Notes: generated by a model from the letters alone, not told the origin. A stretch of DNA of 64,000 nt from Sedimentisphaerales bacterium (GCA_963708075.1 OY970194.1:6784001-6848000), one strand, 5' to 3'. Positions 1 through 64,000 are shown, counted from the stretch's first letter. Numbers and translations are program-made.

Positions 1-134
1 TGACCATAATCCACGACGGCGCCACGCCGCGCACCTTCGCCACCGAGACCGAGGCCGTGATGCCCAACGGCCACCTGGAGATCCGCATGGCCCCCTACGG
101 CGGCTTCGTCGCTATCCTCACCCCAACGCGGTAG
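1..134 (+). CDS. 3' end of a probable GH97 glycoside hydrolase (partial, runs off the window start)
   Basis: Hand translation from nt 3: TIIHDGATPRTFATETEAVMPNGHLEIRMAPYGGFVAILTPTR*. It resembles the C-terminus of the GH97 at 60985-62961 (LTIEMISGGGFVGRF). Confidence 0.6.
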   Translation, partial: TIIHDGATPRTFATETEAVMPNGHLEIRMAPYGGFVAILTPTR

Positions 135-227
135 GGTGACAATTTGGGAGACCGAGAGAGGAGCCGGAAGACACGTTGAATACGGCTTGGTTGCAGTGGT
201 CAACTGGGAGCGTGGAAAGGGTTCGAC

Positions 228-875
228 ATGTACAGCCTGATCACAGAGCACATCAATGTCCTCTTTGGGAGGTTTAGACAGGAGTACATAGATGAATATC
301 GGGAATTGCTGGAGAACCAGATGGAGCGAGTTGGGCGTGCCGAATATCGTGATCGATATGTGAGAGTTTGGGGACTCCAGAGACTTGGCTTCGATGATCG
401 TCATCGGGACTTGTATTTTGCTCAGATGAGAAGACTACTGAGAAATCCTCCGAACGCCCCGGAAGACTGGTATCCGAGATTGCGTGCCATAGCAGAAGAG
501 CTTTACGAAATCAACCTGCCTGGTGAAAGGCAGGTGTTAGCCTTCGCTGCGTGCACTAAGCTCGGGCACATGGTTGATCAGAGGCTTCCCATCTACGACT
601 CGAAGATAGCTGCATTCTACCTGTGGCAGCCCCCCGCGCCGCCGAAGCCTTTTGATGTGCGCATTGAACACTATCTGGAGTTCTATAGAGGTCTTTGGCG
701 CGAGCAGAGGAGAATCTTGAGAGATGGCGTGTTGCGTCAAGCCATCAATCAGTTCAAGCGCAGGTTTGATGCTCACGGCTGCACGGATGAGAAGATCATC
801 GACTTCTTGATCTGGCACTGGGTAGGCCAATGTCAAAGCAATGGGCTTGCTGGTGGGCAAATGCGGTATCATTGA
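228..875 (+). CDS. Hypothetical protein, 215 aa; possible HhH/DNA-glycosylase-like motif
   Basis: Open ORF, more AT-rich than its neighbours; contains AFAACTKLGHMVDQRLPIYDSKI. Confidence 0.6.
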   Translation: MYSLITEHINVLFGRFRQEYIDEYRELLENQMERVGRAEYRDRYVRVWGLQRLGFDDRHRDLYFAQMRRLLRNPPNAPEDWYPRLRAIAEELYEINLPGERQVLAFAACTKLGHMVDQRLPIYDSKIAAFYLWQPPAPPKPFDVRIEHYLEFYRGLWREQRRILRDGVLRQAINQFKRRFDAHGCTDEKIIDFLIWHWVGQCQSNGLAGGQMRYH

Positions 876-974
876 GGCGAGAAGACCCCCGCGAGAGTGA
901 CGATAGTTCACACGCCAGTCCGGGATTCCGCAGAGAGCGATGGGAGACTCCGGAGAGACGGCCAGAGCGTCCAA

Positions 975-1142
975 TCACACCGTTCGCTTCTTCTTGGTGC
1001 GAGCGAATGAAACGACCTTTTTGCTCTTCGTCTTCTGGCGTCTGCGGGCGTCGGCAATGATGGTGCGCAAGTCGTAGCCGAACTCTTCCACGATCTCCTT
1101 GTGATGGTGTTGAATCTCGTCGATGATCGGGTCTTTAGTCAT
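975..1142 (-). CDS. 55-aa small protein (below the ORF-track cut-off), putative antitoxin of the type found after PIN toxins
   Basis: Hand translation MTKDPIIDEIQHHHKEIVEEFGYDLRTIIADARRRQKTKSKKVVSFARTKKKRTV*. GGAGG RBS; ATGA overlap with the sulfatase stop. Fits the DPI.EE...F.YD...I..D.RRRQ....KVVSF small-protein pattern. Confidence 0.7.
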   Translation of the reverse strand: MTKDPIIDEIQHHHKEIVEEFGYDLRTIIADARRRQKTKSKKVVSFARTKKKRTV

Positions 1143-2599
1143 GAAGACCTCCCATCAATTCCTCCGACGTGCAGATCACCGCGTGTAGTCTCTCCCTGGG
1201 CAGTGAGCCACTCTTGCAGTTGCTGGCGCATTCTGCGGAGGATTGGCTCCATCTCAGGTTTTGCGGCGAGGTTGGTCAGCTCGTAAGGGTCGGACTGAGT
1301 GTCGTATAGTTCCTCCTGAGGGTGGTGCTCGTTCAAATTGACGATTCGGGCGGCGTGGGGGTCGGCCTTGGCCTTCTCGACCCATGTGTCCCAGACCTCC
1401 TTGTGGCTCTCGGGGATGCCGGGGACTTTCGTCCAGTGCGTCGTCCAGGTGGATTCGGGGGTCAGGTTCAGGATGTACTTGTATCGCGTGTCCCGGACGC
1501 ATCGCTGGGGGAAGACGTTCATGTCGCCGTCACGTGTGTGGCTGGCGTAGATGGTGTCGCGGAAGGTATTCTCCTTGCCCGCCAGGACGGGCCGGAAGCT
1601 CTTTCCGTCGAGGTTCTCGGGCTGCTCGCCGGCGGCGATGTCGATGAAGGTCGGCGTGACATCCACGAACGAGATCAGGGCGTCGCAGTGCGTTCCGGGC
1701 TTGGTCACGCCAGGCCAGACGGCGAGGAAGGGCACGCGGAGGCCGGCGTCGTAGAGCGTCCATTTCGAGTGCGGCCACTCCGAGCCTTGATCCGTCGTGT
1801 AGAGGAACAGCGTGTTCTCCTCGAAGCCATGCCTCTTCAGGGCCGTCCGGACCTCGCCGACGCGTTTGTCCAGCGTCGCGATATCCTGATAGTAATTCGC
1901 CAGAGCCCGGCGGGTCAGGTCGGTATCGACGAACCACGGCGGCAGCTTCAGCCTGGCGGGGTCAAAATCCTTGTTTCGCTCCCAGACGACGTGCGGACCG
2001 CTGTCCGCCACGATCAGGCACAGAGGCGTATCCGGTTTCGTTTTGACATGCTCTGCGAGAAGGCCGTCGATGGCCTTCGTGTCCAGGCCCTCCATGCGGT
2101 ACGTCCGGCGATTGGCGGGATTCTTCGGCAGTTGGGCGGGGATGTGCTCGAAGCTGAAGACTTCCTTTGGGATCGTGTGGGCCTTGTGTGCGAGCACGAT
2201 GCGGTAGCCGAGCCGTCGCAGGTAGGTCGGCAACGCTGTGATGTCCGACCGGCAGGTCGTGTGATTGCCCATGCATCCGTTGCGGGCCGGGTACAGCCCC
2301 GTGTACAGTGCGGATCGCGACGGTGCGCAGGTCGGCGAGGCCGCGAACATGCGAGTGAACCTCGTCCCTTCCTTCGCCAGAGCGTCGATATTGGGCGTCC
2401 TGACATCCGCGTTCCCGTAGCAGCCGACGAAATCGATGCCGTGATCGTCGGAAATGTACATCACGATATTGGGTTGCCTTCGGGTCCTGGTTTGTGCCGG
2501 CAATGGCGTGTGACCCGAGAGAAGCCCGGCTGCCACCGCCGACCATTTGAGGAAGTCCCTGCGATTGACGGAACGAAAGGCATCAGGTTCGCTCTTCAC
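1139..2599 (-). CDS. Sulfatase (S1 family) with Tat signal peptide
   Basis: PNIVMYISDDHG, CAPSR (CxPxR) motif, EELYD...DPYEL.NLA; NRRDFLK twin-arginine; AGGAG RBS before GTG at 2599. The ORF-track extension to 3046 overlaps the GH127 gene. Confidence 0.92.
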   Translation of the reverse strand: MKSEPDAFRSVNRRDFLKWSAVAAGLLSGHTPLPAQTRTRRQPNIVMYISDDHGIDFVGCYGNADVRTPNIDALAKEGTRFTRMFAASPTCAPSRSALYTGLYPARNGCMGNHTTCRSDITALPTYLRRLGYRIVLAHKAHTIPKEVFSFEHIPAQLPKNPANRRTYRMEGLDTKAIDGLLAEHVKTKPDTPLCLIVADSGPHVVWERNKDFDPARLKLPPWFVDTDLTRRALANYYQDIATLDKRVGEVRTALKRHGFEENTLFLYTTDQGSEWPHSKWTLYDAGLRVPFLAVWPGVTKPGTHCDALISFVDVTPTFIDIAAGEQPENLDGKSFRPVLAGKENTFRDTIYASHTRDGDMNVFPQRCVRDTRYKYILNLTPESTWTTHWTKVPGIPESHKEVWDTWVEKAKADPHAARIVNLNEHHPQEELYDTQSDPYELTNLAAKPEMEPILRRMRQQLQEWLTAQGETTRGDLHVGGIDGRSS

Positions 2600-2710
2600 A
2601 ATCTTCTCCTGATCTGCAACGCCATCATGCTCGACCTTTGAGCAGACAGTAAACCGGGGCATACGATAATGCAAATGGAAACCGAAGGTCCTCCGGACGT
2701 CCGTGGCGCC

Positions 2711-2774
2711 TTCGCAAAATGGCGAGAGAAAGACGTAATTGAGGAAGGCCTGAGCACTGGCGGCGAGGTAGAAT
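2711..2774 (+). promoter_or_regulatory. Putative AraC/XylR-type activator site plus -10 box, upstream of GH127
   Basis: TTCGCAAAATGGCGAGAGAAAGACGTAA (2711-2738; half-sites 21 bp apart), then 30 nt, then TAGAAT (2769-2774). Confidence 0.7.
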
Positions 2775-2840
2775 GGGCCGGACCGGCTCAGGGATGAGTC
2801 GAGCCGGATGATTGGGTCGGGACTTTTGGAGAGAAAGACG

Positions 2841-5282
2841 ATGGCAAGTTCTGGAGAGATGACCAGAAGCATGCGGTTGTGGAGAGTTGTCGTAGGCGTC
2901 GGCTGGATTGCGGCCGTGATGCCGACGGCTGCGTGGGGCACGGTGCCTTTGGAGAAGGATTCGAAGGTCGCAGTTGCGTCGAAGGTTTCCCTCAAGGCGT
3001 ATGCATTCGACTTGGAGGACGTGCGGCTGCTCGATGGGCCGTTCAAGGCGGCGATGGAACGGGACGCCGCTTACTTGCTGACGCTGGAGCCGGACCGGTT
3101 GTTGCATCGGTTTCGGCTGTATGCGGGGCTGGAGCCTCGTGCACCGATCTACGGTGGCTGGGAGACCATGGGTGTCTCCGGGCACTCGCTCGGACACTAC
3201 CTGTCGGCCTGTGCGATGATGTATGCCTCGACGGGGGACGAGCGGTTTTGCGAGCGGGTCAAGTACACCGTGGATGAATTGGAGGCTTGTCAGAACGCCA
3301 ACGGCAATGGATATGTAGGTGGCATACAGGACGGCAAGCGGGTCTTCGCCGAGGTGGCGGCGGGGGACATTCGCTCCCAGGGCTTCGATCTCAACGGCCT
3401 GTGGGTTCCCTGGTATACGGAGCACAAGCTCTTTGCGGGGCTGCTCGATGCATACCGATATTGCCGCAACGACAAGGCGCTGTCGGTGGCCCGCAAGCTG
3501 GGCGACTGGGTTGGGGACGTTGTCGGCAAGCTCAATGAGGAGCAGGTCCAGAAGATGCTGGCCTGTGAGCACGGTGGTATGAATGAGGTGCTGGTGGAAC
3601 TGTACGCGATCACGGGCGAGGAGAAGTACTTGAAGCTGTCCCGGCGGTTCCATCACAAAGCGGTGCTCGATCCGCTCGCGGACAGGCAGGATCGTCTGCC
3701 CGGGCTGCATGGCAATACTCAAATCCCCAAGGTTATCGGTGTCGCGCGTCGCTACGAGGTTACGGCCGACGCAACGGACCGTACTATTGCCGAGTTCTTC
3801 TGGGATCGGGTCGTGCACCATCATTCCTATGTCATCGGCGGCCACGGCGAGCACGAACATTTCGGCCCGGCGGATAAGCTCAGTGATCGTCTGTCCTCCG
3901 AGACCTGTGAGACCTGCAACACGTACAACATGCTGAAGCTGACCCGGCACCTCTTTGCCTGGCGCGCGACAGCCGAGTACGCCGATTACTACGAGCGGGC
4001 CCTCTACAATCACATCCTGGCCTCGCAGGACCCCAATACCGGCATGATGTGTTACTTCGTGCCGCTCAAGGCGGGCGAGTACAAACGCTACTCCAATCCG
4101 TTCGACAACTTCACCTGCTGTCACGGCACGGGCATGGAGAACCACGCCAAGTACGGCGACAGCATCTACTTCCACGACGACACGGGCCTGTTTGTCAATC
4201 TCTTCATCCCGTCCGAGCTGAACTGGAAGGCCAAGGGCCTCAAGGTTAGGCAGGAGACGAAGTTCCCCGTCGAGGATACGACGACGTTGACAGTCTCGTG
4301 CGACAAGCCGGTCAAGCTGGCGATTCGAATTCGCTGTCCGGGGTGGGCGACGCAGCCGCTGCAAGTGAAGCTCAACGGAAAGGCCATGAAATCCAAGGTG
4401 GAGCAGGGCGGTTACGCCGTACTGAACAGGAGATGGAAGAGTGGGGACAAGATCGAGGTCCGGATCCCGATGGGACTTCGACTGGAATCGATGCCGGACA
4501 ATCCGAAGCGGGCAGCTATCCTCTATGGCCCGGTTGTTCTGGCGGGCGATCTCGGACCCGTCGAGAAGGCAGCCTCGGACTCTGTGGTCGTGGATGAGTA
4601 CAGCTTGACGGTGCTGGTCACGGGGGATAAGCCGCTGCAGGATTGGCTGGTGCGAATGGAGGACCGGCCGCTGGGCTTCGAGACGTATAACGTGGGTCGC
4701 CCGCGTGACGTGGAGCTGATCCCATTCTACGAGGTGCACCACCGCCGTTACGGCGTGTACTGGGATTTCCTCACCGTCGAGCAATGGGAGAAACGCTACG
4801 CCGATTCTCTCGTGGAATTGAAGCGGCTTCGCGAATTGAAGGCCCGAACGATCGACCTCCTGCGGATCGGCGAGATGCAGCCGGAGCGGGACCACAACGT
4901 CGCCGGCGAGAAGACAGGGGCCGGCGAGTTCAACGGCCGCAAATTCCGCCACGCCACCGACGGCGGCTGGTTCTCCTTCGAGATGGCAGTCCTGCCGGAG
5001 GAGCCCGCGGAACTGCTCTGCACTTTCTGGGGCAGCGAGCAGGGGCCGCGAACGTTCGATATCCTTATCGACGGCACGAAGATCGCCGAGCAGTCGCTGA
5101 GCAACGATCGCCCCGGTGAATTCGTCGACGTCGCGTACCCGATTCCAGCCGACCTGACCAGGGGGAAGCAGAAGGTGACTGTGAAGCTGCAGGCCCGTCC
5201 CGGCAATTTCGCCGGCGGCCTCTTCGGCTGTCGCACGACGAAGAGAACCGCAACGCAGGGTCCTGCACCCGCCCCCAAGTAG
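2841..5282 (+). CDS. GH127/GH146-type beta-L-arabinofuranosidase, secreted, with C-terminal beta-sandwich domains
   Basis: YGGWE..G..GHSLGHYLSA, EHGGMNE, ETCNTYNMLKL, YYERALYNHIL, CCHGTG motifs; signal peptide. Start uncertain (2808-2871). Confidence 0.9.
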   Translation: MASSGEMTRSMRLWRVVVGVGWIAAVMPTAAWGTVPLEKDSKVAVASKVSLKAYAFDLEDVRLLDGPFKAAMERDAAYLLTLEPDRLLHRFRLYAGLEPRAPIYGGWETMGVSGHSLGHYLSACAMMYASTGDERFCERVKYTVDELEACQNANGNGYVGGIQDGKRVFAEVAAGDIRSQGFDLNGLWVPWYTEHKLFAGLLDAYRYCRNDKALSVARKLGDWVGDVVGKLNEEQVQKMLACEHGGMNEVLVELYAITGEEKYLKLSRRFHHKAVLDPLADRQDRLPGLHGNTQIPKVIGVARRYEVTADATDRTIAEFFWDRVVHHHSYVIGGHGEHEHFGPADKLSDRLSSETCETCNTYNMLKLTRHLFAWRATAEYADYYERALYNHILASQDPNTGMMCYFVPLKAGEYKRYSNPFDNFTCCHGTGMENHAKYGDSIYFHDDTGLFVNLFIPSELNWKAKGLKVRQETKFPVEDTTTLTVSCDKPVKLAIRIRCPGWATQPLQVKLNGKAMKSKVEQGGYAVLNRRWKSGDKIEVRIPMGLRLESMPDNPKRAAILYGPVVLAGDLGPVEKAASDSVVVDEYSLTVLVTGDKPLQDWLVRMEDRPLGFETYNVGRPRDVELIPFYEVHHRRYGVYWDFLTVEQWEKRYADSLVELKRLRELKARTIDLLRIGEMQPERDHNVAGEKTGAGEFNGRKFRHATDGGWFSFEMAVLPEEPAELLCTFWGSEQGPRTFDILIDGTKIAEQSLSNDRPGEFVDVAYPIPADLTRGKQKVTVKLQARPGNFAGGLFGCRTTKRTATQGPAPAPK

Positions 5283-5312
5283 TAGTCCGACCATGCTAAT
5301 CTTGTGGATGTC

Positions 5313-5406
5313 GGGTGGCAGCGGCAAGCGGAGTCTTCGGAGCTTGCCGATGGCGTGCGGGCGTAAACACGAGCCATCGGCAAGCTGGCGCTTGCCGCTG
5401 CCACCC
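5313..5406. repeat. REP-like inverted doublet between convergent genes
   Basis: GGGTGGCAGCGGCAAGC..GCTTGCCGATGG ... CCATCGGCAAGC..GCTTGCCGCTGCCACCC; a single half-copy recurs near 27966. Confidence 0.8.
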
Positions 5407-5598
5407 ATTGTAACCGACATTCATTTTAGAGCGGGCCGAGTAGTAGAGTGAGCTTGAGCCCATGCGGTTGCTTCCACGGCGATGAATTGACGCATGGAAA
5501 CAGCGAGGCCCATGCTTTGATGGGCACGGGCCTCGGTTCTCTACATAGCTTCCACCAGAGACACGAGATTCTGCGTCTCTACAACTGCCTGACAATCA

Positions 5599-8500
5599 TC
5601 ACGGCTTGATCACCTGGATGTCGTCGATGTACAGCTTGCCTGTGCCGTCGACGCTTGGGGCCTTGCGGTCACCCACGCCGATGTACATCTTCTTGATCGT
5701 CCTGGCGTTCACGCCTGTGAATTGGCTCAGCGGGATTTTCCACTGCGTCCACTCCGAGGTGACGGTCGCGTTCGCATCCGGGTTGTTCACGACGACCAGT
5801 TTGCCGCCGTTGTCCTGCAGGGCCACGTAGAAGGTCCCCGGATCGTTGCCCGGATGATCGACGCCGATGTCCGCCACCTGCCATGTGCCGGTGACGCTGC
5901 CGGTGGTACTGACATCCGAGAACTCGGCGATCGTGATTGCGCCGGCGTTCTGAGCCGTCAGGCACAGACCGATGTACACGCTGTTGTTCATCGTAATGTC
6001 GTGCTGCGACCGGGTCGCGTCGGTGCCGACGATGGACCAGGTCTTGCCGTCGGCGGAGTGTTCGGCCTTGAACGTGTTGCCCGTGCGGGTGATTCTCGCC
6101 CAGTACGGAGCTATCAGCCCGGCCTGATTGACCTGGTCGCTGGCGTCGCCCGTGAAGACTCGCCATGGGAAGGATACTCCGTTGCCCGGCGTCAGGACCG
6201 TAGTGGCATGCGGCGATTCAGCCGTCAGCGAGTCACGGATCATCACGCCGGCCTTGGTCCAACTGCTCGTCATCAGTATGCTGTTGACCTTGACAGTCAT
6301 GGAGCCATCGCCGGTGAGCCGCTTGAAGGCGAAGCGGAACTGGTCGGCGTTGTTCCAGATGTCGTTGCCGGAGGCGCTCATGGTGATCACGGAGCCGTTA
6401 TCCGCGAAGGCGATTGGATTGCCCCGGAACCACAGGCTCAGATCGGTCACGCCGTTCAGCGTCCAGTCCTGCGGAGCCTCCCAGGTCCGCACGATCTCCG
6501 AGTAGTACGGAGTAATGACGTTGTTGTATTCCACGGGCATCGACTGCCTGCCGCCATGAACGATGCTGGTTTCCATGATATCGCCCAGCGTGGGATCGTA
6601 GCCGACCATGGCCCCCGTGGTGTTGCCCGGATCGCCGGTCGGGAAGAAGTCATCGGGGGAGAAGCCCCAGCCGTCGATCCAGGTCTGGAAGACGCGGAAT
6701 GGCGAGCTATTGGTATAGCCCTCGAACTCATCCACGATGAGATAGTCCGGGACGGTGAATCCCCAGACGCTGCCTTTGTGGACGGTCGTCCCGTCGGCCT
6801 CGACCTCATCGATGCGCCAGAAGTACTGTCCGCCGCCGAAGGCGACCAGCCCCGCGGAGGCGAAGCTGGTGCCGGCCTGCCGGCCTTTGTACTCGGGCGA
6901 GCTCGCGCTAGCTGCCTTCACAGCGGCTTTGTCGGTGCCGAGGTACACGTCGTGCTGCGCGGCTGTTTCTCCCGCCGACCAGCTCAGCATGGCGGCATCG
7001 CGAATGTCGACATTGGCGCCCACCACCGGCTGCGGATTCCAGGCCAGCAGCGGGTCGCCCCGCATCGCCTGTTTGACTTCCTCCGGCGTCAGCGCCTTGT
7101 TGAAGATGCGGACGTCGTCCACGGCGCCGTCCCAGAACTCCACTATGTCGTTGACCTGCCGCCCGATGTGAGCGCGGCTCGGGACGAGACTCCAGTTCTT
7201 CGGGGCCGAGGCCACCTCGATGCCATCGGCATACAACCGGGCGGTGGTTCCATCATAGGTCACGCAGATATGGTGCCAGACATCCGTCTCCCAGAAATTG
7301 GCTTTGAATATGTCAGCCCCAGCCCCATAGCCGCCGCCGTACAGATCCGTTCCATTGATGCCGATGAACAAGGCCGTGCCCACGCCCGGCGAGCCATAGC
7401 TGGCGATCCACCGCCAGCCGGGGGCGATGCTGTCGGTCCTGGCCCAGCCGCACATGCTGCGGGGCGAGGTCCCGGAGGCCCAGGTCTGCGGATTGCCGAG
7501 GTCCACGTAGTCATCGTTGCCATCAAGCTCCAGCGCGTCCCCGTAGCAGCCCTCGACCCATGTGGGGCCGCCTCTGAGCTCGCCATAGATATCCCAGCCG
7601 GAGTAGTCTACCGCCGTGCCGGACTTCTCATCGTCCAGCTTCCACCAGCCGACCAGGTTGGGATCGACCTTTACAGGCACAGGCCGGATGGTGAAGCCCC
7701 AGACCTCGCCTGTCACTCTGCTGCCGCTCACCACTTCATCCACACGCCAGTAGTACGTGGCGCCGCGAGTCAGGGTGCCGGGTTCGTACGAGAACGTTGG
7801 CTGGTCTGTCGCCTTCTTCGTGTCCCCTGTGCCCGCCTCAACGGCTGCACGATCCGTGCCGAAGTACACGTCGTGTCCAAATGCGTTCAAGCCCGGCGAC
7901 CACTCGAGCACTGTGTTTGGATCGATGTAACCAGCGCCATCGGCGGGCTTGGGCGCCCAGGCCTTCTCGGGAGTCATGAAGAAGCTCCATACGTCGCCTT
8001 TGTGCACGGTGCCAGTGGCCTCGATCGCATCCACTCGCCAGTAGTACCTCTGTCCCGGCACCATGGGATCCTTAGGGAGGCAAAACTTGAACATAGCCGA
8101 CTGGTGGGCCACGAGGAGATTCGCTTCCGTCAGGTCGGGCGTCGTGCCGAGGTACACATCCTCGAAGAGGGCTGTTTCGCCGGGCGTCCACATGAAGTAC
8201 CCGACGAACGTGCCTGCCGAGTTATTGGCCGGATTAGGATCGCGTGCTTTCACTTTCGGCGGGACGAGAGCTTTTACCTCGGCAGCCTTGAGCGCGTGGT
8301 CGTAGAGGCGCACGTCATCGATAGCGCCGTTCCAAAACTCGGCATAGTTGTTCACCTGCCGGCCGATATGGGCCCGGCCCAGGACCAGATTCCAATTCTT
8401 TCCCATGCTTGCGGCTTCGCGGCCGTTGACGTAGGCTTTGGCGATCGATCCATCATAGGTCACGGCCACGTGGACCCATTCGCCCACTTGCCAGGCATTG

Positions 8501-8928
8501 GCCACGCTGAGATCGTCGCCGTAACCTCCGACATACAGTGTGCTTCCATTCAAGCCGATGAACATGGCGAGGCTGGTACCCTCCGACCCATAGGCGGCGA
8601 TCCACCGGTAACCCGACGCGACAGTATTCGTCTTGCCCCACCCGCACAGCGAGCGCGGCGACTTGCCCGAGGGCCAGCCCGCGGGATTGCCGAAATCGAC
8701 GTAGTCGTCGACGCCATCGAAGTCCAGTCCGCCGCCCATGCCGTCCATGCCGACTGTCCAGGTCGGACCGCCGATCAGGGTGCCGTTGAAGCCGTTGCCG
8801 CTGGAGTCACTGGCCACTGTACCCGACCCGTCATCCAGCTTCCAGTGCGCTATCAGTTTCGCCGGGGCGACGCTCGTTAGCCCCAACACCAGACACAGGG
8901 AGACTAAAAGAATCGATCGCTTGCACAT
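5599..8928 (-). CDS. Large secreted protein, 1109 aa: 2x LamG/ConA-like, FN3/Ig-like YYWRVDE repeats, C-terminal carbohydrate-binding-like domain with an inserted ConA-like domain
   Basis: Signal peptide; AHWKLDD...G.IDDVRLY LamG motifs; HDVY.G / YYWRVDE...VW.F repeats; C-terminal W..WKIPLS.F...IGVGD...LYIDDI; GGAGG RBS. Confidence 0.88.
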   Translation of the reverse strand: MCKRSILLVSLCLVLGLTSVAPAKLIAHWKLDDGSGTVASDSSGNGFNGTLIGGPTWTVGMDGMGGGLDFDGVDDYVDFGNPAGWPSGKSPRSLCGWGKTNTVASGYRWIAAYGSEGTSLAMFIGLNGSTLYVGGYGDDLSVANAWQVGEWVHVAVTYDGSIAKAYVNGREAASMGKNWNLVLGRAHIGRQVNNYAEFWNGAIDDVRLYDHALKAAEVKALVPPKVKARDPNPANNSAGTFVGYFMWTPGETALFEDVYLGTTPDLTEANLLVAHQSAMFKFCLPKDPMVPGQRYYWRVDAIEATGTVHKGDVWSFFMTPEKAWAPKPADGAGYIDPNTVLEWSPGLNAFGHDVYFGTDRAAVEAGTGDTKKATDQPTFSYEPGTLTRGATYYWRVDEVVSGSRVTGEVWGFTIRPVPVKVDPNLVGWWKLDDEKSGTAVDYSGWDIYGELRGGPTWVEGCYGDALELDGNDDYVDLGNPQTWASGTSPRSMCGWARTDSIAPGWRWIASYGSPGVGTALFIGINGTDLYGGGYGAGADIFKANFWETDVWHHICVTYDGTTARLYADGIEVASAPKNWSLVPSRAHIGRQVNDIVEFWDGAVDDVRIFNKALTPEEVKQAMRGDPLLAWNPQPVVGANVDIRDAAMLSWSAGETAAQHDVYLGTDKAAVKAASASSPEYKGRQAGTSFASAGLVAFGGGQYFWRIDEVEADGTTVHKGSVWGFTVPDYLIVDEFEGYTNSSPFRVFQTWIDGWGFSPDDFFPTGDPGNTTGAMVGYDPTLGDIMETSIVHGGRQSMPVEYNNVITPYYSEIVRTWEAPQDWTLNGVTDLSLWFRGNPIAFADNGSVITMSASGNDIWNNADQFRFAFKRLTGDGSMTVKVNSILMTSSWTKAGVMIRDSLTAESPHATTVLTPGNGVSFPWRVFTGDASDQVNQAGLIAPYWARITRTGNTFKAEHSADGKTWSIVGTDATRSQHDITMNNSVYIGLCLTAQNAGAITIAEFSDVSTTGSVTGTWQVADIGVDHPGNDPGTFYVALQDNGGKLVVVNNPDANATVTSEWTQWKIPLSQFTGVNARTIKKMYIGVGDRKAPSVDGTGKLYIDDIQVIKP

Positions 8929-8943
8929 GAATGACCTCCTTCA

Positions 8944-9030
8944 GATTTGCGATTTACGATTTGCTATTTACGATTTTGGCGGACCAGAACGAGCGAGGCG
9001 CTCGTAAATCATCAATCGTAAATCATAAAA
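8944..9030. repeat. Heptamer tandem repeats (GATTTRC-like) arranged as an inverted pair
   Basis: gatttgc gatttac gatttgc tatttac gatttt ... cgtaaatcatcaatcgtaaatc; related heptamers at about 31824 and 42806. Confidence 0.7.
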
Positions 9031-9188
9031 CTCTCATGGCCTCAACAGAACAGGATACCGCATCACCCGAGGCCATGCAAGGAGAAAATCCCAGTCCGGC
9101 ACCGGTAAATGCAGGGGGGCCCATGTCCCTGGAACACAGGCCCCTGGTAGGGGCGGATTTCAAAGTGATCTGCGATACAAAAGAGACA

Positions 9189-9222
9189 CCGGAGGCTCCG
9201 ACAGGGGTGTCGGAGCCTCCGG
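9189..9222 (-). terminator. Strong hairpin downstream of the 12558-9270 gene
   Basis: CCGGAGGCTCCGACA-GGGG-TGTCGGAGCCTCCGG, a 15-bp perfect stem. Confidence 0.6.
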
Positions 9223-9269
9223 GTATGCGTCTCATTCAGAACATTGAACTTCGCCGAGGTCGGCCGCGA

Positions 9270-12200
9270 TTACGGTGTGACCGGTGCGGGCCGGCTCAGG
9301 CCGATGTCATCGATGTAAACCAGACCGTCGCCGCCTGCCACAGGCTTCTTGCGGTCGCCGACCCCGATGTACATCTTCTTTACAGACTTCATGTTCACGC
9401 CGGTGAAGGCTGTGAGCGGGATATTCCATGCGCTCCAACCCTCACTGAGCAGGATGTTGGCGTCCGGATGGACGACAACGGCGCTGCGGTTGTTCCAGTC
9501 CTGGACCACCACATACAGCGGCATGGCGTCCTCGTTGCTGCGCTGGGCGATGCCGATGTCCTCGACAGTCCAGGCGCCGGTGACGTTGCCGGTGGTGGCG
9601 ATATTGGAGAACTCGAACTCGCGGACCTGGTTGGCCGCGTGTGAGGTCACCGCGATGCCGATCATGACCGGGCCGGTCATGGTGACCGTCTGCGGCGTGC
9701 CCTGTTGGGCCCATGTGACGCCTTCATCGCGGGAGAAGTAGCCGGTGAAGGTATCCCCGACGCGTACCAGCTTGACCCAGACCGGCACAGCGACCTTCGG
9801 AGTCGGCGTGCTTTGCGATGCGGGATAGGTTGCGTCCGCCGTGACCCGCCACTGGAAGGTGAGGCCGCCGCCGTCGCCGCCTGTCGCGGCAACCATGGCA
9901 TTGACGGAGCCCGCCGTGTTATTTTGGCGGATCATGACGCCGCCCTTGGCCCAGCGATTCGTGCCGACGCCGTTGCTGTCCACACGGGCGATGATCGTAC
10001 CGTCGCCATTGAGGGTCTTGTAGGCATAGCGGAACTGATCGGCCGCATTCCAGATATCCGTGCCGGCGCCGCTGAGACTGAAGCTGCTTTCACTGGTCTT
10101 CACGAACTTGCGCGGATTGCCGTGGATGTGGAGGATGACGGCATTGACGTCCTCGATCGTCCAGTCCTGTGGCTCCGTCCAGGTCCGCTCGGTTCTCAGA
10201 GTAGTTCGGCGAGCCGGAGTTGGCATAGTACAGGGGCATGGACTGAGCGCCGCTGTGACGCTGTCCTCTCTCGGCGATGTCGCCGTTGTAGTAGGTGCTT
10301 TCCGGGGTCCAGATATCATGTCCGACGCCTGCGCCGGTGTTGTTGCCGGGATAGGCCTTGACGAAATCATCCTCGGAATAGCCGAAGCCATCGAGCCAGG
10401 TCTGGAATATCCTGTTCGGTGAGTCATTCTTGAAGCTCTCGAAATTCTCGATGATCAGCCAATCGGTGACTCTGAAGTTCCAGATGCGTCCCTTGACAAT
10501 CTCGCCGCTGGCCAGGACTTCGTCTACTCGCCAGTAGTACGTGTCGTTCCAGTCGAGAACCGGGTCAGGCGTGTAGCTGTTGGCGTCGACGCGACCACGA
10601 TAGATTCCCGCCGCATCCGACGCGTTGGCATCCTGCACCACCGTGGAATCAGTGCCGAGGTAGACGTCATGATGCACGGCGCCGTCGCCCGCCTGCCACG
10701 TGAGGGGCACCAGGTGCGGGGCATCGTCGACTCTGCCCACGGTCGGAGTCGGGTCCCATGCCTGCCTTGGATCGGTCCGCTCATAGAGATACTGGACCTC
10801 TTCCGGCGTCAGGGCCTTGTTGTACAGGCGGAAGTCATCCATGAGGCCATCGAAGCGGTAACTGCTGTAGACGCCGATCTGGAACAGGAGGGTCGCGACC
10901 GTATTCAGGGTCCTTGCCGCCGTGGCGACGACCGTGTTATTGGCATAACACGTGCTTGTCGTGCCGTCGTAGACCAGGACGAGATGCACCCAGGTATTCT
11001 GCGACGTGTAGGTGAAATCCTGATCGGCGCTATAGTACTGGATGCGCCACTGGTTGTTGCCGCCGCGTGTGCGAAGGCTGAAATTCTGCGAGGCGACGCG
11101 GGCGCCGGTCTCGAAGATGCCGCCCTCCTTGAAGTTGTGTGTATAGACCCACACGCTGACTGACTTTGGCTTGGCGCCGTCGATCCCCAGGTCCACGGCG
11201 TTCTTGCCGATATCGACGGTGTCGTCCATGCCATCGAACTCAAGGGCGCCGCCGGCCATGCCGGCCGCCGGTTGGAGGCCGCCATTGGTGCCGGCGCTAA
11301 TCGTGCCGTGGTAGCCATGTCCGGAGTAATCGACGGCCGTGCCCATGGCTTCGTCGAACTTCCACCAGCCGACCAGATTCGGATCGGCAATCGTCAGGGG
11401 CAGCGTCATGAACTTCCAGACCGGGCCGGGGACCTTATTGTTTGCCCCGTCGATCGCATCCACGCGCCAGTAGTAGATCGTGTCGCCTTTTAGCCCAACG
11501 GGGCTGAAGGCAGCCACCGGCGATGTGACCTTGAATGTGTCGCCGGTTCCCGCGATGACGTCGGCTTCGTTTTCGCCGAAGTACACGTCATACATAAACG
11601 CGTTCCTTCCCGGCTTCCATGTGAGCGTCGCATCCGTGAAAACACCGCGGGCATCATTGGCCGGTGTCGGGCCCCAGGCGCTCTCCAGTGGAGCCCTGAA
11701 GGACCACACGTCGCCTGTGTAAACCGTTGTGCCGTCGGACTCGACCTCGTCCACTCGCCAATAGTAGGTTGTGCCCGCCTGAAGCGCGGTCGGAATGACA
11801 TACATCGAGGTCGCCGCCGCCGTAGCCGGGAGCTGCACGATGAACGGGAGATTGGGCTCGGTCCCGAAGTACAGCTTGTGCCATGTCGCCGTCACGCCCT
11901 TGGTCCAGGTCATGATCGCGATGATCTGGCCGAGTTCTCCGTTGACGGGCGAGGGATTGGTGGCTTTCAGGTCGCCCGGCCGGATCCAGGGGGACAGATA
12001 GGTGCCGGCGATGATCGTCTGGGTCGTGCCGATGACCGGCCCGCTCCACGCGACGCGCAGGCGGTCGCCGCCTGAGCCATCTCTGTGCAGTGCCTCGATG
12101 TAGTACTTTTTGCCTGCCTTCAGGGTGACGGCGGCGGACTTCTGCTCTGGGAACTTTGTCCACTCGGTCGCGCCGCTGTAGCCGGTGACTTGGCTGATCA

Positions 12201-12558
12201 TGCCCCTGTTGGCCGGATTCTCATCCGTGCTCAGCCACAACTGACTCTGGTCGTCGCTGGTGATCCAGAAGGTGTAGTCGCCGTCGGCCGGCGGGTGGAC
12301 ATAGCCGCGGACTCGGGTCACATAGTACTCGGCCCGGCCGTCTATGCCATCGAAACTCGTCCGCCACTGGCTGACGGTGGGGTTATCCGGATATCTCCAG
12401 AGTCGCCCGTCCGTGATTTGGGCCATATTGGTGGCACTTCTGGCGCCGTCGAACCATTCAAACAGGATATTGCCCTTGCCGATGTCGGCGGCCAAGATCG
12501 GACCGGCCGACCACAGGATGACGAGGGCAATAACGATGTGCTGCCATTTCTTGCTCAT
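9270..12558 (-). CDS. Large secreted protein (PA14 + FN3-like + LamG + C-terminal CBM-like domain), split by a +1 frameshift near 10194
   Basis: MSKKWQ start with GAGGAGG RBS; PA14 motif GDYTFWITSDDQSQLWLS. ORFs 10090-12708 and 9270-10427 join as NYSE-T-ERTW if one A is removed from GAGAACCGAG. Confidence 0.85.
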
Positions 12559-13046
12559 AGAATCCTCCTCGATGGAAAGGATAAGCGAATTCCCTGGTTC
12601 CGCGCAGGGCGCCTGTACGGGCGAATCATCATTCGCCCCTACTCCCCGCGGCTGCAGGATAATAAGAAGGGAGGAAGGAAAGAGGGTAGGAAGGTCGGAG
12701 TGCCTCAAGTAGATCCTACCTTCTTACGTTCTTCGCTTCTTACCTTCTCTCTCCCGCCGGGGGCTGTCTCTTACTGAGACCACAGAAGACAATGTGCCGA
12801 ATTTCACAGATCAGCGAGTTGTCACGCGCAAGCAACTTGTCGTCGGGTTACCTCCTTTCTGTCCGTGCGGGCGAATCACCATTCGCCCCTACCATAGACA
12901 TGTCCAATGAAAGATGAAAGAAGCCTCCGGCAGTGCATACGGTCGTGCAGCTTCTTTCCTCGGTACCCTGCAACTGGATCGCTCAAAGGAGTGCAACCAC
13001 CCACCTGTCCTGCGTGGGTGACTACCCACGATCCAACCTGAAATAG

Positions 13047-13075
13047 GTTATACCACCAGGAAAGGGACGTGTCAA
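13047..13075 (-). promoter_or_regulatory. Near-consensus sigma70 promoter for the 12558 gene, giving a leader of about 480 nt
   Basis: TTGACA-17 nt-TATAAC on the minus strand. Confidence 0.75.
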
Positions 13076-13189
13076 TCGCCATTTCCCATCGGTTTGGAGA
13101 CGATGACGGCCTGCGCCCGAAGGCACAGGCCGTCGTACGATCTGCGCGTTGCCACTTGCCGCCGGAAAGCGACGGCCAGTCATAAGTCC

Positions 13190-13340
13190 TTACGGCCTGA
13201 TGATCCGGATATCATCGATGAACAGCATTCCGCTGCCGTCGGCCGCCGGCGATCACCATCGTGGCGCCACCCTTAGCCCACCGATTGGACTGCGTGCCGT
13301 TGCCGGAGCCCGTACAGATGGACACCGTCCAAAACACATC
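13190..13340 (-). pseudogene. Collapsed remnant of another member of the secreted lectin-like family
   Basis: Encodes GNGTQSNRWAKGG (compare SNGVGTNRWAKGG in the 9270 gene), then in another frame PAADGSGMLFIDDIRIIRP* (compare DGTGKLYIDDIQVIKP*). Confidence 0.7.
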
Positions 13341-13433
13341 GGGGCCCGCAGGATCATCTGCAGGCCCCGATGGCTGATTTCGAATTCCGCGCAGGGGCGA
13401 ATGATGATTCACCCGTACAGCGCCGGTGGCGTC

Positions 13434-16400
13434 TTAACGGTCGCCGGCGAGATAGCGGACCTCGGATTCGGACAAGGCGCGGTTGTAGATGCGGAAGTCA
13501 TCCAGGACGCCGTTGAAGAACGGATCGACCGCATATTGCGAGCGGCCCAGCCAGTTCTGGGTGGTGACGCCCAGGTCCTTCGGCAGCAGTGTTGTTGCCC
13601 CGGTGTCGACCAACAAGCCGTCCTGGTACAGACGCAAAGTCATACTCGCACCGTCGATCACGATCGCCAGGTGATGCCAACCCGTGCCAAGTGCCAAGGA
13701 ACTGGTCACCTGCTGCTCACCCACGGTGGCTGTCTGGATGGCAAAGCGGGGGGTCAGGCCGGTACTGGGCGTCAGGAACATGTAGTTGGTTTCGCCTGTG
13801 CCGAAATCGAAAACCCGCTGCCAGGCGCCGCCGATGCTGGAGTCGTTCACCCACGCGGCGAATGTCGAGCTGGTCAGCGTACTGAGCAAGGAGCCTACGG
13901 GCACCTCCACATGGTCGTTCGTCCCGTCGAACTGCAGACCCTTGCCCATGCCGGGCGGACCTTGCAGATACCCGGGATCGCCGGAGGTGGTGCCATGGTG
14001 GCCCTTGCCGGAACTGTCCTGCACGTTGCCTTCCATCGAGTACAGCAGCACGAGACCATTGGTTCCGGGATCGGTGGCCGTGGCTACCTGCGGAGGCGTG
14101 GCATAGAGCCGGATGTCATCGATGAAGATGGTCCCGGTCCCACCGCCATCACCGATGCCGATGGTGAGCGTCTTGACGCTCTTGAGGTTCGCGCCTGCCA
14201 CACTCGAAAGGGCAACATTCCACTGCTTCCACACCGGAAACGCCGTGCTGGCAGCGCCGCCATTGTAGGACACCTTCGTGCCGTTGATCTTCGCGTAGAG
14301 CGGGGCGGCGACATTGTTGGCATCCCCGCGGAACCAGATCACCAGCGTGGTGATCCCGTGCTTGCTCCAGTCCTGAGGCGTGGCAAACGTTCGCTCGGCC
14401 TCGGAGTTGGCTGTGCCGGAGTTGTCATAGTACAGCGGCATCGACTGCCTGCCGCCGTGAATGAGAGTCGTCTCCATGACATTGCCGGCCTGAGGATCGT
14501 AACCGACGAGTGAGCCGGTACTGTTGCCGGAGTGCCCGGTTGGGAAGAAATCGTCCGGCGAGAAGCCTGCGCCGTCGATCCATGTCTGGAAGATTCTCAG
14601 TGGTGAGTCGTTCGTGTAGCCCTCGAAGTCGTCCACGACGATGTACTCGGCAGTGGAGAAACTCCAGACTTCACTCGGCCACTTCGTCGGGGTCTCGGCC
14701 TCGTTGACCTCCGTCACTTTCCAGAAGTACTGCTGCGCCAGATCCACAGCCACGTCATAGCTTGACTCGGAGAGCCTGACCGCGGCGCCGCCGCCGTCCG
14801 TCACCGCCTGCTGGTCGGTGCTCAGGTACAGATCATGGGAAGCGGCCTCCCGTCCAGGCCGCCAGCTCAGGGTCACCTGCGGGTGCAGGTCCGTGGCATT
14901 GCTTACCGGCTTGGGCTCTCTGGCCGACACGGGGACATAGAAGAAGCGAACCTCGCTCAAGCCATACTGAACCATCCCCTCGCCCCAGTTGCTGTTGATA
15001 GTCAGTTTGACATACCTGGCCATGGCGCCGGCCAAATCAACAGTGGTGTTCGAGGTGTAATCGTCCATGCCCGTGGCTTGGGCGAATTCGGAGTTGCCCA
15101 GCGTGGTCCAGGTGGCCGCATCCGAGGAGTACTCGATCGTGACGTCTTTGGCACCCAGGCCGAAATCGGGTTCCACGATCTGGTTCGAGTTCCAGACCTG
15201 CATTTCGTGCAGCTTGTACGGCTTATCGAATTCGTACTGGATCCAGGTCGGTTGCGGCCCACCCCGCTTGCTCAACCACATGGTCTTGCCGATGGTGGAG
15301 TGCTGACCGTCGGCATTGAGGCCGGAGCCATCCACCGTCTTCTCCGGACCTGTGTCCTTGCTGCTTGCGCTGGAGGCCGTGGCTGTGACGCCCTGGATGG
15401 GATAACCATAAGGCTCGATGGTGAAGCTCCATAGGACGCCCGGATCGACAGTCGTGCCATCCGCCCTCACCTCATCCACTCGCCAATAGTAGGTCTTGCC
15501 GTACTCGAGCAGGCCGGCATCATACGTGTTGGCGTCCTGGCGCTGACCGACCAGCGGAATTGCAGCGGCATCCGTCCCGAAGTACACATCATGTGTCGCC
15601 GCCGTCGTGGCGGGTGTCCAGCTCAGTACCGTACCTGTCCCTCGCACTACGTCCGTAGCTCCGCCGCCCGGGACGGGGTTGTAGGCCTTGTTGGGCGGGA
15701 CCACAAATGGCCCGTCCACACTGAAGTCATCGAACGCCACGTACCCGGTATTTGCACTGTACATGCAGTGCGCCAGTCCAACCTGCACGGCCAGTCCGTC
15801 CATGTCGTCCCGGTCGACAGGAGAGTCCGGGACCTCGGTCCACACGACTCCGTCGAAGCTTCTTCGGCAATGGAAGGTATTGCCGACGCGCTCGATCTGA
15901 AGGTAGCGAGCGCAGTTGTACCCGTCGCCGGTGCCTGGGCCTTCGTCCTCAGCGCCGTTGTCGATGCTGCGACGCAAGTTGGCCGACCAGGTCGGGAAAT
16001 AGTGCACCGACACGAAGTCTTCCCCTGCGCCGGCGTCATCAAGATTGGCGACCCTGGCCATCAGGAAGGAATCCGTGTGTTCTGTCCTGGCACTGGCGCT
16101 GCCGGCCAACCCCGGGAAGTCGGTGACACGGACCGTTGCCACGAAATCGCCCGCGACAACTTTGTACAGGAATGGTCCCACGGGAGAGAACGCGCCCTCC
16201 CAGAACGAGTTCCTCGATTGCAGGAACAGTGATCCGGGCCGGTCCTTGGAGGCGTTGAGGGCATCGACCGTCTGGTTGGGGCCTTTTCCCAGGAAGCCGT
16301 CCCAGCCGGTGCCCTCGACACCCTCGGTAAGATAATCGCGGGCGGTGTCAAAGCCGTCGCTGAATACCGCGGCCTGCACCATGCCGCCCAGGCTTAGAAT

Positions 16401-16439
16401 CGCGGCGATACAGGTTCCGTAAATCAGTCTCTTGCACAT
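13434..16439 (-). CDS. Large secreted protein, 1001 aa: ConA-like N-domain, F5/8 discoidin, CBM-like domain, C-terminal LamG
   Basis: Signal peptide; WIQYEFDK.YKL.EM.VWNSN...GLSEVRF discoidin motif; NWLGRSQY..DPFFNG.LDDFRIY LamG motif. Confidence 0.88.
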   Translation of the reverse strand: MCKRLIYGTCIAAILSLGGMVQAAVFSDGFDTARDYLTEGVEGTGWDGFLGKGPNQTVDALNASKDRPGSLFLQSRNSFWEGAFSPVGPFLYKVVAGDFVATVRVTDFPGLAGSASARTEHTDSFLMARVANLDDAGAGEDFVSVHYFPTWSANLRRSIDNGAEDEGPGTGDGYNCARYLQIERVGNTFHCRRSFDGVVWTEVPDSPVDRDDMDGLAVQVGLAHCMYSANTGYVAFDDFSVDGPFVVPPNKAYNPVPGGGATDVVRGTGTVLSWTPATTAATHDVYFGTDAAAIPLVGQRQDANTYDAGLLEYGKTYYWRVDEVRADGTTVDPGVLWSFTIEPYGYPIQGVTATASSASSKDTGPEKTVDGSGLNADGQHSTIGKTMWLSKRGGPQPTWIQYEFDKPYKLHEMQVWNSNQIVEPDFGLGAKDVTIEYSSDAATWTTLGNSEFAQATGMDDYTSNTTVDLAGAMARYVKLTINSNWGEGMVQYGLSEVRFFYVPVSAREPKPVSNATDLHPQVTLSWRPGREAASHDLYLSTDQQAVTDGGGAAVRLSESSYDVAVDLAQQYFWKVTEVNEAETPTKWPSEVWSFSTAEYIVVDDFEGYTNDSPLRIFQTWIDGAGFSPDDFFPTGHSGNSTGSLVGYDPQAGNVMETTLIHGGRQSMPLYYDNSGTANSEAERTFATPQDWSKHGITTLVIWFRGDANNVAAPLYAKINGTKVSYNGGAASTAFPVWKQWNVALSSVAGANLKSVKTLTIGIGDGGGTGTIFIDDIRLYATPPQVATATDPGTNGLVLLYSMEGNVQDSSGKGHHGTTSGDPGYLQGPPGMGKGLQFDGTNDHVEVPVGSLLSTLTSSTFAAWVNDSSIGGAWQRVFDFGTGETNYMFLTPSTGLTPRFAIQTATVGEQQVTSSLALGTGWHHLAIVIDGASMTLRLYQDGLLVDTGATTLLPKDLGVTTQNWLGRSQYAVDPFFNGVLDDFRIYNRALSESEVRYLAGDR

Positions 16440-16562
16440 ATCTGCCTTCCTTTAAATCTCGCCCTGTTGTGTTGCTTTGTCTCGACTCAAGAGCCGACTG
16501 TGAGAAAGCCCCGGCTCTCGTGGGTTCACGGGAGCCGGGGTCACACTTGGCAACCGGAGAAA

Positions 16563-18904
16563 TTACGGCTGGGAAGTCACGATGCTGAAGTCATCGAACG
16601 CGGCGTAGCCGACGCTGTCGGAGAACGTCGCTTGAGCCAGTCCAACCTGCACGGACAGACCGTCGAAGTCCTTGCGGACGAATGGATCGCCCATGTCCTC
16701 CCAGGTCTGGCCGTCTGCGCTGATGCGTGCGAAGAAGGTGTTGTCCTTGCGCTCCAACTGGAGGTACTTGTACGCGTTCCATCCCTTGCCGTTGTTGCGG
16801 GGTTCGGCGCGACTGCCGTCATCGGCGGTGCGCACCATGTTGCCGCAATTCCAGATGGGGAAGTAGTCCACGGAGATCCAGTCCTCGCCCACTCCGGCGT
16901 CGGCGTCGGTCACGTTGCGCGCCATCAGGCCGCAGCTATTGTGGTAGACCCAGGCGTCGGAAGTGCCGGCATAGTCGGCGATCTTCACCGTGGCGACGAA
17001 ATCGCCCGAAATGACCTTATAGAGGAAGGGCCCCAGCGGCTTCCAGGGCTCGGCCCAGGCCGCATTGACCGACTCGAGGTAAAGCTGGCCCTCCCGACTC
17101 ACGGATGCGTCGGCGACGCCGTTGACGTCGTTGATATCGCCGGCCAGACCGTCATAGTTTGTCCCCGTGACGCCGTCGGCCACAAAATCGTGAATGGCGG
17201 CGAAATCGTCCTGGAAGCTGCTGGTCTGGAGCACGAAGTTGTCGAACGCGGCATAGCCTGTGCTGTCGGAGAAGGTCGAGTGGGCCAGTCCGACCTGCAC
17301 GGGCAGATCGTTGAAGTCCTCGCGGACGAACGGATCGCCCATGTTTTCCCACGTCAGGCCGTCTGCGCTGATGCGGGCGAAGAAGGTGTTGCCTTTGCGT
17401 TCCAACTGGAGGAACTTGTAGGCGTTCCAGCCCTTGCCGTTATTGCGAGGTTCGGCACGGGCGCCGTCATCGGCGGTGCGCACCATGTTGCCGCAACTCC
17501 AGATGGGGAAGTAGTCCACAGAGATCCAGTCTTCGCCCGCTCCGGCATCGGCGCTGGCCACGTTGCGTGCCATCAGGCCGGCGTTGTTGTGATAGACCCA
17601 GGCGGCCGATGTGCCGGCATAGTCGCTGACCTGGACTGTGGCGATGAAGTCACCCTCGACCACTTTGTACAGGAACGGCCCAAGCGGGTTCCACGGCTCG
17701 GCCCAGACGGCGTTGGTCGATTTGAGATAGAGCTGGCCGGGATGATTGGCATCGGCCGTCGTGATCGCATCGGCTGTCTGGTTTGCATCCGAACCGACAA
17801 AGCCGTCCCAGAACGTGCCCGCGACACCTTCCGTCAGGAAGTCATGTGTGGCGTCGAAGCTCTCTGTCACCGGGAACATGGTGGCCACGATCGGTGCGCC
17901 GGCCACGAAGGACCAGACGTCGCCTGTAGTGATCTCACCTTTCGCTCGTATCTCGTCCACTCGCCAGTAATAGGTCTTTCCTCGTTCCAGCTCACCCTCC
18001 ACGAGGTAGGTGGTCTCCGTCTGCATGCTCATCGACTCGAGGTTGTTTGGATCGGCGCCGAAGAAGACCTCGTGGCCCAGGACATTGTCGCCGGCGGTCC
18101 ACTCCAGTGTCACCGTTCCCACCACGCGGGCTCCATCTTCCGGACTCTTGATGACAGCTTTGAGCTGGGCAAAGGACTCGACGCGGAAGTCGTCAAACGC
18201 CGCATAGGCGACAGCGTCGGAGTACGCGGTCTGGAAGAGCCCAACCTGAACCGGGATGCCGGCCAGGTCCTTGCGCACGAACGGGTCGCACAGTTGCTCC
18301 CAGGTCTGCCCGTCTGCGCTTTGACGGGCGTAGAACGTGTCGCCCTTGCGTTCCAACTGGAGGTATTTTCCGGCATTCCAGGCCAGATGATTGTTACAGG
18401 GCTCCGTGCGGGCGCCGTCATCGGCCATGCGAACCATGTTGCCGCAGCCCCAGATCGGGAAGTAGTCTACGGAAATCCAGTCCTCGCCGGCCCCGGCGTC
18501 CTCGGGGATGGCCCTGGCCAATAACCCGCAGTTGTTGTGATAGACCGGGGCGGCCTCGGTTCCCGCGTAATCGGTGACTTCCACCGTGGCGATGAAGTCA
18601 CCCTCGACCAGCTTGAACAGGAAGGGCGGCATCGCGTCCCACGGTGGCGCAAGTTCGCGCCGGCCGACTCCAGGTACAGTTGCCCGGTTCTGGCGACCGA
18701 GGCGTTGATCGCATTGACCTTCTCGCCGGCGCCCAGGCCAAGGAACCCGTCCCAGCCCGTCTCGGCCACACCGGCGGTGAGGTAATCGTGGGCCGTATCG
18801 AAGCTGTCACTGAACACCGCACCCTGTACGGGCGAAACATCTTTCGCCACTACGGTCACCAGGATCAGGGCGCCACAAAACAGGTACATCGCATTTCTGC
18901 ACAT
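16563..18904 (-). CDS. Secreted protein with three ~200-aa ConA/DUF1349-like repeats, split by a -1 frameshift near 18651
   Basis: MCRNAMY start with AGGAGG RBS; three copies of PFL.K...GDF.ATV...GEDWISVDYFPIW.CGNMVR...LQLERK; frames join at AAC TT GCG CCA CCG TGG. Confidence 0.85.
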
Positions 18905-19085
18905 GCTTCTCCTCCTTCTATAAAGTACGGTTGATGTTGCGGGCATCGGCAACGCCCGAAATGTACTTATTTACCTGCCTCTGTGACATGACCAGAAATG
19001 AAACGATTGTGCCTCCGTCCCAGGCAACTTGGCCGTTGGACCGGCGAACTCACCTCCTTTCCATGAGAACGCTCTGCCTCCAACC

Positions 19086-19124
19086 AATAAAACAACGCCG
19101 GCTGTTCGATAAGGAAGCAGCCGG
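19086..19124 (-). terminator. Intrinsic-terminator-like hairpin after the prepilin-like gene
   Basis: CCGGCTG...CAGCCGG stem followed by GTTGTTTTATT on the minus strand. Confidence 0.55.
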
Positions 19125-19153
19125 TGCTCCAGGCGAAACGGTCCGCCTGTCTG

Positions 19154-19927
19154 CTAGAACCAATGAGTCGGCCCGGGTCGCCGAACGATCATTTGTTCGA
19201 ACTTCCGTGAATCCTGGTGTCCATCCATGTAGAGGATGTTGGCACCCTCAGGTTTGCCTCCCCGGCCGATGTGGGTCGTGCTGTCGTAGAGCTTATGTCG
19301 GCCCCAGAGGCCACCTACTACGTCGGTGAACGAGGCCGTTTCGGGATCGGGCCCCGTGCTAAGCGTTGCATCGAGCACTAACTCCGTGCCCCCGGCATTC
19401 TTCACGTTCAGGTTCTTCGGCCATTTCCAACTGTTCGGCACGCCATCGGGTTTGCCCTGTCTGCCGCTCTTTGTGTCCATCATCCAGAAGTAGCTGGTGA
19501 CCCGGTAGAGTTCGTCCCGCCGGTCTTGCCGCTCAAAAACTTCCTCGATCCGAGCATTGTAGGGCGGGTCGCTGCTGTACTGCCAGACGATGGCCATATC
19601 GCCGTTTTTGCTCTTATCGGACGGGCAATAGAAGGTGTGGCGGTCGCCGCCGGTGGCGAGAATGTAGTCGGTGGTGCTGTAGGCAATGTCCCACCACCAG
19701 TTGCCGCTGGCATTCAACGGCAGTCTTCCGTCATACTCATTGGCGTACATGTGCAGGCTGATGCCGACCTGCTTGAGGTTGTTGGCACAGGTCACGCGAC
19801 GAGCCTGGTTGCGGGCTCGATTCAAGGCCGGCATGAGAATCGCCATGAGAAGCGCGATGATCGCGATCACCACCAGCAGCTCGATCAGAGTGAACGCTCG
19901 TATCCTTCTTGAGACTATGGCTCTCAT
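19154..19927 (-). CDS. Prepilin-type N-terminal cleavage/methylation protein with H-X9-DG-like motif (planctomycete DUF1559-like class)
   Basis: [28 protein letters not shown]...C.NNLKQ; FYCPSD; H...[10 protein letters not shown]. Confidence 0.92.
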
Positions 19928-20075
19928 AACAACCTTCCTCACTGCGGAATACTGCTCTCTAAGATGTCGCCGGACACCAAACGCGACGACACTGACACGG
20001 CTGCTTCCCTGCAAACCACAGCATCGTCATCGCGGAAACGACAAGCGGTGCGTTCTCGGCGTCAACTAATCCATG

Positions 20076-20139
20076 ATTATCTGAATCCCTGTCCGGCCAC
20101 GCAATACAGGATTGCGTTTTTCTTTCGCCATTTTGCGAA
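20076..20139 (-). promoter_or_regulatory. Putative activator site plus promoter for the prepilin/lectin cluster
   Basis: TTCGCAAAATGGCGAAAGAAAAACGCAA (20139-20112), then TTGCGT-17-GATAAT; 30 nt from the motif to the -10 box. Confidence 0.7.
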
Positions 20140-20167
20140 TGCCGCACCCAACGATCCCGGCTCCGCG

Positions 20168-20685
20168 TGCGGCATTCGGTGGCGGATTCCGATTCCACCC
20201 GACCCAAGAGCGCAGCCCAGTCTTCTGTCGCCCCTGCGGGGCTTTGGGATAGGATTGGCTATCGGTCCCCACCGTTGAAACGGTGGGCTATTGTCGGTCG
20301 CCCCCGTGGGGCGGATGGGCCGACGCAAGAGCACTGGGGCGCAAGTCCAAGAGTGTGGTCGGCTTTCGGTGCCGGATTGGGGCCTCGCCGTAGGACGAGC
20401 GTCCTCGCTCGTCCCTCTTTGTCGTGCGTCTTCGCACGATGGTTTGAGCGACTGCCCGTGCTCCCCGGGGGCGAACGGGGACGTTCGCCCTACGAAGAGC
20501 GCCGTGGACCGCCACCATATTCCGACCACACCCAGTCCGAGCCCGCAGGGCGATAGAGAATAGCCCAGCGATTTATCGCTGAGGAACCGGGGCCAAGGAT
20601 AAGAACCAGTCCCGTAAGGGACGAAAGAGGAGCGATCCGCACACGGCGGCTATACGCCGCCACCGTATTCCGACCACATCCCCGG
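20168..20685. repeat. Composite REP/MITE-like element (modules A and B with a GTAG doublet between them)
   Basis: Palindromes CCCACCGTTGAAACGGTGGG and CCCAGCGATTTATCGCTG; GTAG doublet at 20390-20493; A and B recur inverted at about 42890-43290. Confidence 0.8.
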
Positions 20686-20986
20686 CTCCGGTCCTGAACG
20701 GCATTGGGTGCGGCTACCCCCATGACGTAGGAGGGGCCGTTGACCTTCCCTCTGTCGTTTTGGCAAAACCCTGCCAAAACCGGCAAATCCCTGCATCGTC
20801 CCGGCGCAGGGCATGTTATGAGCAAATGCCCAAGTCTCGCATGGACAGGCAGTTACGCACATTGCGTGAAGGCGGTCTCCCTGTCTGTTTCTGGCACATC
20901 ATTTGCTCATATGGCCACTGTTGTAGAAACAGACAGAATCCAGGTCAGTGAGGGAGCCTTTGGATTGGTGATTGGCGAGCAGAATA

Positions 20987-21730
20987 ATGTCCAAGCGGTG
21001 TTGTGAGGTCTGTGCGTACGCCTGCGGGGTCCGGCGCGGTCCGGCCCAGATGCGGGTTTGTGCGAATTGTCCCGATGCACCCGGCGAGCTGACGCAGGTC
21101 GCGGGCGATGACTGTTGTCCCCGGTTTCGGGCGAAACGAGGTCCCGTGGTCCGGCTGGAGCCGCCGGAGGCGCCGGACGAGCGGACCAGGCTCATCCCGC
21201 TGACCCGGGGCAAGTTCGCGATGGTGGATGCGTCCGACTACGAGCAGCTCAGCAGATACAAATGGCACGCGATAAAGGCGGGCGGGAACTTCTATGCCTG
21301 CCGCAAAGAGAAGGGCAAGACCATTCTCATGCACCGACAGATCATGCAGGCGCCGGAGGGGAAGGTCGTCGATCACAAGAACCACAATGGCTTGGACGAC
21401 CACCGGCACAACCTGCGGAAATGTACGCAACAGCAGAACGTCTGCAACAGCCGGCCGCAGGGGGGCGAATCGGGCTTCAAGGGTGTGACGCGACACAGGG
21501 ACAAGTGGTCCGCCAGGATCAAGTACAAAGGGAAGTTGTATTACCTGGGGTGTTTTGACGACCCGGTCCAGGCCGCACTCGCCCGCGACCGCAAGGCTCG
21601 CGAGCTCGCCGGCGAGTACGCCTGGCTCAACCGCCCGGACGCCATCGCCGGCCGAATCGTGTATCTCAAAGGCATCATCCGCGTCCGTGTACGCCTCACC
21701 GCCCGCCTGCAAATCCTGCCGGCCGGATGA
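20987..21730 (+). CDS. HNH endonuclease/AP2-domain protein with Cys-rich N-terminus
   Basis: IPLTRGKFAMVD, VVDHKNHNGLD...NLR.CTQQQN (HNH), SGFKGV...W.A.I......YLG.F......A.A.D (AP2). Confidence 0.85.
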   Translation: MSKRCCEVCAYACGVRRGPAQMRVCANCPDAPGELTQVAGDDCCPRFRAKRGPVVRLEPPEAPDERTRLIPLTRGKFAMVDASDYEQLSRYKWHAIKAGGNFYACRKEKGKTILMHRQIMQAPEGKVVDHKNHNGLDDHRHNLRKCTQQQNVCNSRPQGGESGFKGVTRHRDKWSARIKYKGKLYYLGCFDDPVQAALARDRKARELAGEYAWLNRPDAIAGRIVYLKGIIRVRVRLTARLQILPAG

Positions 21731-22170
21731 GCCACAAACCCGCAATCACCGAAGAACATCTCCAGATGACTTCAACGAAGCGCCATAGACTCCCGCCGCA
21801 GAAAGAGTCAGAAACAACAAATCACACGAATTGCCCCGAAAAGGATGAAAATGGCATAGGCCGCTCGTAGGGTGGGTCCTTGACCCACGCGGTTGCCCAT
21901 GCGAAACGTTCTTGACCGAATTCGCCGCAGCGAGTGCAGGTATTGACGGCAAGCCAGACGGGAAACCAGGGGAAACTATGGTCCGTGTCGAATGGCACCT
22001 ATAGGGCCATGCCCCCCGCGATCCTTATAGGATGGCCCGGCGCATGCTCATGCGATACGGATAGGATTTCGGCAGACGTGAGGCAACCCTTCCTGTGGCG
22101 TTCAGAGAAGGAGTCACGCCACGATGGAAGGACTGGCCTACGAGCCAAGACTCATGGTATGATGAACGTA

Positions 22171-22941
22171 ATGGCCCTTGGACACGCGAAATTCAGATCG
22201 TACCGGAGTTATCATAGATTCCGACGGGCAACTATGCGGCAAACGCGGTACGCACTCAGCGCCGAAAGCCAAGCCTTCCTGGAAACGGTGAAAGATACGG
22301 CGACAGACAGAGTCCGTGTTCTCGCTGCTGATGAACGCCTTTGGCGAGCACAGCTTGGCTGCCGCGACTCCGATACAGATGGAAAGCCAGTCCCCTATAA
22401 GCGGAAACGGATGAAACCGCTGCCAGAACGAGCACAGGAAGGTCGGGCCAATCCTAAAGGTATTCCCTATCTCTATCTTGCCACTGATCGTGACACAGCA
22501 ATTGGTGAGGTCCGCCCATGGGTCGGGTCATACGTCTCAGTGTGTAGGTTCACGATACGGAAAGAACTCCGGCTTGTAGATTGCACGAAAGATGAGCAGC
22601 CGTACAAGCGATACAGAAAAGAACCACGACCGGAGATACGGGAAGAAGCCGTATGGTCGTCCATCAGCCGCGCGTTCTCCAAGCCGGTCAACCCCTGCGA
22701 TGACATCGCCGATTATGTGCCCACGCAGATAATCGCGGAGTTCCTGAAGACCCATGGATACGATGGCATCGAATACCGCAGTTCGCTGGGCAAGGGGCAT
22801 AACATAGTGCTCTTTGACCTCAGCTTGGCCGAACCCGGCACGTGCTATCTGTTCCAGGTAAAAACCGTGTCATTCGCATCCAAGGATACGGGGAAACGTT
22901 ATCCTCCCGCCGCAGCACCATTGCATCTTCGTGATCGATAG
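22171..22941 (+). CDS. RES-domain protein (NAD+-degrading toxin family)
   Basis: GRANPKGIPYLYLA...AIGEVRP, YVPTQIIAEF....GYDGIEYRSS; start uncertain. Confidence 0.85.
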   Translation: MALGHAKFRSYRSYHRFRRATMRQTRYALSAESQAFLETVKDTATDRVRVLAADERLWRAQLGCRDSDTDGKPVPYKRKRMKPLPERAQEGRANPKGIPYLYLATDRDTAIGEVRPWVGSYVSVCRFTIRKELRLVDCTKDEQPYKRYRKEPRPEIREEAVWSSISRAFSKPVNPCDDIADYVPTQIIAEFLKTHGYDGIEYRSSLGKGHNIVLFDLSLAEPGTCYLFQVKTVSFASKDTGKRYPPAAAPLHLRDR

Positions 22942-23114
22942 TGTCTTGAGACCCAACAAGAAAGCCCGGCATAAAACCGAGCTTCGCTCGCTTCACTATC
23001 GTAGCCGCTACTTCACCAGGCGCACCCGCCTTTGATCGTCGTGGAAATCTGGACACCATACTCACTTCGGATGCCGAGATAGGTAAGATGTCGCGGGGAT
23101 TCCCAGGAAGGAAA

Positions 23115-24083
23115 TCACACGGAGCGTCGTTTACCTGAGCTGATCACGATCGGACCGGCCGAGCGGTCGTTGACGACGATCGTGAACATCGTATCTTCCC
23201 TGCAACTTGTGCGGCAGGCGGCCTGGACAGCGGGGAGGTTCTCTCCGAAGGCCGTGAAGGTACGCTCCGAGTCGTCGTTCCTGGTATACACGCCATTGGC
23301 ATCGGGACCCTGCTGGTGGGCTCCCTTGCGGAGAAAAGACTTGCTGAAGTTGCCTTCGATCATGTATTTCGCGCCCTGCTCCGAAGCCACCGTCGGGCTG
23401 CCCTTGAGAATGCGCTTCGCGGTCTTCTCGCAGTCCGCCTGCTTGCCGCGGATGCGGACTTTGACGCCACCCTCGATGAACTCCATGGTGACTTTCTGCC
23501 CAATGGCGGCGATGGCCTCGGCCCCGGTGATCTTCTCGAATCCACCGGCCGGCGCTTCCGCGGCGGGCGCGACCTCGGGCTGCGGCTTCTGAGCCGTCGC
23601 CTTCGTCTCGATGGGCTCGCCCGGATTCCGGAGTTCGCCACGGAAAACGAGTCCGTGTTGCCCTTCTTCGGAGGTCAGGCTGCCAGGGCGTCCGACGAAG
23701 TGGGCCACGCGCGTCAGCAGGCTCTTCGGCGTGGCGCTCAGCGGTGTGAGCTTGAAGCGACCGTCGGGTTTGCGATCGAGGACGATCGAGCCGGTCTCCT
23801 CAGGCTCTCCGGCGTAGATCCCCCAGACGATGACCCTACCGGTCTTCACGACGGTGACAGGATTCCCCCTCATGACCAGCCCGCCGAAGGTCGCCGCGAG
23901 CTCACGATTGGGACTCGTAATCCAGGCGTTGTCTTTCTCGATCAGCAAGAACGCATGACGCTCGCTCAGCGGACGCTGAAGTCTCGCTTTGCTCTTAGGT
24001 ATCTTCACGTCTTCTGCCAAGGCCCCAATGACTAATGACAAAACGGATAACGACGATTGAAGAGAGTATATCGTCAGCGGCAT
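23115..24083 (-). CDS. Hypothetical protein, possibly 5'-truncated
   Basis: Long ORF with coding-like codon use from about 23980 downwards; the 5' part is AT-rich and repeat-like; no motif recognised. Confidence 0.45.
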   Translation of the reverse strand: MPLTIYSLQSSLSVLSLVIGALAEDVKIPKSKARLQRPLSERHAFLLIEKDNAWITSPNRELAATFGGLVMRGNPVTVVKTGRVIVWGIYAGEPEETGSIVLDRKPDGRFKLTPLSATPKSLLTRVAHFVGRPGSLTSEEGQHGLVFRGELRNPGEPIETKATAQKPQPEVAPAAEAPAGGFEKITGAEAIAAIGQKVTMEFIEGGVKVRIRGKQADCEKTAKRILKGSPTVASEQGAKYMIEGNFSKSFLRKGAHQQGPDANGVYTRNDDSERTFTAFGENLPAVQAACRTSCREDTMFTIVVNDRSAGPIVISSGKRRSV

Positions 24084-24306
24084 CAAGAATCCAGAAGAAA
24101 TGGAGACTACGGCAACGCCCCAGAGGGTCACACAGAGGGTCACATGGGGTCAGAGCTTGATTAGCGGTTGTTGGTTGATCGTTGTTGGTTCTCAGTTGAG
24201 AAGCCTTCATACTACTACTTGTCAGAATCTTGTTTTCTTGCGCAAATCTTGGTTGCGGCCGCAGGCCGCGCTGGGCTCTTCGAGGTCTTCGTGGCTGAAA
24301 GGACCT

Positions 24307-24469
24307 GGATTCCCGCCTTCGCGGGAATGACGTACATGCGGTCTTTCTCGCGTGTTTCGCGTATTTCGCGGTTAAATCGCAGTTGTCGGGGGTCAGTTGG
24401 CGGTTGTCAGTTGAAAACCTGGATTTCCGACCCCGATCAGGTCGAGGGCAGGCCCTGCGCGGGAATGAC
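24307..24469. repeat. Two GTCATTCCCGCG-type REP palindromes, the second carrying a nested insert
   Basis: GGATTCCCGCCTTCGCGGGAATGAC (24307-24331); GGATTTCCG[accccgatcaggtcgagggcagg]CCCTGCGCGGGAATGAC (24421-24469). Confidence 0.75.
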
Positions 24470-24615
24470 ATGGCAGGGGGGCCTTTTTTCATGTGGTTCG
24501 CGTCCCGCGATCCGGGGCACCGGTAGTCTACGTGCAAACCGGCAGCAACTGGAAATCCTCTCCAGATGACTTCAGCCATTAGTGTCATTCGTGCGATTCG
24601 TTGTTCAGGAGGGCG

Positions 24616-24678
24616 TTCGTATTTTGGTGAAAAGAAAACGCAAGATAACCTTTGCAATCGTGACGCAAAATGGATAAT
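24616..24678 (+). promoter_or_regulatory. Putative activator site plus -10 box for the ara operon
   Basis: TTCGTATTTTGGTGAAAAGAAAACGCAA (24616-24643), 29 nt, then GATAAT; an extra CGCAAAATGG half-site abuts the -10 box. Confidence 0.65.
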
Positions 24679-24738
24679 AGGACACAAGCTCGCTCCCGGG
24701 GGCTTCTGTGACACCGGGGCCCGTGTGGATTCGAGGTT

Positions 24739-24798
24739 GTAGCACCCCCGCCCTCGGGGGTGACCTTGCAGATTCCCAGCCGAGGGCGGCTGGGCTAC
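24739..24798. repeat. GTAG-type REP doublet in the galM leader
   Basis: GTAGCACCCCCGCCCTCGGGGGTG ... CCCAGCCGAGGGCGGCTGGGCTAC. Confidence 0.7.
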
Positions 24799-24819
24799 AC
24801 CTTTTGAGAAAGGCAGACA

Positions 24820-26040
24820 ATGGTTGAGGTCAAGTCGCAGTTCATTCGTCTGAGTCTTGTCGCAGCGATCGTGGGTATTGCCGGGTGCGAGATGAGGCCG
24901 ATGCACCGCATGACGCCGAGAGCCGAGCGTCGTGAGTCGGCGGCTGCGAAGCCGGTGGCTACGGATTCCAAGTCGCCCACCCTGAATATTGAGACCAAGC
25001 CATTCGGCGAGACAGCAGAGGGCCAGCCGGTCCGGCTGTACTCGCTGCGCAACGCCAACGGGCTGACAGCGGACATCATGACCTACGGGGCCATCGTCGT
25101 CTCGCTCCAGACGCCCGATCGCGACGGACGGATGGACGACATCGTCCTCGGTTATGACAACCTGCAGGACTACATCAAGAACAGTCCCTACTTCGGCGCC
25201 ATCGTGGGACGCTACGGCAACCGGATTGCCAAGGGCAAATTCACGCTCGACGGCACCGAGTACACTCTCGCCACCAACAATAACAACCTGAACCACCTGC
25301 ACGGCGGGGTCAAGGGCTTCGACAAAGTCGTGTGGGACGATGAGCCCGTGTGGAAAGCCGACGCCGTCGGCGTCAAGCTCAGCTACCTGAGCAAGGACGG
25401 TGAGGAAGGCTATCCCGGCAACCTCAAGGCCACCGTCACGTACCTGCTGACGAATAAGAATGAGCTGAGGATCGACTACGAAGCAACGACGGACAAGCCC
25501 ACGCCCGTCAATCTGACGCATCATGGCTACTTCAACCTCACCGGCGGAGAGCGCGACATTCTCGGCCACGTCCTCGTCCTCAACGCGGCCCAATTCACCC
25601 CCGTCGATGAGGGCCTGATCCCCACGGGCGAGCTTACCCCTGTCCGGGGTACGCCGATGGATTTCACCAAACCCGCAGAGATCGGGGCGAGGATCAATAA
25701 CGGGTATCAGCAGCTCAAGTTCGGCGGCGGATACGACCACAACTGGGTCTTGGACAAGCGAGGCAGCGGAATGACTTTGGCCGCTCGTGTCTATGAGCCG
25801 ACGACAGGGCGGATCATGGAGATCCTGACCCTGGAGCCCGGCATCCAGTTCTACTCCGGCAACTTCCTCGACGGCACGATCACCGGCAAAGAGGGCAAGG
25901 TCTACAAGCATCGCTGGGGCTTCTGCCTGGAGACGCAGCACTTCCCGGACTCGCCCAATAAGCCGAACTTCCCGTCCACAATCCTGCGGCCGGGCGAGAA
26001 ATACGAGACAACGACGATCTATCGCTTCTCAGCAAAATAA
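24820..26040 (+). CDS. galM: Aldose 1-epimerase (mutarotase) with predicted lipoprotein signal
   Basis: GRYGNRIA, HLHGG, NLTHHGYFNL, GYDHNW, FCLETQHFPDSPN; lipobox IAG-C. Confidence 0.93.
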   Translation: MVEVKSQFIRLSLVAAIVGIAGCEMRPMHRMTPRAERRESAAAKPVATDSKSPTLNIETKPFGETAEGQPVRLYSLRNANGLTADIMTYGAIVVSLQTPDRDGRMDDIVLGYDNLQDYIKNSPYFGAIVGRYGNRIAKGKFTLDGTEYTLATNNNNLNHLHGGVKGFDKVVWDDEPVWKADAVGVKLSYLSKDGEEGYPGNLKATVTYLLTNKNELRIDYEATTDKPTPVNLTHHGYFNLTGGERDILGHVLVLNAAQFTPVDEGLIPTGELTPVRGTPMDFTKPAEIGARINNGYQQLKFGGGYDHNWVLDKRGSGMTLAARVYEPTTGRIMEILTLEPGIQFYSGNFLDGTITGKEGKVYKHRWGFCLETQHFPDSPNKPNFPSTILRPGEKYETTTIYRFSAK

Positions 26041-26089
26041 TCGGTGGGATGAGAACCATAAATCCATTGGTATTCTGCAGGGGATCTGT

Positions 26090-27880
<1,791 letters not shown>

Positions 27881-28040
27881 CGGGAACGATGAAGAAGATG
27901 GTGTGCGTAGCACACCCTACCGCTACGGCTGTCGCCCGGCACGGGACCCTTTGGGGTACTTCTCCGGGTGGCAGCGGCAAGCGAATGCTTGCCGATGGTG
28001 TGTGAGGTGACCGGGTAACGGTTGCTTAGGGGATGACGAC

Positions 28041-29714
28041 ATGAAGTATGCGATAGGTTTGGACTACGGCACGAACAGCGTGCGGTGCGTGATTGTCGAT
28101 ACCGCCGACGGGCGGGAGCTGGGCACGTGCGTCTTTGAGTATCCGACGGGCGAGGCGGGGATCATCCTTGACCCGGCGGACCATAATCTGGCCCGGCAGA
28201 ATCCGGCCGATTATCTCAAGGGTGCGGAGGTCACAATCGCCGGGGCGATTGCCCAGGCTCGCAAGGCCGATTCGCGATTCGATCCGAAGGACGTCGTCGG
28301 CGTCGGCGTGGATACGACGGGCTCGACGCCTCTGCCGGTGGACAGGAACGGCACGCCGCTGGCGATGCTGGATCGGTTCAAGGACAATCCCAACGCACAC
28401 GCGTGGCTGTGGAAGGACCACACCGGCTACGCGGAGGCGGCGGAAATCACGGCCCAAGCCCGCAGGGAGCGACCGCAGTACCTGGACAAGTGCGGCGGGA
28501 CGTATTCCTCCGAGTGGTTCTTCAGCAAGATTCTCCACTGCCTGCGTGTGGACCCCGAGACTTTTGATGCCGCGTACACGTGGGTCGAGCACGCCGACTG
28601 GCTGCCGGCGGTGCTGACCGGGACCGAGGCCCCGGACAAGCTTCGGCGATGCCGCTGTGCGGCGGGGCACAAGGCCATGTTCAACGACACCTGGGGCGGC
28701 TATCCGGACGCCGAGTTTCTCTCCGGGCTCGATCCTAAGCTCGGCAAGCTTCGCGGGACGCTGAGCAACCAGACCTACGCGGTGGACAAAGCGGCCGGAA
28801 AACTGACGCATGAGTGGGCGAAGAGATTCGGACTGCCCGCGGGCATCCCCGTGGCCATGGGGGCGTTCGACGCGCACCTTGGCGCCGTCGGATCGGGCAT
28901 CCGCAGCGGCGTGCTCGTCAAGATCATCGGCACCAGCACCTGCGACATGGTGGTGTCGCCGACCGGCGTGAGCCTGGCGGATGTCCCCGGCATCTGCGGC
29001 ATCGTGGATGGCTCAATTCTGCCCGGCTACTACGGGCTGGAGGCGGGCCAGTCGGCGGTGGGGGACATCTTCAACTGGTTCGTCAACTACATCCAGCCGG
29101 GCGGCAAAGAGGCCGGCTCGCACCAGTCCCTTACAGACAAAGCGGCGCGTCTCAAGCCGGGCCAGTCCGGCCTGCTTGCGCTCGATTGGAACAACGGCAA
29201 CCGCACGATTCTCGTCGATCAGCGGCTTACGGGACTCATCCTCGGCCAGACGCTGCACACCCGGCCCGAGGAAATCTACCGGGCGCTGGTCGAGGCCACG
29301 GCCTTCGGGGCGCTGACGATCATCAACCGATTCGAAGAGTACGGCGTCAAGATCAGCGAGGTCGTCAACTGTGGCGGCATCGCCGAGAAGAACGCCATGC
29401 TCATGCAGATTTACGCCGATGTCACCGGACGAGAGATGAAGGTCTCTCGCTCGGCCCAGACCTGTGCCTTGGGCTCGGCCGTCGCGGCCGCTGTCGTCGG
29501 CGGGGCGTACCCGGACTTCGCTCACGCTCAGGCGGCCATGTGCGGCATCAAGGAGACCACTTACAAGCCGATCGCGAAGAACCACAAGGTCTATCGGCAA
29601 CTGTACAAGCTTTACCGGCGGCTCCACGACGGCTTCGGAATGGCCAAGAAGACCCTGGCCATGGGCGGCGTGATGAAAGAGCTGCTGGACATCAAAGAGA
29701 AAGCCAACGCGTAG
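28041..29714 (+). CDS. araB: Ribulokinase
   Basis: IGLDYGT.SVR, DTTGSTP, LWKDHT, YSSEWF, GTSTCD, EAGQSAVGD, LDW.NGNRT. Confidence 0.93.
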   Translation: MKYAIGLDYGTNSVRCVIVDTADGRELGTCVFEYPTGEAGIILDPADHNLARQNPADYLKGAEVTIAGAIAQARKADSRFDPKDVVGVGVDTTGSTPLPVDRNGTPLAMLDRFKDNPNAHAWLWKDHTGYAEAAEITAQARRERPQYLDKCGGTYSSEWFFSKILHCLRVDPETFDAAYTWVEHADWLPAVLTGTEAPDKLRRCRCAAGHKAMFNDTWGGYPDAEFLSGLDPKLGKLRGTLSNQTYAVDKAAGKLTHEWAKRFGLPAGIPVAMGAFDAHLGAVGSGIRSGVLVKIIGTSTCDMVVSPTGVSLADVPGICGIVDGSILPGYYGLEAGQSAVGDIFNWFVNYIQPGGKEAGSHQSLTDKAARLKPGQSGLLALDWNNGNRTILVDQRLTGLILGQTLHTRPEEIYRALVEATAFGALTIINRFEEYGVKISEVVNCGGIAEKNAMLMQIYADVTGREMKVSRSAQTCALGSAVAAAVVGGAYPDFAHAQAAMCGIKETTYKPIAKNHKVYRQLYKLYRRLHDGFGMAKKTLAMGGVMKELLDIKEKANA

Positions 29715-29716
29715 CG

Positions 29717-30406
29717 ATGCACGAGAAGCTCAAACAACACGTCTATGAGGCCAATCTCGACCTGCAGAAGCAGGGCCTGGTCGTCTTTACCTGGGGCAAC
29801 GTCAGCGGCATCGACCGCGCCGCCGGCATCGTCGCCATCAAGCCCAGCGGCGTCAACTACGCGGACCTCACGCCCGAGAGCATCGTCCTGGTCGATCTGC
29901 AGGGCAAGGTGGTGGACGGGAACCTGCGGCCGTCCTCAGACACCCCGACGCATCTGGAACTCTACCGCAATTTCCAGGGCATCGGCGGCGTCTGTCACAC
30001 GCACTCGATGTACGCCACGATGTGGGCCCAGGCCGAGCAGGGGATTCCCTGCTTTGGAACGACGCACGCCGATCATTTCTATGGCCCCGTGCCCGTGACC
30101 GACCCGCTGACGCGGGAGGAGATCGATGGTGCGTACGAGGAGAACACGGGCCGGGTCATCATCCGGCGGTTCCACGACATCGACCCGCTCCACATGCCCG
30201 CCGTGCTGGTCGCCAATCACGGGCCGTTCACCTGGGGCATCAGCCCGGATCGGGCCGTCGAGAACGCCGTCGTCCTGGAACAAGTGGCGAAGATGGCCTT
30301 CGGGACCATCTCCATCAACTGGCATCAAACCGCAATTTTACGAGCGCTTCTGGATAAGCATTATCTGCGAAAACATGGAACGAACGCATATTATGGGCAA
30401 CCATAG
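29717..30406 (+). CDS. araD: L-ribulose-5-phosphate 4-epimerase
   Basis: TWGNVS, IKPSGV, PSSDTPTH, HTHS, GTTHADHF, HYLRKHG.NAYYGQ; ATG just after the araB stop. Confidence 0.93.
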   Translation: MHEKLKQHVYEANLDLQKQGLVVFTWGNVSGIDRAAGIVAIKPSGVNYADLTPESIVLVDLQGKVVDGNLRPSSDTPTHLELYRNFQGIGGVCHTHSMYATMWAQAEQGIPCFGTTHADHFYGPVPVTDPLTREEIDGAYEENTGRVIIRRFHDIDPLHMPAVLVANHGPFTWGISPDRAVENAVVLEQVAKMAFGTISINWHQTAILRALLDKHYLRKHGTNAYYGQP

Positions 30407-30418
30407 AGGAGAGGCACA

Positions 30419-31825
30419 ATGAAGAAAGTGACGTTTGGTGTGATTGTCGGCAACCGCGGGTTCTTCCCGGACGTGCTGGCGAAAGAGGGCCGCAAGGACA
30501 TTCTCGACGTGCTCAAGAGGAACGGCTACGGGGCCGTCGCGCTGTCGACGACCGACACGAAGTACGGGGCCGTCGAGACCTTCGATGAGGCGAAGAAATG
30601 CGCGGAGCTGTTCGCGTCGAACGCGGGCCAGATCGACGGCATCATCGTGACGCTGCCGAACTTCGGCGACGAGCGGGGCATCGCCGAGACGATCAAGCGC
30701 AGCGGCCTGAGCGTGCCGATCCTCATCCAGGCCGAGGAGGACGTCGCGGGCCAGATGAAGATCGACCGGCGACGCGATTCTTTCTGCGGAAAAATCAGCG
30801 CCTGCAACAACCTGCGCCAGGCGGGCATCCCGTTCACGCTCACTCGCTCGCACACGGTAAAGGTCCAGTCGCCCGAGTTCAAGGCGGACCTGGACCGGTT
30901 CGCCGCCGTCTGCCGGATTATTCGCGGGCTCAAGAATGTCCGCTTCGGCGCGATCGGTTCGCGACCGGCAGCCTTTAACACTGTCCGCTACAGCGAAAAG
31001 ATTCTGGAGTTCGCAGGCATCGCCATCGAGCCGATCGATTTGTTTGAGGTACTCGGCAAGGTGGACCGGCTCGCCGATAACGATAGAGCCGTTAAAACGA
31101 AGCTCAACGCGATCAAGAAGTACACGATCACCGACTCGATTCCCGCCGATGGCCTGCTGAAGATGGCCAAGTTCGGCGCCGTCGTGGATGGATGGATCAA
31201 GAGCAATCATCTCGTCGGCACGGCAGTCCAGTGCTGGACGGCCCTGGAGGAGTACTTCGGCATCGTGCCCTGCACGTTAATGAGCATGATGAGCGAGTCG
31301 CTGCTGCCCAGCGCCTGCGAGGTCGATGTCACCGGCCTGCTCGCCATGTACATCCTGCAACTGGCCGGCGGCACGCCCAGCGCACTGCTCGACTGGAACA
31401 ACAACGTCGAGGGTGACCCGAACAAGTGCGTCCTGTTCCATTGCAGCAATCTGCCCAAGTCGTTCTTCCAGAGCGACCGGATGGATTATCAGGAGATCAT
31501 CGCCGGGTCGGTGGGCAAGGAGAACACGTACGGCACGATTGTCGGCCGGATCAAGGCCAGCCCCGCCACCTTCTGCCGCACGATGACGGACGACACGGAC
31601 GGCGTGCTTCGCGTCTATGTGGGCCAGGGCCAATTCACGGATGACGCGCTCGACACGTTCGGCGGCTACGGTGTCATGGAGATCGCGAATCTGCAGACGC
31701 TCCTGAGTTACATCTGCCGGATGGGCTTCGAGCATCACGTGGCCGTGAGCATGTCCGAGACGGCCGACGCCATCGCCGAGGCATTGGGCAATTATCTCGC
31801 GTGGGACGTGTACCATCATTCGTGA
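30419..31825 (+). CDS. L-fucose/L-arabinose isomerase-family protein (FucI-like fold, not canonical AraA)
   Basis: NFGDE, RRDSFCGKIS, QCW, ACEVD, FHCSN, FEHHVA; position within the araBD operon. Confidence 0.82.
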   Translation: MKKVTFGVIVGNRGFFPDVLAKEGRKDILDVLKRNGYGAVALSTTDTKYGAVETFDEAKKCAELFASNAGQIDGIIVTLPNFGDERGIAETIKRSGLSVPILIQAEEDVAGQMKIDRRRDSFCGKISACNNLRQAGIPFTLTRSHTVKVQSPEFKADLDRFAAVCRIIRGLKNVRFGAIGSRPAAFNTVRYSEKILEFAGIAIEPIDLFEVLGKVDRLADNDRAVKTKLNAIKKYTITDSIPADGLLKMAKFGAVVDGWIKSNHLVGTAVQCWTALEEYFGIVPCTLMSMMSESLLPSACEVDVTGLLAMYILQLAGGTPSALLDWNNNVEGDPNKCVLFHCSNLPKSFFQSDRMDYQEIIAGSVGKENTYGTIVGRIKASPATFCRTMTDDTDGVLRVYVGQGQFTDDALDTFGGYGVMEIANLQTLLSYICRMGFEHHVAVSMSETADAIAEALGNYLAWDVYHHS

Positions 31826-31916
31826 TTGCGGATTGATGATTGCGGATTGAGAACCTTGCCGCCCAGCCTGGCATCCGCAATGGAAGGCCTGTTCCCGCGA
31901 AGTATGCATGTGAAAT

Positions 31917-33107
31917 ATGGCTGACAGGATCCCAGAAGGATTAGCCGAACCACCCCGTGCTACGAGGGCGCCGTCGGTGCTGCTGTTCGTGGAAACGTCG
32001 CGCGAGTTCGGGCGCGGGCTGCTGCACGGCATCGCACGGTACTCGCGGCTGCACGGTCCCTGGCGGGTGTATCGCTGGCCGGGTGCGCTGGACTCGTTGC
32101 TGCCGGAGTGGAAGCACCTGAAGATCGACGGGGCCATTGTCCGCGACGTCAAGGCGGTGGAGGGCATGGCCCATTCCGGCCTGCCCGTGATTTTCGCCCA
32201 GCACAACAAGGACAGCTATGCGCCGTTCCCTGCGATCATCACCGATAGCGCCGCCATCGGGTACATGGCCGCCGAGCACTTTCTGGACCGCGGATTCCAG
32301 AATTTCGCCTACTGCGGGCTCGAGGAGCTTCTCTGGTCGAGAAGGCGTGCAGAGCACTTCGCTCAGCGTCTGACACAGGCCGGTTTCGAGGTCAATGCAT
32401 ACAGCCAGCCGGTCTCGAGGGCCGGCCGCAATTCCGGCAAGGGGCAGAGCCGCCTTGCCGACTGGCTGCGACGTCTGCCCAAGCCGGTGGCGGTCATGTG
32501 CTGCAATGATGACCGGGCCCTGCAGGTCGTCGAGGCCTGCAAGGCGGCGGACCTTCGCGTGCCCGACGACGTGGCCGTGCTCGGCGTCGACAACGACGTG
32601 CTTGTGTGCGACCTGGCCGACCCGCCCATCTCCAGCATTGCACTGGACACGGAGACTGCCGGACATGAGGCCGCCAGGCTGCTGGACCAGCTCATGAAGG
32701 GCGGCGAAATGGCCGGCCAGGAGATCCCGGTCCGCCCCACCCATATCGTGACGCGCATGAGCACGGACATCCTGACCGTGACCGATTCGGATGTCGCCGC
32801 AGCGCTGCGATTCATCCGCTGCAATCCAAACCGCCTGATCCAGGTGGACGACGTGGTCGAGGCGACGAACGTGTCGCGCCGCGTGCTGGAGAAGCGATTC
32901 AAGGCGATCCTGCGCCGCTCCGTGCACCAGGAAATCCGGAGGATTCGCGTCAACAACATCATCCCGCTGCTGGTGGGCACGGATATGAGCATCACGGAGA
33001 TCGCCCTGCACTGTGGTTTCGACGGCGTCGAGCACATCTCCCGCTACTTCCGCAAGGAAACCGGCGCCAGCCTCCGAGACTACCGCCGCCAACACGCGCC
33101 AAGATAG
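31917..33107 (+). CDS. XylR-type regulator (periplasmic-binding-protein-like domain plus AraC HTH)
   Basis: LPKPVAVMCCND.RA, VP.DVAVLGVDND, C-terminal SRR.LEKRF...IALHCGF....YFRK..G. Confidence 0.9.
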   Translation: MADRIPEGLAEPPRATRAPSVLLFVETSREFGRGLLHGIARYSRLHGPWRVYRWPGALDSLLPEWKHLKIDGAIVRDVKAVEGMAHSGLPVIFAQHNKDSYAPFPAIITDSAAIGYMAAEHFLDRGFQNFAYCGLEELLWSRRRAEHFAQRLTQAGFEVNAYSQPVSRAGRNSGKGQSRLADWLRRLPKPVAVMCCNDDRALQVVEACKAADLRVPDDVAVLGVDNDVLVCDLADPPISSIALDTETAGHEAARLLDQLMKGGEMAGQEIPVRPTHIVTRMSTDILTVTDSDVAAALRFIRCNPNRLIQVDDVVEATNVSRRVLEKRFKAILRRSVHQEIRRIRVNNIIPLLVGTDMSITEIALHCGFDGVEHISRYFRKETGASLRDYRRQHAPR

Positions 33108-33135
33108 CATCACTCGCGATTGCCTGGATCGCACA

Positions 33136-34238
33136 TCATGGAAGTTTGCCCTGCAGCCACCGCAGCTCGGCGATGATAGAGTCCACCAGGGGCGGCTTGG
33201 AGCCCGGCACCATCGCGAAGGAATAGGTCTCCACTTCCAGGTGCTTGTTGCCGGTGGATAAGACCTCGCGCAAAAAGCTGTCCTCCAGCAGGTCCGCTGT
33301 GGACTGCACCGGCGGCGCACCCAGTTCAGCGGAACGTGGAAGTGGACCCGCCATTCGCCGTCGGGAGCCTGAGCAATCGCGTCGGGCAAATCCGCAAACT
33401 GCATGGGTTTCCCTTTGGCACGCACCCGCGTCTGGTGCAGGTAGGTGTCGTCGCAGAACGGTCGCAAAGATTCAGGATTCTGCGCCTCTGCATGTCGGGA
33501 CACGTCTATCTTCAAAGATGCCGATGTCTGGATCTTCGGGACGGCGATACCTGCAACAGAGAACTGGCGGAACCATCGCTTCGGCGATTCGAATACCACG
33601 GCGGCGTGACAGCAGTCGACGCAGACGCCGATGTATCGCTGTGCACGGAGGTCGCGGTCGAAGAGAATCTCAAAGAAATCGAGTGTTGAGGCCTCAGAGT
33701 CGAGCAGGCAATCCGGCTCGGGCTCAAGGGCCAGAATGACTCGCTTGCCGGTCTCCTGCTCGATCTTGGCCAGTTCATCCGCCATTGACAAGAGGCTGTT
33801 CATCGCCTCGGGCTTGGCCTGCTTGCCGTAGTGACACGGGACGGTCGAGATGGTGCCGGTCTCGCCTTCAGGCAGGAGCTTGGCCAGGATGCGGGCCAGG
33901 TCCCGCGTATAGGCGGTCCGCTCGGGACATGTCCAATCGGGTAGATATACATCCTCCTTGACGCGCCGGCCGTGGAATTGGCCGTACGGGAAGCCATTGA
34001 TCGTCACGGCATAGAAACCGCTGTCATCGAGGAATGCTTTGAAGTCGTCGGTCATGGGCAACAATTCGCCGGCGGCGAGGCGGCTCAGCCGCAGTCCCAG
34101 GCCGAACGGCTCGCGCGGACAGACTGCGGCCTTCACGGCAGCGGCGTACTGCCGGATCGCCGACTTGACTTCCTCCAGGCTCTCGCCCGGATGGATGTTA
34201 AGACAATACATGAGATGATTGCCGTTTCCCAGCTTCAT
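33136..34238 (-). CDS. eboE: EboE (xylose-isomerase-like TIM barrel), split by a frameshift near 33321
   Basis: YCLNIHPGE, NGFPYG.FH...VKE.VY.PDW, LALEPEP, YLHQ, WRVHFHVP; the C-terminal HLEVETY lies in ORF 33136-33354; one missing G restores the frame. Confidence 0.85.
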
Positions 34239-35388
34239 GGTTATCCCGGCCGAAAGTCTCTTCCATCTCCTGCACGACGCGCTCGATCTCACCGTACGAC
34301 AGATCGTGTATCTGGCAACTGTTCCCCAGTTCCTTCGGCATGACGAGCGTCAGCTCGCCGCCGAGGTGCTCGCGAAACTCCTCCAGTCCATGGTAGACGC
34401 TCATCGTCCCGTCCTTTTCGCGATGGCCGAGTGCCGGATGCCATACCGGCAGACCCGTCGCCCGCAAGGCGTTGACGACCGCCGCATGGTCCTGCGGGCT
34501 GATCAGTCCACGGTCCCGGGCAATCCCCAGATCCAGAGTGATTCCGATGGCCACCGCCTCGCCGTGACGGAGCTCGTATCCGCTCCGCACTTCAAGGCAG
34601 TGTGCGCTCCAGTGGCCGAAATCCAGCGGACGTGCCGAGCCCGCCTCGAACGGATCGCCGCCCGTGGCGATGTGATCGGCGTGCAGCCTGGCGCAGCGCA
34701 TGATCGTCTCTTCCATGGCTCGCTCATCCCTCGCCTTCAGTGCCTTGGAGTGGTCGATCAAGAACGAGAGGAAACTGCGATCCTTGATGATGGCCACTTT
34801 GAACGCCTCAGAAACTCCCGCGATCCAGTCTCGTGGGGACAGCGTCTGCAAGAGGCTCAGGTCATTTATCACGGCCCACGGCGGTGTGAAGGTGCCCAGG
34901 AAGTTCTTGGCCCCGAGGAAGTTGATGCCGTTTTTCACTCCGATCCCGGAATCGCACTGCGCGAGCACGGTGCTTGGCAGGCGGATGTGGCGAATGCCCC
35001 GGTGGGTGATAGATGCCGCGAATCCCACGGCATCCAGGACCGCTCCGCCGCCCACGATCACGACGCACGAATGGCGGTCCAGATGGTGGTCTCGCAGAAT
35101 TCCCGCGATCCGCAGGAAGTATTCCGGGTCGTTCTTGCAGGCCTCTCCGCCCTGTACCGTGACAAGGGGGCAAGGCCTGATGCTATCCCGATGGTTATGC
35201 AGCCACTGTTCAATCTGGGGCCGCAGTTGGGGCTGGGCCTGCTCAAGCCCCGAATCCAGGAAGACAGCCACTTTGGGCCGGGACCCTTGGATCCGGCTCC
35301 GCAGCACGTCGTTGCCCGGGGTGAACACGTCCCGCGTAAAGCAGATCGCGTAGCGAAACGTAACCTGGATTTCCTGTTCCAGCTTCAT
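34198..35388 (-). CDS. eboD: 3-dehydroquinate-synthase-like sugar phosphate cyclase
   Basis: GGEACKN, GGGAVLD, DSGIGVKN, RPLDFGHWSAH, HGEAV, GLEEFREHLGGELT. Confidence 0.88.
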   Translation of the reverse strand: MKLEQEIQVTFRYAICFTRDVFTPGNDVLRSRIQGSRPKVAVFLDSGLEQAQPQLRPQIEQWLHNHRDSIRPCPLVTVQGGEACKNDPEYFLRIAGILRDHHLDRHSCVVIVGGGAVLDAVGFAASITHRGIRHIRLPSTVLAQCDSGIGVKNGINFLGAKNFLGTFTPPWAVINDLSLLQTLSPRDWIAGVSEAFKVAIIKDRSFLSFLIDHSKALKARDERAMEETIMRCARLHADHIATGGDPFEAGSARPLDFGHWSAHCLEVRSGYELRHGEAVAIGITLDLGIARDRGLISPQDHAAVVNALRATGLPVWHPALGHREKDGTMSVYHGLEEFREHLGGELTLVMPKELGNSCQIHDLSYGEIERVVQEMEETFGRDNHEAGKRQSSHVLS

Positions 35389-35397
35389 CCTGCGATA

Positions 35398-36681
35398 TCA
35401 TCCCAAAAGAGTCTTGATGCTTCGGGCCAGCCCCAGCAGCGAGCTTGGATGCTCCGGCAACTCGACGTTTGACGCGAAGGCGACGGGCTCATCCGCATCA
35501 ACCCGGCCGTGCGTTCCTCGTATTCTGGACGGATTCTGCGAGACTCGCATCGGCGGCCACCCAAAGAACAGCTCACACGGGTCATAGCCGGGCTTGTTGT
35601 GGATATCCACGTGCGCGGCATAGTCCGGTGCTTCCCGCAGGTTGTCCCACCAGCGGTAGTCGAACCAGTATCCTCGCTTTGCCACAAGGATCAGATCGCC
35701 GCTCCGTGGATGCTCGATGCCCACCTCCGCCTTGGCCGGCCCATCGAGAACGCGATCTACACCCTCCAGAGCCTGCAACGATTCTCTCACAGCCTGCATC
35801 GTTCCCTTGTCCCACACGTGGACATGGGCGATCTGGTGATCCACGACGCAGAAAGCCTGACTGCCGGGCAGGTACGGGTACAGCATCCGCTTGACCTGTC
35901 TGGTCCGCAACCATCTTTGCTGCCGAAGCGTCCTGTTCGGAAAGACCACACCGGTGGCCCGGGTGATTGGATAATCGCCGAAGACGACGGCGTCGTAACC
36001 TTGGCTGCGAGACTGAGCGACCATGCGGGCAACCAGGGCATCGAGCTGCCGGCAAGCTCTCTCGGCTGCGCTGGAGTCCGGGCCGTATCTCTGCAGCGCG
36101 TAATCGAGGTGTGGGATGTAGCTGTAGAGCAGATTCGGGCGTTCGTGCGCCATGACGCTTTCGGTCGCAGCCGCAATCCATCGGCTCGAGCGGATCGAGG
36201 CCAGCGGACCCCAGTAGCTCTGGAGTGGGAAGACGCCAAGCTCTTTGTGCAGCCGGGTGTGCAATTCCTCAGGCAGCGCGATGCTTTCGAGGATCATCCC
36301 GCCGTGATGCTTGTGAATGGGCGCAGGCGAGTAGACGACATCCGCATCCGGCCCCAGTGACTGCTGAATGAAGAGTTGTCCGACGGTGCCTCCTCGCCGG
36401 CGCAGGTCGTCCCAAATGCGTGGACCCTGCATCAATCGGCTGCTCTGCTCCCAGAACAGAGGCTTCCACAACTCAGTGGAAAAGAACCCGTTGCCGACGA
36501 TCCCATGGTCACTCGCAGGCGCGGCCGTGCGCATTGTCGCCTGCACCGGGCAGGTCAGTGCGGGGAACATGCCCGTCATGGGTGTGGCGGCGAGACCTCC
36601 CAACTCGGCCTTGCCCAGGCTTCTGGTCAGGAAGTTGTACCCGAGTCCTGCCACCTGAAGGAGAAGGATTCTTCGCTCCAT
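35398..36681 (-). CDS. eboF: Nucleotide pyrophosphatase/alkaline phosphatase superfamily protein
   Basis: FPALTCPVQA, HGIVGNG, Y.PHLDY.LQR.GP, VDIH.KPGYDP.EL. Confidence 0.85.
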   Translation of the reverse strand: MERRILLLQVAGLGYNFLTRSLGKAELGGLAATPMTGMFPALTCPVQATMRTAAPASDHGIVGNGFFSTELWKPLFWEQSSRLMQGPRIWDDLRRRGGTVGQLFIQQSLGPDADVVYSPAPIHKHHGGMILESIALPEELHTRLHKELGVFPLQSYWGPLASIRSSRWIAAATESVMAHERPNLLYSYIPHLDYALQRYGPDSSAAERACRQLDALVARMVAQSRSQGYDAVVFGDYPITRATGVVFPNRTLRQQRWLRTRQVKRMLYPYLPGSQAFCVVDHQIAHVHVWDKGTMQAVRESLQALEGVDRVLDGPAKAEVGIEHPRSGDLILVAKRGYWFDYRWWDNLREAPDYAAHVDIHNKPGYDPCELFFGWPPMRVSQNPSRIRGTHGRVDADEPVAFASNVELPEHPSSLLGLARSIKTLLG

Positions 36682-36682
36682 A

Positions 36683-37588
36683 TCAACTCCCATGAAACCG
36701 CCTCGCCACGCCTTCAGCAGCGACGAACATCAGGACCAGAACGCCGACGGCGGATCGATTGAACCATGCGGGATTCTGAGCCAGGGAAAACGCAACGAGC
36801 AGAATCTGGAGCAGGATCAGGCCGCGAATCAGGGCGCCGATCTTCTTCGGTGTCTCCCCGGCATGCGGCCCCGGATCCGCGAGCGTTGTAGAGAGCCACC
36901 CGAGAAGGACGGCCAATGGAATTATCACGACGGGTGGAACGACCTGCAGGGAAAGGAATAATATCGGACTCGCGATCAGGACGACCGCCGGAGGCAGCGA
37001 CCATTTCCATCGCGCCGGTGGCCTATCCACTTCGCCATGAGCGAGCAGGCTCACACAGAGGATGTACAATGTCTCCAGTCCTGCTCCAACGAGAACCGGC
37101 GCGGAGGCCAGTCCACCCATGACGCCGGCTCCCAGAAGCACATTGCACCCGCGGCACAGGCCCATGACCGCGAACCCTGTGAGGGGAATCCTTCTGGCGG
37201 GACCGTTGTAGAGGAGGATAAGTCCAGAAAGAACGCAGGTCGTAATCCAGAATTGCGTCACGCCGGTCAAAAAGCTCAAGGCAATCGCTGCACCCATGAG
37301 CACCAGAGATGCAGTACAGGCGTGGGTGGCGCTGACTCTCCCTGAAGGTATAGGACGTTCCGGACGCTCCCTCGCGTCGGTGTGACGATCCATATAGTCA
37401 TTGAGAATCAGCCCGGACATGTAGAGCAGTAGAGAGGCCAAGACAGCGGGAAGCAGGAGGGACGCGTTCTGGGTGGCGATCCCTGCAAGGGCGGCTCCCG
37501 CCAGGATGTCACCAGGGATAGTGAAGAGATTGGGCGGACGCACCAGCTCCAGCCATCCCCGCAGACTGCCCGCCCGATGCGGCTGCAC
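36683..37588 (-). CDS. eboC: UbiA-family prenyltransferase
   Basis: LVRPPNLFT, NDYMD...DARERPERPIPSG, MGLCRG.NVLLG; probable GTG start at 37588. Confidence 0.87.
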   Translation of the reverse strand: MQPHRAGSLRGWLELVRPPNLFTIPGDILAGAALAGIATQNASLLLPAVLASLLLYMSGLILNDYMDRHTDARERPERPIPSGRVSATHACTASLVLMGAAIALSFLTGVTQFWITTCVLSGLILLYNGPARRIPLTGFAVMGLCRGCNVLLGAGVMGGLASAPVLVGAGLETLYILCVSLLAHGEVDRPPARWKWSLPPAVVLIASPILFLSLQVVPPVVIIPLAVLLGWLSTTLADPGPHAGETPKKIGALIRGLILLQILLVAFSLAQNPAWFNRSAVGVLVLMFVAAEGVARRFHGS

Positions 37589-37596
37589 TCGCTCGA

Positions 37597-38439
37597 TTAG
37601 GGCTGCCGCTGGTACTGAGATACGGGAATCGGGGCAATGTCGTAGTTGGGCTTCCATTTCGCAGATTGGCCGTAGAACTTGCTTGCGTTGTCGTGGAAGA
37701 GCATCTGGAGCGTTTGCTCGTCATGCCCATCCTGTCTCAGGAATTCGATGGTCTTCGGCAGTGATAGAGGGTCGGAAACCCCCCAATCCGCGCTGCCGTT
37801 GACGATCATCCGCTCGGCTCCATACTCTCGGACGATTTCCGACACCCGCTGAGGATTCAGCTTGGAATAGGGGTACACCGTGAGCCCGGTAAAACACGCC
37901 GTCTCACGAGTGATGGGCATTGTGTCCTCGGTGTTGTGGTCGATCTCGATGCGGCGTTGGGTGAGTCCCTCGGCCCGGATGATGTCCACCGTGATGCGAG
38001 CGCCTCGCGCTTTATCGAAATGCGGCAGGTGCACCAGCACGGGCATTTGTCGCGACTCCGCCATCAGCAGTTGCTTGCGGAATGCGTAAATCTCGTTTTC
38101 AGTAATGTTATTCAGGCCGATCTCCCCAACGCCCAGGCAACGGGGATGCTCCAGGTACTCATCCATGCCCGCGACCACCTCATCGACCAGCGCCCGGTTC
38201 TCCGCCTCTTTCGGATTGCAGGAGATACAGCAGAAGTGGTCGATGCCGTAGCGTGCCGCGCGAACGGGCTCGAAAGTCAGGAGCAGGTGGAAGTAGTCGA
38301 AGAAAGTCCCTGCGTACCGGCGGTTGGCGCCCAGCCAGAAGGAGGGCTCCACCACGACGCGGATGCCGGCCCGGTACATGGCCTGATAATCATCCGTCGT
38401 TCGCGAGTACATGTGAATATGTGGTTCGATGATGTACAC
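37597..38439 (-). CDS. eboB: TatD-like hydrolase
   Basis: PHIHMYSRTTDDY, EPSFWLG, NPKEA, GEIG, IDHN.E, SADWGVSDPL. Confidence 0.87.
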   Translation of the reverse strand: MYIIEPHIHMYSRTTDDYQAMYRAGIRVVVEPSFWLGANRRYAGTFFDYFHLLLTFEPVRAARYGIDHFCCISCNPKEAENRALVDEVVAGMDEYLEHPRCLGVGEIGLNNITENEIYAFRKQLLMAESRQMPVLVHLPHFDKARGARITVDIIRAEGLTQRRIEIDHNTEDTMPITRETACFTGLTVYPYSKLNPQRVSEIVREYGAERMIVNGSADWGVSDPLSLPKTIEFLRQDGHDEQTLQMLFHDNASKFYGQSAKWKPNYDIAPIPVSQYQRQP

Positions 38440-38974
38440 GGACGGTCCTCGTAATCATCCCAACGCAGTGCCCGCGCCTGCACGCGTGCGCCGGCACGTT
38501 TTACTCATCGGACGAGACCAGAGGCGTATTTAGCCAAAAGGCCCCTCACAAGGTCAGAACCTGAGGCGGTGGTCGTTGGGCAGCCTTAAACCGGCCCTGC
38601 CCAGGCGGGAAACGGCGCATGACCGCGGCAAGCGGAGAAAAGCTTGTGCTTGACTTTGCGGCGGTGGAAACTACAATAACGATAGAGTCCTCGCGAGTGC
38701 AGGCGGTGGATCATTGCAGGAGCGAGGGAAATGTACGCCCGATGCGTTGGACTGCCTGTGTGGAGATGATGAACGTGCAGCGGCGGATCTAGAATCCGTC
38801 CGTACGGCGGAGGCTGGTCGTTTCAAGCCCTTTCCCAAAGATTGTATTCGGGGTGAGCCTGATATCCGGCCCCGTGAGGACCTGTTGCTGCCATCCCACA
38901 GACGCGGCGTGAGTCTCGTCCTGTCATACGGCCAAGACGATGGTATGCCGGGCGAGTGAGAAAGAAGGGACAAA

Positions 38975-41900
38975 ATGGCGACTGGGAGTGTGGAGATGAA
39001 CAGAACACGGCGGAATGAGCGAAGCAGAAGAATCCAATCGGCGGTTGTGGCGGCTGCCCTATTGATTGCGGGTGTCACCCTATCCGGAGCTCAGGTGTCG
39101 CAGCAGCAGGGGAGCGAAATCGCCTCTCCCGATGCGGGGACAGGACAAGCATCCCGGCTCTTACCCAACTATGCCCAGGGCGAGGTCATCGTCAAACTCA
39201 AGGAGTCGCGGACCGCCGGGATTCAGGCGTTGTCTCAGGAGGCGGCCCTGCAGAAGTATCGGGCGAGCCTCCTGCGCCTCCGGGAGAGGTACGGAGTGGA
39301 GGACCAGGGCCCGGTATTCCATCGCACGCGCGAGGGGCTGCGATACCGCGTCCTGAAGACGCAGCGGAGTGTCCCGGCCGTCTGTGCTGAGCTGAACGCC
39401 GACCCGGAAGTGGAGTATGCGCAGCCGAATTACATCTATCGACCCTGCCGGACACCGAACGATCCGGATTTCCCCGACCAGTACGCACACCAACTGATCC
39501 AGATGGAGGACGCGTGGGACATCAGCACCGGCAGCCATGACGTGATTGTGGCCGTCATCGGCACGGGCGTGGATGTCAACCATCCCGATCTGAAGGACAA
39601 CATCTGGGTGAACAAGGCGGAGGTCCCCGACAACGAACTGGATGATGACGGGAATGGGTACATCGACGACGTCCACGGCTGGAACTTCGGCGAATCCAAC
39701 AACAATGTCACGCCCGAGGCGGAGGACTATTACGAGGATATCATCAACCACGAAACGCAGGTCGCCGGCGTCATTGCCGCGGTGGGCAACAACGGCAAAG
39801 GGGTGAGCGGCGTCAACTGGCAATGCAGCATCATGGCGCTGAGGCTGGGCCTGGCCTACTATTCCGACGAGGTGGCGGCCGCCCTGGACTACGCCGCCGC
39901 CAACGGGGCCCGGGTGGTCAACATGAGCTTCGGCGGAGACGTCTTCGGCCCCGAGGGCGACAAGGTCGTCAATACGGCGATCGATAATGCCTATCAGAAG
40001 GGCGTCCTGCTGGTGGCCAGCGCGGGCAATTCAGACTCGAGCCGGCCGCATTATCCGGCCGCCTATCCCAACGTCATGGCCGTCGCCTCCACGAATGGCG
40101 AGGACCTCAAGACCGGCCATAGCACGTTCGGTCCCTGGGTGGATATTGCCGCCCCCGGCACGGACATCGTCACCACCGATCTCGGTAACGAGTACATTGC
40201 CACGGCGGGAACGTCCTTCTCTGCTCCGTACGTCGCGGCCGTGGCGGCCCTGCTATTTGCACATCGGCCCGGATTGACCCACGTGGAAGCCAGGGCCATT
40301 CTCGAAAACACGACCGACCCCATCGGCTACGGCGACGTCGATCCGAATCTGGGATACCTCGGCACCGGGCGGGTCAACGCCTACCAGGTCCTGCTGGCGG
40401 CGGATGAGAAGCTGCCTCTGGGCGAGATTGCGGCGCCAAAACCGAACCAGGTCTTTGCGCCGGATGTCAATGCCGTCGAGTTGTGCTTCTTCGTGCACGG
40501 CGACTCCTATCAGCTTGACTACCGCCTCTATGGGCAAGGCGAATGGACAAAGATCAGTGATGGCAATTCCCCGACGGACCCGAATGGTCTGGTGCGTGTC
40601 TCGTTGACGAATGTGGGCGTGGGGACATACGAGCTGCGTCTGCGCGTGAGCGTGGGTGGGCGCACGCACACGGATCGCAAGGTATTCGGCATCGAGATGG
40701 CGCCGGCCCAGGCCTATTGGCCCAAACCCGCGAAGCCGGTGGGGGAGGATGACATGCCGGAGGATATCTTTCTGGGCAGTCCGATCTGCATGGACGCGGA
40801 TGGGGATGGAGACAACGAGATCATCCAGTGTGCGGTGGACTGGTACAGCTACCTGGGCGGTGGAAAGGTGAACATTTGGAACGCCGACGGCAACTCTCTG
40901 CCCAATTGGCCTGTGGAATTCGCGTCGGATGATCCCTGGGCATTGACGGTCTTCATGCCTACCAACGTGGCCGTAGGTGACATTGATGGTGACGGCGGCT
41001 ACGAGGTGGTCGTTGCCTCCGAGTACGACAACCTGATGTACGCGTATCACGTTCAGAGCGGCAAGATCGTGGACGGCAACTGGCCCGCCCAATTTGGCAC
41101 GTGGGCCGGGACCCTGTCCGCGGGCCCTGTGCTGGCCGACCTCGATGGCGATGGGGATAGTGAAATCCTTCTGGCCCTCAATGCGGAATCGAGCGAGGAC
41201 GGTGGCTTGTACGCCTTCCATGGTGATGGCAGTCTTCTGTGGGAGCGGCGTTACACGTCGGAGGGCCCGATCAGCGTGGCCGACTTCGACGGTGATGGCG
41301 ATGTGGAGATCTCACTGTGCGGATATGGCCCGGGCCTGAGCCGAGTCTATACCTTCATCCTCGACCACCAGGGACAGCAGGTCGCACGGTGGAAAGGCGG
41401 CAGCCCGAAGGGAACGGCCGTTGCCGACATAGACGGCGACGGCAAGCAGGAGTTGATCTTCTGCACGGAGGAGGAGGTCACGGTGGGCCGTACCAACGGC
41501 AGCACGGTCTGGAAGAAGAAGGTGTCCGATCCGCTTGAGGAGGCCGGGAGTCTCACTGTAGGAGATACGGATGGCGATGGCTACGGCGAGGTCTACGTCG
41601 CCACGTACATCGCCGAGGCGGATGGCTTCGCCTTCACTCGTCTCTACGGCTTTGACTACAAGGGCCGCGAGCTGACAGATGCCGGTTTCCCGAAGATTGT
41701 CCTGGGTAGTCCGGCCAAGAGCGTTCCGTTGATCGCGGAGATCGACGGCGACGGGCAAAAGGAGCTGATCTTCGCCCCATGGGGCGAGCCGCTCATGGCG
41801 TGGGAGTCCGACGGCTCGGTCACGCCGGGATTCCCCATGCTGGGTCTGCCGGGGTTTGGCGAGGTCAGCCCCGCCGTGGCGGATCTCGATCAGGATGGCG

Positions 41901-42805
41901 ACGTGGAACTCATGACCATTGCCGACTACCGCTTCCACGTCCTTGATCTGCCCTCGCCGTACACCCCTGGACTGATTGATTGGGGCATGGCGGGGCACGA
42001 TCCGCAGAACTCCAGGTGGCTTTCCGTGGGACCGAAGCTGGACCCGGTATCGGTGCCGACCGAAATTCACCCCGGCCAGCGGTTCCAAGTGCAGTTCACC
42101 GCCTCGAACCCGGCCAACCGCACGCTGCGCTGGTGCATGGGCAATCTGCCCGAAGGGGCGTACTATGACGCACAGAGCCGCACGTTCTTCTGGAAGCCGA
42201 CGGCCGACCAGGTGTTCGACGTCCAGACGCTCTCCTTCCTTGTGACCGACGGCATCCTGCAGGACAGCCGCAGCATGTCGGTTGTCGTTGTCCCGGACGC
42301 CATCTACTATGCCGCCATGGATGCGGACCCGAACTGGACGCTGGATGAGGGCTGGGCCTGGGGTCCGCCTACCGGGAAGGGCTCGTGGAATGGCGACCCA
42401 TCCGCCGGACACAGAGGCGAGAATGTCATCGGCTACGCCCTCGACGGTGACTATGCCAACGACTTGGCCCAGCCTCGTTACGCTACGACCGGCCCGATCA
42501 ACTGCGGGCAGTACAGGAACATCCGGCTGAGCTTCTGGCGTTGGCTGGGCGTCGAATCGCCATACGATCAGGCCTCGGTGCAGGTGTCGAACGATGGGAC
42601 CACCTGGGTGGATCTGTGGGTCTCCGGCTGGTCCCACATCTCCGACGATGCCTGGCAGTTCGTGGAGTATGTCGTTCCGCCGGCCGTCGGCGATGGTCGG
42701 GCGACGGTGTACTTCCGCTGGGGCCTCGGACCGACCGATGACTCCGTGGTCTATCCCGGCTGGAATATCGACGATGTCCAGATCACAGGAGATCGCGTCC
42801 AGTAA
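38975..42805 (+). CDS. Secreted S8 subtilase-family protein with FG-GAP-like repeats, Ig-like and jelly-roll C-domains; catalytic Asp position is Gly
   Basis: VEYAQPNY, VAVIGTGVD, HETQVAG, SAGN, GTSFSAP; repeated D.DGDG..E. Confidence 0.88.
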   Translation: MATGSVEMNRTRRNERSRRIQSAVVAAALLIAGVTLSGAQVSQQQGSEIASPDAGTGQASRLLPNYAQGEVIVKLKESRTAGIQALSQEAALQKYRASLLRLRERYGVEDQGPVFHRTREGLRYRVLKTQRSVPAVCAELNADPEVEYAQPNYIYRPCRTPNDPDFPDQYAHQLIQMEDAWDISTGSHDVIVAVIGTGVDVNHPDLKDNIWVNKAEVPDNELDDDGNGYIDDVHGWNFGESNNNVTPEAEDYYEDIINHETQVAGVIAAVGNNGKGVSGVNWQCSIMALRLGLAYYSDEVAAALDYAAANGARVVNMSFGGDVFGPEGDKVVNTAIDNAYQKGVLLVASAGNSDSSRPHYPAAYPNVMAVASTNGEDLKTGHSTFGPWVDIAAPGTDIVTTDLGNEYIATAGTSFSAPYVAAVAALLFAHRPGLTHVEARAILENTTDPIGYGDVDPNLGYLGTGRVNAYQVLLAADEKLPLGEIAAPKPNQVFAPDVNAVELCFFVHGDSYQLDYRLYGQGEWTKISDGNSPTDPNGLVRVSLTNVGVGTYELRLRVSVGGRTHTDRKVFGIEMAPAQAYWPKPAKPVGEDDMPEDIFLGSPICMDADGDGDNEIIQCAVDWYSYLGGGKVNIWNADGNSLPNWPVEFASDDPWALTVFMPTNVAVGDIDGDGGYEVVVASEYDNLMYAYHVQSGKIVDGNWPAQFGTWAGTLSAGPVLADLDGDGDSEILLALNAESSEDGGLYAFHGDGSLLWERRYTSEGPISVADFDGDGDVEISLCGYGPGLSRVYTFILDHQGQQVARWKGGSPKGTAVADIDGDGKQELIFCTEEEVTVGRTNGSTVWKKKVSDPLEEAGSLTVGDTDGDGYGEVYVATYIAEADGFAFTRLYGFDYKGRELTDAGFPKIVLGSPAKSVPLIAEIDGDGQKELIFAPWGEPLMAWESDGSVTPGFPMLGLPGFGEVSPAVADLDQDGDVELMTIADYRFHVLDLPSPYTPGLIDWGMAGHDPQNSRWLSVGPKLDPVSVPTEIHPGQRFQVQFTASNPANRTLRWCMGNLPEGAYYDAQSRTFFWKPTADQVFDVQTLSFLVTDGILQDSRSMSVVVVPDAIYYAAMDADPNWTLDEGWAWGPPTGKGSWNGDPSAGHRGENVIGYALDGDYANDLAQPRYATTGPINCGQYRNIRLSFWRWLGVESPYDQASVQVSNDGTTWVDLWVSGWSHISDDAWQFVEYVVPPAVGDGRATVYFRWGLGPTDDSVVYPGWNIDDVQITGDRVQ

Positions 42806-42889
42806 ATTGCGAATTGATGATTGCGGATTGCGGATTGGGCAGATTTCCAATCTGCAATCCGCGATCGTTGCGCGGAGTACCTGCCCTCG

Positions 42890-43290
42890 ATCTGGGTGTG
42901 GTCGGAATTCGGTGGCGGCGTGTAGCCGCCGTGTGCGGACTGCGCCTCTTTCGTCCCTTATGGGACTGGCTTTTGTCCTCGGCCCCGGTTCCCCAGCGAT
43001 CAATCGCTGGGCTATTCTCTATCGCCCTGCGGGCTTGGACTGCGCCATGGCTGAGCTTCGTGATACTGCCAAATTGAAGGCTATTCTCTATCGCCCTTGG
43101 GGCTTGGACTTCGCTTCAGTCCTCTTGCGTCGGCCCGTCCGCCCCACGGGGGCGATCGACACTAGCCCACCGTTTCAACGGTGGGTACGATAGTCAATCC
43201 TATCTCAAAGCCCCGCAGGGGCGAAAGAAGACTGGGCTGCGCTCTTGTGTCGGCTGGAATCCGAATCCGCCACCGAATGGCGGCCACACC
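42890..43290. repeat. Inverted second copy of composite REP/MITE modules B and A
   Basis: The reverse complement matches about 20510-20680 and about 20170-20335 over long stretches. Confidence 0.8.
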
Positions 43291-43318
43291 CCTCGATCTC
43301 GCCGTCTCTGATTTGACC

Positions 43319-43347
43319 TTGAACAAAACTGCTGCCCTGACTATACT
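43319..43347 (+). promoter_or_regulatory. sigma70 promoter of the tRNA gene
   Basis: TTGAAC-17 nt-TATACT. Confidence 0.7.
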
Positions 43348-43387
43348 CATAAGGGCCGGGGGCCGATATTGCCTTCGTGCGAATAAC

Positions 43388-43459
43388 GCCAACGTAGCTC
43401 AATGGTAGAGCTCTGGTTTTGTAAACCAGGGGTTGTGGGTTCGAATCCCACCGTTGGCT
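43388..43459 (+). tRNA. trnT: tRNA-Thr (anticodon TGT), CCA not encoded
   Basis: Acceptor stem GCCAACG/CGTTGGC; D-arm GCTC..GAGC; anticodon arm CTGGT-TTTGTAA-ACCAG; GGTTCGAATCC T-loop. Confidence 0.96.
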
Positions 43460-43553
43460 GTCCACTTTTCCCCAGGACAGCAGGCGCCAACTGGTCATTG
43501 TGTGTGCCTGACTTGCCCGTATCTGAGCACTTACGAATTGCAGACTCAGCTCT

Positions 43554-43715
43554 TCATGGTGGATCGTGCCAACGGTTGCCAACCGCGAGCCTTCCGAGCA
43601 AAGCTGTAGGTGTCGATTCGGGTGTCAACTCCTGTCGGCCATCGGCGCCGGTTGCCTTCCGGGTCTGATCGTCCACGAATGACAAGTCCGGCAAGCTCTT
43701 CATGGCTGCTTGAGG
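43554..43715 (-). pseudogene. Possible 3' remnant of a tRNA-associated tyrosine integrase
   Basis: Reads AAMKSLPDLS....RKATGADG and points toward the tRNA 3' end; similar to integrase tails recalled from Phycisphaerae (LPDL...RATGTD), not verified. Confidence 0.4.
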
Positions 43716-43768
43716 CACCAAGTGGTGGGGCCTGTGTCGGATGGACACAGGCCCCGCAACACATGATG

Positions 43769-46700
43769 TCATTCTGACGCGGGCTGGCCGTAGCCGATGT
43801 CATCGATGTAGATCAAGCCGCTGGCCTGCGAAGCAGGCTTGGCCTTGTCGCCCACGCCGATCACGATCTTCTTGATGCTGTTGGTCTTGACCCCGGCGGA
43901 GGTGAATGTGCTTAGTGGGATCTTCCACTGTGTCCAGGTGCCTGCTCCAACGGCAAGCGAATCGGTGTGAACTACCGTAGCCTTGTGGCCGCCCGTGTCC
44001 TCGACCGTGAGGTACAGCGGATCCGGCAGGTTGCCGGCCGGCTGTTCAACGGTCAACGACACCGATTCCCACTGGCCGGTCACGTTGCCTGTAGTGGTGA
44101 TGTTTGAGAACTCCGCCTGTGTGACTACGCCGGCGACATGGCTGGTTGCCGCCAGACCGATGTAGACCTGATCGCCCATCGCGATCGTCTGCGGGTTCCA
44201 CGGGTTCGCCACCCAGGTCGTGGGGGTTCTCACCCGTCGCATAGTAGACATTGAACAGATCACCCTTGCGTTCGAGCTTGATCCACAGGGGAATCTGGGC
44301 GGTCGTCTGCGCCGTCGGCAGCGTCAATGTCGTGTCGCTGGTAGCGGCGACGCTCATGGTCAGCCGCGCCTGGAAGTGCACGCCATTGGCAGGACTGGCC
44401 ATCGCCAGCGCCCAGGCCGAGCCTGCATCCAGGGTCCGCCGGATCATCACGCCGGCCTTGGCCCAGGGGTCGGTAGCGTCGAGGCGTTCAACTCTCGCGA
44501 CGATAGAACCATCGCCGGTGAGCTGCTTATAGACGAACCGGCCCTGGTCGGCCGTGCCCCAGATGTCCGTGCCCATACCATTCATCAGAATGTGCCCGTT
44601 GGCAGTCTGCACGAAACCGATGGGGGTGCCTCGCAAGTACAGGCTCAGCGTATCGGCCCCGTTGGCGGTCCAGTCCTGAGCCGTCTTCCAGGTCCGCTCG
44701 GCCTCTGAAGCGGGGAGGCTGGTGTTATCGTAGTACAGGGGCATGGATTGCCTGCCGCCATGGACGATCGCAGTCTCGGCAATCGTTTTGCCGAAGTGCA
44801 CGCCGCCGGAGGTCCAGATGTCGTGTCCGACACCCGAGCCGGTGCCATTGCCGGGATTGTCCGTCGGGAAGAACTCGTCCGCCGAGAAGCCATAGCCGTC
44901 GATCCACGCCTGGAACAGACGATTCGGCGAGTCGTTAGTGTAGCTCTCGAAATCCTCGATGACTACGTACTCCACAGTGGAGAAACTCCAGACGTCGCTT
45001 TCCCATGTGGTGGGACTGGCGGCCTGGTTGACCTCGACGACTTTCCAGTAGTAGGTCGCGCCCAGCTCCAAGGCTGAAGGCGCGTATCTGGCCTCGGTCC
45101 GTGTGACTGCCGGGGCTGTGCCATCCGCCACGGCATTGCTGTCGGTGCTCAGATACACCTGGTGTGAGACGGCCTCCCGGCCCGCTCGCCAACTCAGCAC
45201 GATATCCGGACCTGTGCCTGTGGCGCCGGAGGCCGGCTTAGGCTCTCGTGCACTCACCGGCACATGATAGAATCGCACCTCGCTCAAGCCGAACTGAGGG
45301 AACAGCCCGCCGCTCCAATTGCTGTTGATGGTCAGCTTGACGTACTTGGCCGCCGCACCACCGAAATCGACAGTGGTGCTGTATGCGTACCCAGATGTGC
45401 CGGGGGCTTTGGCGAACTCGGGTACACCCTCCAAAGCGCTCCAGTTGTTTGCATCGGTGGAGTACTCGACGGTGACGCTCTTGGCTCCCAGACCCGCCAA
45501 TGCCTCGATCAACTGATTGGAGTTCCAGACCTGCATCTCCTGCAGCTTGTAGACGCGGTCAAACTCATACTGAATCCAGGCCGGTTGCGGCGCTGTGCTG
45601 TTGCTGAGCCACATGGTGTCGGCGGCCGTCCCATGCAAATCATCGGCATCCAGGCCGGAACCGTCGATGGTCTTCTCCGGTCCCGTGTCGGCCGTGTGCG
45701 AGCTGGAGGCCGTAGCCACGATCCCCGTGAGCGGATATGCATACGGCTCGACTGTGAAGCTCCACACGCTACCCTTGAAGACCGTGGAATCGGGCGCCGC
45801 ATTAACCTCGTCCACGCGCCAGTAGTAGGTCTGACCGAATTCGAGAAGCCCGGCCGGATCAAAGGTATTGGCATCCTGGCCCGCGCTGGCCAATACGCTC
45901 AGCGAATTGGCAGCCGTAGCCGAATCGACGTCGGCCTGGCTGGTCCCGAAGTAAACATCATGCTTGCCGGCGGAGGCCGCAGGCTTCCAGCCCAGGATCA
46001 CGTCCCGCAGTACATCCGTCGCTTTATTGGCAGGACTCGGATTCTTCGCTTGGGTCGGCTTCGACAGACCCTGGTCGCCATCCCACCAAATCTCATCGGC
46101 ATAGATTCTGGTTGCCTGCCCTGTTCCGGTCGGATTGGCAAAGATCATGCCGTTGAGAGAGCCGGGTGTCGTGACTCCGAAGGCAATACCGCTCTTGACC
46201 ATGTCTACCGAGGTCGGCCGGGTAGCCGCTCCGGCCGGCGCCGCGGCCTTACTGAGATACAGATCGAAGGTATCGGTCCCATGATCGGCCACAATCCAGA
46301 CGTTGTACCATTGGCTGCGTGCCAGACCGGTCTTGAGAACCGTCGCACCGTCCGTTGTGGCGAGGTCAAATCCCGTGCCGTTGTCCACGAGCTTGAATCC
46401 GGCCGGGACGATCTTCGGATCCCCGGCCTTCGCGCTGGTGAGGGGGTTGGTGGTCGTATCGGAAATCAAACCCATATGGGCACGTATGTTGCCGCCTGTG
46501 GTCATCATGAACCGGAAGAACCCTACTCCCGTCTCCCCATCATCGATCGGATTGCTTATGGCGTTGAATCCGATGGCGCGTACCAGTGTGCCGGAACTGT
46601 GGCCAATGACAGACGCGGTAGTACTTCCGTCCTGGGTCGGCAGGCCGGCGTTGCCGGTGGCTTCGCCCTCCGTATCCAAGGTGCCTCCCAGCACTCCGTT

Positions 46701-46832
46701 GCAGGCCTGGCCATCGGGCTGGCCCGTGAGACCATCGAAATTTGCCACCAGTTTCAGTTCCGCCTGGGCGGTTGTGCTCACCAGCACCACCGCCAGGATT
46801 GCCGCCACGTTCCTCATCAATCTTTTCATCAT
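43769..46832 (-). CDS. Large secreted protein (unique N-domain, FN3-like, discoidin, CBM-like with insert), split by a +1 frameshift at 44222-44226
   Basis: ORFs 44046-46832 and 43769-44263 join if one base of the G5 run is removed; paralogue of 46978-49977. Confidence 0.85.
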
Positions 46833-46977
46833 CCCAACCCTTCAAAACAGATGTAAGTCACTGTTGCCCAGTAATCCGAAGAGCGGGGCCCAAGCCTTCC
46901 GGCACGAGCCCCGCCCAGTATGATCTATGCGATCCATCTCAGGTGTTATCATACCCGAAAGCGGTCATCCATTCAAG

Positions 46978-49977
46978 CTACTGGCCCGCGGCGGAACGGC
47001 CGTAGCCGATGTCGTCGATGTAGATCAAGCCGGTAGCACCGGAGGCAGGCTTGGTCTTGTCACCCACGCCGATCACCATCTTCTTGATGCTATCGGTCTT
47101 CACGCCGGCCGAGGTGAACGTGCTCAGCGGAATACTCCACTGCGTCCAGGCGCCTGCTCCAGCGGCATATGGGTCGGTATGGACCACCGTGGCCTTGTGG
47201 CCGCCGCTATCCTCGACTGTGAGGTAGAGCGCATCCAGCAGGTTGCCGGCCGGCTGCTCGATACCGAGCGATTCCGATTGCCACTGGCCTGTCACGTTGC
47301 CTGTGGTGGCAACACCGGAGAACTCCGCCTGTGCGGCCACGCCGGCGGCGTGGCTGGTCACCGCCAGACCAATGTAGATGCTGACGCCCATGGCGATCGT
47401 CTGCGGATTCCACACCATCGGCTTCCAGACGGTGCCTGCGGCATCCGTGGCATAGTAGCCATTGAACTGATCGCCCTTGCGTTCGAGCTTGATCCAGGCC
47501 GGGGTACGGATGGCCATCTGCTCCGCCGTCGCTATGAGGGTGTCGCTCGCCCCTGCGCCGGCGGTTGTCGGCCGCGTCTGGAATCGAACGCCATTTTCGC
47601 CGGCCCAGCACACGTACGCCCAAACGGAGGACGGGTCCAGAGTATGGCGGATCATCACGCCAGCCTTCGCCCATGCATTCGTGTTATCCAGGCGATCCAC
47701 TCTGGCGATAATAGATCCGTCGCCGGTGAGCTGCTTGTAGACGAACCGGCCCTGGTCGGTCGTGCTGTAGATGTCCGCGCCCACGCCGCTCATCAGGATG
47801 TGGTCCGGCGAGAGCTCCGCGAAGCCCACGGGACTGCCTCGGAAGTACAGACTCAGCGTGTCGGCCCTGTTGGTGGTCCAATCCTGAGCCGTCTTCCAGG
47901 TCCGTTCGGCCTCGGAAGTGGGGACGCTGGTGTTACTGTAATACAGGGGCATGGATTGCCTGCCGCCATGGATGATCGTGGTCTCGGCAATCGTTCTGCC
48001 GTAGTGTACGCCGCCAGAGGTCCAGATATCGTGTCCGACGCCCGAGCCTGTGCCATTGCCGGGATTGTCCGTCGGGAAGAACTCGTCTGCCGAGAAGCCA
48101 TAGCCATCGATCCACGCCTGGAACATGCGGTTCGGCGACTCATTGGCGTAGCTCTCGAAATCATCGATGGGAAGGTAGTTGACAATCGTGAAGCTCCAGA
48201 CGTCGCTTTCCCACATGGTGGGGTTGGCAGCCTCGTTGACCTCGACGACTTTCCAGTAGTAGGTCATGCCCAGCTCCAAGGCTGAAGGAGCGTAGCTGGC
48301 CTCGGTCCGTGTGACTGCCGGGGCTGTGTTGTCGGCCACGGCATTGCTGTCGGTGCTCAGATACACCTGGTGTGAGACAGCCTCCCGGCCCGCTCGCCAG
48401 CTCAGCACAATATCCGGACCTGTGCCTGTGGCGCCGGAGGCCGGCTTAGGCTCTCGTGCACTCACCGGCACATGATAGAATCGCACCTCGCTCAAGCCGA
48501 ACTGAGGGAACAGGCCGCCGCTCCAATTGCTGTTGATGGTCAGCTTGACGTACTTGGCGGCCGCACCACCGAAATCGACGGTGGTGTTGTGGGCGTACCC
48601 GGGTGCGCCGGGGGCCCTGGTAAACTCCGGCACGCCGGCCAGCGTTGTCCAGGCAGTCCCATCAGTGGAGTACTCGATCGTGACGCTCTTGGCTCCCAGA
48701 CCCGCCAGTGCCTCGATCAACTGATTGGAGTTCCATACCCACATCTCCTGCAGCTTGTAGACGCGGTCGAACTCATATTGGATCCAGGCGGGCTTAGGTC
48801 CCGCAGCACTGCTGACCCACACAGTATTATCGGTGATGCCATGCAGGTCGGCGGCATCCAGGCCGGAGCCGTCGATGGTCTTCTCTGGTCCTGTATCGGC
48901 GGTGTACACACTGGAGGCCGTAGCCACGATGCCCGTAAGCGGATATGCATACGGCTCCGAGGTAAAGCTCCACACGTTACCCTTGAAGACCGTGGAATCC
49001 GGCGCCGCGTTGACCTCATCGACGCGCCAGTAGTAGGTCTGACCGAATTCCAGCAGCCCGGCCGGATCGAAGGTATTGGCATCCTGGCCTGCCTTGGCCA
49101 GCACGCCCAGCGGATTGGCGGCGCCGGCGGTGTTGACGTCGGCAAACGATACCCCGAAATACACATCATGGGTGGCGGCGAACGGCCCGGGCGTCCAGCT
49201 CAGAACCACGTCGCCGGGCACATCGGTCTGTCCATCCGCCGGGAATGGACCTTTGGCGAGCTCGGCGCCGCTGTCGCGGCCTGACATTATCACCTGAATC
49301 TGCGCTTCCGGCAGAGCCCCGTTATAGACGCGCACATCATCGAGCATTCCATTGAAATACCATCGGGGGGTGCTTCCGTTTCTGTCTTCTCTTCCGATTG
49401 CGGCGGGCAGAGTCGAGTTGTCGATCGGCTCGCCCCGGTCCTGGTTCGCCGGGCCGTTGAGTTGCCCGTTGATATAGAAGTTCGTCAGGTCTCCCTGAAT
49501 CGTCACAGCCACATGGGTCCACTCGTTCAGGCGAACGGAAGTGGTGGAAAAGACGGATGTGTCGTTTCCGGTCCAGAGCAGATTGGGAGGAGTCGTGTCC
49601 CCCTTGATCGACAGGGAGTAAGCGGCTCTCCATTCCCCCTTGGTGAAGATGGCGTTGTGGTTCTTGGTCACGGCCGGATTGACCCAGGCCGCGATGGTCG
49701 CCTGGCCGGCGCCGCTCAGATCCAGAGCGGCAGGATTCCCCAGATCGATATAGTCATCGGTGCCGTCGGCTTGCCATGCACCGCCGATCTTCCCGGTCAC
49801 CCACGTCCCGCCCCCTCGGACAGTACCGTTGACTCCGCTGCTGCTGGAGTCGGCGGCAATTGTGCCGGAGGTTTCATCGAGCTTCCAGTGGCCAACGAGG
49901 GCGCCCCAGGTAGTGCTGCCCAGTGCGACTGCCATCGCCACGGCACAGAGCGTCAGGTGTTGTGATTTCTTACCCAT
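46978..49977 (-). CDS. Large secreted protein, 999 aa (LamG, FN3-like, discoidin, CBM-like with insert)
   Basis: Signal peptide; LVGHWKLDE LamG; discoidin motif; C-terminal IGVGD...IYIDDI; AGGAGG RBS. Confidence 0.9.
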   Translation of the reverse strand: MGKKSQHLTLCAVAMAVALGSTTWGALVGHWKLDETSGTIAADSSSSGVNGTVRGGGTWVTGKIGGAWQADGTDDYIDLGNPAALDLSGAGQATIAAWVNPAVTKNHNAIFTKGEWRAAYSLSIKGDTTPPNLLWTGNDTSVFSTTSVRLNEWTHVAVTIQGDLTNFYINGQLNGPANQDRGEPIDNSTLPAAIGREDRNGSTPRWYFNGMLDDVRVYNGALPEAQIQVIMSGRDSGAELAKGPFPADGQTDVPGDVVLSWTPGPFAATHDVYFGVSFADVNTAGAANPLGVLAKAGQDANTFDPAGLLEFGQTYYWRVDEVNAAPDSTVFKGNVWSFTSEPYAYPLTGIVATASSVYTADTGPEKTIDGSGLDAADLHGITDNTVWVSSAAGPKPAWIQYEFDRVYKLQEMWVWNSNQLIEALAGLGAKSVTIEYSTDGTAWTTLAGVPEFTRAPGAPGYAHNTTVDFGGAAAKYVKLTINSNWSGGLFPQFGLSEVRFYHVPVSAREPKPASGATGTGPDIVLSWRAGREAVSHQVYLSTDSNAVADNTAPAVTRTEASYAPSALELGMTYYWKVVEVNEAANPTMWESDVWSFTIVNYLPIDDFESYANESPNRMFQAWIDGYGFSADEFFPTDNPGNGTGSGVGHDIWTSGGVHYGRTIAETTIIHGGRQSMPLYYSNTSVPTSEAERTWKTAQDWTTNRADTLSLYFRGSPVGFAELSPDHILMSGVGADIYSTTDQGRFVYKQLTGDGSIIARVDRLDNTNAWAKAGVMIRHTLDPSSVWAYVCWAGENGVRFQTRPTTAGAGASDTLIATAEQMAIRTPAWIKLERKGDQFNGYYATDAAGTVWKPMVWNPQTIAMGVSIYIGLAVTSHAAGVAAQAEFSGVATTGNVTGQWQSESLGIEQPAGNLLDALYLTVEDSGGHKATVVHTDPYAAGAGAWTQWSIPLSTFTSAGVKTDSIKKMVIGVGDKTKPASGATGLIYIDDIGYGRSAAGQ

Positions 49978-50139
49978 GACTATCCTCCTTCAAAGATGGA
50001 AAACAAGATGCTTATGCGACAGTTGTACGGCCTGTCTTCTTCGGGCCTTGCGAACAAGGCCGGTGTGACCTCCACCGATGTTCAGCCGGGAGACTGCAGG
50101 AGCTGCGGCTGAACCAGAATACCCATTCACTTGATTGTC

Positions 50140-51972
50140 TTACTGAGCTTCTCTGCCCGTGCCGGCATCTTTCTCTCTCATCAGCTCCAAAGCCGGCTCG
50201 GCAAACATGGCCCAGCAGTAGCGATACGCGCCGGGGTTTGTCGTGGCTAATGTCAGAAAACGATCACGAGGACCGATTGAAACGTCGATGGGTTCGGACT
50301 GAGCAGGCACGACGCCCAGCGTTCTGGAGAACCGGGGCCGGCCATCCACCAGGACCCAGAACGTCACCCCGATGGTATTGGGGTCGGCATCGCGCTCGGC
50401 AAAGCGGACTACGTTCTCCGACACTCCGCAGCGAGCGTGAAAACGACTGATCGCCGCCTCCGGCATTGCATTACGGATCGCGTCCAAGTCGAATGTAATC
50501 CCGGCGTTGGGGTGCATTCCTATGGAGGGATTGGCCCTTGTGTCGTAAATCCGCCCGGCTAACTGTCCGTAATGGACCTCTCCTGAGGAGCCGACCTGGA
50601 ATGTGGCCCCATTGACGATCGATTCGTAGCTCGTGCCGGACGTCCTGGGACATTGCTCGAAGCGAATGCCCGTGGAGGTGACGATCGCGGAGCCATCATT
50701 GCTGTCGGGGACGAACACGCCGTCAATGAATGGCAGCGACGGCACAGGCATGAACCCATTGTCGTTCTTCCTCAGGATCGTTCGGCGGGATGCGATCTGA
50801 CCCGTGGAGGCATCGATGCCCTGCCCCCAGACGCCGGTATCCAGACCATTGCCTGCCCCGACCATGTCCGCCAGGCTCAATCGTCTGCCCGGAATGGCAA
50901 ACCCGTCTCGCGCGGGGATGGTGCGAACGAACAGATGAGGCCTTTGCTGCACGGGGACTCGCCGGGTCTGCCCGTTGGCTGCGACAGTCATCGCTTCGTT
51001 CTTAACCAGCCTTTGGGGCTGCACCACGGAACCGGCGCCGGCACGCTCAAAATCGATTCGGCCATCGAAGACATGCACCTCGGTGTTGCCGGCATTGCCT
51101 GCCAGCAGCCCGAATTCCGTTCCAAAATCGACAATGCTGGAGTCGGGCGTTTTGACGGCGAATCCCGTTGCGGAGGGGGGCACCTTGGCGGTGATCCAGC
51201 CGCTTTCCAGAAACATGCGGTTGGCGTTGCGCAGGTTGAATGTGCTCGGGGCCTGCAGAATGACCTCAGCGCCTTTCTTCAGCTTGATCCGGGCATACCC
51301 CTCTTCCAGCGTCATCAGGCCTGTTCGTAACTTGCCTGTCTGGTCGATGGGGATGTCCCACTTGGCATTGGCCGAATCCACGAGTATGCCCAGGGTCCGG
51401 TTCGCGTAGATATAGAGACCGAGAGCCGCAAGGATGCCCAACGCAAACAGACAGATAGCCGCCGTTTTGACCAGCCTGGCCCCGACAGCCGCGAATCGCT
51501 GCGCGGCCTGGGTGGCTTCGCAGATACCGGACCATAAGTCCCACCGCGCCGGAGTCTGTGACTGTGACTGGGCCCGTTGTTCCTCGGCGAGAAAAGCAGC
51601 AAGCTGCTGGCTCGCGTAGCGTTCGATCCGGCGAATTCTGTCCTCCTCGGAGGTTTCAGGGCCGACACGAGGAGCATCGGTGTTTTCCCGTCCATGTGCC
51701 TTCGGCGCCGGACACTCTACTATGCGGGATGACGTCTCCCGCTGCGTCTGAGGCTCATTGGCGCCCATCAGGGTCTCGGCCTTCGGCAGGCTCCCCACGA
51801 GATCCATCAGACCGACATAGGTGGTGATAAACTCCACGTAATAAGCGCGAGCCTCACGGTTCGTGGTGATCTCGTGATCAAGGACGGCGAACTGCTCAGG
51901 CGAGATCGTGCCATCGAGAGAGCGGACGATCCATTCCGCGAAGTCCCGTGGAATCGGATTCCCCTGGCTCAT
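50140..51972 (-). CDS. FecR-like anti-sigma factor with a transmembrane segment and C-terminal NPCBM/NEW2-like domain
   Basis: GFAVKTP...IVDFGTEFG...EVHVFDG; HPNAGITFDL, FWVLVDG, FLTLATT. Confidence 0.85.
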   Translation of the reverse strand: MSQGNPIPRDFAEWIVRSLDGTISPEQFAVLDHEITTNREARAYYVEFITTYVGLMDLVGSLPKAETLMGANEPQTQRETSSRIVECPAPKAHGRENTDAPRVGPETSEEDRIRRIERYASQQLAAFLAEEQRAQSQSQTPARWDLWSGICEATQAAQRFAAVGARLVKTAAICLFALGILAALGLYIYANRTLGILVDSANAKWDIPIDQTGKLRTGLMTLEEGYARIKLKKGAEVILQAPSTFNLRNANRMFLESGWITAKVPPSATGFAVKTPDSSIVDFGTEFGLLAGNAGNTEVHVFDGRIDFERAGAGSVVQPQRLVKNEAMTVAANGQTRRVPVQQRPHLFVRTIPARDGFAIPGRRLSLADMVGAGNGLDTGVWGQGIDASTGQIASRRTILRKNDNGFMPVPSLPFIDGVFVPDSNDGSAIVTSTGIRFEQCPRTSGTSYESIVNGATFQVGSSGEVHYGQLAGRIYDTRANPSIGMHPNAGITFDLDAIRNAMPEAAISRFHARCGVSENVVRFAERDADPNTIGVTFWVLVDGRPRFSRTLGVVPAQSEPIDVSIGPRDRFLTLATTNPGAYRYCWAMFAEPALELMREKDAGTGREAQ

Positions 51973-52496
51973 GCGAATTCCTCTTGGCTGATGGTCTTAC
52001 GAACGCATCGAAGCAGCGCGTCGTGGATTCGGGCGATCCTCTTGTAGATGCCCTGAATGGACCGGCCCATCTGTTCGGCAATGCTCTTGACGCTCGCTTC
52101 GTCCCGGTACCGCAGGCAAATCAACTCGTAGTCCTTCTGACTGAGCTTATCGATGCAACTGCGCAGGGCCTGCATCCGGCTGTCGGTCTGCTCGATGAAC
52201 GGCTCGGACTCATCGTGGAGCAGGTCCATGGCCGCCTGGCTCAGGAGAATGCTTCGCGTGGAGTGCCGCTTGCGAACGCTGAGGATTTGATATTTGGCCA
52301 CGGTAATCCCCCACGCTACAAAGCTGGTGCCCCGCACGAAATTATCGAACTTGGACCACATCAGCAGCACCGTTTCCTGGAACAGATCATCCGCGTCCAC
52401 CTGGTTGGGAACCATCGCCAGGATAAAGGCATAGATCCGCTTCTGGTTTGCCATGAGCAACCGCAGAAACTCGTTTGTCTTCGAAGACTCAGTCAT
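51969..52496 (-). CDS. ECF sigma-70 factor
   Basis: Q.RIYAFI...V....DADDLFQET...W.KF..F..GT.F.AW; L.RIH..L..C; overlaps the anti-sigma start. Confidence 0.9.
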   Translation of the reverse strand: MTESSKTNEFLRLLMANQKRIYAFILAMVPNQVDADDLFQETVLLMWSKFDNFVRGTSFVAWGITVAKYQILSVRKRHSTRSILLSQAAMDLLHDESEPFIEQTDSRMQALRSCIDKLSQKDYELICLRYRDEASVKSIAEQMGRSIQGIYKRIARIHDALLRCVRKTISQEEFA

Positions 52497-52826
52497 AAAT
52501 CTTTCCGTACGGGAATATCCCGAGGGGTGGCAGATTCTACCACGAAAAACCCTCCTGGTTCGTTTTTTTGCCCTCAGGAGCAAGCAGGAATGCCTTACTC
52601 GGCTCTTCATTGTGCGGGAACAAGACTTCGGCTACAGTGACGGCCAGGATGGGCGGCTGCACCCGTGGCGCCTCAGGGTCGGATAGTCTGGGGAGAAAAA
52701 ACCACGAAGACGGATATTCCTTTATAGGAACAACCTGCTGTGGTTGCCGCCCGATCATACGCGCAGGGACTGAACTGACGCCAAATATGCGTAATGGATT
52801 CTCGTGGAGAGATGAGATGGAACGGA

Positions 52827-54161
52827 TGAATCGCAAGGCAGTTCGCCATATTGGCGGATGGACGGGCCCATGCGTGTTGCTTCTAACCATGCCCCTGCTC
52901 GCGCAGCAAGGTGAGCTTCCCCGGTTGCCGCGAGAACAATGGGGAGCCCCGCTGGTCACTGTGTCTCATGCTGGAACCCACTGGATCATCGCAGGCAGGA
53001 CGCAGAAAGTCACCCTTGACGAGAACCGACACGGGGCAGTTCGTCTTCTTGAAGGAGAAGATCGCCCGCGAGCCCCTCGTGGCGCAGTTGATCGGCACGC
53101 CTCACGCGCGGCAGCATGCCCTGCGGAATTACAGGCCCGGCGGGCATCGCTACGACCCGAACAACCCAGACCGGAACTACCGTCTGACAACCTTTGACGA
53201 GCTGGCGAAGCAGCTTCGCGAGATGAAGGCCGGAGGCGTCGAGCGGGCCTGCGTCACGCTGGCAGGCTGGCCCTACCTTGGGTATGACCGCCAGCATCCG
53301 GATGTCTTGCCGCCCGCGCCGGCTGCCGGCGGCTGGGAAGGTTTGAAACGATGGGTCGATACGTGCAAGGAGCTTGGATACATCTATAACCTGCACGATC
53401 AGTACCGCGACTATTACGTGGACGCCCCGTCCTATGATCCGCAGTTCGCCGTCCACGAGGAGGACGCGGTGAGCCGGCCCACGGCTTTTCCCGGCACCCG
53501 GTTCGGGACCTGGAAGGAGGGCTGCATCCCGTTCATGGATTACTGGGATGGTGGCAAGATGGCGTATATGAATGCCCGGCTCGCACTGCCGCACATGGTC
53601 AAGAACTATCAGTTGATGTTCGATCAGGGTATCAAGATGCAGGGCAGCTATCTGGACGTGTTCGGGTATGTGCCTCCGACGGAGGACTTCAATCCGGAGC
53701 ATCCAGTGACGCGGGCCGACTCCATGAAGTGCCGAGCGGAGTGTTTCTATTGGGCTCGCAATAACCTGGGCATCGTCGGCACCGAGGCGGGCGCGGATTG
53801 GGTGGTCCCATACGTGGACTACTCCTCCGACGCGAAGGCGGGCCAATGCATTTCGGCGCCACTGTACAACCTGGTCTATCATGATGCGATCATGACCCCG
53901 GAGGGCGGAACGGGGGACCATCTGCGATGCCTCCTGAACGGCGGCTATCCCAATGTCGGACGCGATGACGAGAGTATGCAGCGGATGCGACAGATCGCGG
54001 CTCTGCACAAGAGGGTTGCCCTGCTGGAGATGACTAATCACGAGTTCCTGGACAAGAACTACCGCAAGGAGCGCAGCACCTTCGCCGATGGCACGACCGT
54101 GACCATCGACAGAGACGCCCGCACATTCGAGATCAAGCCGGCCCTGGAGCTTTCGAAATGA
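52827..54161 (+). pseudogene. GH129/DUF5696-like glycoside hydrolase with a frameshift and probable internal deletion near 53025
   Basis: Signal-peptide frame ends ...KVTLDE and switches frame to DTGQFVFLKEKIA; GW...GYDRQHPD.LPP, HDQYRDYY, YLDVF motifs. Confidence 0.65.
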
Positions 54162-56641
54162 TGGATGGAAAGAGAATTGCCGCCGTACTGATTATCGTCG
54201 TCGGATCGTTGTGCTTCCTGAACGGTCCTGCGGCCCAGACGAGAGCCGCTGAGGCGGGGTTCGACTATCGCAAGCTGGTCTCGCGGGCGGATCTTCATTA
54301 CGACAAGCCGGTGAGTCGAAGCGAAGAGGGGATACCCGTCGGGAACGGTCGTATGGGCAGTCTCGTGTGGACCACGCCGGAGGCGATCAGGTTGCAGATC
54401 AATCGCGTCGATGTGTTCGCCAACGATTCTTACACCACGAGTTTTCCCGCGAGAAACAGCGACTACTGCGGCGGATGCGGATTTGTAGATATCACCTTCG
54501 GAGGGGAGATATTCACAGACGGAAAGATGTCACAGCACCTTTTCTGTTATGACGGTCTGGCTGACGTTCGAGGGGACGGGGTTACGGCCAACGTGCTGGC
54601 GTGGAACGAGCAGGATGTGATGGCCTTCGAGGTCGGCGATACCCGAAAGCAGCCCGCCGCGATAACCGCAACATTGAGGATGCTCAGGGCGCCCGCAGTG
54701 AAGACCGCTGCGCATACGGCCGTCTCGAAAATCGAAGGTCGCGACGGAAGGATCATATTGACCCAGAAGTTCACGGAGGCGGACTATTACTGCGGCTCGG
54801 TCGTGGCGGTCGGTATCGTCGGACGCAAAGCTGATGCGCGTACAGCCAATGAGAGTGAGATTCAGTTGGTTGCCGAGGCGGGAAACGGGTCTTTCACCAT
54901 CCTGATAGCCAGTGCGGCGAGTTTTGATCCAACGGAAGACATCGTTGCGGCGGCGCTCAGGCAACTTGCGGCTGCGGAAGAGAAAGGCTATGTGGGGCTG
55001 GCGGAGTCGAACAAACGCTGGTGGCGCGATTTCTGGTCCAGGGGGTACGTCCGCCTGCACAGCGAAGACGGAATCGCGGACACCATCGAACAGAACTACA
55101 CCTATTATCTCTACGTCATGGCGTCCAGTTCTCGCGGCAAGTTCCCGGCGAAGTTCAACGGGATGATTTGGATTACCGGCGGCGACAAGCGCTCGTGGGG
55201 CGGGCACTACTGGGGGGCGAACCAGGAGTGCATGTACAACGCGCTGCTCCCGGCGAATCGGATGGAACTGCTGGACCCGATGTTCGACATGTACAGCGGC
55301 ATGTATGATTCCTGCTCCGTGGCAGCCCGGCAGCAATGGGGCAGCAAGGGCATTTACATCCCTGAGACGGTGGCCTTTGACGGGCTGGCGAAACTGTCCG
55401 ACGACATCGCGGCGGAAATGAGAGACCTGTATCTGCTGAAGAAGCCCTGGGACCAGAGGAGCGAGCGATTCCTCGCGGCAGCGCGGACCGGCCAGCCCCA
55501 TTCGAGCCGATGGAACTGGATGAGCGGCGGCAAATACGTGGACGGCGTGTGGCAGCCGACCGAACGCGGCGGGGGACCTTACGGGCCCGTGACGCACATA
55601 TTCTCGCGCGGCGCAAAGATCGCATATACATACTGGCAGCGGTACGAATACACGCTGGACAAGACCTGGCTGCGTGACAGGGCCTACCCCATGCTCAAGG
55701 GCGTGGCGGAATTCTATCGCAACTACCCGAACATCACAAAGGACGAGGACGGCAAATACCACATCCACCACGTTAACAGCAACGAGTCCGTCCAGGGCGG
55801 ACGCGATCCGGATGAAGAAATCTCCTCGATCATGGGCATACTGCCGGCGGTCATCAAGGCCTCGGAGATCCTTGGCGTGGACGCCGAGATGAGGCCGGTA
55901 TGGAGAGAGTTTCTGGGCAATCTGGCGCCGCTTGCGACCGGGGGCGACCCGCCTGTCTGGATACGTGCCTTGCCGCCCATCTTTCGCGGCAGCGGCGGCG
56001 GCCGGCCCGACGGCAATACGATGCCGATGTGGTTCTTCGATTTGTGCACGCTCGAAAACGACGATCCCGAGACTATGAAAATTGCCAACGCGACGATGGA
56101 TGGTTACCTGCGCGGTTCGAACACCCGGCCGGGCGTGCTGTCCAAAGTGCCCGTCACGGCGGCGATGATGGGCCGGGCCGATGCCGTGCGCTATCTGCTG
56201 CCCAACCAATTGTCCTTCCCGGACCGCGCGCCGATTCTGGCCAATCGCCTGGACCAGCGCGAGGGCACACAAACAACCAACGCCCAGCGACTCGGCCGGG
56301 TCGCTGACACGCTGCACAACGCGCTGATTCAGAGCGTAGCCGCAGGGCCTGCAAAGGAGCCGGTCATTCGCGTCTTCCCCGCCTGGCCCAGGGAGTGGGA
56401 CGCTGAATTCTCCCTGTTGGCTCGCGGGGCATTCCTGGTCAGCTCTTCCATGAAGGCCGGGAAGGTTGAGTTTGTCCGGATCGAGTCCCAGGCCGGCGGC
56501 GGGTGTCGCCTGCGTAATCCCTGGCCGGGCGTGACGGTCACGTTTGAGCGCAACGGCAACAAAGCACAAAACCTGTCCGACGATCTGTTGAAGTTCTCGA
56601 CGACCAAGGGAGAGGTTATTATGATTCGTCCATCGAGATAA
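54158..56641 (+). CDS. GH95-like (alpha/alpha)6 glycoside hydrolase, secreted
   Basis: PVGNGRMG, WW.DFW, YY.Y.M.SSSRG..P.KFNG, IRVFPAWP..WDA.F.L.A.GAF.VSS. Confidence 0.78.
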   Translation: MMDGKRIAAVLIIVVGSLCFLNGPAAQTRAAEAGFDYRKLVSRADLHYDKPVSRSEEGIPVGNGRMGSLVWTTPEAIRLQINRVDVFANDSYTTSFPARNSDYCGGCGFVDITFGGEIFTDGKMSQHLFCYDGLADVRGDGVTANVLAWNEQDVMAFEVGDTRKQPAAITATLRMLRAPAVKTAAHTAVSKIEGRDGRIILTQKFTEADYYCGSVVAVGIVGRKADARTANESEIQLVAEAGNGSFTILIASAASFDPTEDIVAAALRQLAAAEEKGYVGLAESNKRWWRDFWSRGYVRLHSEDGIADTIEQNYTYYLYVMASSSRGKFPAKFNGMIWITGGDKRSWGGHYWGANQECMYNALLPANRMELLDPMFDMYSGMYDSCSVAARQQWGSKGIYIPETVAFDGLAKLSDDIAAEMRDLYLLKKPWDQRSERFLAAARTGQPHSSRWNWMSGGKYVDGVWQPTERGGGPYGPVTHIFSRGAKIAYTYWQRYEYTLDKTWLRDRAYPMLKGVAEFYRNYPNITKDEDGKYHIHHVNSNESVQGGRDPDEEISSIMGILPAVIKASEILGVDAEMRPVWREFLGNLAPLATGGDPPVWIRALPPIFRGSGGGRPDGNTMPMWFFDLCTLENDDPETMKIANATMDGYLRGSNTRPGVLSKVPVTAAMMGRADAVRYLLPNQLSFPDRAPILANRLDQREGTQTTNAQRLGRVADTLHNALIQSVAAGPAKEPVIRVFPAWPREWDAEFSLLARGAFLVSSSMKAGKVEFVRIESQAGGGCRLRNPWPGVTVTFERNGNKAQNLSDDLLKFSTTKGEVIMIRPSR

Positions 56642-56646
56642 TCTTC

Positions 56647-58446
56647 ATGAATAGAACGATCTTTGCCACTCTGATGCTGGGCTTGTTTTCCGTCTCGTCG
56701 ATCCCTGCTGCCGAACTGGAGACGATTGCCGAAAGCGTCGAGCAGCACGATGCCCGCTTGGAATGGTGGCGTGAAGCGCGGTTCGGCATGTTCGTGCATT
56801 GGGGCGTCTACTCTCATCTCGGAGGCGTCTGGCAGGGCAAGCCGGTGCATGGCTACGCCGAGCATATTCAGCGAATGCTCAAGATCCCGATCCCTGTCTA
56901 TCGCGAGCAGGTTGCGGGCAAGTTCAATCCTACCGAGTTCGATGCCGGCGAGTGGATTCGCACGGCGAAAGAGGCGGGGATGGGATACTTCATCATCACC
57001 GCCAAGCACCACGATGGCTTCGCGATGTATGACTCGAAAGTCAGCGAATACAACATCGTCAAGGCCACGCCGTTCGCGCGTGACCCGATGAAGGAACTGC
57101 GGGCTGCCTGCCGCAAGTACGGTGTCAAGTTCGGGTTCTATTACTCGCATGCCTTCGATTGGGGTGACCCGAACGGGCCGGGCAACGATTGGGAATACGA
57201 CAATCCGGGCGGCGACCGCAACCTGCACGGCGGGCGCAACTGGTGGGACGCCAGCCCACACCTGATCCCGAAGATGCGCACCTACGTGGACGGCAAGTCC
57301 ATTCCACAGATCCTGGAGTTGATCAAGAACTATGATCCTGACATTCTCTGGTTCGACACACCGCACAAGCTGCCCGATGCGGAGAACCTGCGGATCTTCA
57401 AGACGGTTCGTGCGGCCGCACCACGAGTGGTCATCAACGGCCGTCTCGTGCGAGGCATGGGCGACTATACGTCGAGCACGGATCGTCCGGCGGAGTTCTA
57501 TCCTATCCAGGGCGATTGGGAAGGCATCCCGACCACCAATGAATCCTACGGCTGGCACCAGAACGATCTTTCGCACAAGCCGGCATCGCATTTCATCCAA
57601 CTGCTCGCCAAGGCGGCGGCCCGTGGCGGCAACATCCTGATGAACATCGGTCCCATGGGCAACGGCCGGTTCGACCCGAAGGACACAGCGATCCTCCAGG
57701 GAATCGGGGTGTGGTGGAAGGTCAACGGCGAGTCGATCCGAGGCACCACGCGGACGCCGCTGCCCGTGCAAGCCTGGGGCGAATCCACCCGCAAAGGCAA
57801 CACGCTCTATCTGCATGTCTTTCATTGGCCTCGCGACGGCGAACTTGTCGTGGGCGGTCTGAAATCCGACGTGAAGAAGGCGTGGTTATTGGCCGATGTG
57901 GACCACACGCCGCTGAAGGTAAGCCGACTGAACCCGCTTGATGTGTCGATCGAAGTGCCTGCCACTGCGCCGGATGCGGCAGATTCCGTGGTCGCAGTGG
58001 AATGCGACGGAGACATCGCGGTTGACTCAACCCGGCTGTTGTCCACGACCGTCGCGGCTGACACGCTGCGCGTGTTCGACGGGCAATTGCACGGCCGTCT
58101 CCGTTTCGGCCCGGGCAAGAAGACCGATGCCTATGTGCAGAACTGGTCGAGTCCCGAGGATTTCATCCATTGGCTGGTGCGGCTCAACGAGCCCGCCACC
58201 TTCGATGTCGTCATTGTGTATGATGCTCCGCCCAAGTCCGAGGGCGGCGCCTTCGGCGTGAAGGTCGGCGAGCACGATCTCCGCGGGACAGTCGGGCAGG
58301 GAGTGGAACAGACCGCCCCGCTGGGAAAAGTGACTCTGGCCCGTGGAGTGTCCGAAATCCGTGTGTACCCACGAGAAATCAAGGGGGATGAGCTGCTGCG
58401 ACTTCGGCGGCTCGTGCTCACGCCCGCCGCCGGCGCGGCGAATTGA
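56647..58446 (+). CDS. GH29 alpha-L-fucosidase
   Basis: WWREARFGMFVHWG, TAKHHDGF, LWFD, GGNILMNIGP. Confidence 0.93.
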   Translation: MNRTIFATLMLGLFSVSSIPAAELETIAESVEQHDARLEWWREARFGMFVHWGVYSHLGGVWQGKPVHGYAEHIQRMLKIPIPVYREQVAGKFNPTEFDAGEWIRTAKEAGMGYFIITAKHHDGFAMYDSKVSEYNIVKATPFARDPMKELRAACRKYGVKFGFYYSHAFDWGDPNGPGNDWEYDNPGGDRNLHGGRNWWDASPHLIPKMRTYVDGKSIPQILELIKNYDPDILWFDTPHKLPDAENLRIFKTVRAAAPRVVINGRLVRGMGDYTSSTDRPAEFYPIQGDWEGIPTTNESYGWHQNDLSHKPASHFIQLLAKAAARGGNILMNIGPMGNGRFDPKDTAILQGIGVWWKVNGESIRGTTRTPLPVQAWGESTRKGNTLYLHVFHWPRDGELVVGGLKSDVKKAWLLADVDHTPLKVSRLNPLDVSIEVPATAPDAADSVVAVECDGDIAVDSTRLLSTTVAADTLRVFDGQLHGRLRFGPGKKTDAYVQNWSSPEDFIHWLVRLNEPATFDVVIVYDAPPKSEGGAFGVKVGEHDLRGTVGQGVEQTAPLGKVTLARGVSEIRVYPREIKGDELLRLRRLVLTPAAGAAN

Positions 58447-58463
58447 CTGGAAAGGAAACCCTG

Positions 58464-60947
58464 ATGAAGAAGTCGAGTGTTGCATACATTGTGCCCATGA
58501 CGGTAGTTCTTTTGTTGTGGGTGCCCCGCGGCGGCGCCGGCTTGCTGAACGTGGATTACGAGGCGCTTGTCTCGCGGGCGGACCTGGACTACAACGAGCC
58601 TGCGCGCCGGAGCGAGGAGGGAATGCCCGTCGGCAACGGGCGCATGGGCAGCCTGGTCTGGACCTCGCCGACACAGCTCAAGTTCCAGATCAATCGGGTG
58701 GACGTGTTCGCCGCCGACGGCCGGACCGTCAGCTTTCCGGAGGCGGATTCCGATTTTGCCGGCGGTTGCGGCTATGTGGACATCAGTCTGGTCTCGGCCG
58801 GGGAGGACGTGTTTGCCGGTGAGGCGTTCAGACAGCACCTGTCATTATATGATGCGGTTATGACAGCCCGGGGCCGGGGCGTCACGGCACGGGTGCTGGC
58901 TTGGCCCCATCGCGACGTGATGGCCGTCGAAATCGACGATCAGCGAGAGGCGCCGGAGCCGATCAATGTCGATCTTCGCATGCTGCGCTACCAGGTGAAG
59001 CGCGTCACCGGACGCAACTATGAATTGGTGCAACAGCACGCGGTGGAGTTCCAGACAGCTCAACACCGGGCGACCTCCATTCTGGGCATTCGCGACGGCA
59101 GGATCACGTTGACCCAGAAATACCAGGAGGCGTTTAAGGATGCGCCGCCCTTTTATGACGCCTCGGCTGTGGCCATTGGGGTGATCGGGCGAGCGTCCCG
59201 GGCACGCTATCTCAACGATGCGACCGTGCAGTTATCGGCGGCACCAGGCCGGGGCAAGTTCACAGTCCTGATTGCCAGTGCCGCGAGTTTTGATCCGCAA
59301 GCCGATGTGGCCGGCCTGGCGATCACGGAGCTGGAGGCGGCTGTGCCCAAGGGATTTGCCGGACTGCGACAGGAGACGACTGATTGGTGGCGGGACTTTT
59401 GGGCCAAAGGATTCGTGTACATGCACAGCGATTCCCGCCAAGCCGATTTTGTGGAATCCCACTACACCTATTTCCTCTATCTGATGGGCGCCACGTCGCG
59501 CGGGGACTATCCCCCTCACTTCAACGGGATGCTGTGGCGAACCACCGGGGACATGAGCCGGTGGGGATCGCAATACTGGTCGGCCAACACCTTCGCCTAT
59601 TACAGCAATCTGATGCCGGCGAACCGCATCGAATTGATGGAACCGCTGTTCTCGATGTACTTCAAGATGAAGGATGCTTGCGCACGGGCGGCGCAGCAAC
59701 AGTGGGGCTCGCAGGGGATCTGGGTACCGGAGATCTGCTGGTTCAATGGCCCGGAGCCCCTGCCGGAGAATCTGATTCAGGAGTTCCAGGACCTGTTTCT
59801 GGTGCGAAAGCCGTATGAAGCACGCTCCAAGGAGTTCCAGTGGTATGTCGAGACCAAGAACCGCCATGCCTCCCGCTGGAACTTTCAGGCGGACGGCTCC
59901 TGGGATCATGGGCACTTCGTGGTGCCGACCAAGGCTTCGGTACAGCCGGATCGGTTCGGGTCGCCGGAGATCAACGGCATCTTCGGCCACTGCACCCACA
60001 TCATGTCCGTTGCCTCCCGGATCGGCAACACGTTCTATCAGCGTTACCAGTTCACCGGCGACAAAGACTTCCTGCGCTGGAAGGCCTACCCGATCATCAA
60101 AGGCGCCGCCGAATTCTACCGCACCTTCCCCAATTTCCAGAAGGGCCCCGACGGCAAGTACCACATCCATCACGTGAATAGCGGCGAAAGCGCCTGGAAC
60201 TCATCCGACACGGGCAATGAAATGAGCGCCATGCGGATGATCTTCCCGCTGGCGATTCACGTCTCCCAGATTCTGGACGTGGATGCGGACATGCGGCCGG
60301 TCTGGCAAGAGATCATCGACAACCTTCCCGGTTCCGAGAGACGCGACAATCGCGGGTCCAGCAACCGTCGCCCACGTGCCTACGGCTCATTTGTCTATGG
60401 CGGTCCCGGGGCCATCGAGCCGATCGGACCCGAGCCGGAGTTGAAGGCCCGTTTCCTGGGCTTTAACGGGCTGGGCAGCTTCATCGACAGCAAGGGCACC
60501 GGCGGGGCGCAAATCTTCCGCAACCGGATGCGGCTGCGCGAAGGACCCGGCGCCATCGATGCTGAGCACATCGGTGGTCTGGCCATGGGCATCCATCAGA
60601 CAATGCTGGACAGTTCTCCGTCGTCGATCACCAACGACGAGCCGATCCGGATCTTCAGTGACTGGCCGAAGGATTGGGACGCCGCCTTCAGCCTCCTGGC
60701 TCGCGGCGGATTCGTGATCAGCTCGGCGTATCAAGGCGGCAAGGTCCCGCTGGTGGAGATCCAATCTCAGCTTGGCGGCCAGTGCCTGCTGGCCAATCCC
60801 TGGGGCACGGGCGGCGTGACGCTCCACCGCAACGGCAAAAAAGCCGAAGACCTCGCGGGCGAGACACTCACGTTCCCAACCCGGAAGGGTGAGACAATCG
60901 TGGTAGTGCCTGAGGGCACGAAGCCGGCACTTGTGAAGGTGCTGTAG
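58464..60947 (+). CDS. GH95-like glycoside hydrolase, paralogue of 54158-56641
   Basis: Shares DY..LVSRADL.Y..P..RSEEG.PVGNGRMGSLVWT and the C-terminal motifs with the 54158 gene. Confidence 0.78.
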   Translation: MKKSSVAYIVPMTVVLLLWVPRGGAGLLNVDYEALVSRADLDYNEPARRSEEGMPVGNGRMGSLVWTSPTQLKFQINRVDVFAADGRTVSFPEADSDFAGGCGYVDISLVSAGEDVFAGEAFRQHLSLYDAVMTARGRGVTARVLAWPHRDVMAVEIDDQREAPEPINVDLRMLRYQVKRVTGRNYELVQQHAVEFQTAQHRATSILGIRDGRITLTQKYQEAFKDAPPFYDASAVAIGVIGRASRARYLNDATVQLSAAPGRGKFTVLIASAASFDPQADVAGLAITELEAAVPKGFAGLRQETTDWWRDFWAKGFVYMHSDSRQADFVESHYTYFLYLMGATSRGDYPPHFNGMLWRTTGDMSRWGSQYWSANTFAYYSNLMPANRIELMEPLFSMYFKMKDACARAAQQQWGSQGIWVPEICWFNGPEPLPENLIQEFQDLFLVRKPYEARSKEFQWYVETKNRHASRWNFQADGSWDHGHFVVPTKASVQPDRFGSPEINGIFGHCTHIMSVASRIGNTFYQRYQFTGDKDFLRWKAYPIIKGAAEFYRTFPNFQKGPDGKYHIHHVNSGESAWNSSDTGNEMSAMRMIFPLAIHVSQILDVDADMRPVWQEIIDNLPGSERRDNRGSSNRRPRAYGSFVYGGPGAIEPIGPEPELKARFLGFNGLGSFIDSKGTGGAQIFRNRMRLREGPGAIDAEHIGGLAMGIHQTMLDSSPSSITNDEPIRIFSDWPKDWDAAFSLLARGGFVISSAYQGGKVPLVEIQSQLGGQCLLANPWGTGGVTLHRNGKKAEDLAGETLTFPTRKGETIVVVPEGTKPALVKVL

Positions 60948-60984
60948 AATCATATGAATGAAGATGCTAAAGGAGGCCAACGCA

Positions 60985-62961
60985 ATGCGAGTAGAACGTG
61001 CAAGGTATGCAATCACTCTCCTCACAGTTGCCCTGTGTCTAACGGGTCTGAGCTTTGCCCAGGAACGCAGTCGCGGGCAGGGACAGCCAAGGTCCAGACG
61101 CACACAACGGGTGGTGCCGATGAAGGAGGTCCAGGTCGCCAGCCCGGATGGCAAGGTCAAGTTCACCCTTGGTTCAAATCCGGAGCGGCTGACTTATACG
61201 GTCACGCTCGATGACACCAGGGTGATTGAGCCGTCGTCGCTCGACATGAGAGTGGACGGTCATGATCTTTCGTCGGGAGTCATCTTCAACAGCTTGGAAC
61301 AGTACAGCATTGACGAGACCTACCCCTGGCACGGCGTTCACAGCACGGCGGTCAACCGGTGTAACGGCGCCAAGGTGTCGCTCACGCACGACCTGAGCCA
61401 GATGGCCTACGTTCTGGAGGTGCGGGCGTTCAACGACGGCGTTGCTTACCGGCACGTCATTGCGGGTGACGCCAACGCCGTCCGCGTGCCCAACGAGTAC
61501 TCCCAGTTCATTCTCCCGGCCGCCAGCACGGTCTGGTATCACGATCTGGATGGGCATTACGAGGCGGAATATGAACAGAAGGATATCTCTGAGGTGAAGG
61601 CGGGGCAGTGGGCGGGACCGCCGCTGACGTTCCAGTTACCGGGCAATGCCGGCTACGGCTCGATCACGGAGGCCTATCAGGTGAACTATGCCGGCATGGC
61701 GCTGGAATGTGACGGCCGGCACGGCTGGATTGTGGGCCTCGGCCACCGCCATCCGCTCAACTATCCCTTCGAGCTCCGCTACGGCCGCGAGAACGGCAAG
61801 CGCCTTGCCGTCCCGGCGTCCGTCACCGGCACGATCACCACGCCCTGGCGCGTCGTGCTCGTGGCGCGCGACCTCAACGCACTGGTCAACAGCGACATCC
61901 TGCCGAACCTGTGCCCGCCGCACGACCCGAAGTTGTTCCCGCAGGGGATGAAGACGCCCTGGGTCGAGCCGGGCCTGTGCGTGTGGAACTACGTGGACCG
62001 TAATTACGTGGAAGGTGGCGGCAGCAACTCATTCGAGAACATGAAGAAGTTCTCGCAGATGGGCGGCCAGATCGGCGCCAAGTACCACATTCTGGAGGGC
62101 TTCGCGTACGGCTGGCCCGACGACCAGATCAAGGAGTTTGTCGAGTACTCCAGGCAGCAAGGCGTTCGCGTGCTGTTCTGGAGGCACAGCAAAGACCTGC
62201 GCACGCCCGAGGCACAGGATGCTTTCTTCCAGCGGTTGCAGGATCTCGGCGTGGCCGGCGCCAAGATCGACTTCTTCGACCATGAGGCCAAGGAACTCGT
62301 CGATCTCTACGAGACGCTCATCAAGAAAGCCGCCCAGCACCAACTGGTGATCGATTTCCACGGGGCCAACAAGCCCTCCGGCATGCTGCGGACGTACCCC
62401 AACGAGATGATTCGCGAGGGCGTCCGCGGGATGGAATCGAGCGGATTGAAGCAGCGGGCGCGGCACGAGACGATCCTGCCCTTCGCTCGCTACCTGGCCG
62501 GGCCGGCCGACTACACGACGATGATCTTCACCGAGCGACGGCGGGATTCGTCCTGGGCGCACCAGATCGCCTGCCTGGCGACATTCCAGAGCCCGATGCT
62601 CACGATCGCGGCTCATCCGCAGAGCATACTGGACAACCCGGCGGTGGACGTGATCAAGAGCATCAAGGCCGTGTGGGACGAGACGATCGTGCTGCCGGAG
62701 TCGAAGATCGGCGATCTGTCGATCTTCGCGCGGCGCAGCGGCGACATGTGGGTGCTCGCCGTCATGAGCGCGGGCCCGGCCCGGACAATCCAGGTGCCGC
62801 TATCGTTTTTAGGCGACGGCCCGTACAAGGCGTCCCTCGTCCGCGACAACAAGGAGAATTCGGGCGCGGTGGTCCTTGACAACCAGACCCTTCGGCGAAA
62901 CGATACGCTCACCATCGAGATGATCAGTGGCGGCGGCTTCGTCGGCCGCTTCACGAAGTAG
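60985..62961 (+). CDS. GH97 glycoside hydrolase
   Basis: SPDG, RAFNDGVAYR, TPWRV, G.KIDF, FHGA.KPSG..RTYPN....EGVRG.E, GPADYT, WDET; AGGAGG RBS. Confidence 0.93.
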   Translation: MRVERARYAITLLTVALCLTGLSFAQERSRGQGQPRSRRTQRVVPMKEVQVASPDGKVKFTLGSNPERLTYTVTLDDTRVIEPSSLDMRVDGHDLSSGVIFNSLEQYSIDETYPWHGVHSTAVNRCNGAKVSLTHDLSQMAYVLEVRAFNDGVAYRHVIAGDANAVRVPNEYSQFILPAASTVWYHDLDGHYEAEYEQKDISEVKAGQWAGPPLTFQLPGNAGYGSITEAYQVNYAGMALECDGRHGWIVGLGHRHPLNYPFELRYGRENGKRLAVPASVTGTITTPWRVVLVARDLNALVNSDILPNLCPPHDPKLFPQGMKTPWVEPGLCVWNYVDRNYVEGGGSNSFENMKKFSQMGGQIGAKYHILEGFAYGWPDDQIKEFVEYSRQQGVRVLFWRHSKDLRTPEAQDAFFQRLQDLGVAGAKIDFFDHEAKELVDLYETLIKKAAQHQLVIDFHGANKPSGMLRTYPNEMIREGVRGMESSGLKQRARHETILPFARYLAGPADYTTMIFTERRRDSSWAHQIACLATFQSPMLTIAAHPQSILDNPAVDVIKSIKAVWDETIVLPESKIGDLSIFARRSGDMWVLAVMSAGPARTIQVPLSFLGDGPYKASLVRDNKENSGAVVLDNQTLRRNDTLTIEMISGGGFVGRFTK

Positions 62962-62993
62962 TCATCGTCATTCGGTTGAATAGGAGATCGACT

Positions 62994-64000
62994 ATGACAG
63001 GTATCAAAACGTGGCGGACTTCATGCCTGCTTTGCGTTGTCGCGGCGATAGTCACTGTGGGCGTCATGCCTCGCCCCGCGCGGGCTGCCGGCGCGATGTC
63101 ACAAGACGAGAAGATGAAGTGGTTCCGCGAGGCAAAATTCGGCCTGTTCATCCATTGGGGACTGTACGCCGTGCCCGCCGGGACGTGGAAGGGACAGCAA
63201 ATCCCGGGCATCGGCGAGTGGATTATGAACCGGGCGAAAATCCCGGTGAAGGAGTATGAGCAACTGGCCGGCCAGTTCAACCCGGTGAAGTTCAATGCCG
63301 AGGAATGGGTGCAACTCGCCGAGGATGCGGGGATGAAGTACATCGTCATCACCAGCAAGCACCACGACGGCTTTGCCATGTATGGCTCGAAGGTCACCAG
63401 GTACAACATCGTGGACGCCACGCCGTTCAAACGCGACCCGCTGAAGGAATTGGCGGCAGCCTGCGCCAAGCATAACATCCGCTTCGGATTCTACTACTCC
63501 CAGGCACAGGACTGGCATGAGCCCGGCGGCGCGGGCAACACGTGGGACTTCCCGCCGGATGCTGAAAAGGACAAGAGCGGCGCTTACGATCAGTACCTGC
63601 GTGACAAGGCCGAGCCGCAGGTGAAAGAGTTGTTGACAGGCTACGGCCCCGTCTGCCTGATCTGGTTCGACACGCCCCGCATGATGACCGCAGAGCGAGG
63701 TCAGCGATTCGTCGATATCGTTCACACGCTGCAGCCCGCCTGCCTGATCGACGGGCGGCTCGGCTCGGCCGGTGACTACCGTTCCATGGGCGACAACCGC
63801 ATCCCCAATGAAGTAGTGCGCGAGGACTGGGAAGTGCCCGCGACGCTCAACAACACCTGGGGCTACAAGAGCTACGACAACAACTGGAAGACGCCCGAGG
63901 ACCTGACGTTCAAGCTGGTGGACATCGTCAGCAAGGGCGGCAACTACCTCCTGAACGTCGGCCCAACCGCCGAGGGCGTGATTCCGCAGCCCAGCCAGGA
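62994..64000 (+). CDS. GH29 alpha-L-fucosidase (partial, runs off the window end)
   Basis: Hand translation MTGIKTW...KMKWFREAKFGLFIHWG, TSKHHDGF, IWFDTP, KGGNYLLNVGP; AGGAG RBS. Confidence 0.92.
   Translation, partial: MTGIKTWRTSCLLCVVAAIVTVGVMPRPARAAGAMSQDEKMKWFREAKFGLFIHWGLYAVPAGTWKGQQIPGIGEWIMNRAKIPVKEYEQLAGQFNPVKFNAEEWVQLAEDAGMKYIVITSKHHDGFAMYGSKVTRYNIVDATPFKRDPLKELAAACAKHNIRFGFYYSQAQDWHEPGGAGNTWDFPPDAEKDKSGAYDQYLRDKAEPQVKELLTGYGPVCLIWFDTPRMMTAERGQRFVDIVHTLQPACLIDGRLGSAGDYRSMGDNRIPNEVVREDWEVPATLNNTWGYKSYDNNWKTPEDLTFKLVDIVSKGGNYLLNVGPTAEGVIPQPSQ

Follow-up and report, generated by a model that had tools for sequence, protein, structure and literature searches.

A shared, probable direct-repeat operator links a prepilin and giant secreted proteins to predicted arabinose catabolism in a Sedimentisphaerales bacterium

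The window, a stretch of 64,000 nucleotides from the genome of a Sedimentisphaerales bacterium (a sediment planctomycete), carries three promoters with the same 28-bp site (Table 1). One precedes a GH127 gene, whose product has a hydrophobic, signal-like N-terminus; another, on the opposite strand, precedes a prepilin-type gene and an array of giant secreted proteins; the third precedes an operon for arabinose catabolism. These gene assignments agree with the initial annotation, which had listed GH127, a prepilin with lectin-like proteins behind it, galM–symporter–araBD and an AraC/XylR-type regulator. The proteins behind the prepilin are ConA-like giants (5599–18904, − strand), and the regulator combines a periplasmic-binding-protein-like and an AraC-type part. 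The fucose-isomerase-family protein of the ara operon is predicted from its operon context to be the L-arabinose isomerase; its NCBIfam match is sub-threshold, and a search for a PDB relative found none.

Table 1. Coordinates of genes, promoters and other features in the window.
Feature	Position	Strand	Details
Operator copy 1 (28-bp core), GH127 promoter	2711–2738	+	−10 TAGAAT 2769–2774
GH127 β-L-arabinofuranosidase-family protein, 824 aa	2808–5282	+	PF07944 (E 1.4e-139), PF20736, DUF6805
Giant, 1109 aa	5599–8928	−	Laminin_G_3 ×2 + DUF1349-like; signal peptide; last gene of prepilin operon
Giant, secreted	9270–12558	−	PA14 + Laminin_G_3 + DUF1349-like; read as ORFs 10090–12708 and 9270–10427
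Giant, 1001 aa, secreted	13434–16439	−	Six modelled β-sandwich domains
1001-aa giant, domains 1–3	residues 24–502		ConA-like 24–243; Ig-like 253–341; F5/8C (CBM32-like) 352–502
1001-aa giant, domains 4–6	residues 507–1001		Fn3-like 507–603; β-sandwich 640–780; LamG (AbnA-domain-4-like) 790–1001
Giant, secreted	16563–18904	−	Two ORFs (18467–18952 with signal peptide; 16563–18632); frameshift near 18630
Prepilin-type protein, 257 aa	19154–19927	−	Class III signal; N_methyl domain; DUF1559 N-terminal part
Prepilin promoter	20076–20139	−	Operator copy 2 20112–20139; −35 TTGCGT 20104–20099; 17-nt spacer; −10 GATAAT 20081–20076
Inserted block between prepilin and ara promoters	20170–24430		Outside regulon
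High-copy repeat	20170–20680		Adjoins prepilin site
HNH_3 ORF	20972–21730	+	
RES-domain ORF	21934–22941	+	
Unknown ORF	23115–24143	−	
ara promoter	24616–24678	+	Operator copy 3 24616–24643; −35-like TTTGCA 24651–24656; −10 GATAAT 24673–24678
Aldose 1-epimerase (galM)	24820–26040	+	PF01263 (E 5.5e-97)
Na+/solute symporter (SSF), predicted arabinose importer	26090–27880	+	
Ribulokinase (araB)	28041–29714	+	NF003154, 689.8 bits (cut-off 428)
Class II aldolase, predicted L-ribulose-5-phosphate 4-epimerase (araD)	29735–30406	+	PF00596, residues 308–495 of ORF 28814–30406; start approximate
Fucose-isomerase-family isomerase	30419–31825	+	PF02952
XylR-type regulator	31917–33107	+	Periplasmic-binding-protein-like sensor + AraC-type double HTH

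Among the genes behind the prepilin, whose products had been described as lectin-like, two pairs of ORFs are better read as single frameshifted genes. In the PA14-containing giant, contigs X1 and X2, from two independent runs, lack one base at 10193; the frameshift is therefore probably an assembly indel, and the two ORFs are probably one gene. The giant nearest the prepilin and the 1001-aa giant have homologous N-termini. Both the giants and GH127 have Sec-type signal peptides, with neither a lipobox nor another anchor seen on sequence inspection. Profile searches, in which the ConA-like N-terminal and 640–780 domains were not queried separately, matched no giant to a GH family. The AF2 model of the 1001-aa giant (mean pLDDT 86.8) is all-β, built entirely of β-sandwiches, without a barrel or propeller. 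At its N-terminal end it looks like the accessory domains GH43_C2/DUF1349 (score 0.93), which we take as no more than a lead. Residues 791–1000 superpose on domain 4 of the arabinanase AbnA (5ho2/5hon; Z 26.6, rmsd 1.9 Å over 195 residues, 25% identity), the next fold group scoring about 4.5 Z lower; profile search likewise aligned the LamG domain with 5hon (E 2.9e-8) and gave a match to a CBM32 (7blg; E 2.1e-5). Thousands of family members encoded at loci for other types of sugar retain the AbnA-domain-4-like module as well, and arabinan specificity is therefore not to be assumed.

The prepilin has a class III signal peptide (G/A-F-T-L-x-E) and a hydrophobic α1 helix (residues 14–64 in the model), two conserved cysteines and a C-terminal DGH motif. 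It matches PF07963 and TIGR02532 (25.2 bits; cut-off 16.3), as well as PF07596 (37.7 bits; gathering threshold 23.3), the latter only over profile positions 2–41 of 268. It had been named an H-X9-DG prepilin. The prepilin part of this name stands (N_methyl/DUF1559), whereas the literal H-X9-DG histidine does not: TIGR04294 is unmatched at E 0.01, and the histidine ten residues before DG is missing in this orthologue group, in which DG(H) is kept. Foldseek gave no match for the head domain at E ≤ 0.001; the best fold matches of the model are pilins, all weak (PilA4, Z 5.3; ETEC type IVb pilin, 4.8; ComP and PilV, 4.3; EpsG, 3.6). Archaeal bindosomes contain sugar-binding proteins with pilin signals, and the Pfam short name SBP_bac_10 invites a solute-binding reading of the prepilin; this was not borne out by the model, no solute-binding protein being among the matches listed. 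The genome encodes 54 prepilin-type ORFs of 190–460 aa. When aligned, all 54 match GspG, GspH and ComG N-terminal models, and eight match TIGR04294 at E ≤ 0.01. GH or CBM genes lie clearly behind only 12 of 46 prepilin clusters.

The three operator copies had been proposed from the outset, and all were recovered as exact matches to an IUPAC pattern; the window contains no further match at up to 3 mismatches, and 100 dinucleotide-preserving shuffles gave 0. The site had been described as two CGYA half-sites 21 bp apart. This spacing is correct, but the repeated unit is longer, namely wCGCAAnnnTGG (core CGCAAnnnTGG), present as two direct repeats. The −10 boxes lie 30, 30 and 29 nt past the core for GH127, prepilin and ara, exactly as annotated. 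The GH127 copy lacks TTG at the offset usual for the −35 element, and the ara promoter has an additional half-site, GACGCAAAATGG (24662–24673), overlapping its −10 box. Across the 7.5-Mb genome, 7 sites were found at up to 3 mismatches, versus 0 for the reversed pattern. A matrix trained on seven of the eight top-scoring sites gave 8 sites at 36–65 bits, the next scoring 19.9, and each of the eight has a −10 box about 30 nt downstream. Among 52 distinct sites (8 from this genome, 44 from relatives), TTG follows the core at 7 nt in 32 cases and at 8 nt in 13, and 30 have a NATAAT-type −10 box at 30 nt. The sequence pattern supports assignment of the site as a direct-repeat, activator-type operator beside the −35 box.

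Behind the eight sites lie the ara operon, three GH127 and two GH51-like genes, giants at three loci, the prepilin and a secreted 521-aa protein. One copy, at genome position 4411429, is placed downstream of two prepilin genes and so would drive only giants there.

The scan of genome and relatives suggested in the initial annotation yielded eight strong copies at home; the strict pattern occurs in 20 of the 23 genomes examined from the genus and, among 17 genomes of other genera, in one. Orthologues of the regulator (at least 73% identity) occur in 22 of the 23. The exception, G006, lacks the site as well; G009 and G014 have the regulator and no strict-pattern match, but their contigs end too near the regulator gene for this absence to be informative. 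In the relatives, an N_methyl prepilin ORF lies directly behind 19 of 27 sites, and at 15 of these 19 loci the other strand carries a further site. Divergent site pairs, 71–292 bp apart, are found at eight of ten orthologous regulator loci, counting those with at least 6.9 kb upstream. The syntenic order is giants ← prepilin ← site | site → (SSF, araB) isomerase → regulator → GH127 → GH51 → GH43, which brings the prepilin and ara/regulator promoters together, facing away from each other, in a shared intergenic region; in the window genome they are split by 4.4 kb of mobile DNA. In a 20-genome promoter alignment, all 26 invariant columns belong to the core or to one of the two hexamers, −35 and −10. 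Because the shared operator is conserved across the genus with the promoters as divergent neighbours, co-regulation of ara, arabinofuranosidase and prepilin/giant genes is well supported by comparison, and the link first drawn between the prepilin/giant operon and arabinose catabolism is upheld.

The gene closing the ara operon does encode the AraC/XylR-type regulator expected there, of the kind that joins an AraC/XylS-family DNA-binding part to a LacI/GalR-type sensor. Its DNA-binding part matches PF12833 (E 8.8e-19, residues 315–392) and PF00165 (E 8.7e-9), its sensor matches PF13377 (E 1.3e-39), and it aligns over residues 19–391 with E. coli XylR (4fe7; E 1.5e-48), of which it is a full-length homologue. 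The NCBIfam AraC model covers only its HTH region, below cut-off. The genome has just two further XylR-type genes, and each adjoins its own prepilin and giant operon with its own CGCAAA direct-repeat variant (21–22 bp period). Position, this paralogue pattern and analogy make the 28-bp site the likely operator of this activator; other AraC-family proteins surely exist in the genome. The effector, guessed from regulon gene content, would be L-arabinose; among RNA sequencing runs, none was found to contain the locus. Since the site precedes the ara operon, arabinose-releasing genes and the pilin–giant operon, these are likely induced together by arabinose. We therefore regard as probable a regulon in which a XylR-type activator acts at eight promoters, all switched on when L-arabinose is sensed.

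The site might instead be bound by another transcription factor, or another sugar such as an arabino-oligosaccharide might be sensed, with the XylR-type gene a mere passenger of the ara operon. Regulon genes lacking an obvious arabinose link would fit this, namely the 521-aa protein (locus L009), whose family was not recognised, and the FGE-sulfatase/HZS_alpha genes behind a GH127 pair (L010). Yet regulator and site pair stay together at eight of the ten informative loci and are both absent from G006, each of the three paralogous regulators has a paralogous operator variant next to it, and the layout fits that of E. coli XylR as given in PMC3561964; we give this alternative little credence. 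It is scarcely credible that the sequence spread round the genome as a mobile promoter cassette or repeat, without common regulation: the genome is repeat-rich, with a high-copy element beside the prepilin site and a tandem-repeat family of the 7-mer CCGCAAT, but the copies are alike only in the core and two hexamers while spacers and flanks differ, every copy precedes functionally related genes, and the site is kept at orthologous promoters in 20 of the 23 species-level genomes.

What the prepilin does within the regulon is a separate matter. It may be a pseudopilin dedicated to particular cargo in a type II secretion-like system, helping the giants and arabinofuranosidases to leave the periplasm, with capture and import playing no part. 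The Sec-type products with no visible anchor, the matches of all 54 prepilins to pseudopilin-type models, complete T2SS-like operons elsewhere in the genome (L071, L079, L090) and a prepilin of its own at each XylR-type regulator locus are consistent with this role, which is possible but not likely; against it, most secreted giants have no private prepilin and, to our knowledge, known T2SS use no cargo-specific major pseudopilins. Alternatively, in line with the initial proposal, prepilin and giants could assemble into a specialised surface fibre, one that would trap glycans containing arabinose and carry them through the outer membrane in place of SusC/SusD. The absence of SusC/SusD, noted earlier for the window, extends to the whole genome (a single contig with a marker-based completeness of 92.8%), where SusD_RagB (PF07980) and the TonB-dependent receptor barrel (PF00593) gave 0 matches while control genomes matched. 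Besides its many prepilins, the genome has 14 secretin matches that exceed the cut-off; ATPases of the T2SS-E type were matched more than 20 times and prepilin peptidases 3 times. The prepilin comes first in its operon, with the best operator and promoter hexamers, and prepilins occur upstream of giant arrays about eight-fold more often than a rough chance estimate (6 versus about 0.7). The pairing is not obligate, however: of 40 giant arrays, 34 lack a prepilin in the 5 kb upstream, among them a second giant pair in the window, which is headed by an ECF sigma/FecR pair. Secretin, ATPase and prepilin peptidase genes are absent from the regulon, its sole transporter is a monosaccharide-type Na+/solute symporter, and the prepilin head lacks a clear fold relative. 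Such a fibre is therefore doubtful, and pilus-based glycan capture and import is unproven.

In the arabinose regulon that we favour, the regulator would respond to L-arabinose liberated from arabinan, arabinogalactan or extensin-type glycans; a regulator dimer would occupy both repeats, in the manner of E. coli XylR at xylA and xylF, and recruit RNA polymerase. The giants, exported by the Sec pathway, may bind such glycans via their CBM32-like and AbnA-domain-4-like modules. The prepilin would be cut by prepilin peptidase and built into one of the type IV filament or type II secretion-like systems in which the genome is rich, either helping to export giants and enzymes or holding them at the surface; this assembly, export or anchoring step is the least certain of the proposal. 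If the regulon is true, a large unexplained pilin-like family gains a testable link to plant-sugar use.

A comparable known arrangement is that of AraC at araBAD in E. coli, where an arabinose-responsive AraC-family activator uses direct repeats 21 bp apart that overlap or abut the −35 element. The predicted effector, protein family and repeat spacing near −35 are shared here; the sensor domain is cupin-type in AraC but periplasmic-binding-protein-like in this regulator.

The protein architecture, with full-length homology, is that of E. coli XylR (PDB 4FE4, 4FE7). According to PMC3561964, XylR binds two sites of ~37 bp, each of two direct repeats beside −35, at divergent operons (xylAB and xylFGH). 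Two-direct-repeat operators next to −35 are common to both systems, as is their pairing for divergent operons, although these pairs lie 71–292 bp apart in the relatives studied here and about 360 bp apart in E. coli. The half-sites differ (CGCAAnnnTGG versus gaAa-a-a-AAT), as do the effectors (predicted L-arabinose versus D-xylose). Unlike E. coli XylR, the regulator lies inside its own predicted target operon, and its regulon reaches secreted binding proteins and a pilin-like gene.

Domain 4 of the Geobacillus stearothermophilus GH43 arabinanase AbnA (PDB 5HON, 5HO2) binds arabinan with micromolar Kd, as stated in PMC9110388; the corresponding LamG module of the 1001-aa giant is not joined to a catalytic domain. 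The prepilin shares with the DUF1559/'H-X9-DG' family of Planctomycetota (PF07596, TIGR04294), for which the literature gave no function, the class III signal, a length of about 260 aa, many paralogues per genome, the cysteine pair and the D-G-H motif, but departs from it in fitting the Pfam model over just positions up to 41 of 268 and in lacking a TIGR04294 match.

As in the polysaccharide utilisation loci of Bacteroidota (with SusC/SusD, surface glycan-binding proteins, GHs and a sensor), a predicted sugar-specific regulon here unites exported, putatively glycan-binding proteins with exo-glycosidases, a transporter and a regulator of its own. The differences are that SusC/SusD counterparts give way to a genome without SusD or TonB-dependent barrel matches, that the binding proteins have Sec signals rather than lipoprotein signals, and that a pilin-like gene is present. 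Finally, the Bacteroidota loci are joined by position, whereas those described here are scattered over the chromosome and joined by their operator.

The 28-nt pattern put forward in the initial annotation as a shared operator is matched exactly at all three claimed positions, and it is confirmed as common to three promoters of the window, upstream of the GH127 gene, the prepilin gene and the ara operon. The window holds no further match even at 3 mismatches, and 100 dinucleotide-preserving shuffles yield none. The claimed promoter geometry is also borne out; the −10 boxes begin 30, 30 and 29 nt past the core. As regards the half-sites, the spacing of 21 bp stands, and a comparison of the sites extends the repeated unit beyond CGYA to wCGCAAnnnTGG.

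Coordinates of the operator copies and associated features (window positions unless a locus elsewhere in the genome is named)
Feature	Position	Strand	Content or context
Operator, GH127	2711-2738	+
Operator, prepilin	20112-20139	-
Operator, ara operon	24616-24643	+
Extra consensus half-site	24662-24673		GACGCAAAATGG; overlaps −10 box of ara promoter
GH127	2808-5282		Pfam/NCBIfam
Prepilin	19154-19927	-	N_methyl and start of DUF1559 (Pfam/NCBIfam)
Four secreted giants	5599-18904	-	ConA-like/CBM-rich; behind prepilin
ara operon	24820-33107	+	galM, SSF symporter, ribulokinase, class II aldolase, fucose-isomerase-family isomerase, PBP+AraC regulator
TAT-signal sulfatase	1139-3046	-	divergent from GH127; without operator copy
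Subtilase, 1276 aa	38975-42805	+	FG-GAP repeats; without operator copy
Inserted block	20170-24430		high-copy repeat, HNH_3 ORF, RES-domain ORF, unknown ORF
Repeat	20170-20680		two ~180-nt units and a ~150-nt unit; directly upstream of prepilin operator
Second copy of repeat	about 43103-43282
Second sugar locus	44046-64000
Two giants, second locus	46978-49977, 44046-46832	-	~1000 aa, same family; without prepilin
ECF sigma	51969-52610	-	heads second-locus giants
FecR-like anti-sigma	50140-51972	-	heads second-locus giants
Genes facing second-locus giants		+	GH129-like, two GH95-like, two GH29 fucosidase, one GH97
L009 secreted protein	L009:15267-16832 (genome 7.12 Mb)	-	521 aa, two ~250-aa internal repeats; near-consensus operator copy upstream
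L092 operator variant	L092:407-441 (genome 3.97 Mb)		paralogous regulator locus
L072 operator variant	L072:about 414-450 (genome 0.71 Mb)		paralogous regulator locus

In the genome, scanned as the single 7.5-Mb contig containing the window, the 28-nt pattern occurs at 7 sites with up to 3 mismatches, and its reversed control at 0. The scan with a position weight matrix (PWM) suggested in the initial annotation, with the matrix built from 7 sites, gives 8 sites at 36–65 bits. Since 7 of these 8 were training sites, it is the gap in bits and the reversed control that carry weight, not the scores. All 8 sites lie upstream of a gene and are oriented towards it. The ninth match (genome 693607, 19.9 bits), before an argininosuccinate-lyase-like gene, is like the operator variant found at L072 with the third regulator paralogue, and was left out of the regulon.

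Among 52 distinct sites (8 from this genome, 44 from relatives, which are Sedimentisphaerales (Phycisphaerae) MAGs), the TTG of the −35 element is offset from the core by 7 nt in 32 and by 8 nt in 13; a NATAAT-type −10 element begins 30 nt past the core in 30, giving a 17-nt spacer. At the −10 offset, TAACTA, TATCTA or TAAAGG stands in the ara-side sites of the relatives, as read by eye where a regular expression had missed them. The extra half-site in the ara promoter of the window is absent from the ara-side promoters of the relatives, and could be autoregulatory or occluding. A consensus terminator and promoter scan of 18400–25000 found sites in numbers not above those in shuffles, and no clear terminator behind the prepilin.

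The strict 26-nt pattern is present in 20 of 23 same-genus genomes, in 0 of 1 genome of the sister genus and in 1 of 16 genomes from other families; its reversed control matches once across all 41 genomes. Nineteen of the 27 scanned sites in relatives precede an N_methyl prepilin ORF, and the rest precede LamG/F5-8C proteins, GH43 or unknowns. A second site on the opposite strand is close by in 15 of these 19 prepilin loci. Orthologous regulator loci with at least 6.9 kb upstream available number 10, overlapping the genomes behind the previous count; 8 have a back-to-back site pair 71–292 bp apart, one has the ara-side site only and one has no site. The layout that is kept runs from the site through the prepilin to the giants on one side, and on the other from the site through (SSF, araB), isomerase, regulator, GH127 and GH51 to GH43. 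When prepilin promoters from 20 genomes are aligned, all 26 invariant columns fall inside the core, the −35 or the −10; the spacer and the 40 nt upstream are variable.

Compared with this layout, the two promoters in the window are 4.4 kb apart, and GH127 lies beyond the giants with its own site. The inserted block interrupts a divergent intergenic region that is undivided in the relatives. The evidence that a form without the block exists is weak: in run X1, 20533 is directly joined to 24304 on a contig that omits 3770 nt and has just 28 nt on one of its two sides. A blastn probe of 20140–20980 plus 24140–24620 gives 229 HSPs across the genome, and contig depth at the repeat is ~160x against 3–4x in its flanks in three metagenome runs. 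Single frameshifts split several long genes (giants, GH127, GH51-like): two giants of the window, at 10193 and about 18630, and further genes in L008, L010 and L012; the split at 10193 is probably an assembly indel error and not a pseudogene, because the contigs of two runs lack one base there.

The gene calls of the initial annotation across 2808–33107 agree with Pfam and NCBIfam. Beyond the ara operon, the window GH127 and the prepilin operon, operator copies are followed by a GH127 gene pair and then FGE-sulfatase/HZS_alpha genes (L010), a GH51-like arabinofuranosidase with a 3-keto-disaccharide-hydrolase-like domain (L012), two giants and a GH51-like gene (L011), LamG/F5-8C giants (L008), and the L009 protein. 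The latter has no Pfam or NCBIfam match, only unnamed clusters in the Atlas, and no BLASTP relative among 5 downstream ORFs from relatives' sites. The ribulokinase exceeds its NCBIfam equivalog cut-off; no PDB relative of the isomerase was found by phmmer. Judged by content, the eight-site gene set is an L-arabinose or arabinan regulon, with L-arabinose as the predicted inducer.

The regulator encoded at 31917, the last gene of the ara operon, aligns over its full length with E. coli XylR (4fe7, E 1.5e-48), and has orthologues of at least 73% identity in 22 of 23 genus genomes. The sole genus genome without an orthologue (G006) also lacks the site, a single case among interrelated genomes. Two others (G009 and G014) have the regulator and no strict-pattern match; the contigs break off 2.4 and 3.4 kb away from it, so they are uninformative. 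Besides the 31917 gene, the genome contains just two XylR-type genes, of which one is frameshifted, and both adjoin their own operon of a prepilin and LamG/F5-8C giants, at L092 and, with GH106, at L072. Each of the two prepilin promoters has its own variant of a CGCAAA direct repeat with a period of 21 or 22 bp; that at L092 stands 30 nt ahead of GATAAT. That each of the three paralogous regulators comes with an operator variant and a prepilin operon of its own is the best evidence in favour of the 31917 protein as the predicted binder.

A motif-free census of XylR-type operators by CGCAA-N16-CGCAA pairs was rejected; the list was filled by tandem repeats of the 7-mer CCGCAAT, whose period divides 21, and which make up roughly half of the 81 matches by eye. 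This repeat family, usually of 4–5 units, occurs genome-wide, with one copy near 42806 in the window. Taken together, the comparative data strongly support the view that the operator defines the arabinose/arabinan regulon of a putative XylR-type activator, the prepilin and the multi-CBM giants included.

A class III signal, a pair of conserved cysteines and a DGH at the C-terminus mark the prepilin. Its DUF1559 match covers only the first 41 of 268 positions, and the TIGR04294 profile does not match it; the His of H-X9-DG, the motif named in the initial annotation, is missing in its orthologue group. In the AF2 model (54-row alignment, mean pLDDT 82.4), residues 14–64 form a helix, and the head is compact. 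Foldseek gave nothing at E ≤ 0.001 with this model; an independent structure search (VIA-align) placed pilins at the top, weakly (PilA4, Z 5.3; ETEC type IVb pilin, 4.8; ComP and PilV, 4.3; EpsG, 3.6). A solute-binding head, considered from the Pfam short name SBP_bac_10 and an analogy with the archaeal bindosome, was dropped, as no such fold is among the Foldseek and VIA-align matches listed.

The giants begin with Sec-type signals. For the 1001-aa giant, 6602 of 8000 scored candidates reach E ≤ 1e-10; these homologues are mostly ~1000 aa long and belong to records of Sedimentisphaerales, Phycisphaerae or Planctomycetes. In many, the shared part is just the C-terminal 75% of the protein, which points to a family whose N-terminal domain varies while the core is conserved. 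In the AF2 model (47 rows, mean pLDDT 86.8) the protein is a chain of six β-sandwich domains and contains no barrel or propeller. Residues 791–1000 superpose on domain 4 of AbnA (Z 26.6, rmsd 1.9 Å over 195 residues, 25% identity; the next fold group has Z about 22), a domain that binds arabinan with a micromolar Kd (PMC9110388). Profile searches also match CBM32 and an S-layer-domain protein, and a likeness of the N-terminal part to GH43_C2/DUF1349 accessory domains is no more than a lead. No catalytic domain was found in the giants, the N-terminal and 640–780 domains being covered only within whole-protein searches. The genome has 51 giant-core loci in 40 arrays; 6 of the 40 have a same-strand prepilin at most 5 kb upstream, against about 0.7 expected by a rough estimate. 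The pairing is thus enriched, not obligate.

How the pilin and the giants might act is a separate matter. The genome encodes 67 class III ORFs; 54 are of 190–460 aa, in 46 clusters, and by eye 12 of these clusters clearly have GH or CBM/lectin genes behind them within three ORFs, with 9 more ambiguous. Among the other clusters, those at L071, L079 and L090 are ordinary T2SS/T4P-type operons. Filament machinery is represented by 3 prepilin peptidase matches, 14 secretin matches above cut-off and >20 GspE/PilB-type ATPase matches; no prepilin peptidase, secretin or GspE-type ATPase gene lies inside the arabinose regulon. SusD_RagB and the TonB-dependent receptor barrel have no match across the 7.5-Mb, CAZyme-rich genome.

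Together, the prepilin and the giants may make up a fibre for glycan capture or import; it is at least as likely that the prepilin serves the export or display of co-regulated proteins. The lack of SusD and TonB-type matches stands beside the first reading; the Sec-type signals of the giants and the T2SS-like operons elsewhere in the genome stand beside the second. A wider version of the capture reading is speculative and rather improbable: expanded DUF1559-type pilins would be sugar-specific subunits, with a separate sugar regulator to induce each one and type IV filament machines in common, and would form with the giants an outer-envelope route of glycan capture and entry in TonB-less planctomycetes. 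The locus in the window would then be the arabinan module, its operator and inducer both defined.

The DUF1559-type pilin-like proteins rank with the largest families of paralogues in Planctomycetota. Planctopirus limnophila has 68 DUF1559-type copies, two of them essential (PMC10632474), and a 2024 survey describes the CAZyme gene clusters of Planctomycetota as being without functional characterisation (PMC11131199); a search of that survey, part of the literature on Sedimentisphaerales and arabinofuranosidase, found no mention of pilins. In mostly open-access journals, supplements aside, neither a function for DUF1559 nor a published account of pilin-like genes in planctomycete sugar loci was found. 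The window contributes evidence from cis-regulation, and a defined module whose inducer is predicted, that would link a pilin-like gene to sugar use. Adjacency alone is weak, and a conserved operator in common with the ara operon is a line of evidence independent of it; it places one DUF1559-type pilin gene and a very large secreted multi-CBM family in a defined sugar regulon. Experiments can start from a single regulator, from a 28-bp site whose inducer is predicted, and from three paralogous sets of regulator, operator and prepilin within this genome for specificity swaps. The absence of a detectable TonB-dependent transporter sharpens the question of how glycans pass the outer membrane in these CAZyme-rich bacteria.

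Set against the Sus system of Bacteroidota, the proposed route through pilin and giants would be a pilus-based counterpart. E. coli XylR has two ~37-bp sites, each of two direct repeats by the −35 element, which serve divergent operons ~360 bp apart with the intervening DNA looped (PMC3561964). The relatives studied here have a divergent site pair in the same layout, where a XylR-type protein may bind and loop the DNA likewise. The regulator and operator are a further member of this known class; it is the pilin-like and multi-CBM parts that set the regulon apart among sugar-utilisation systems.
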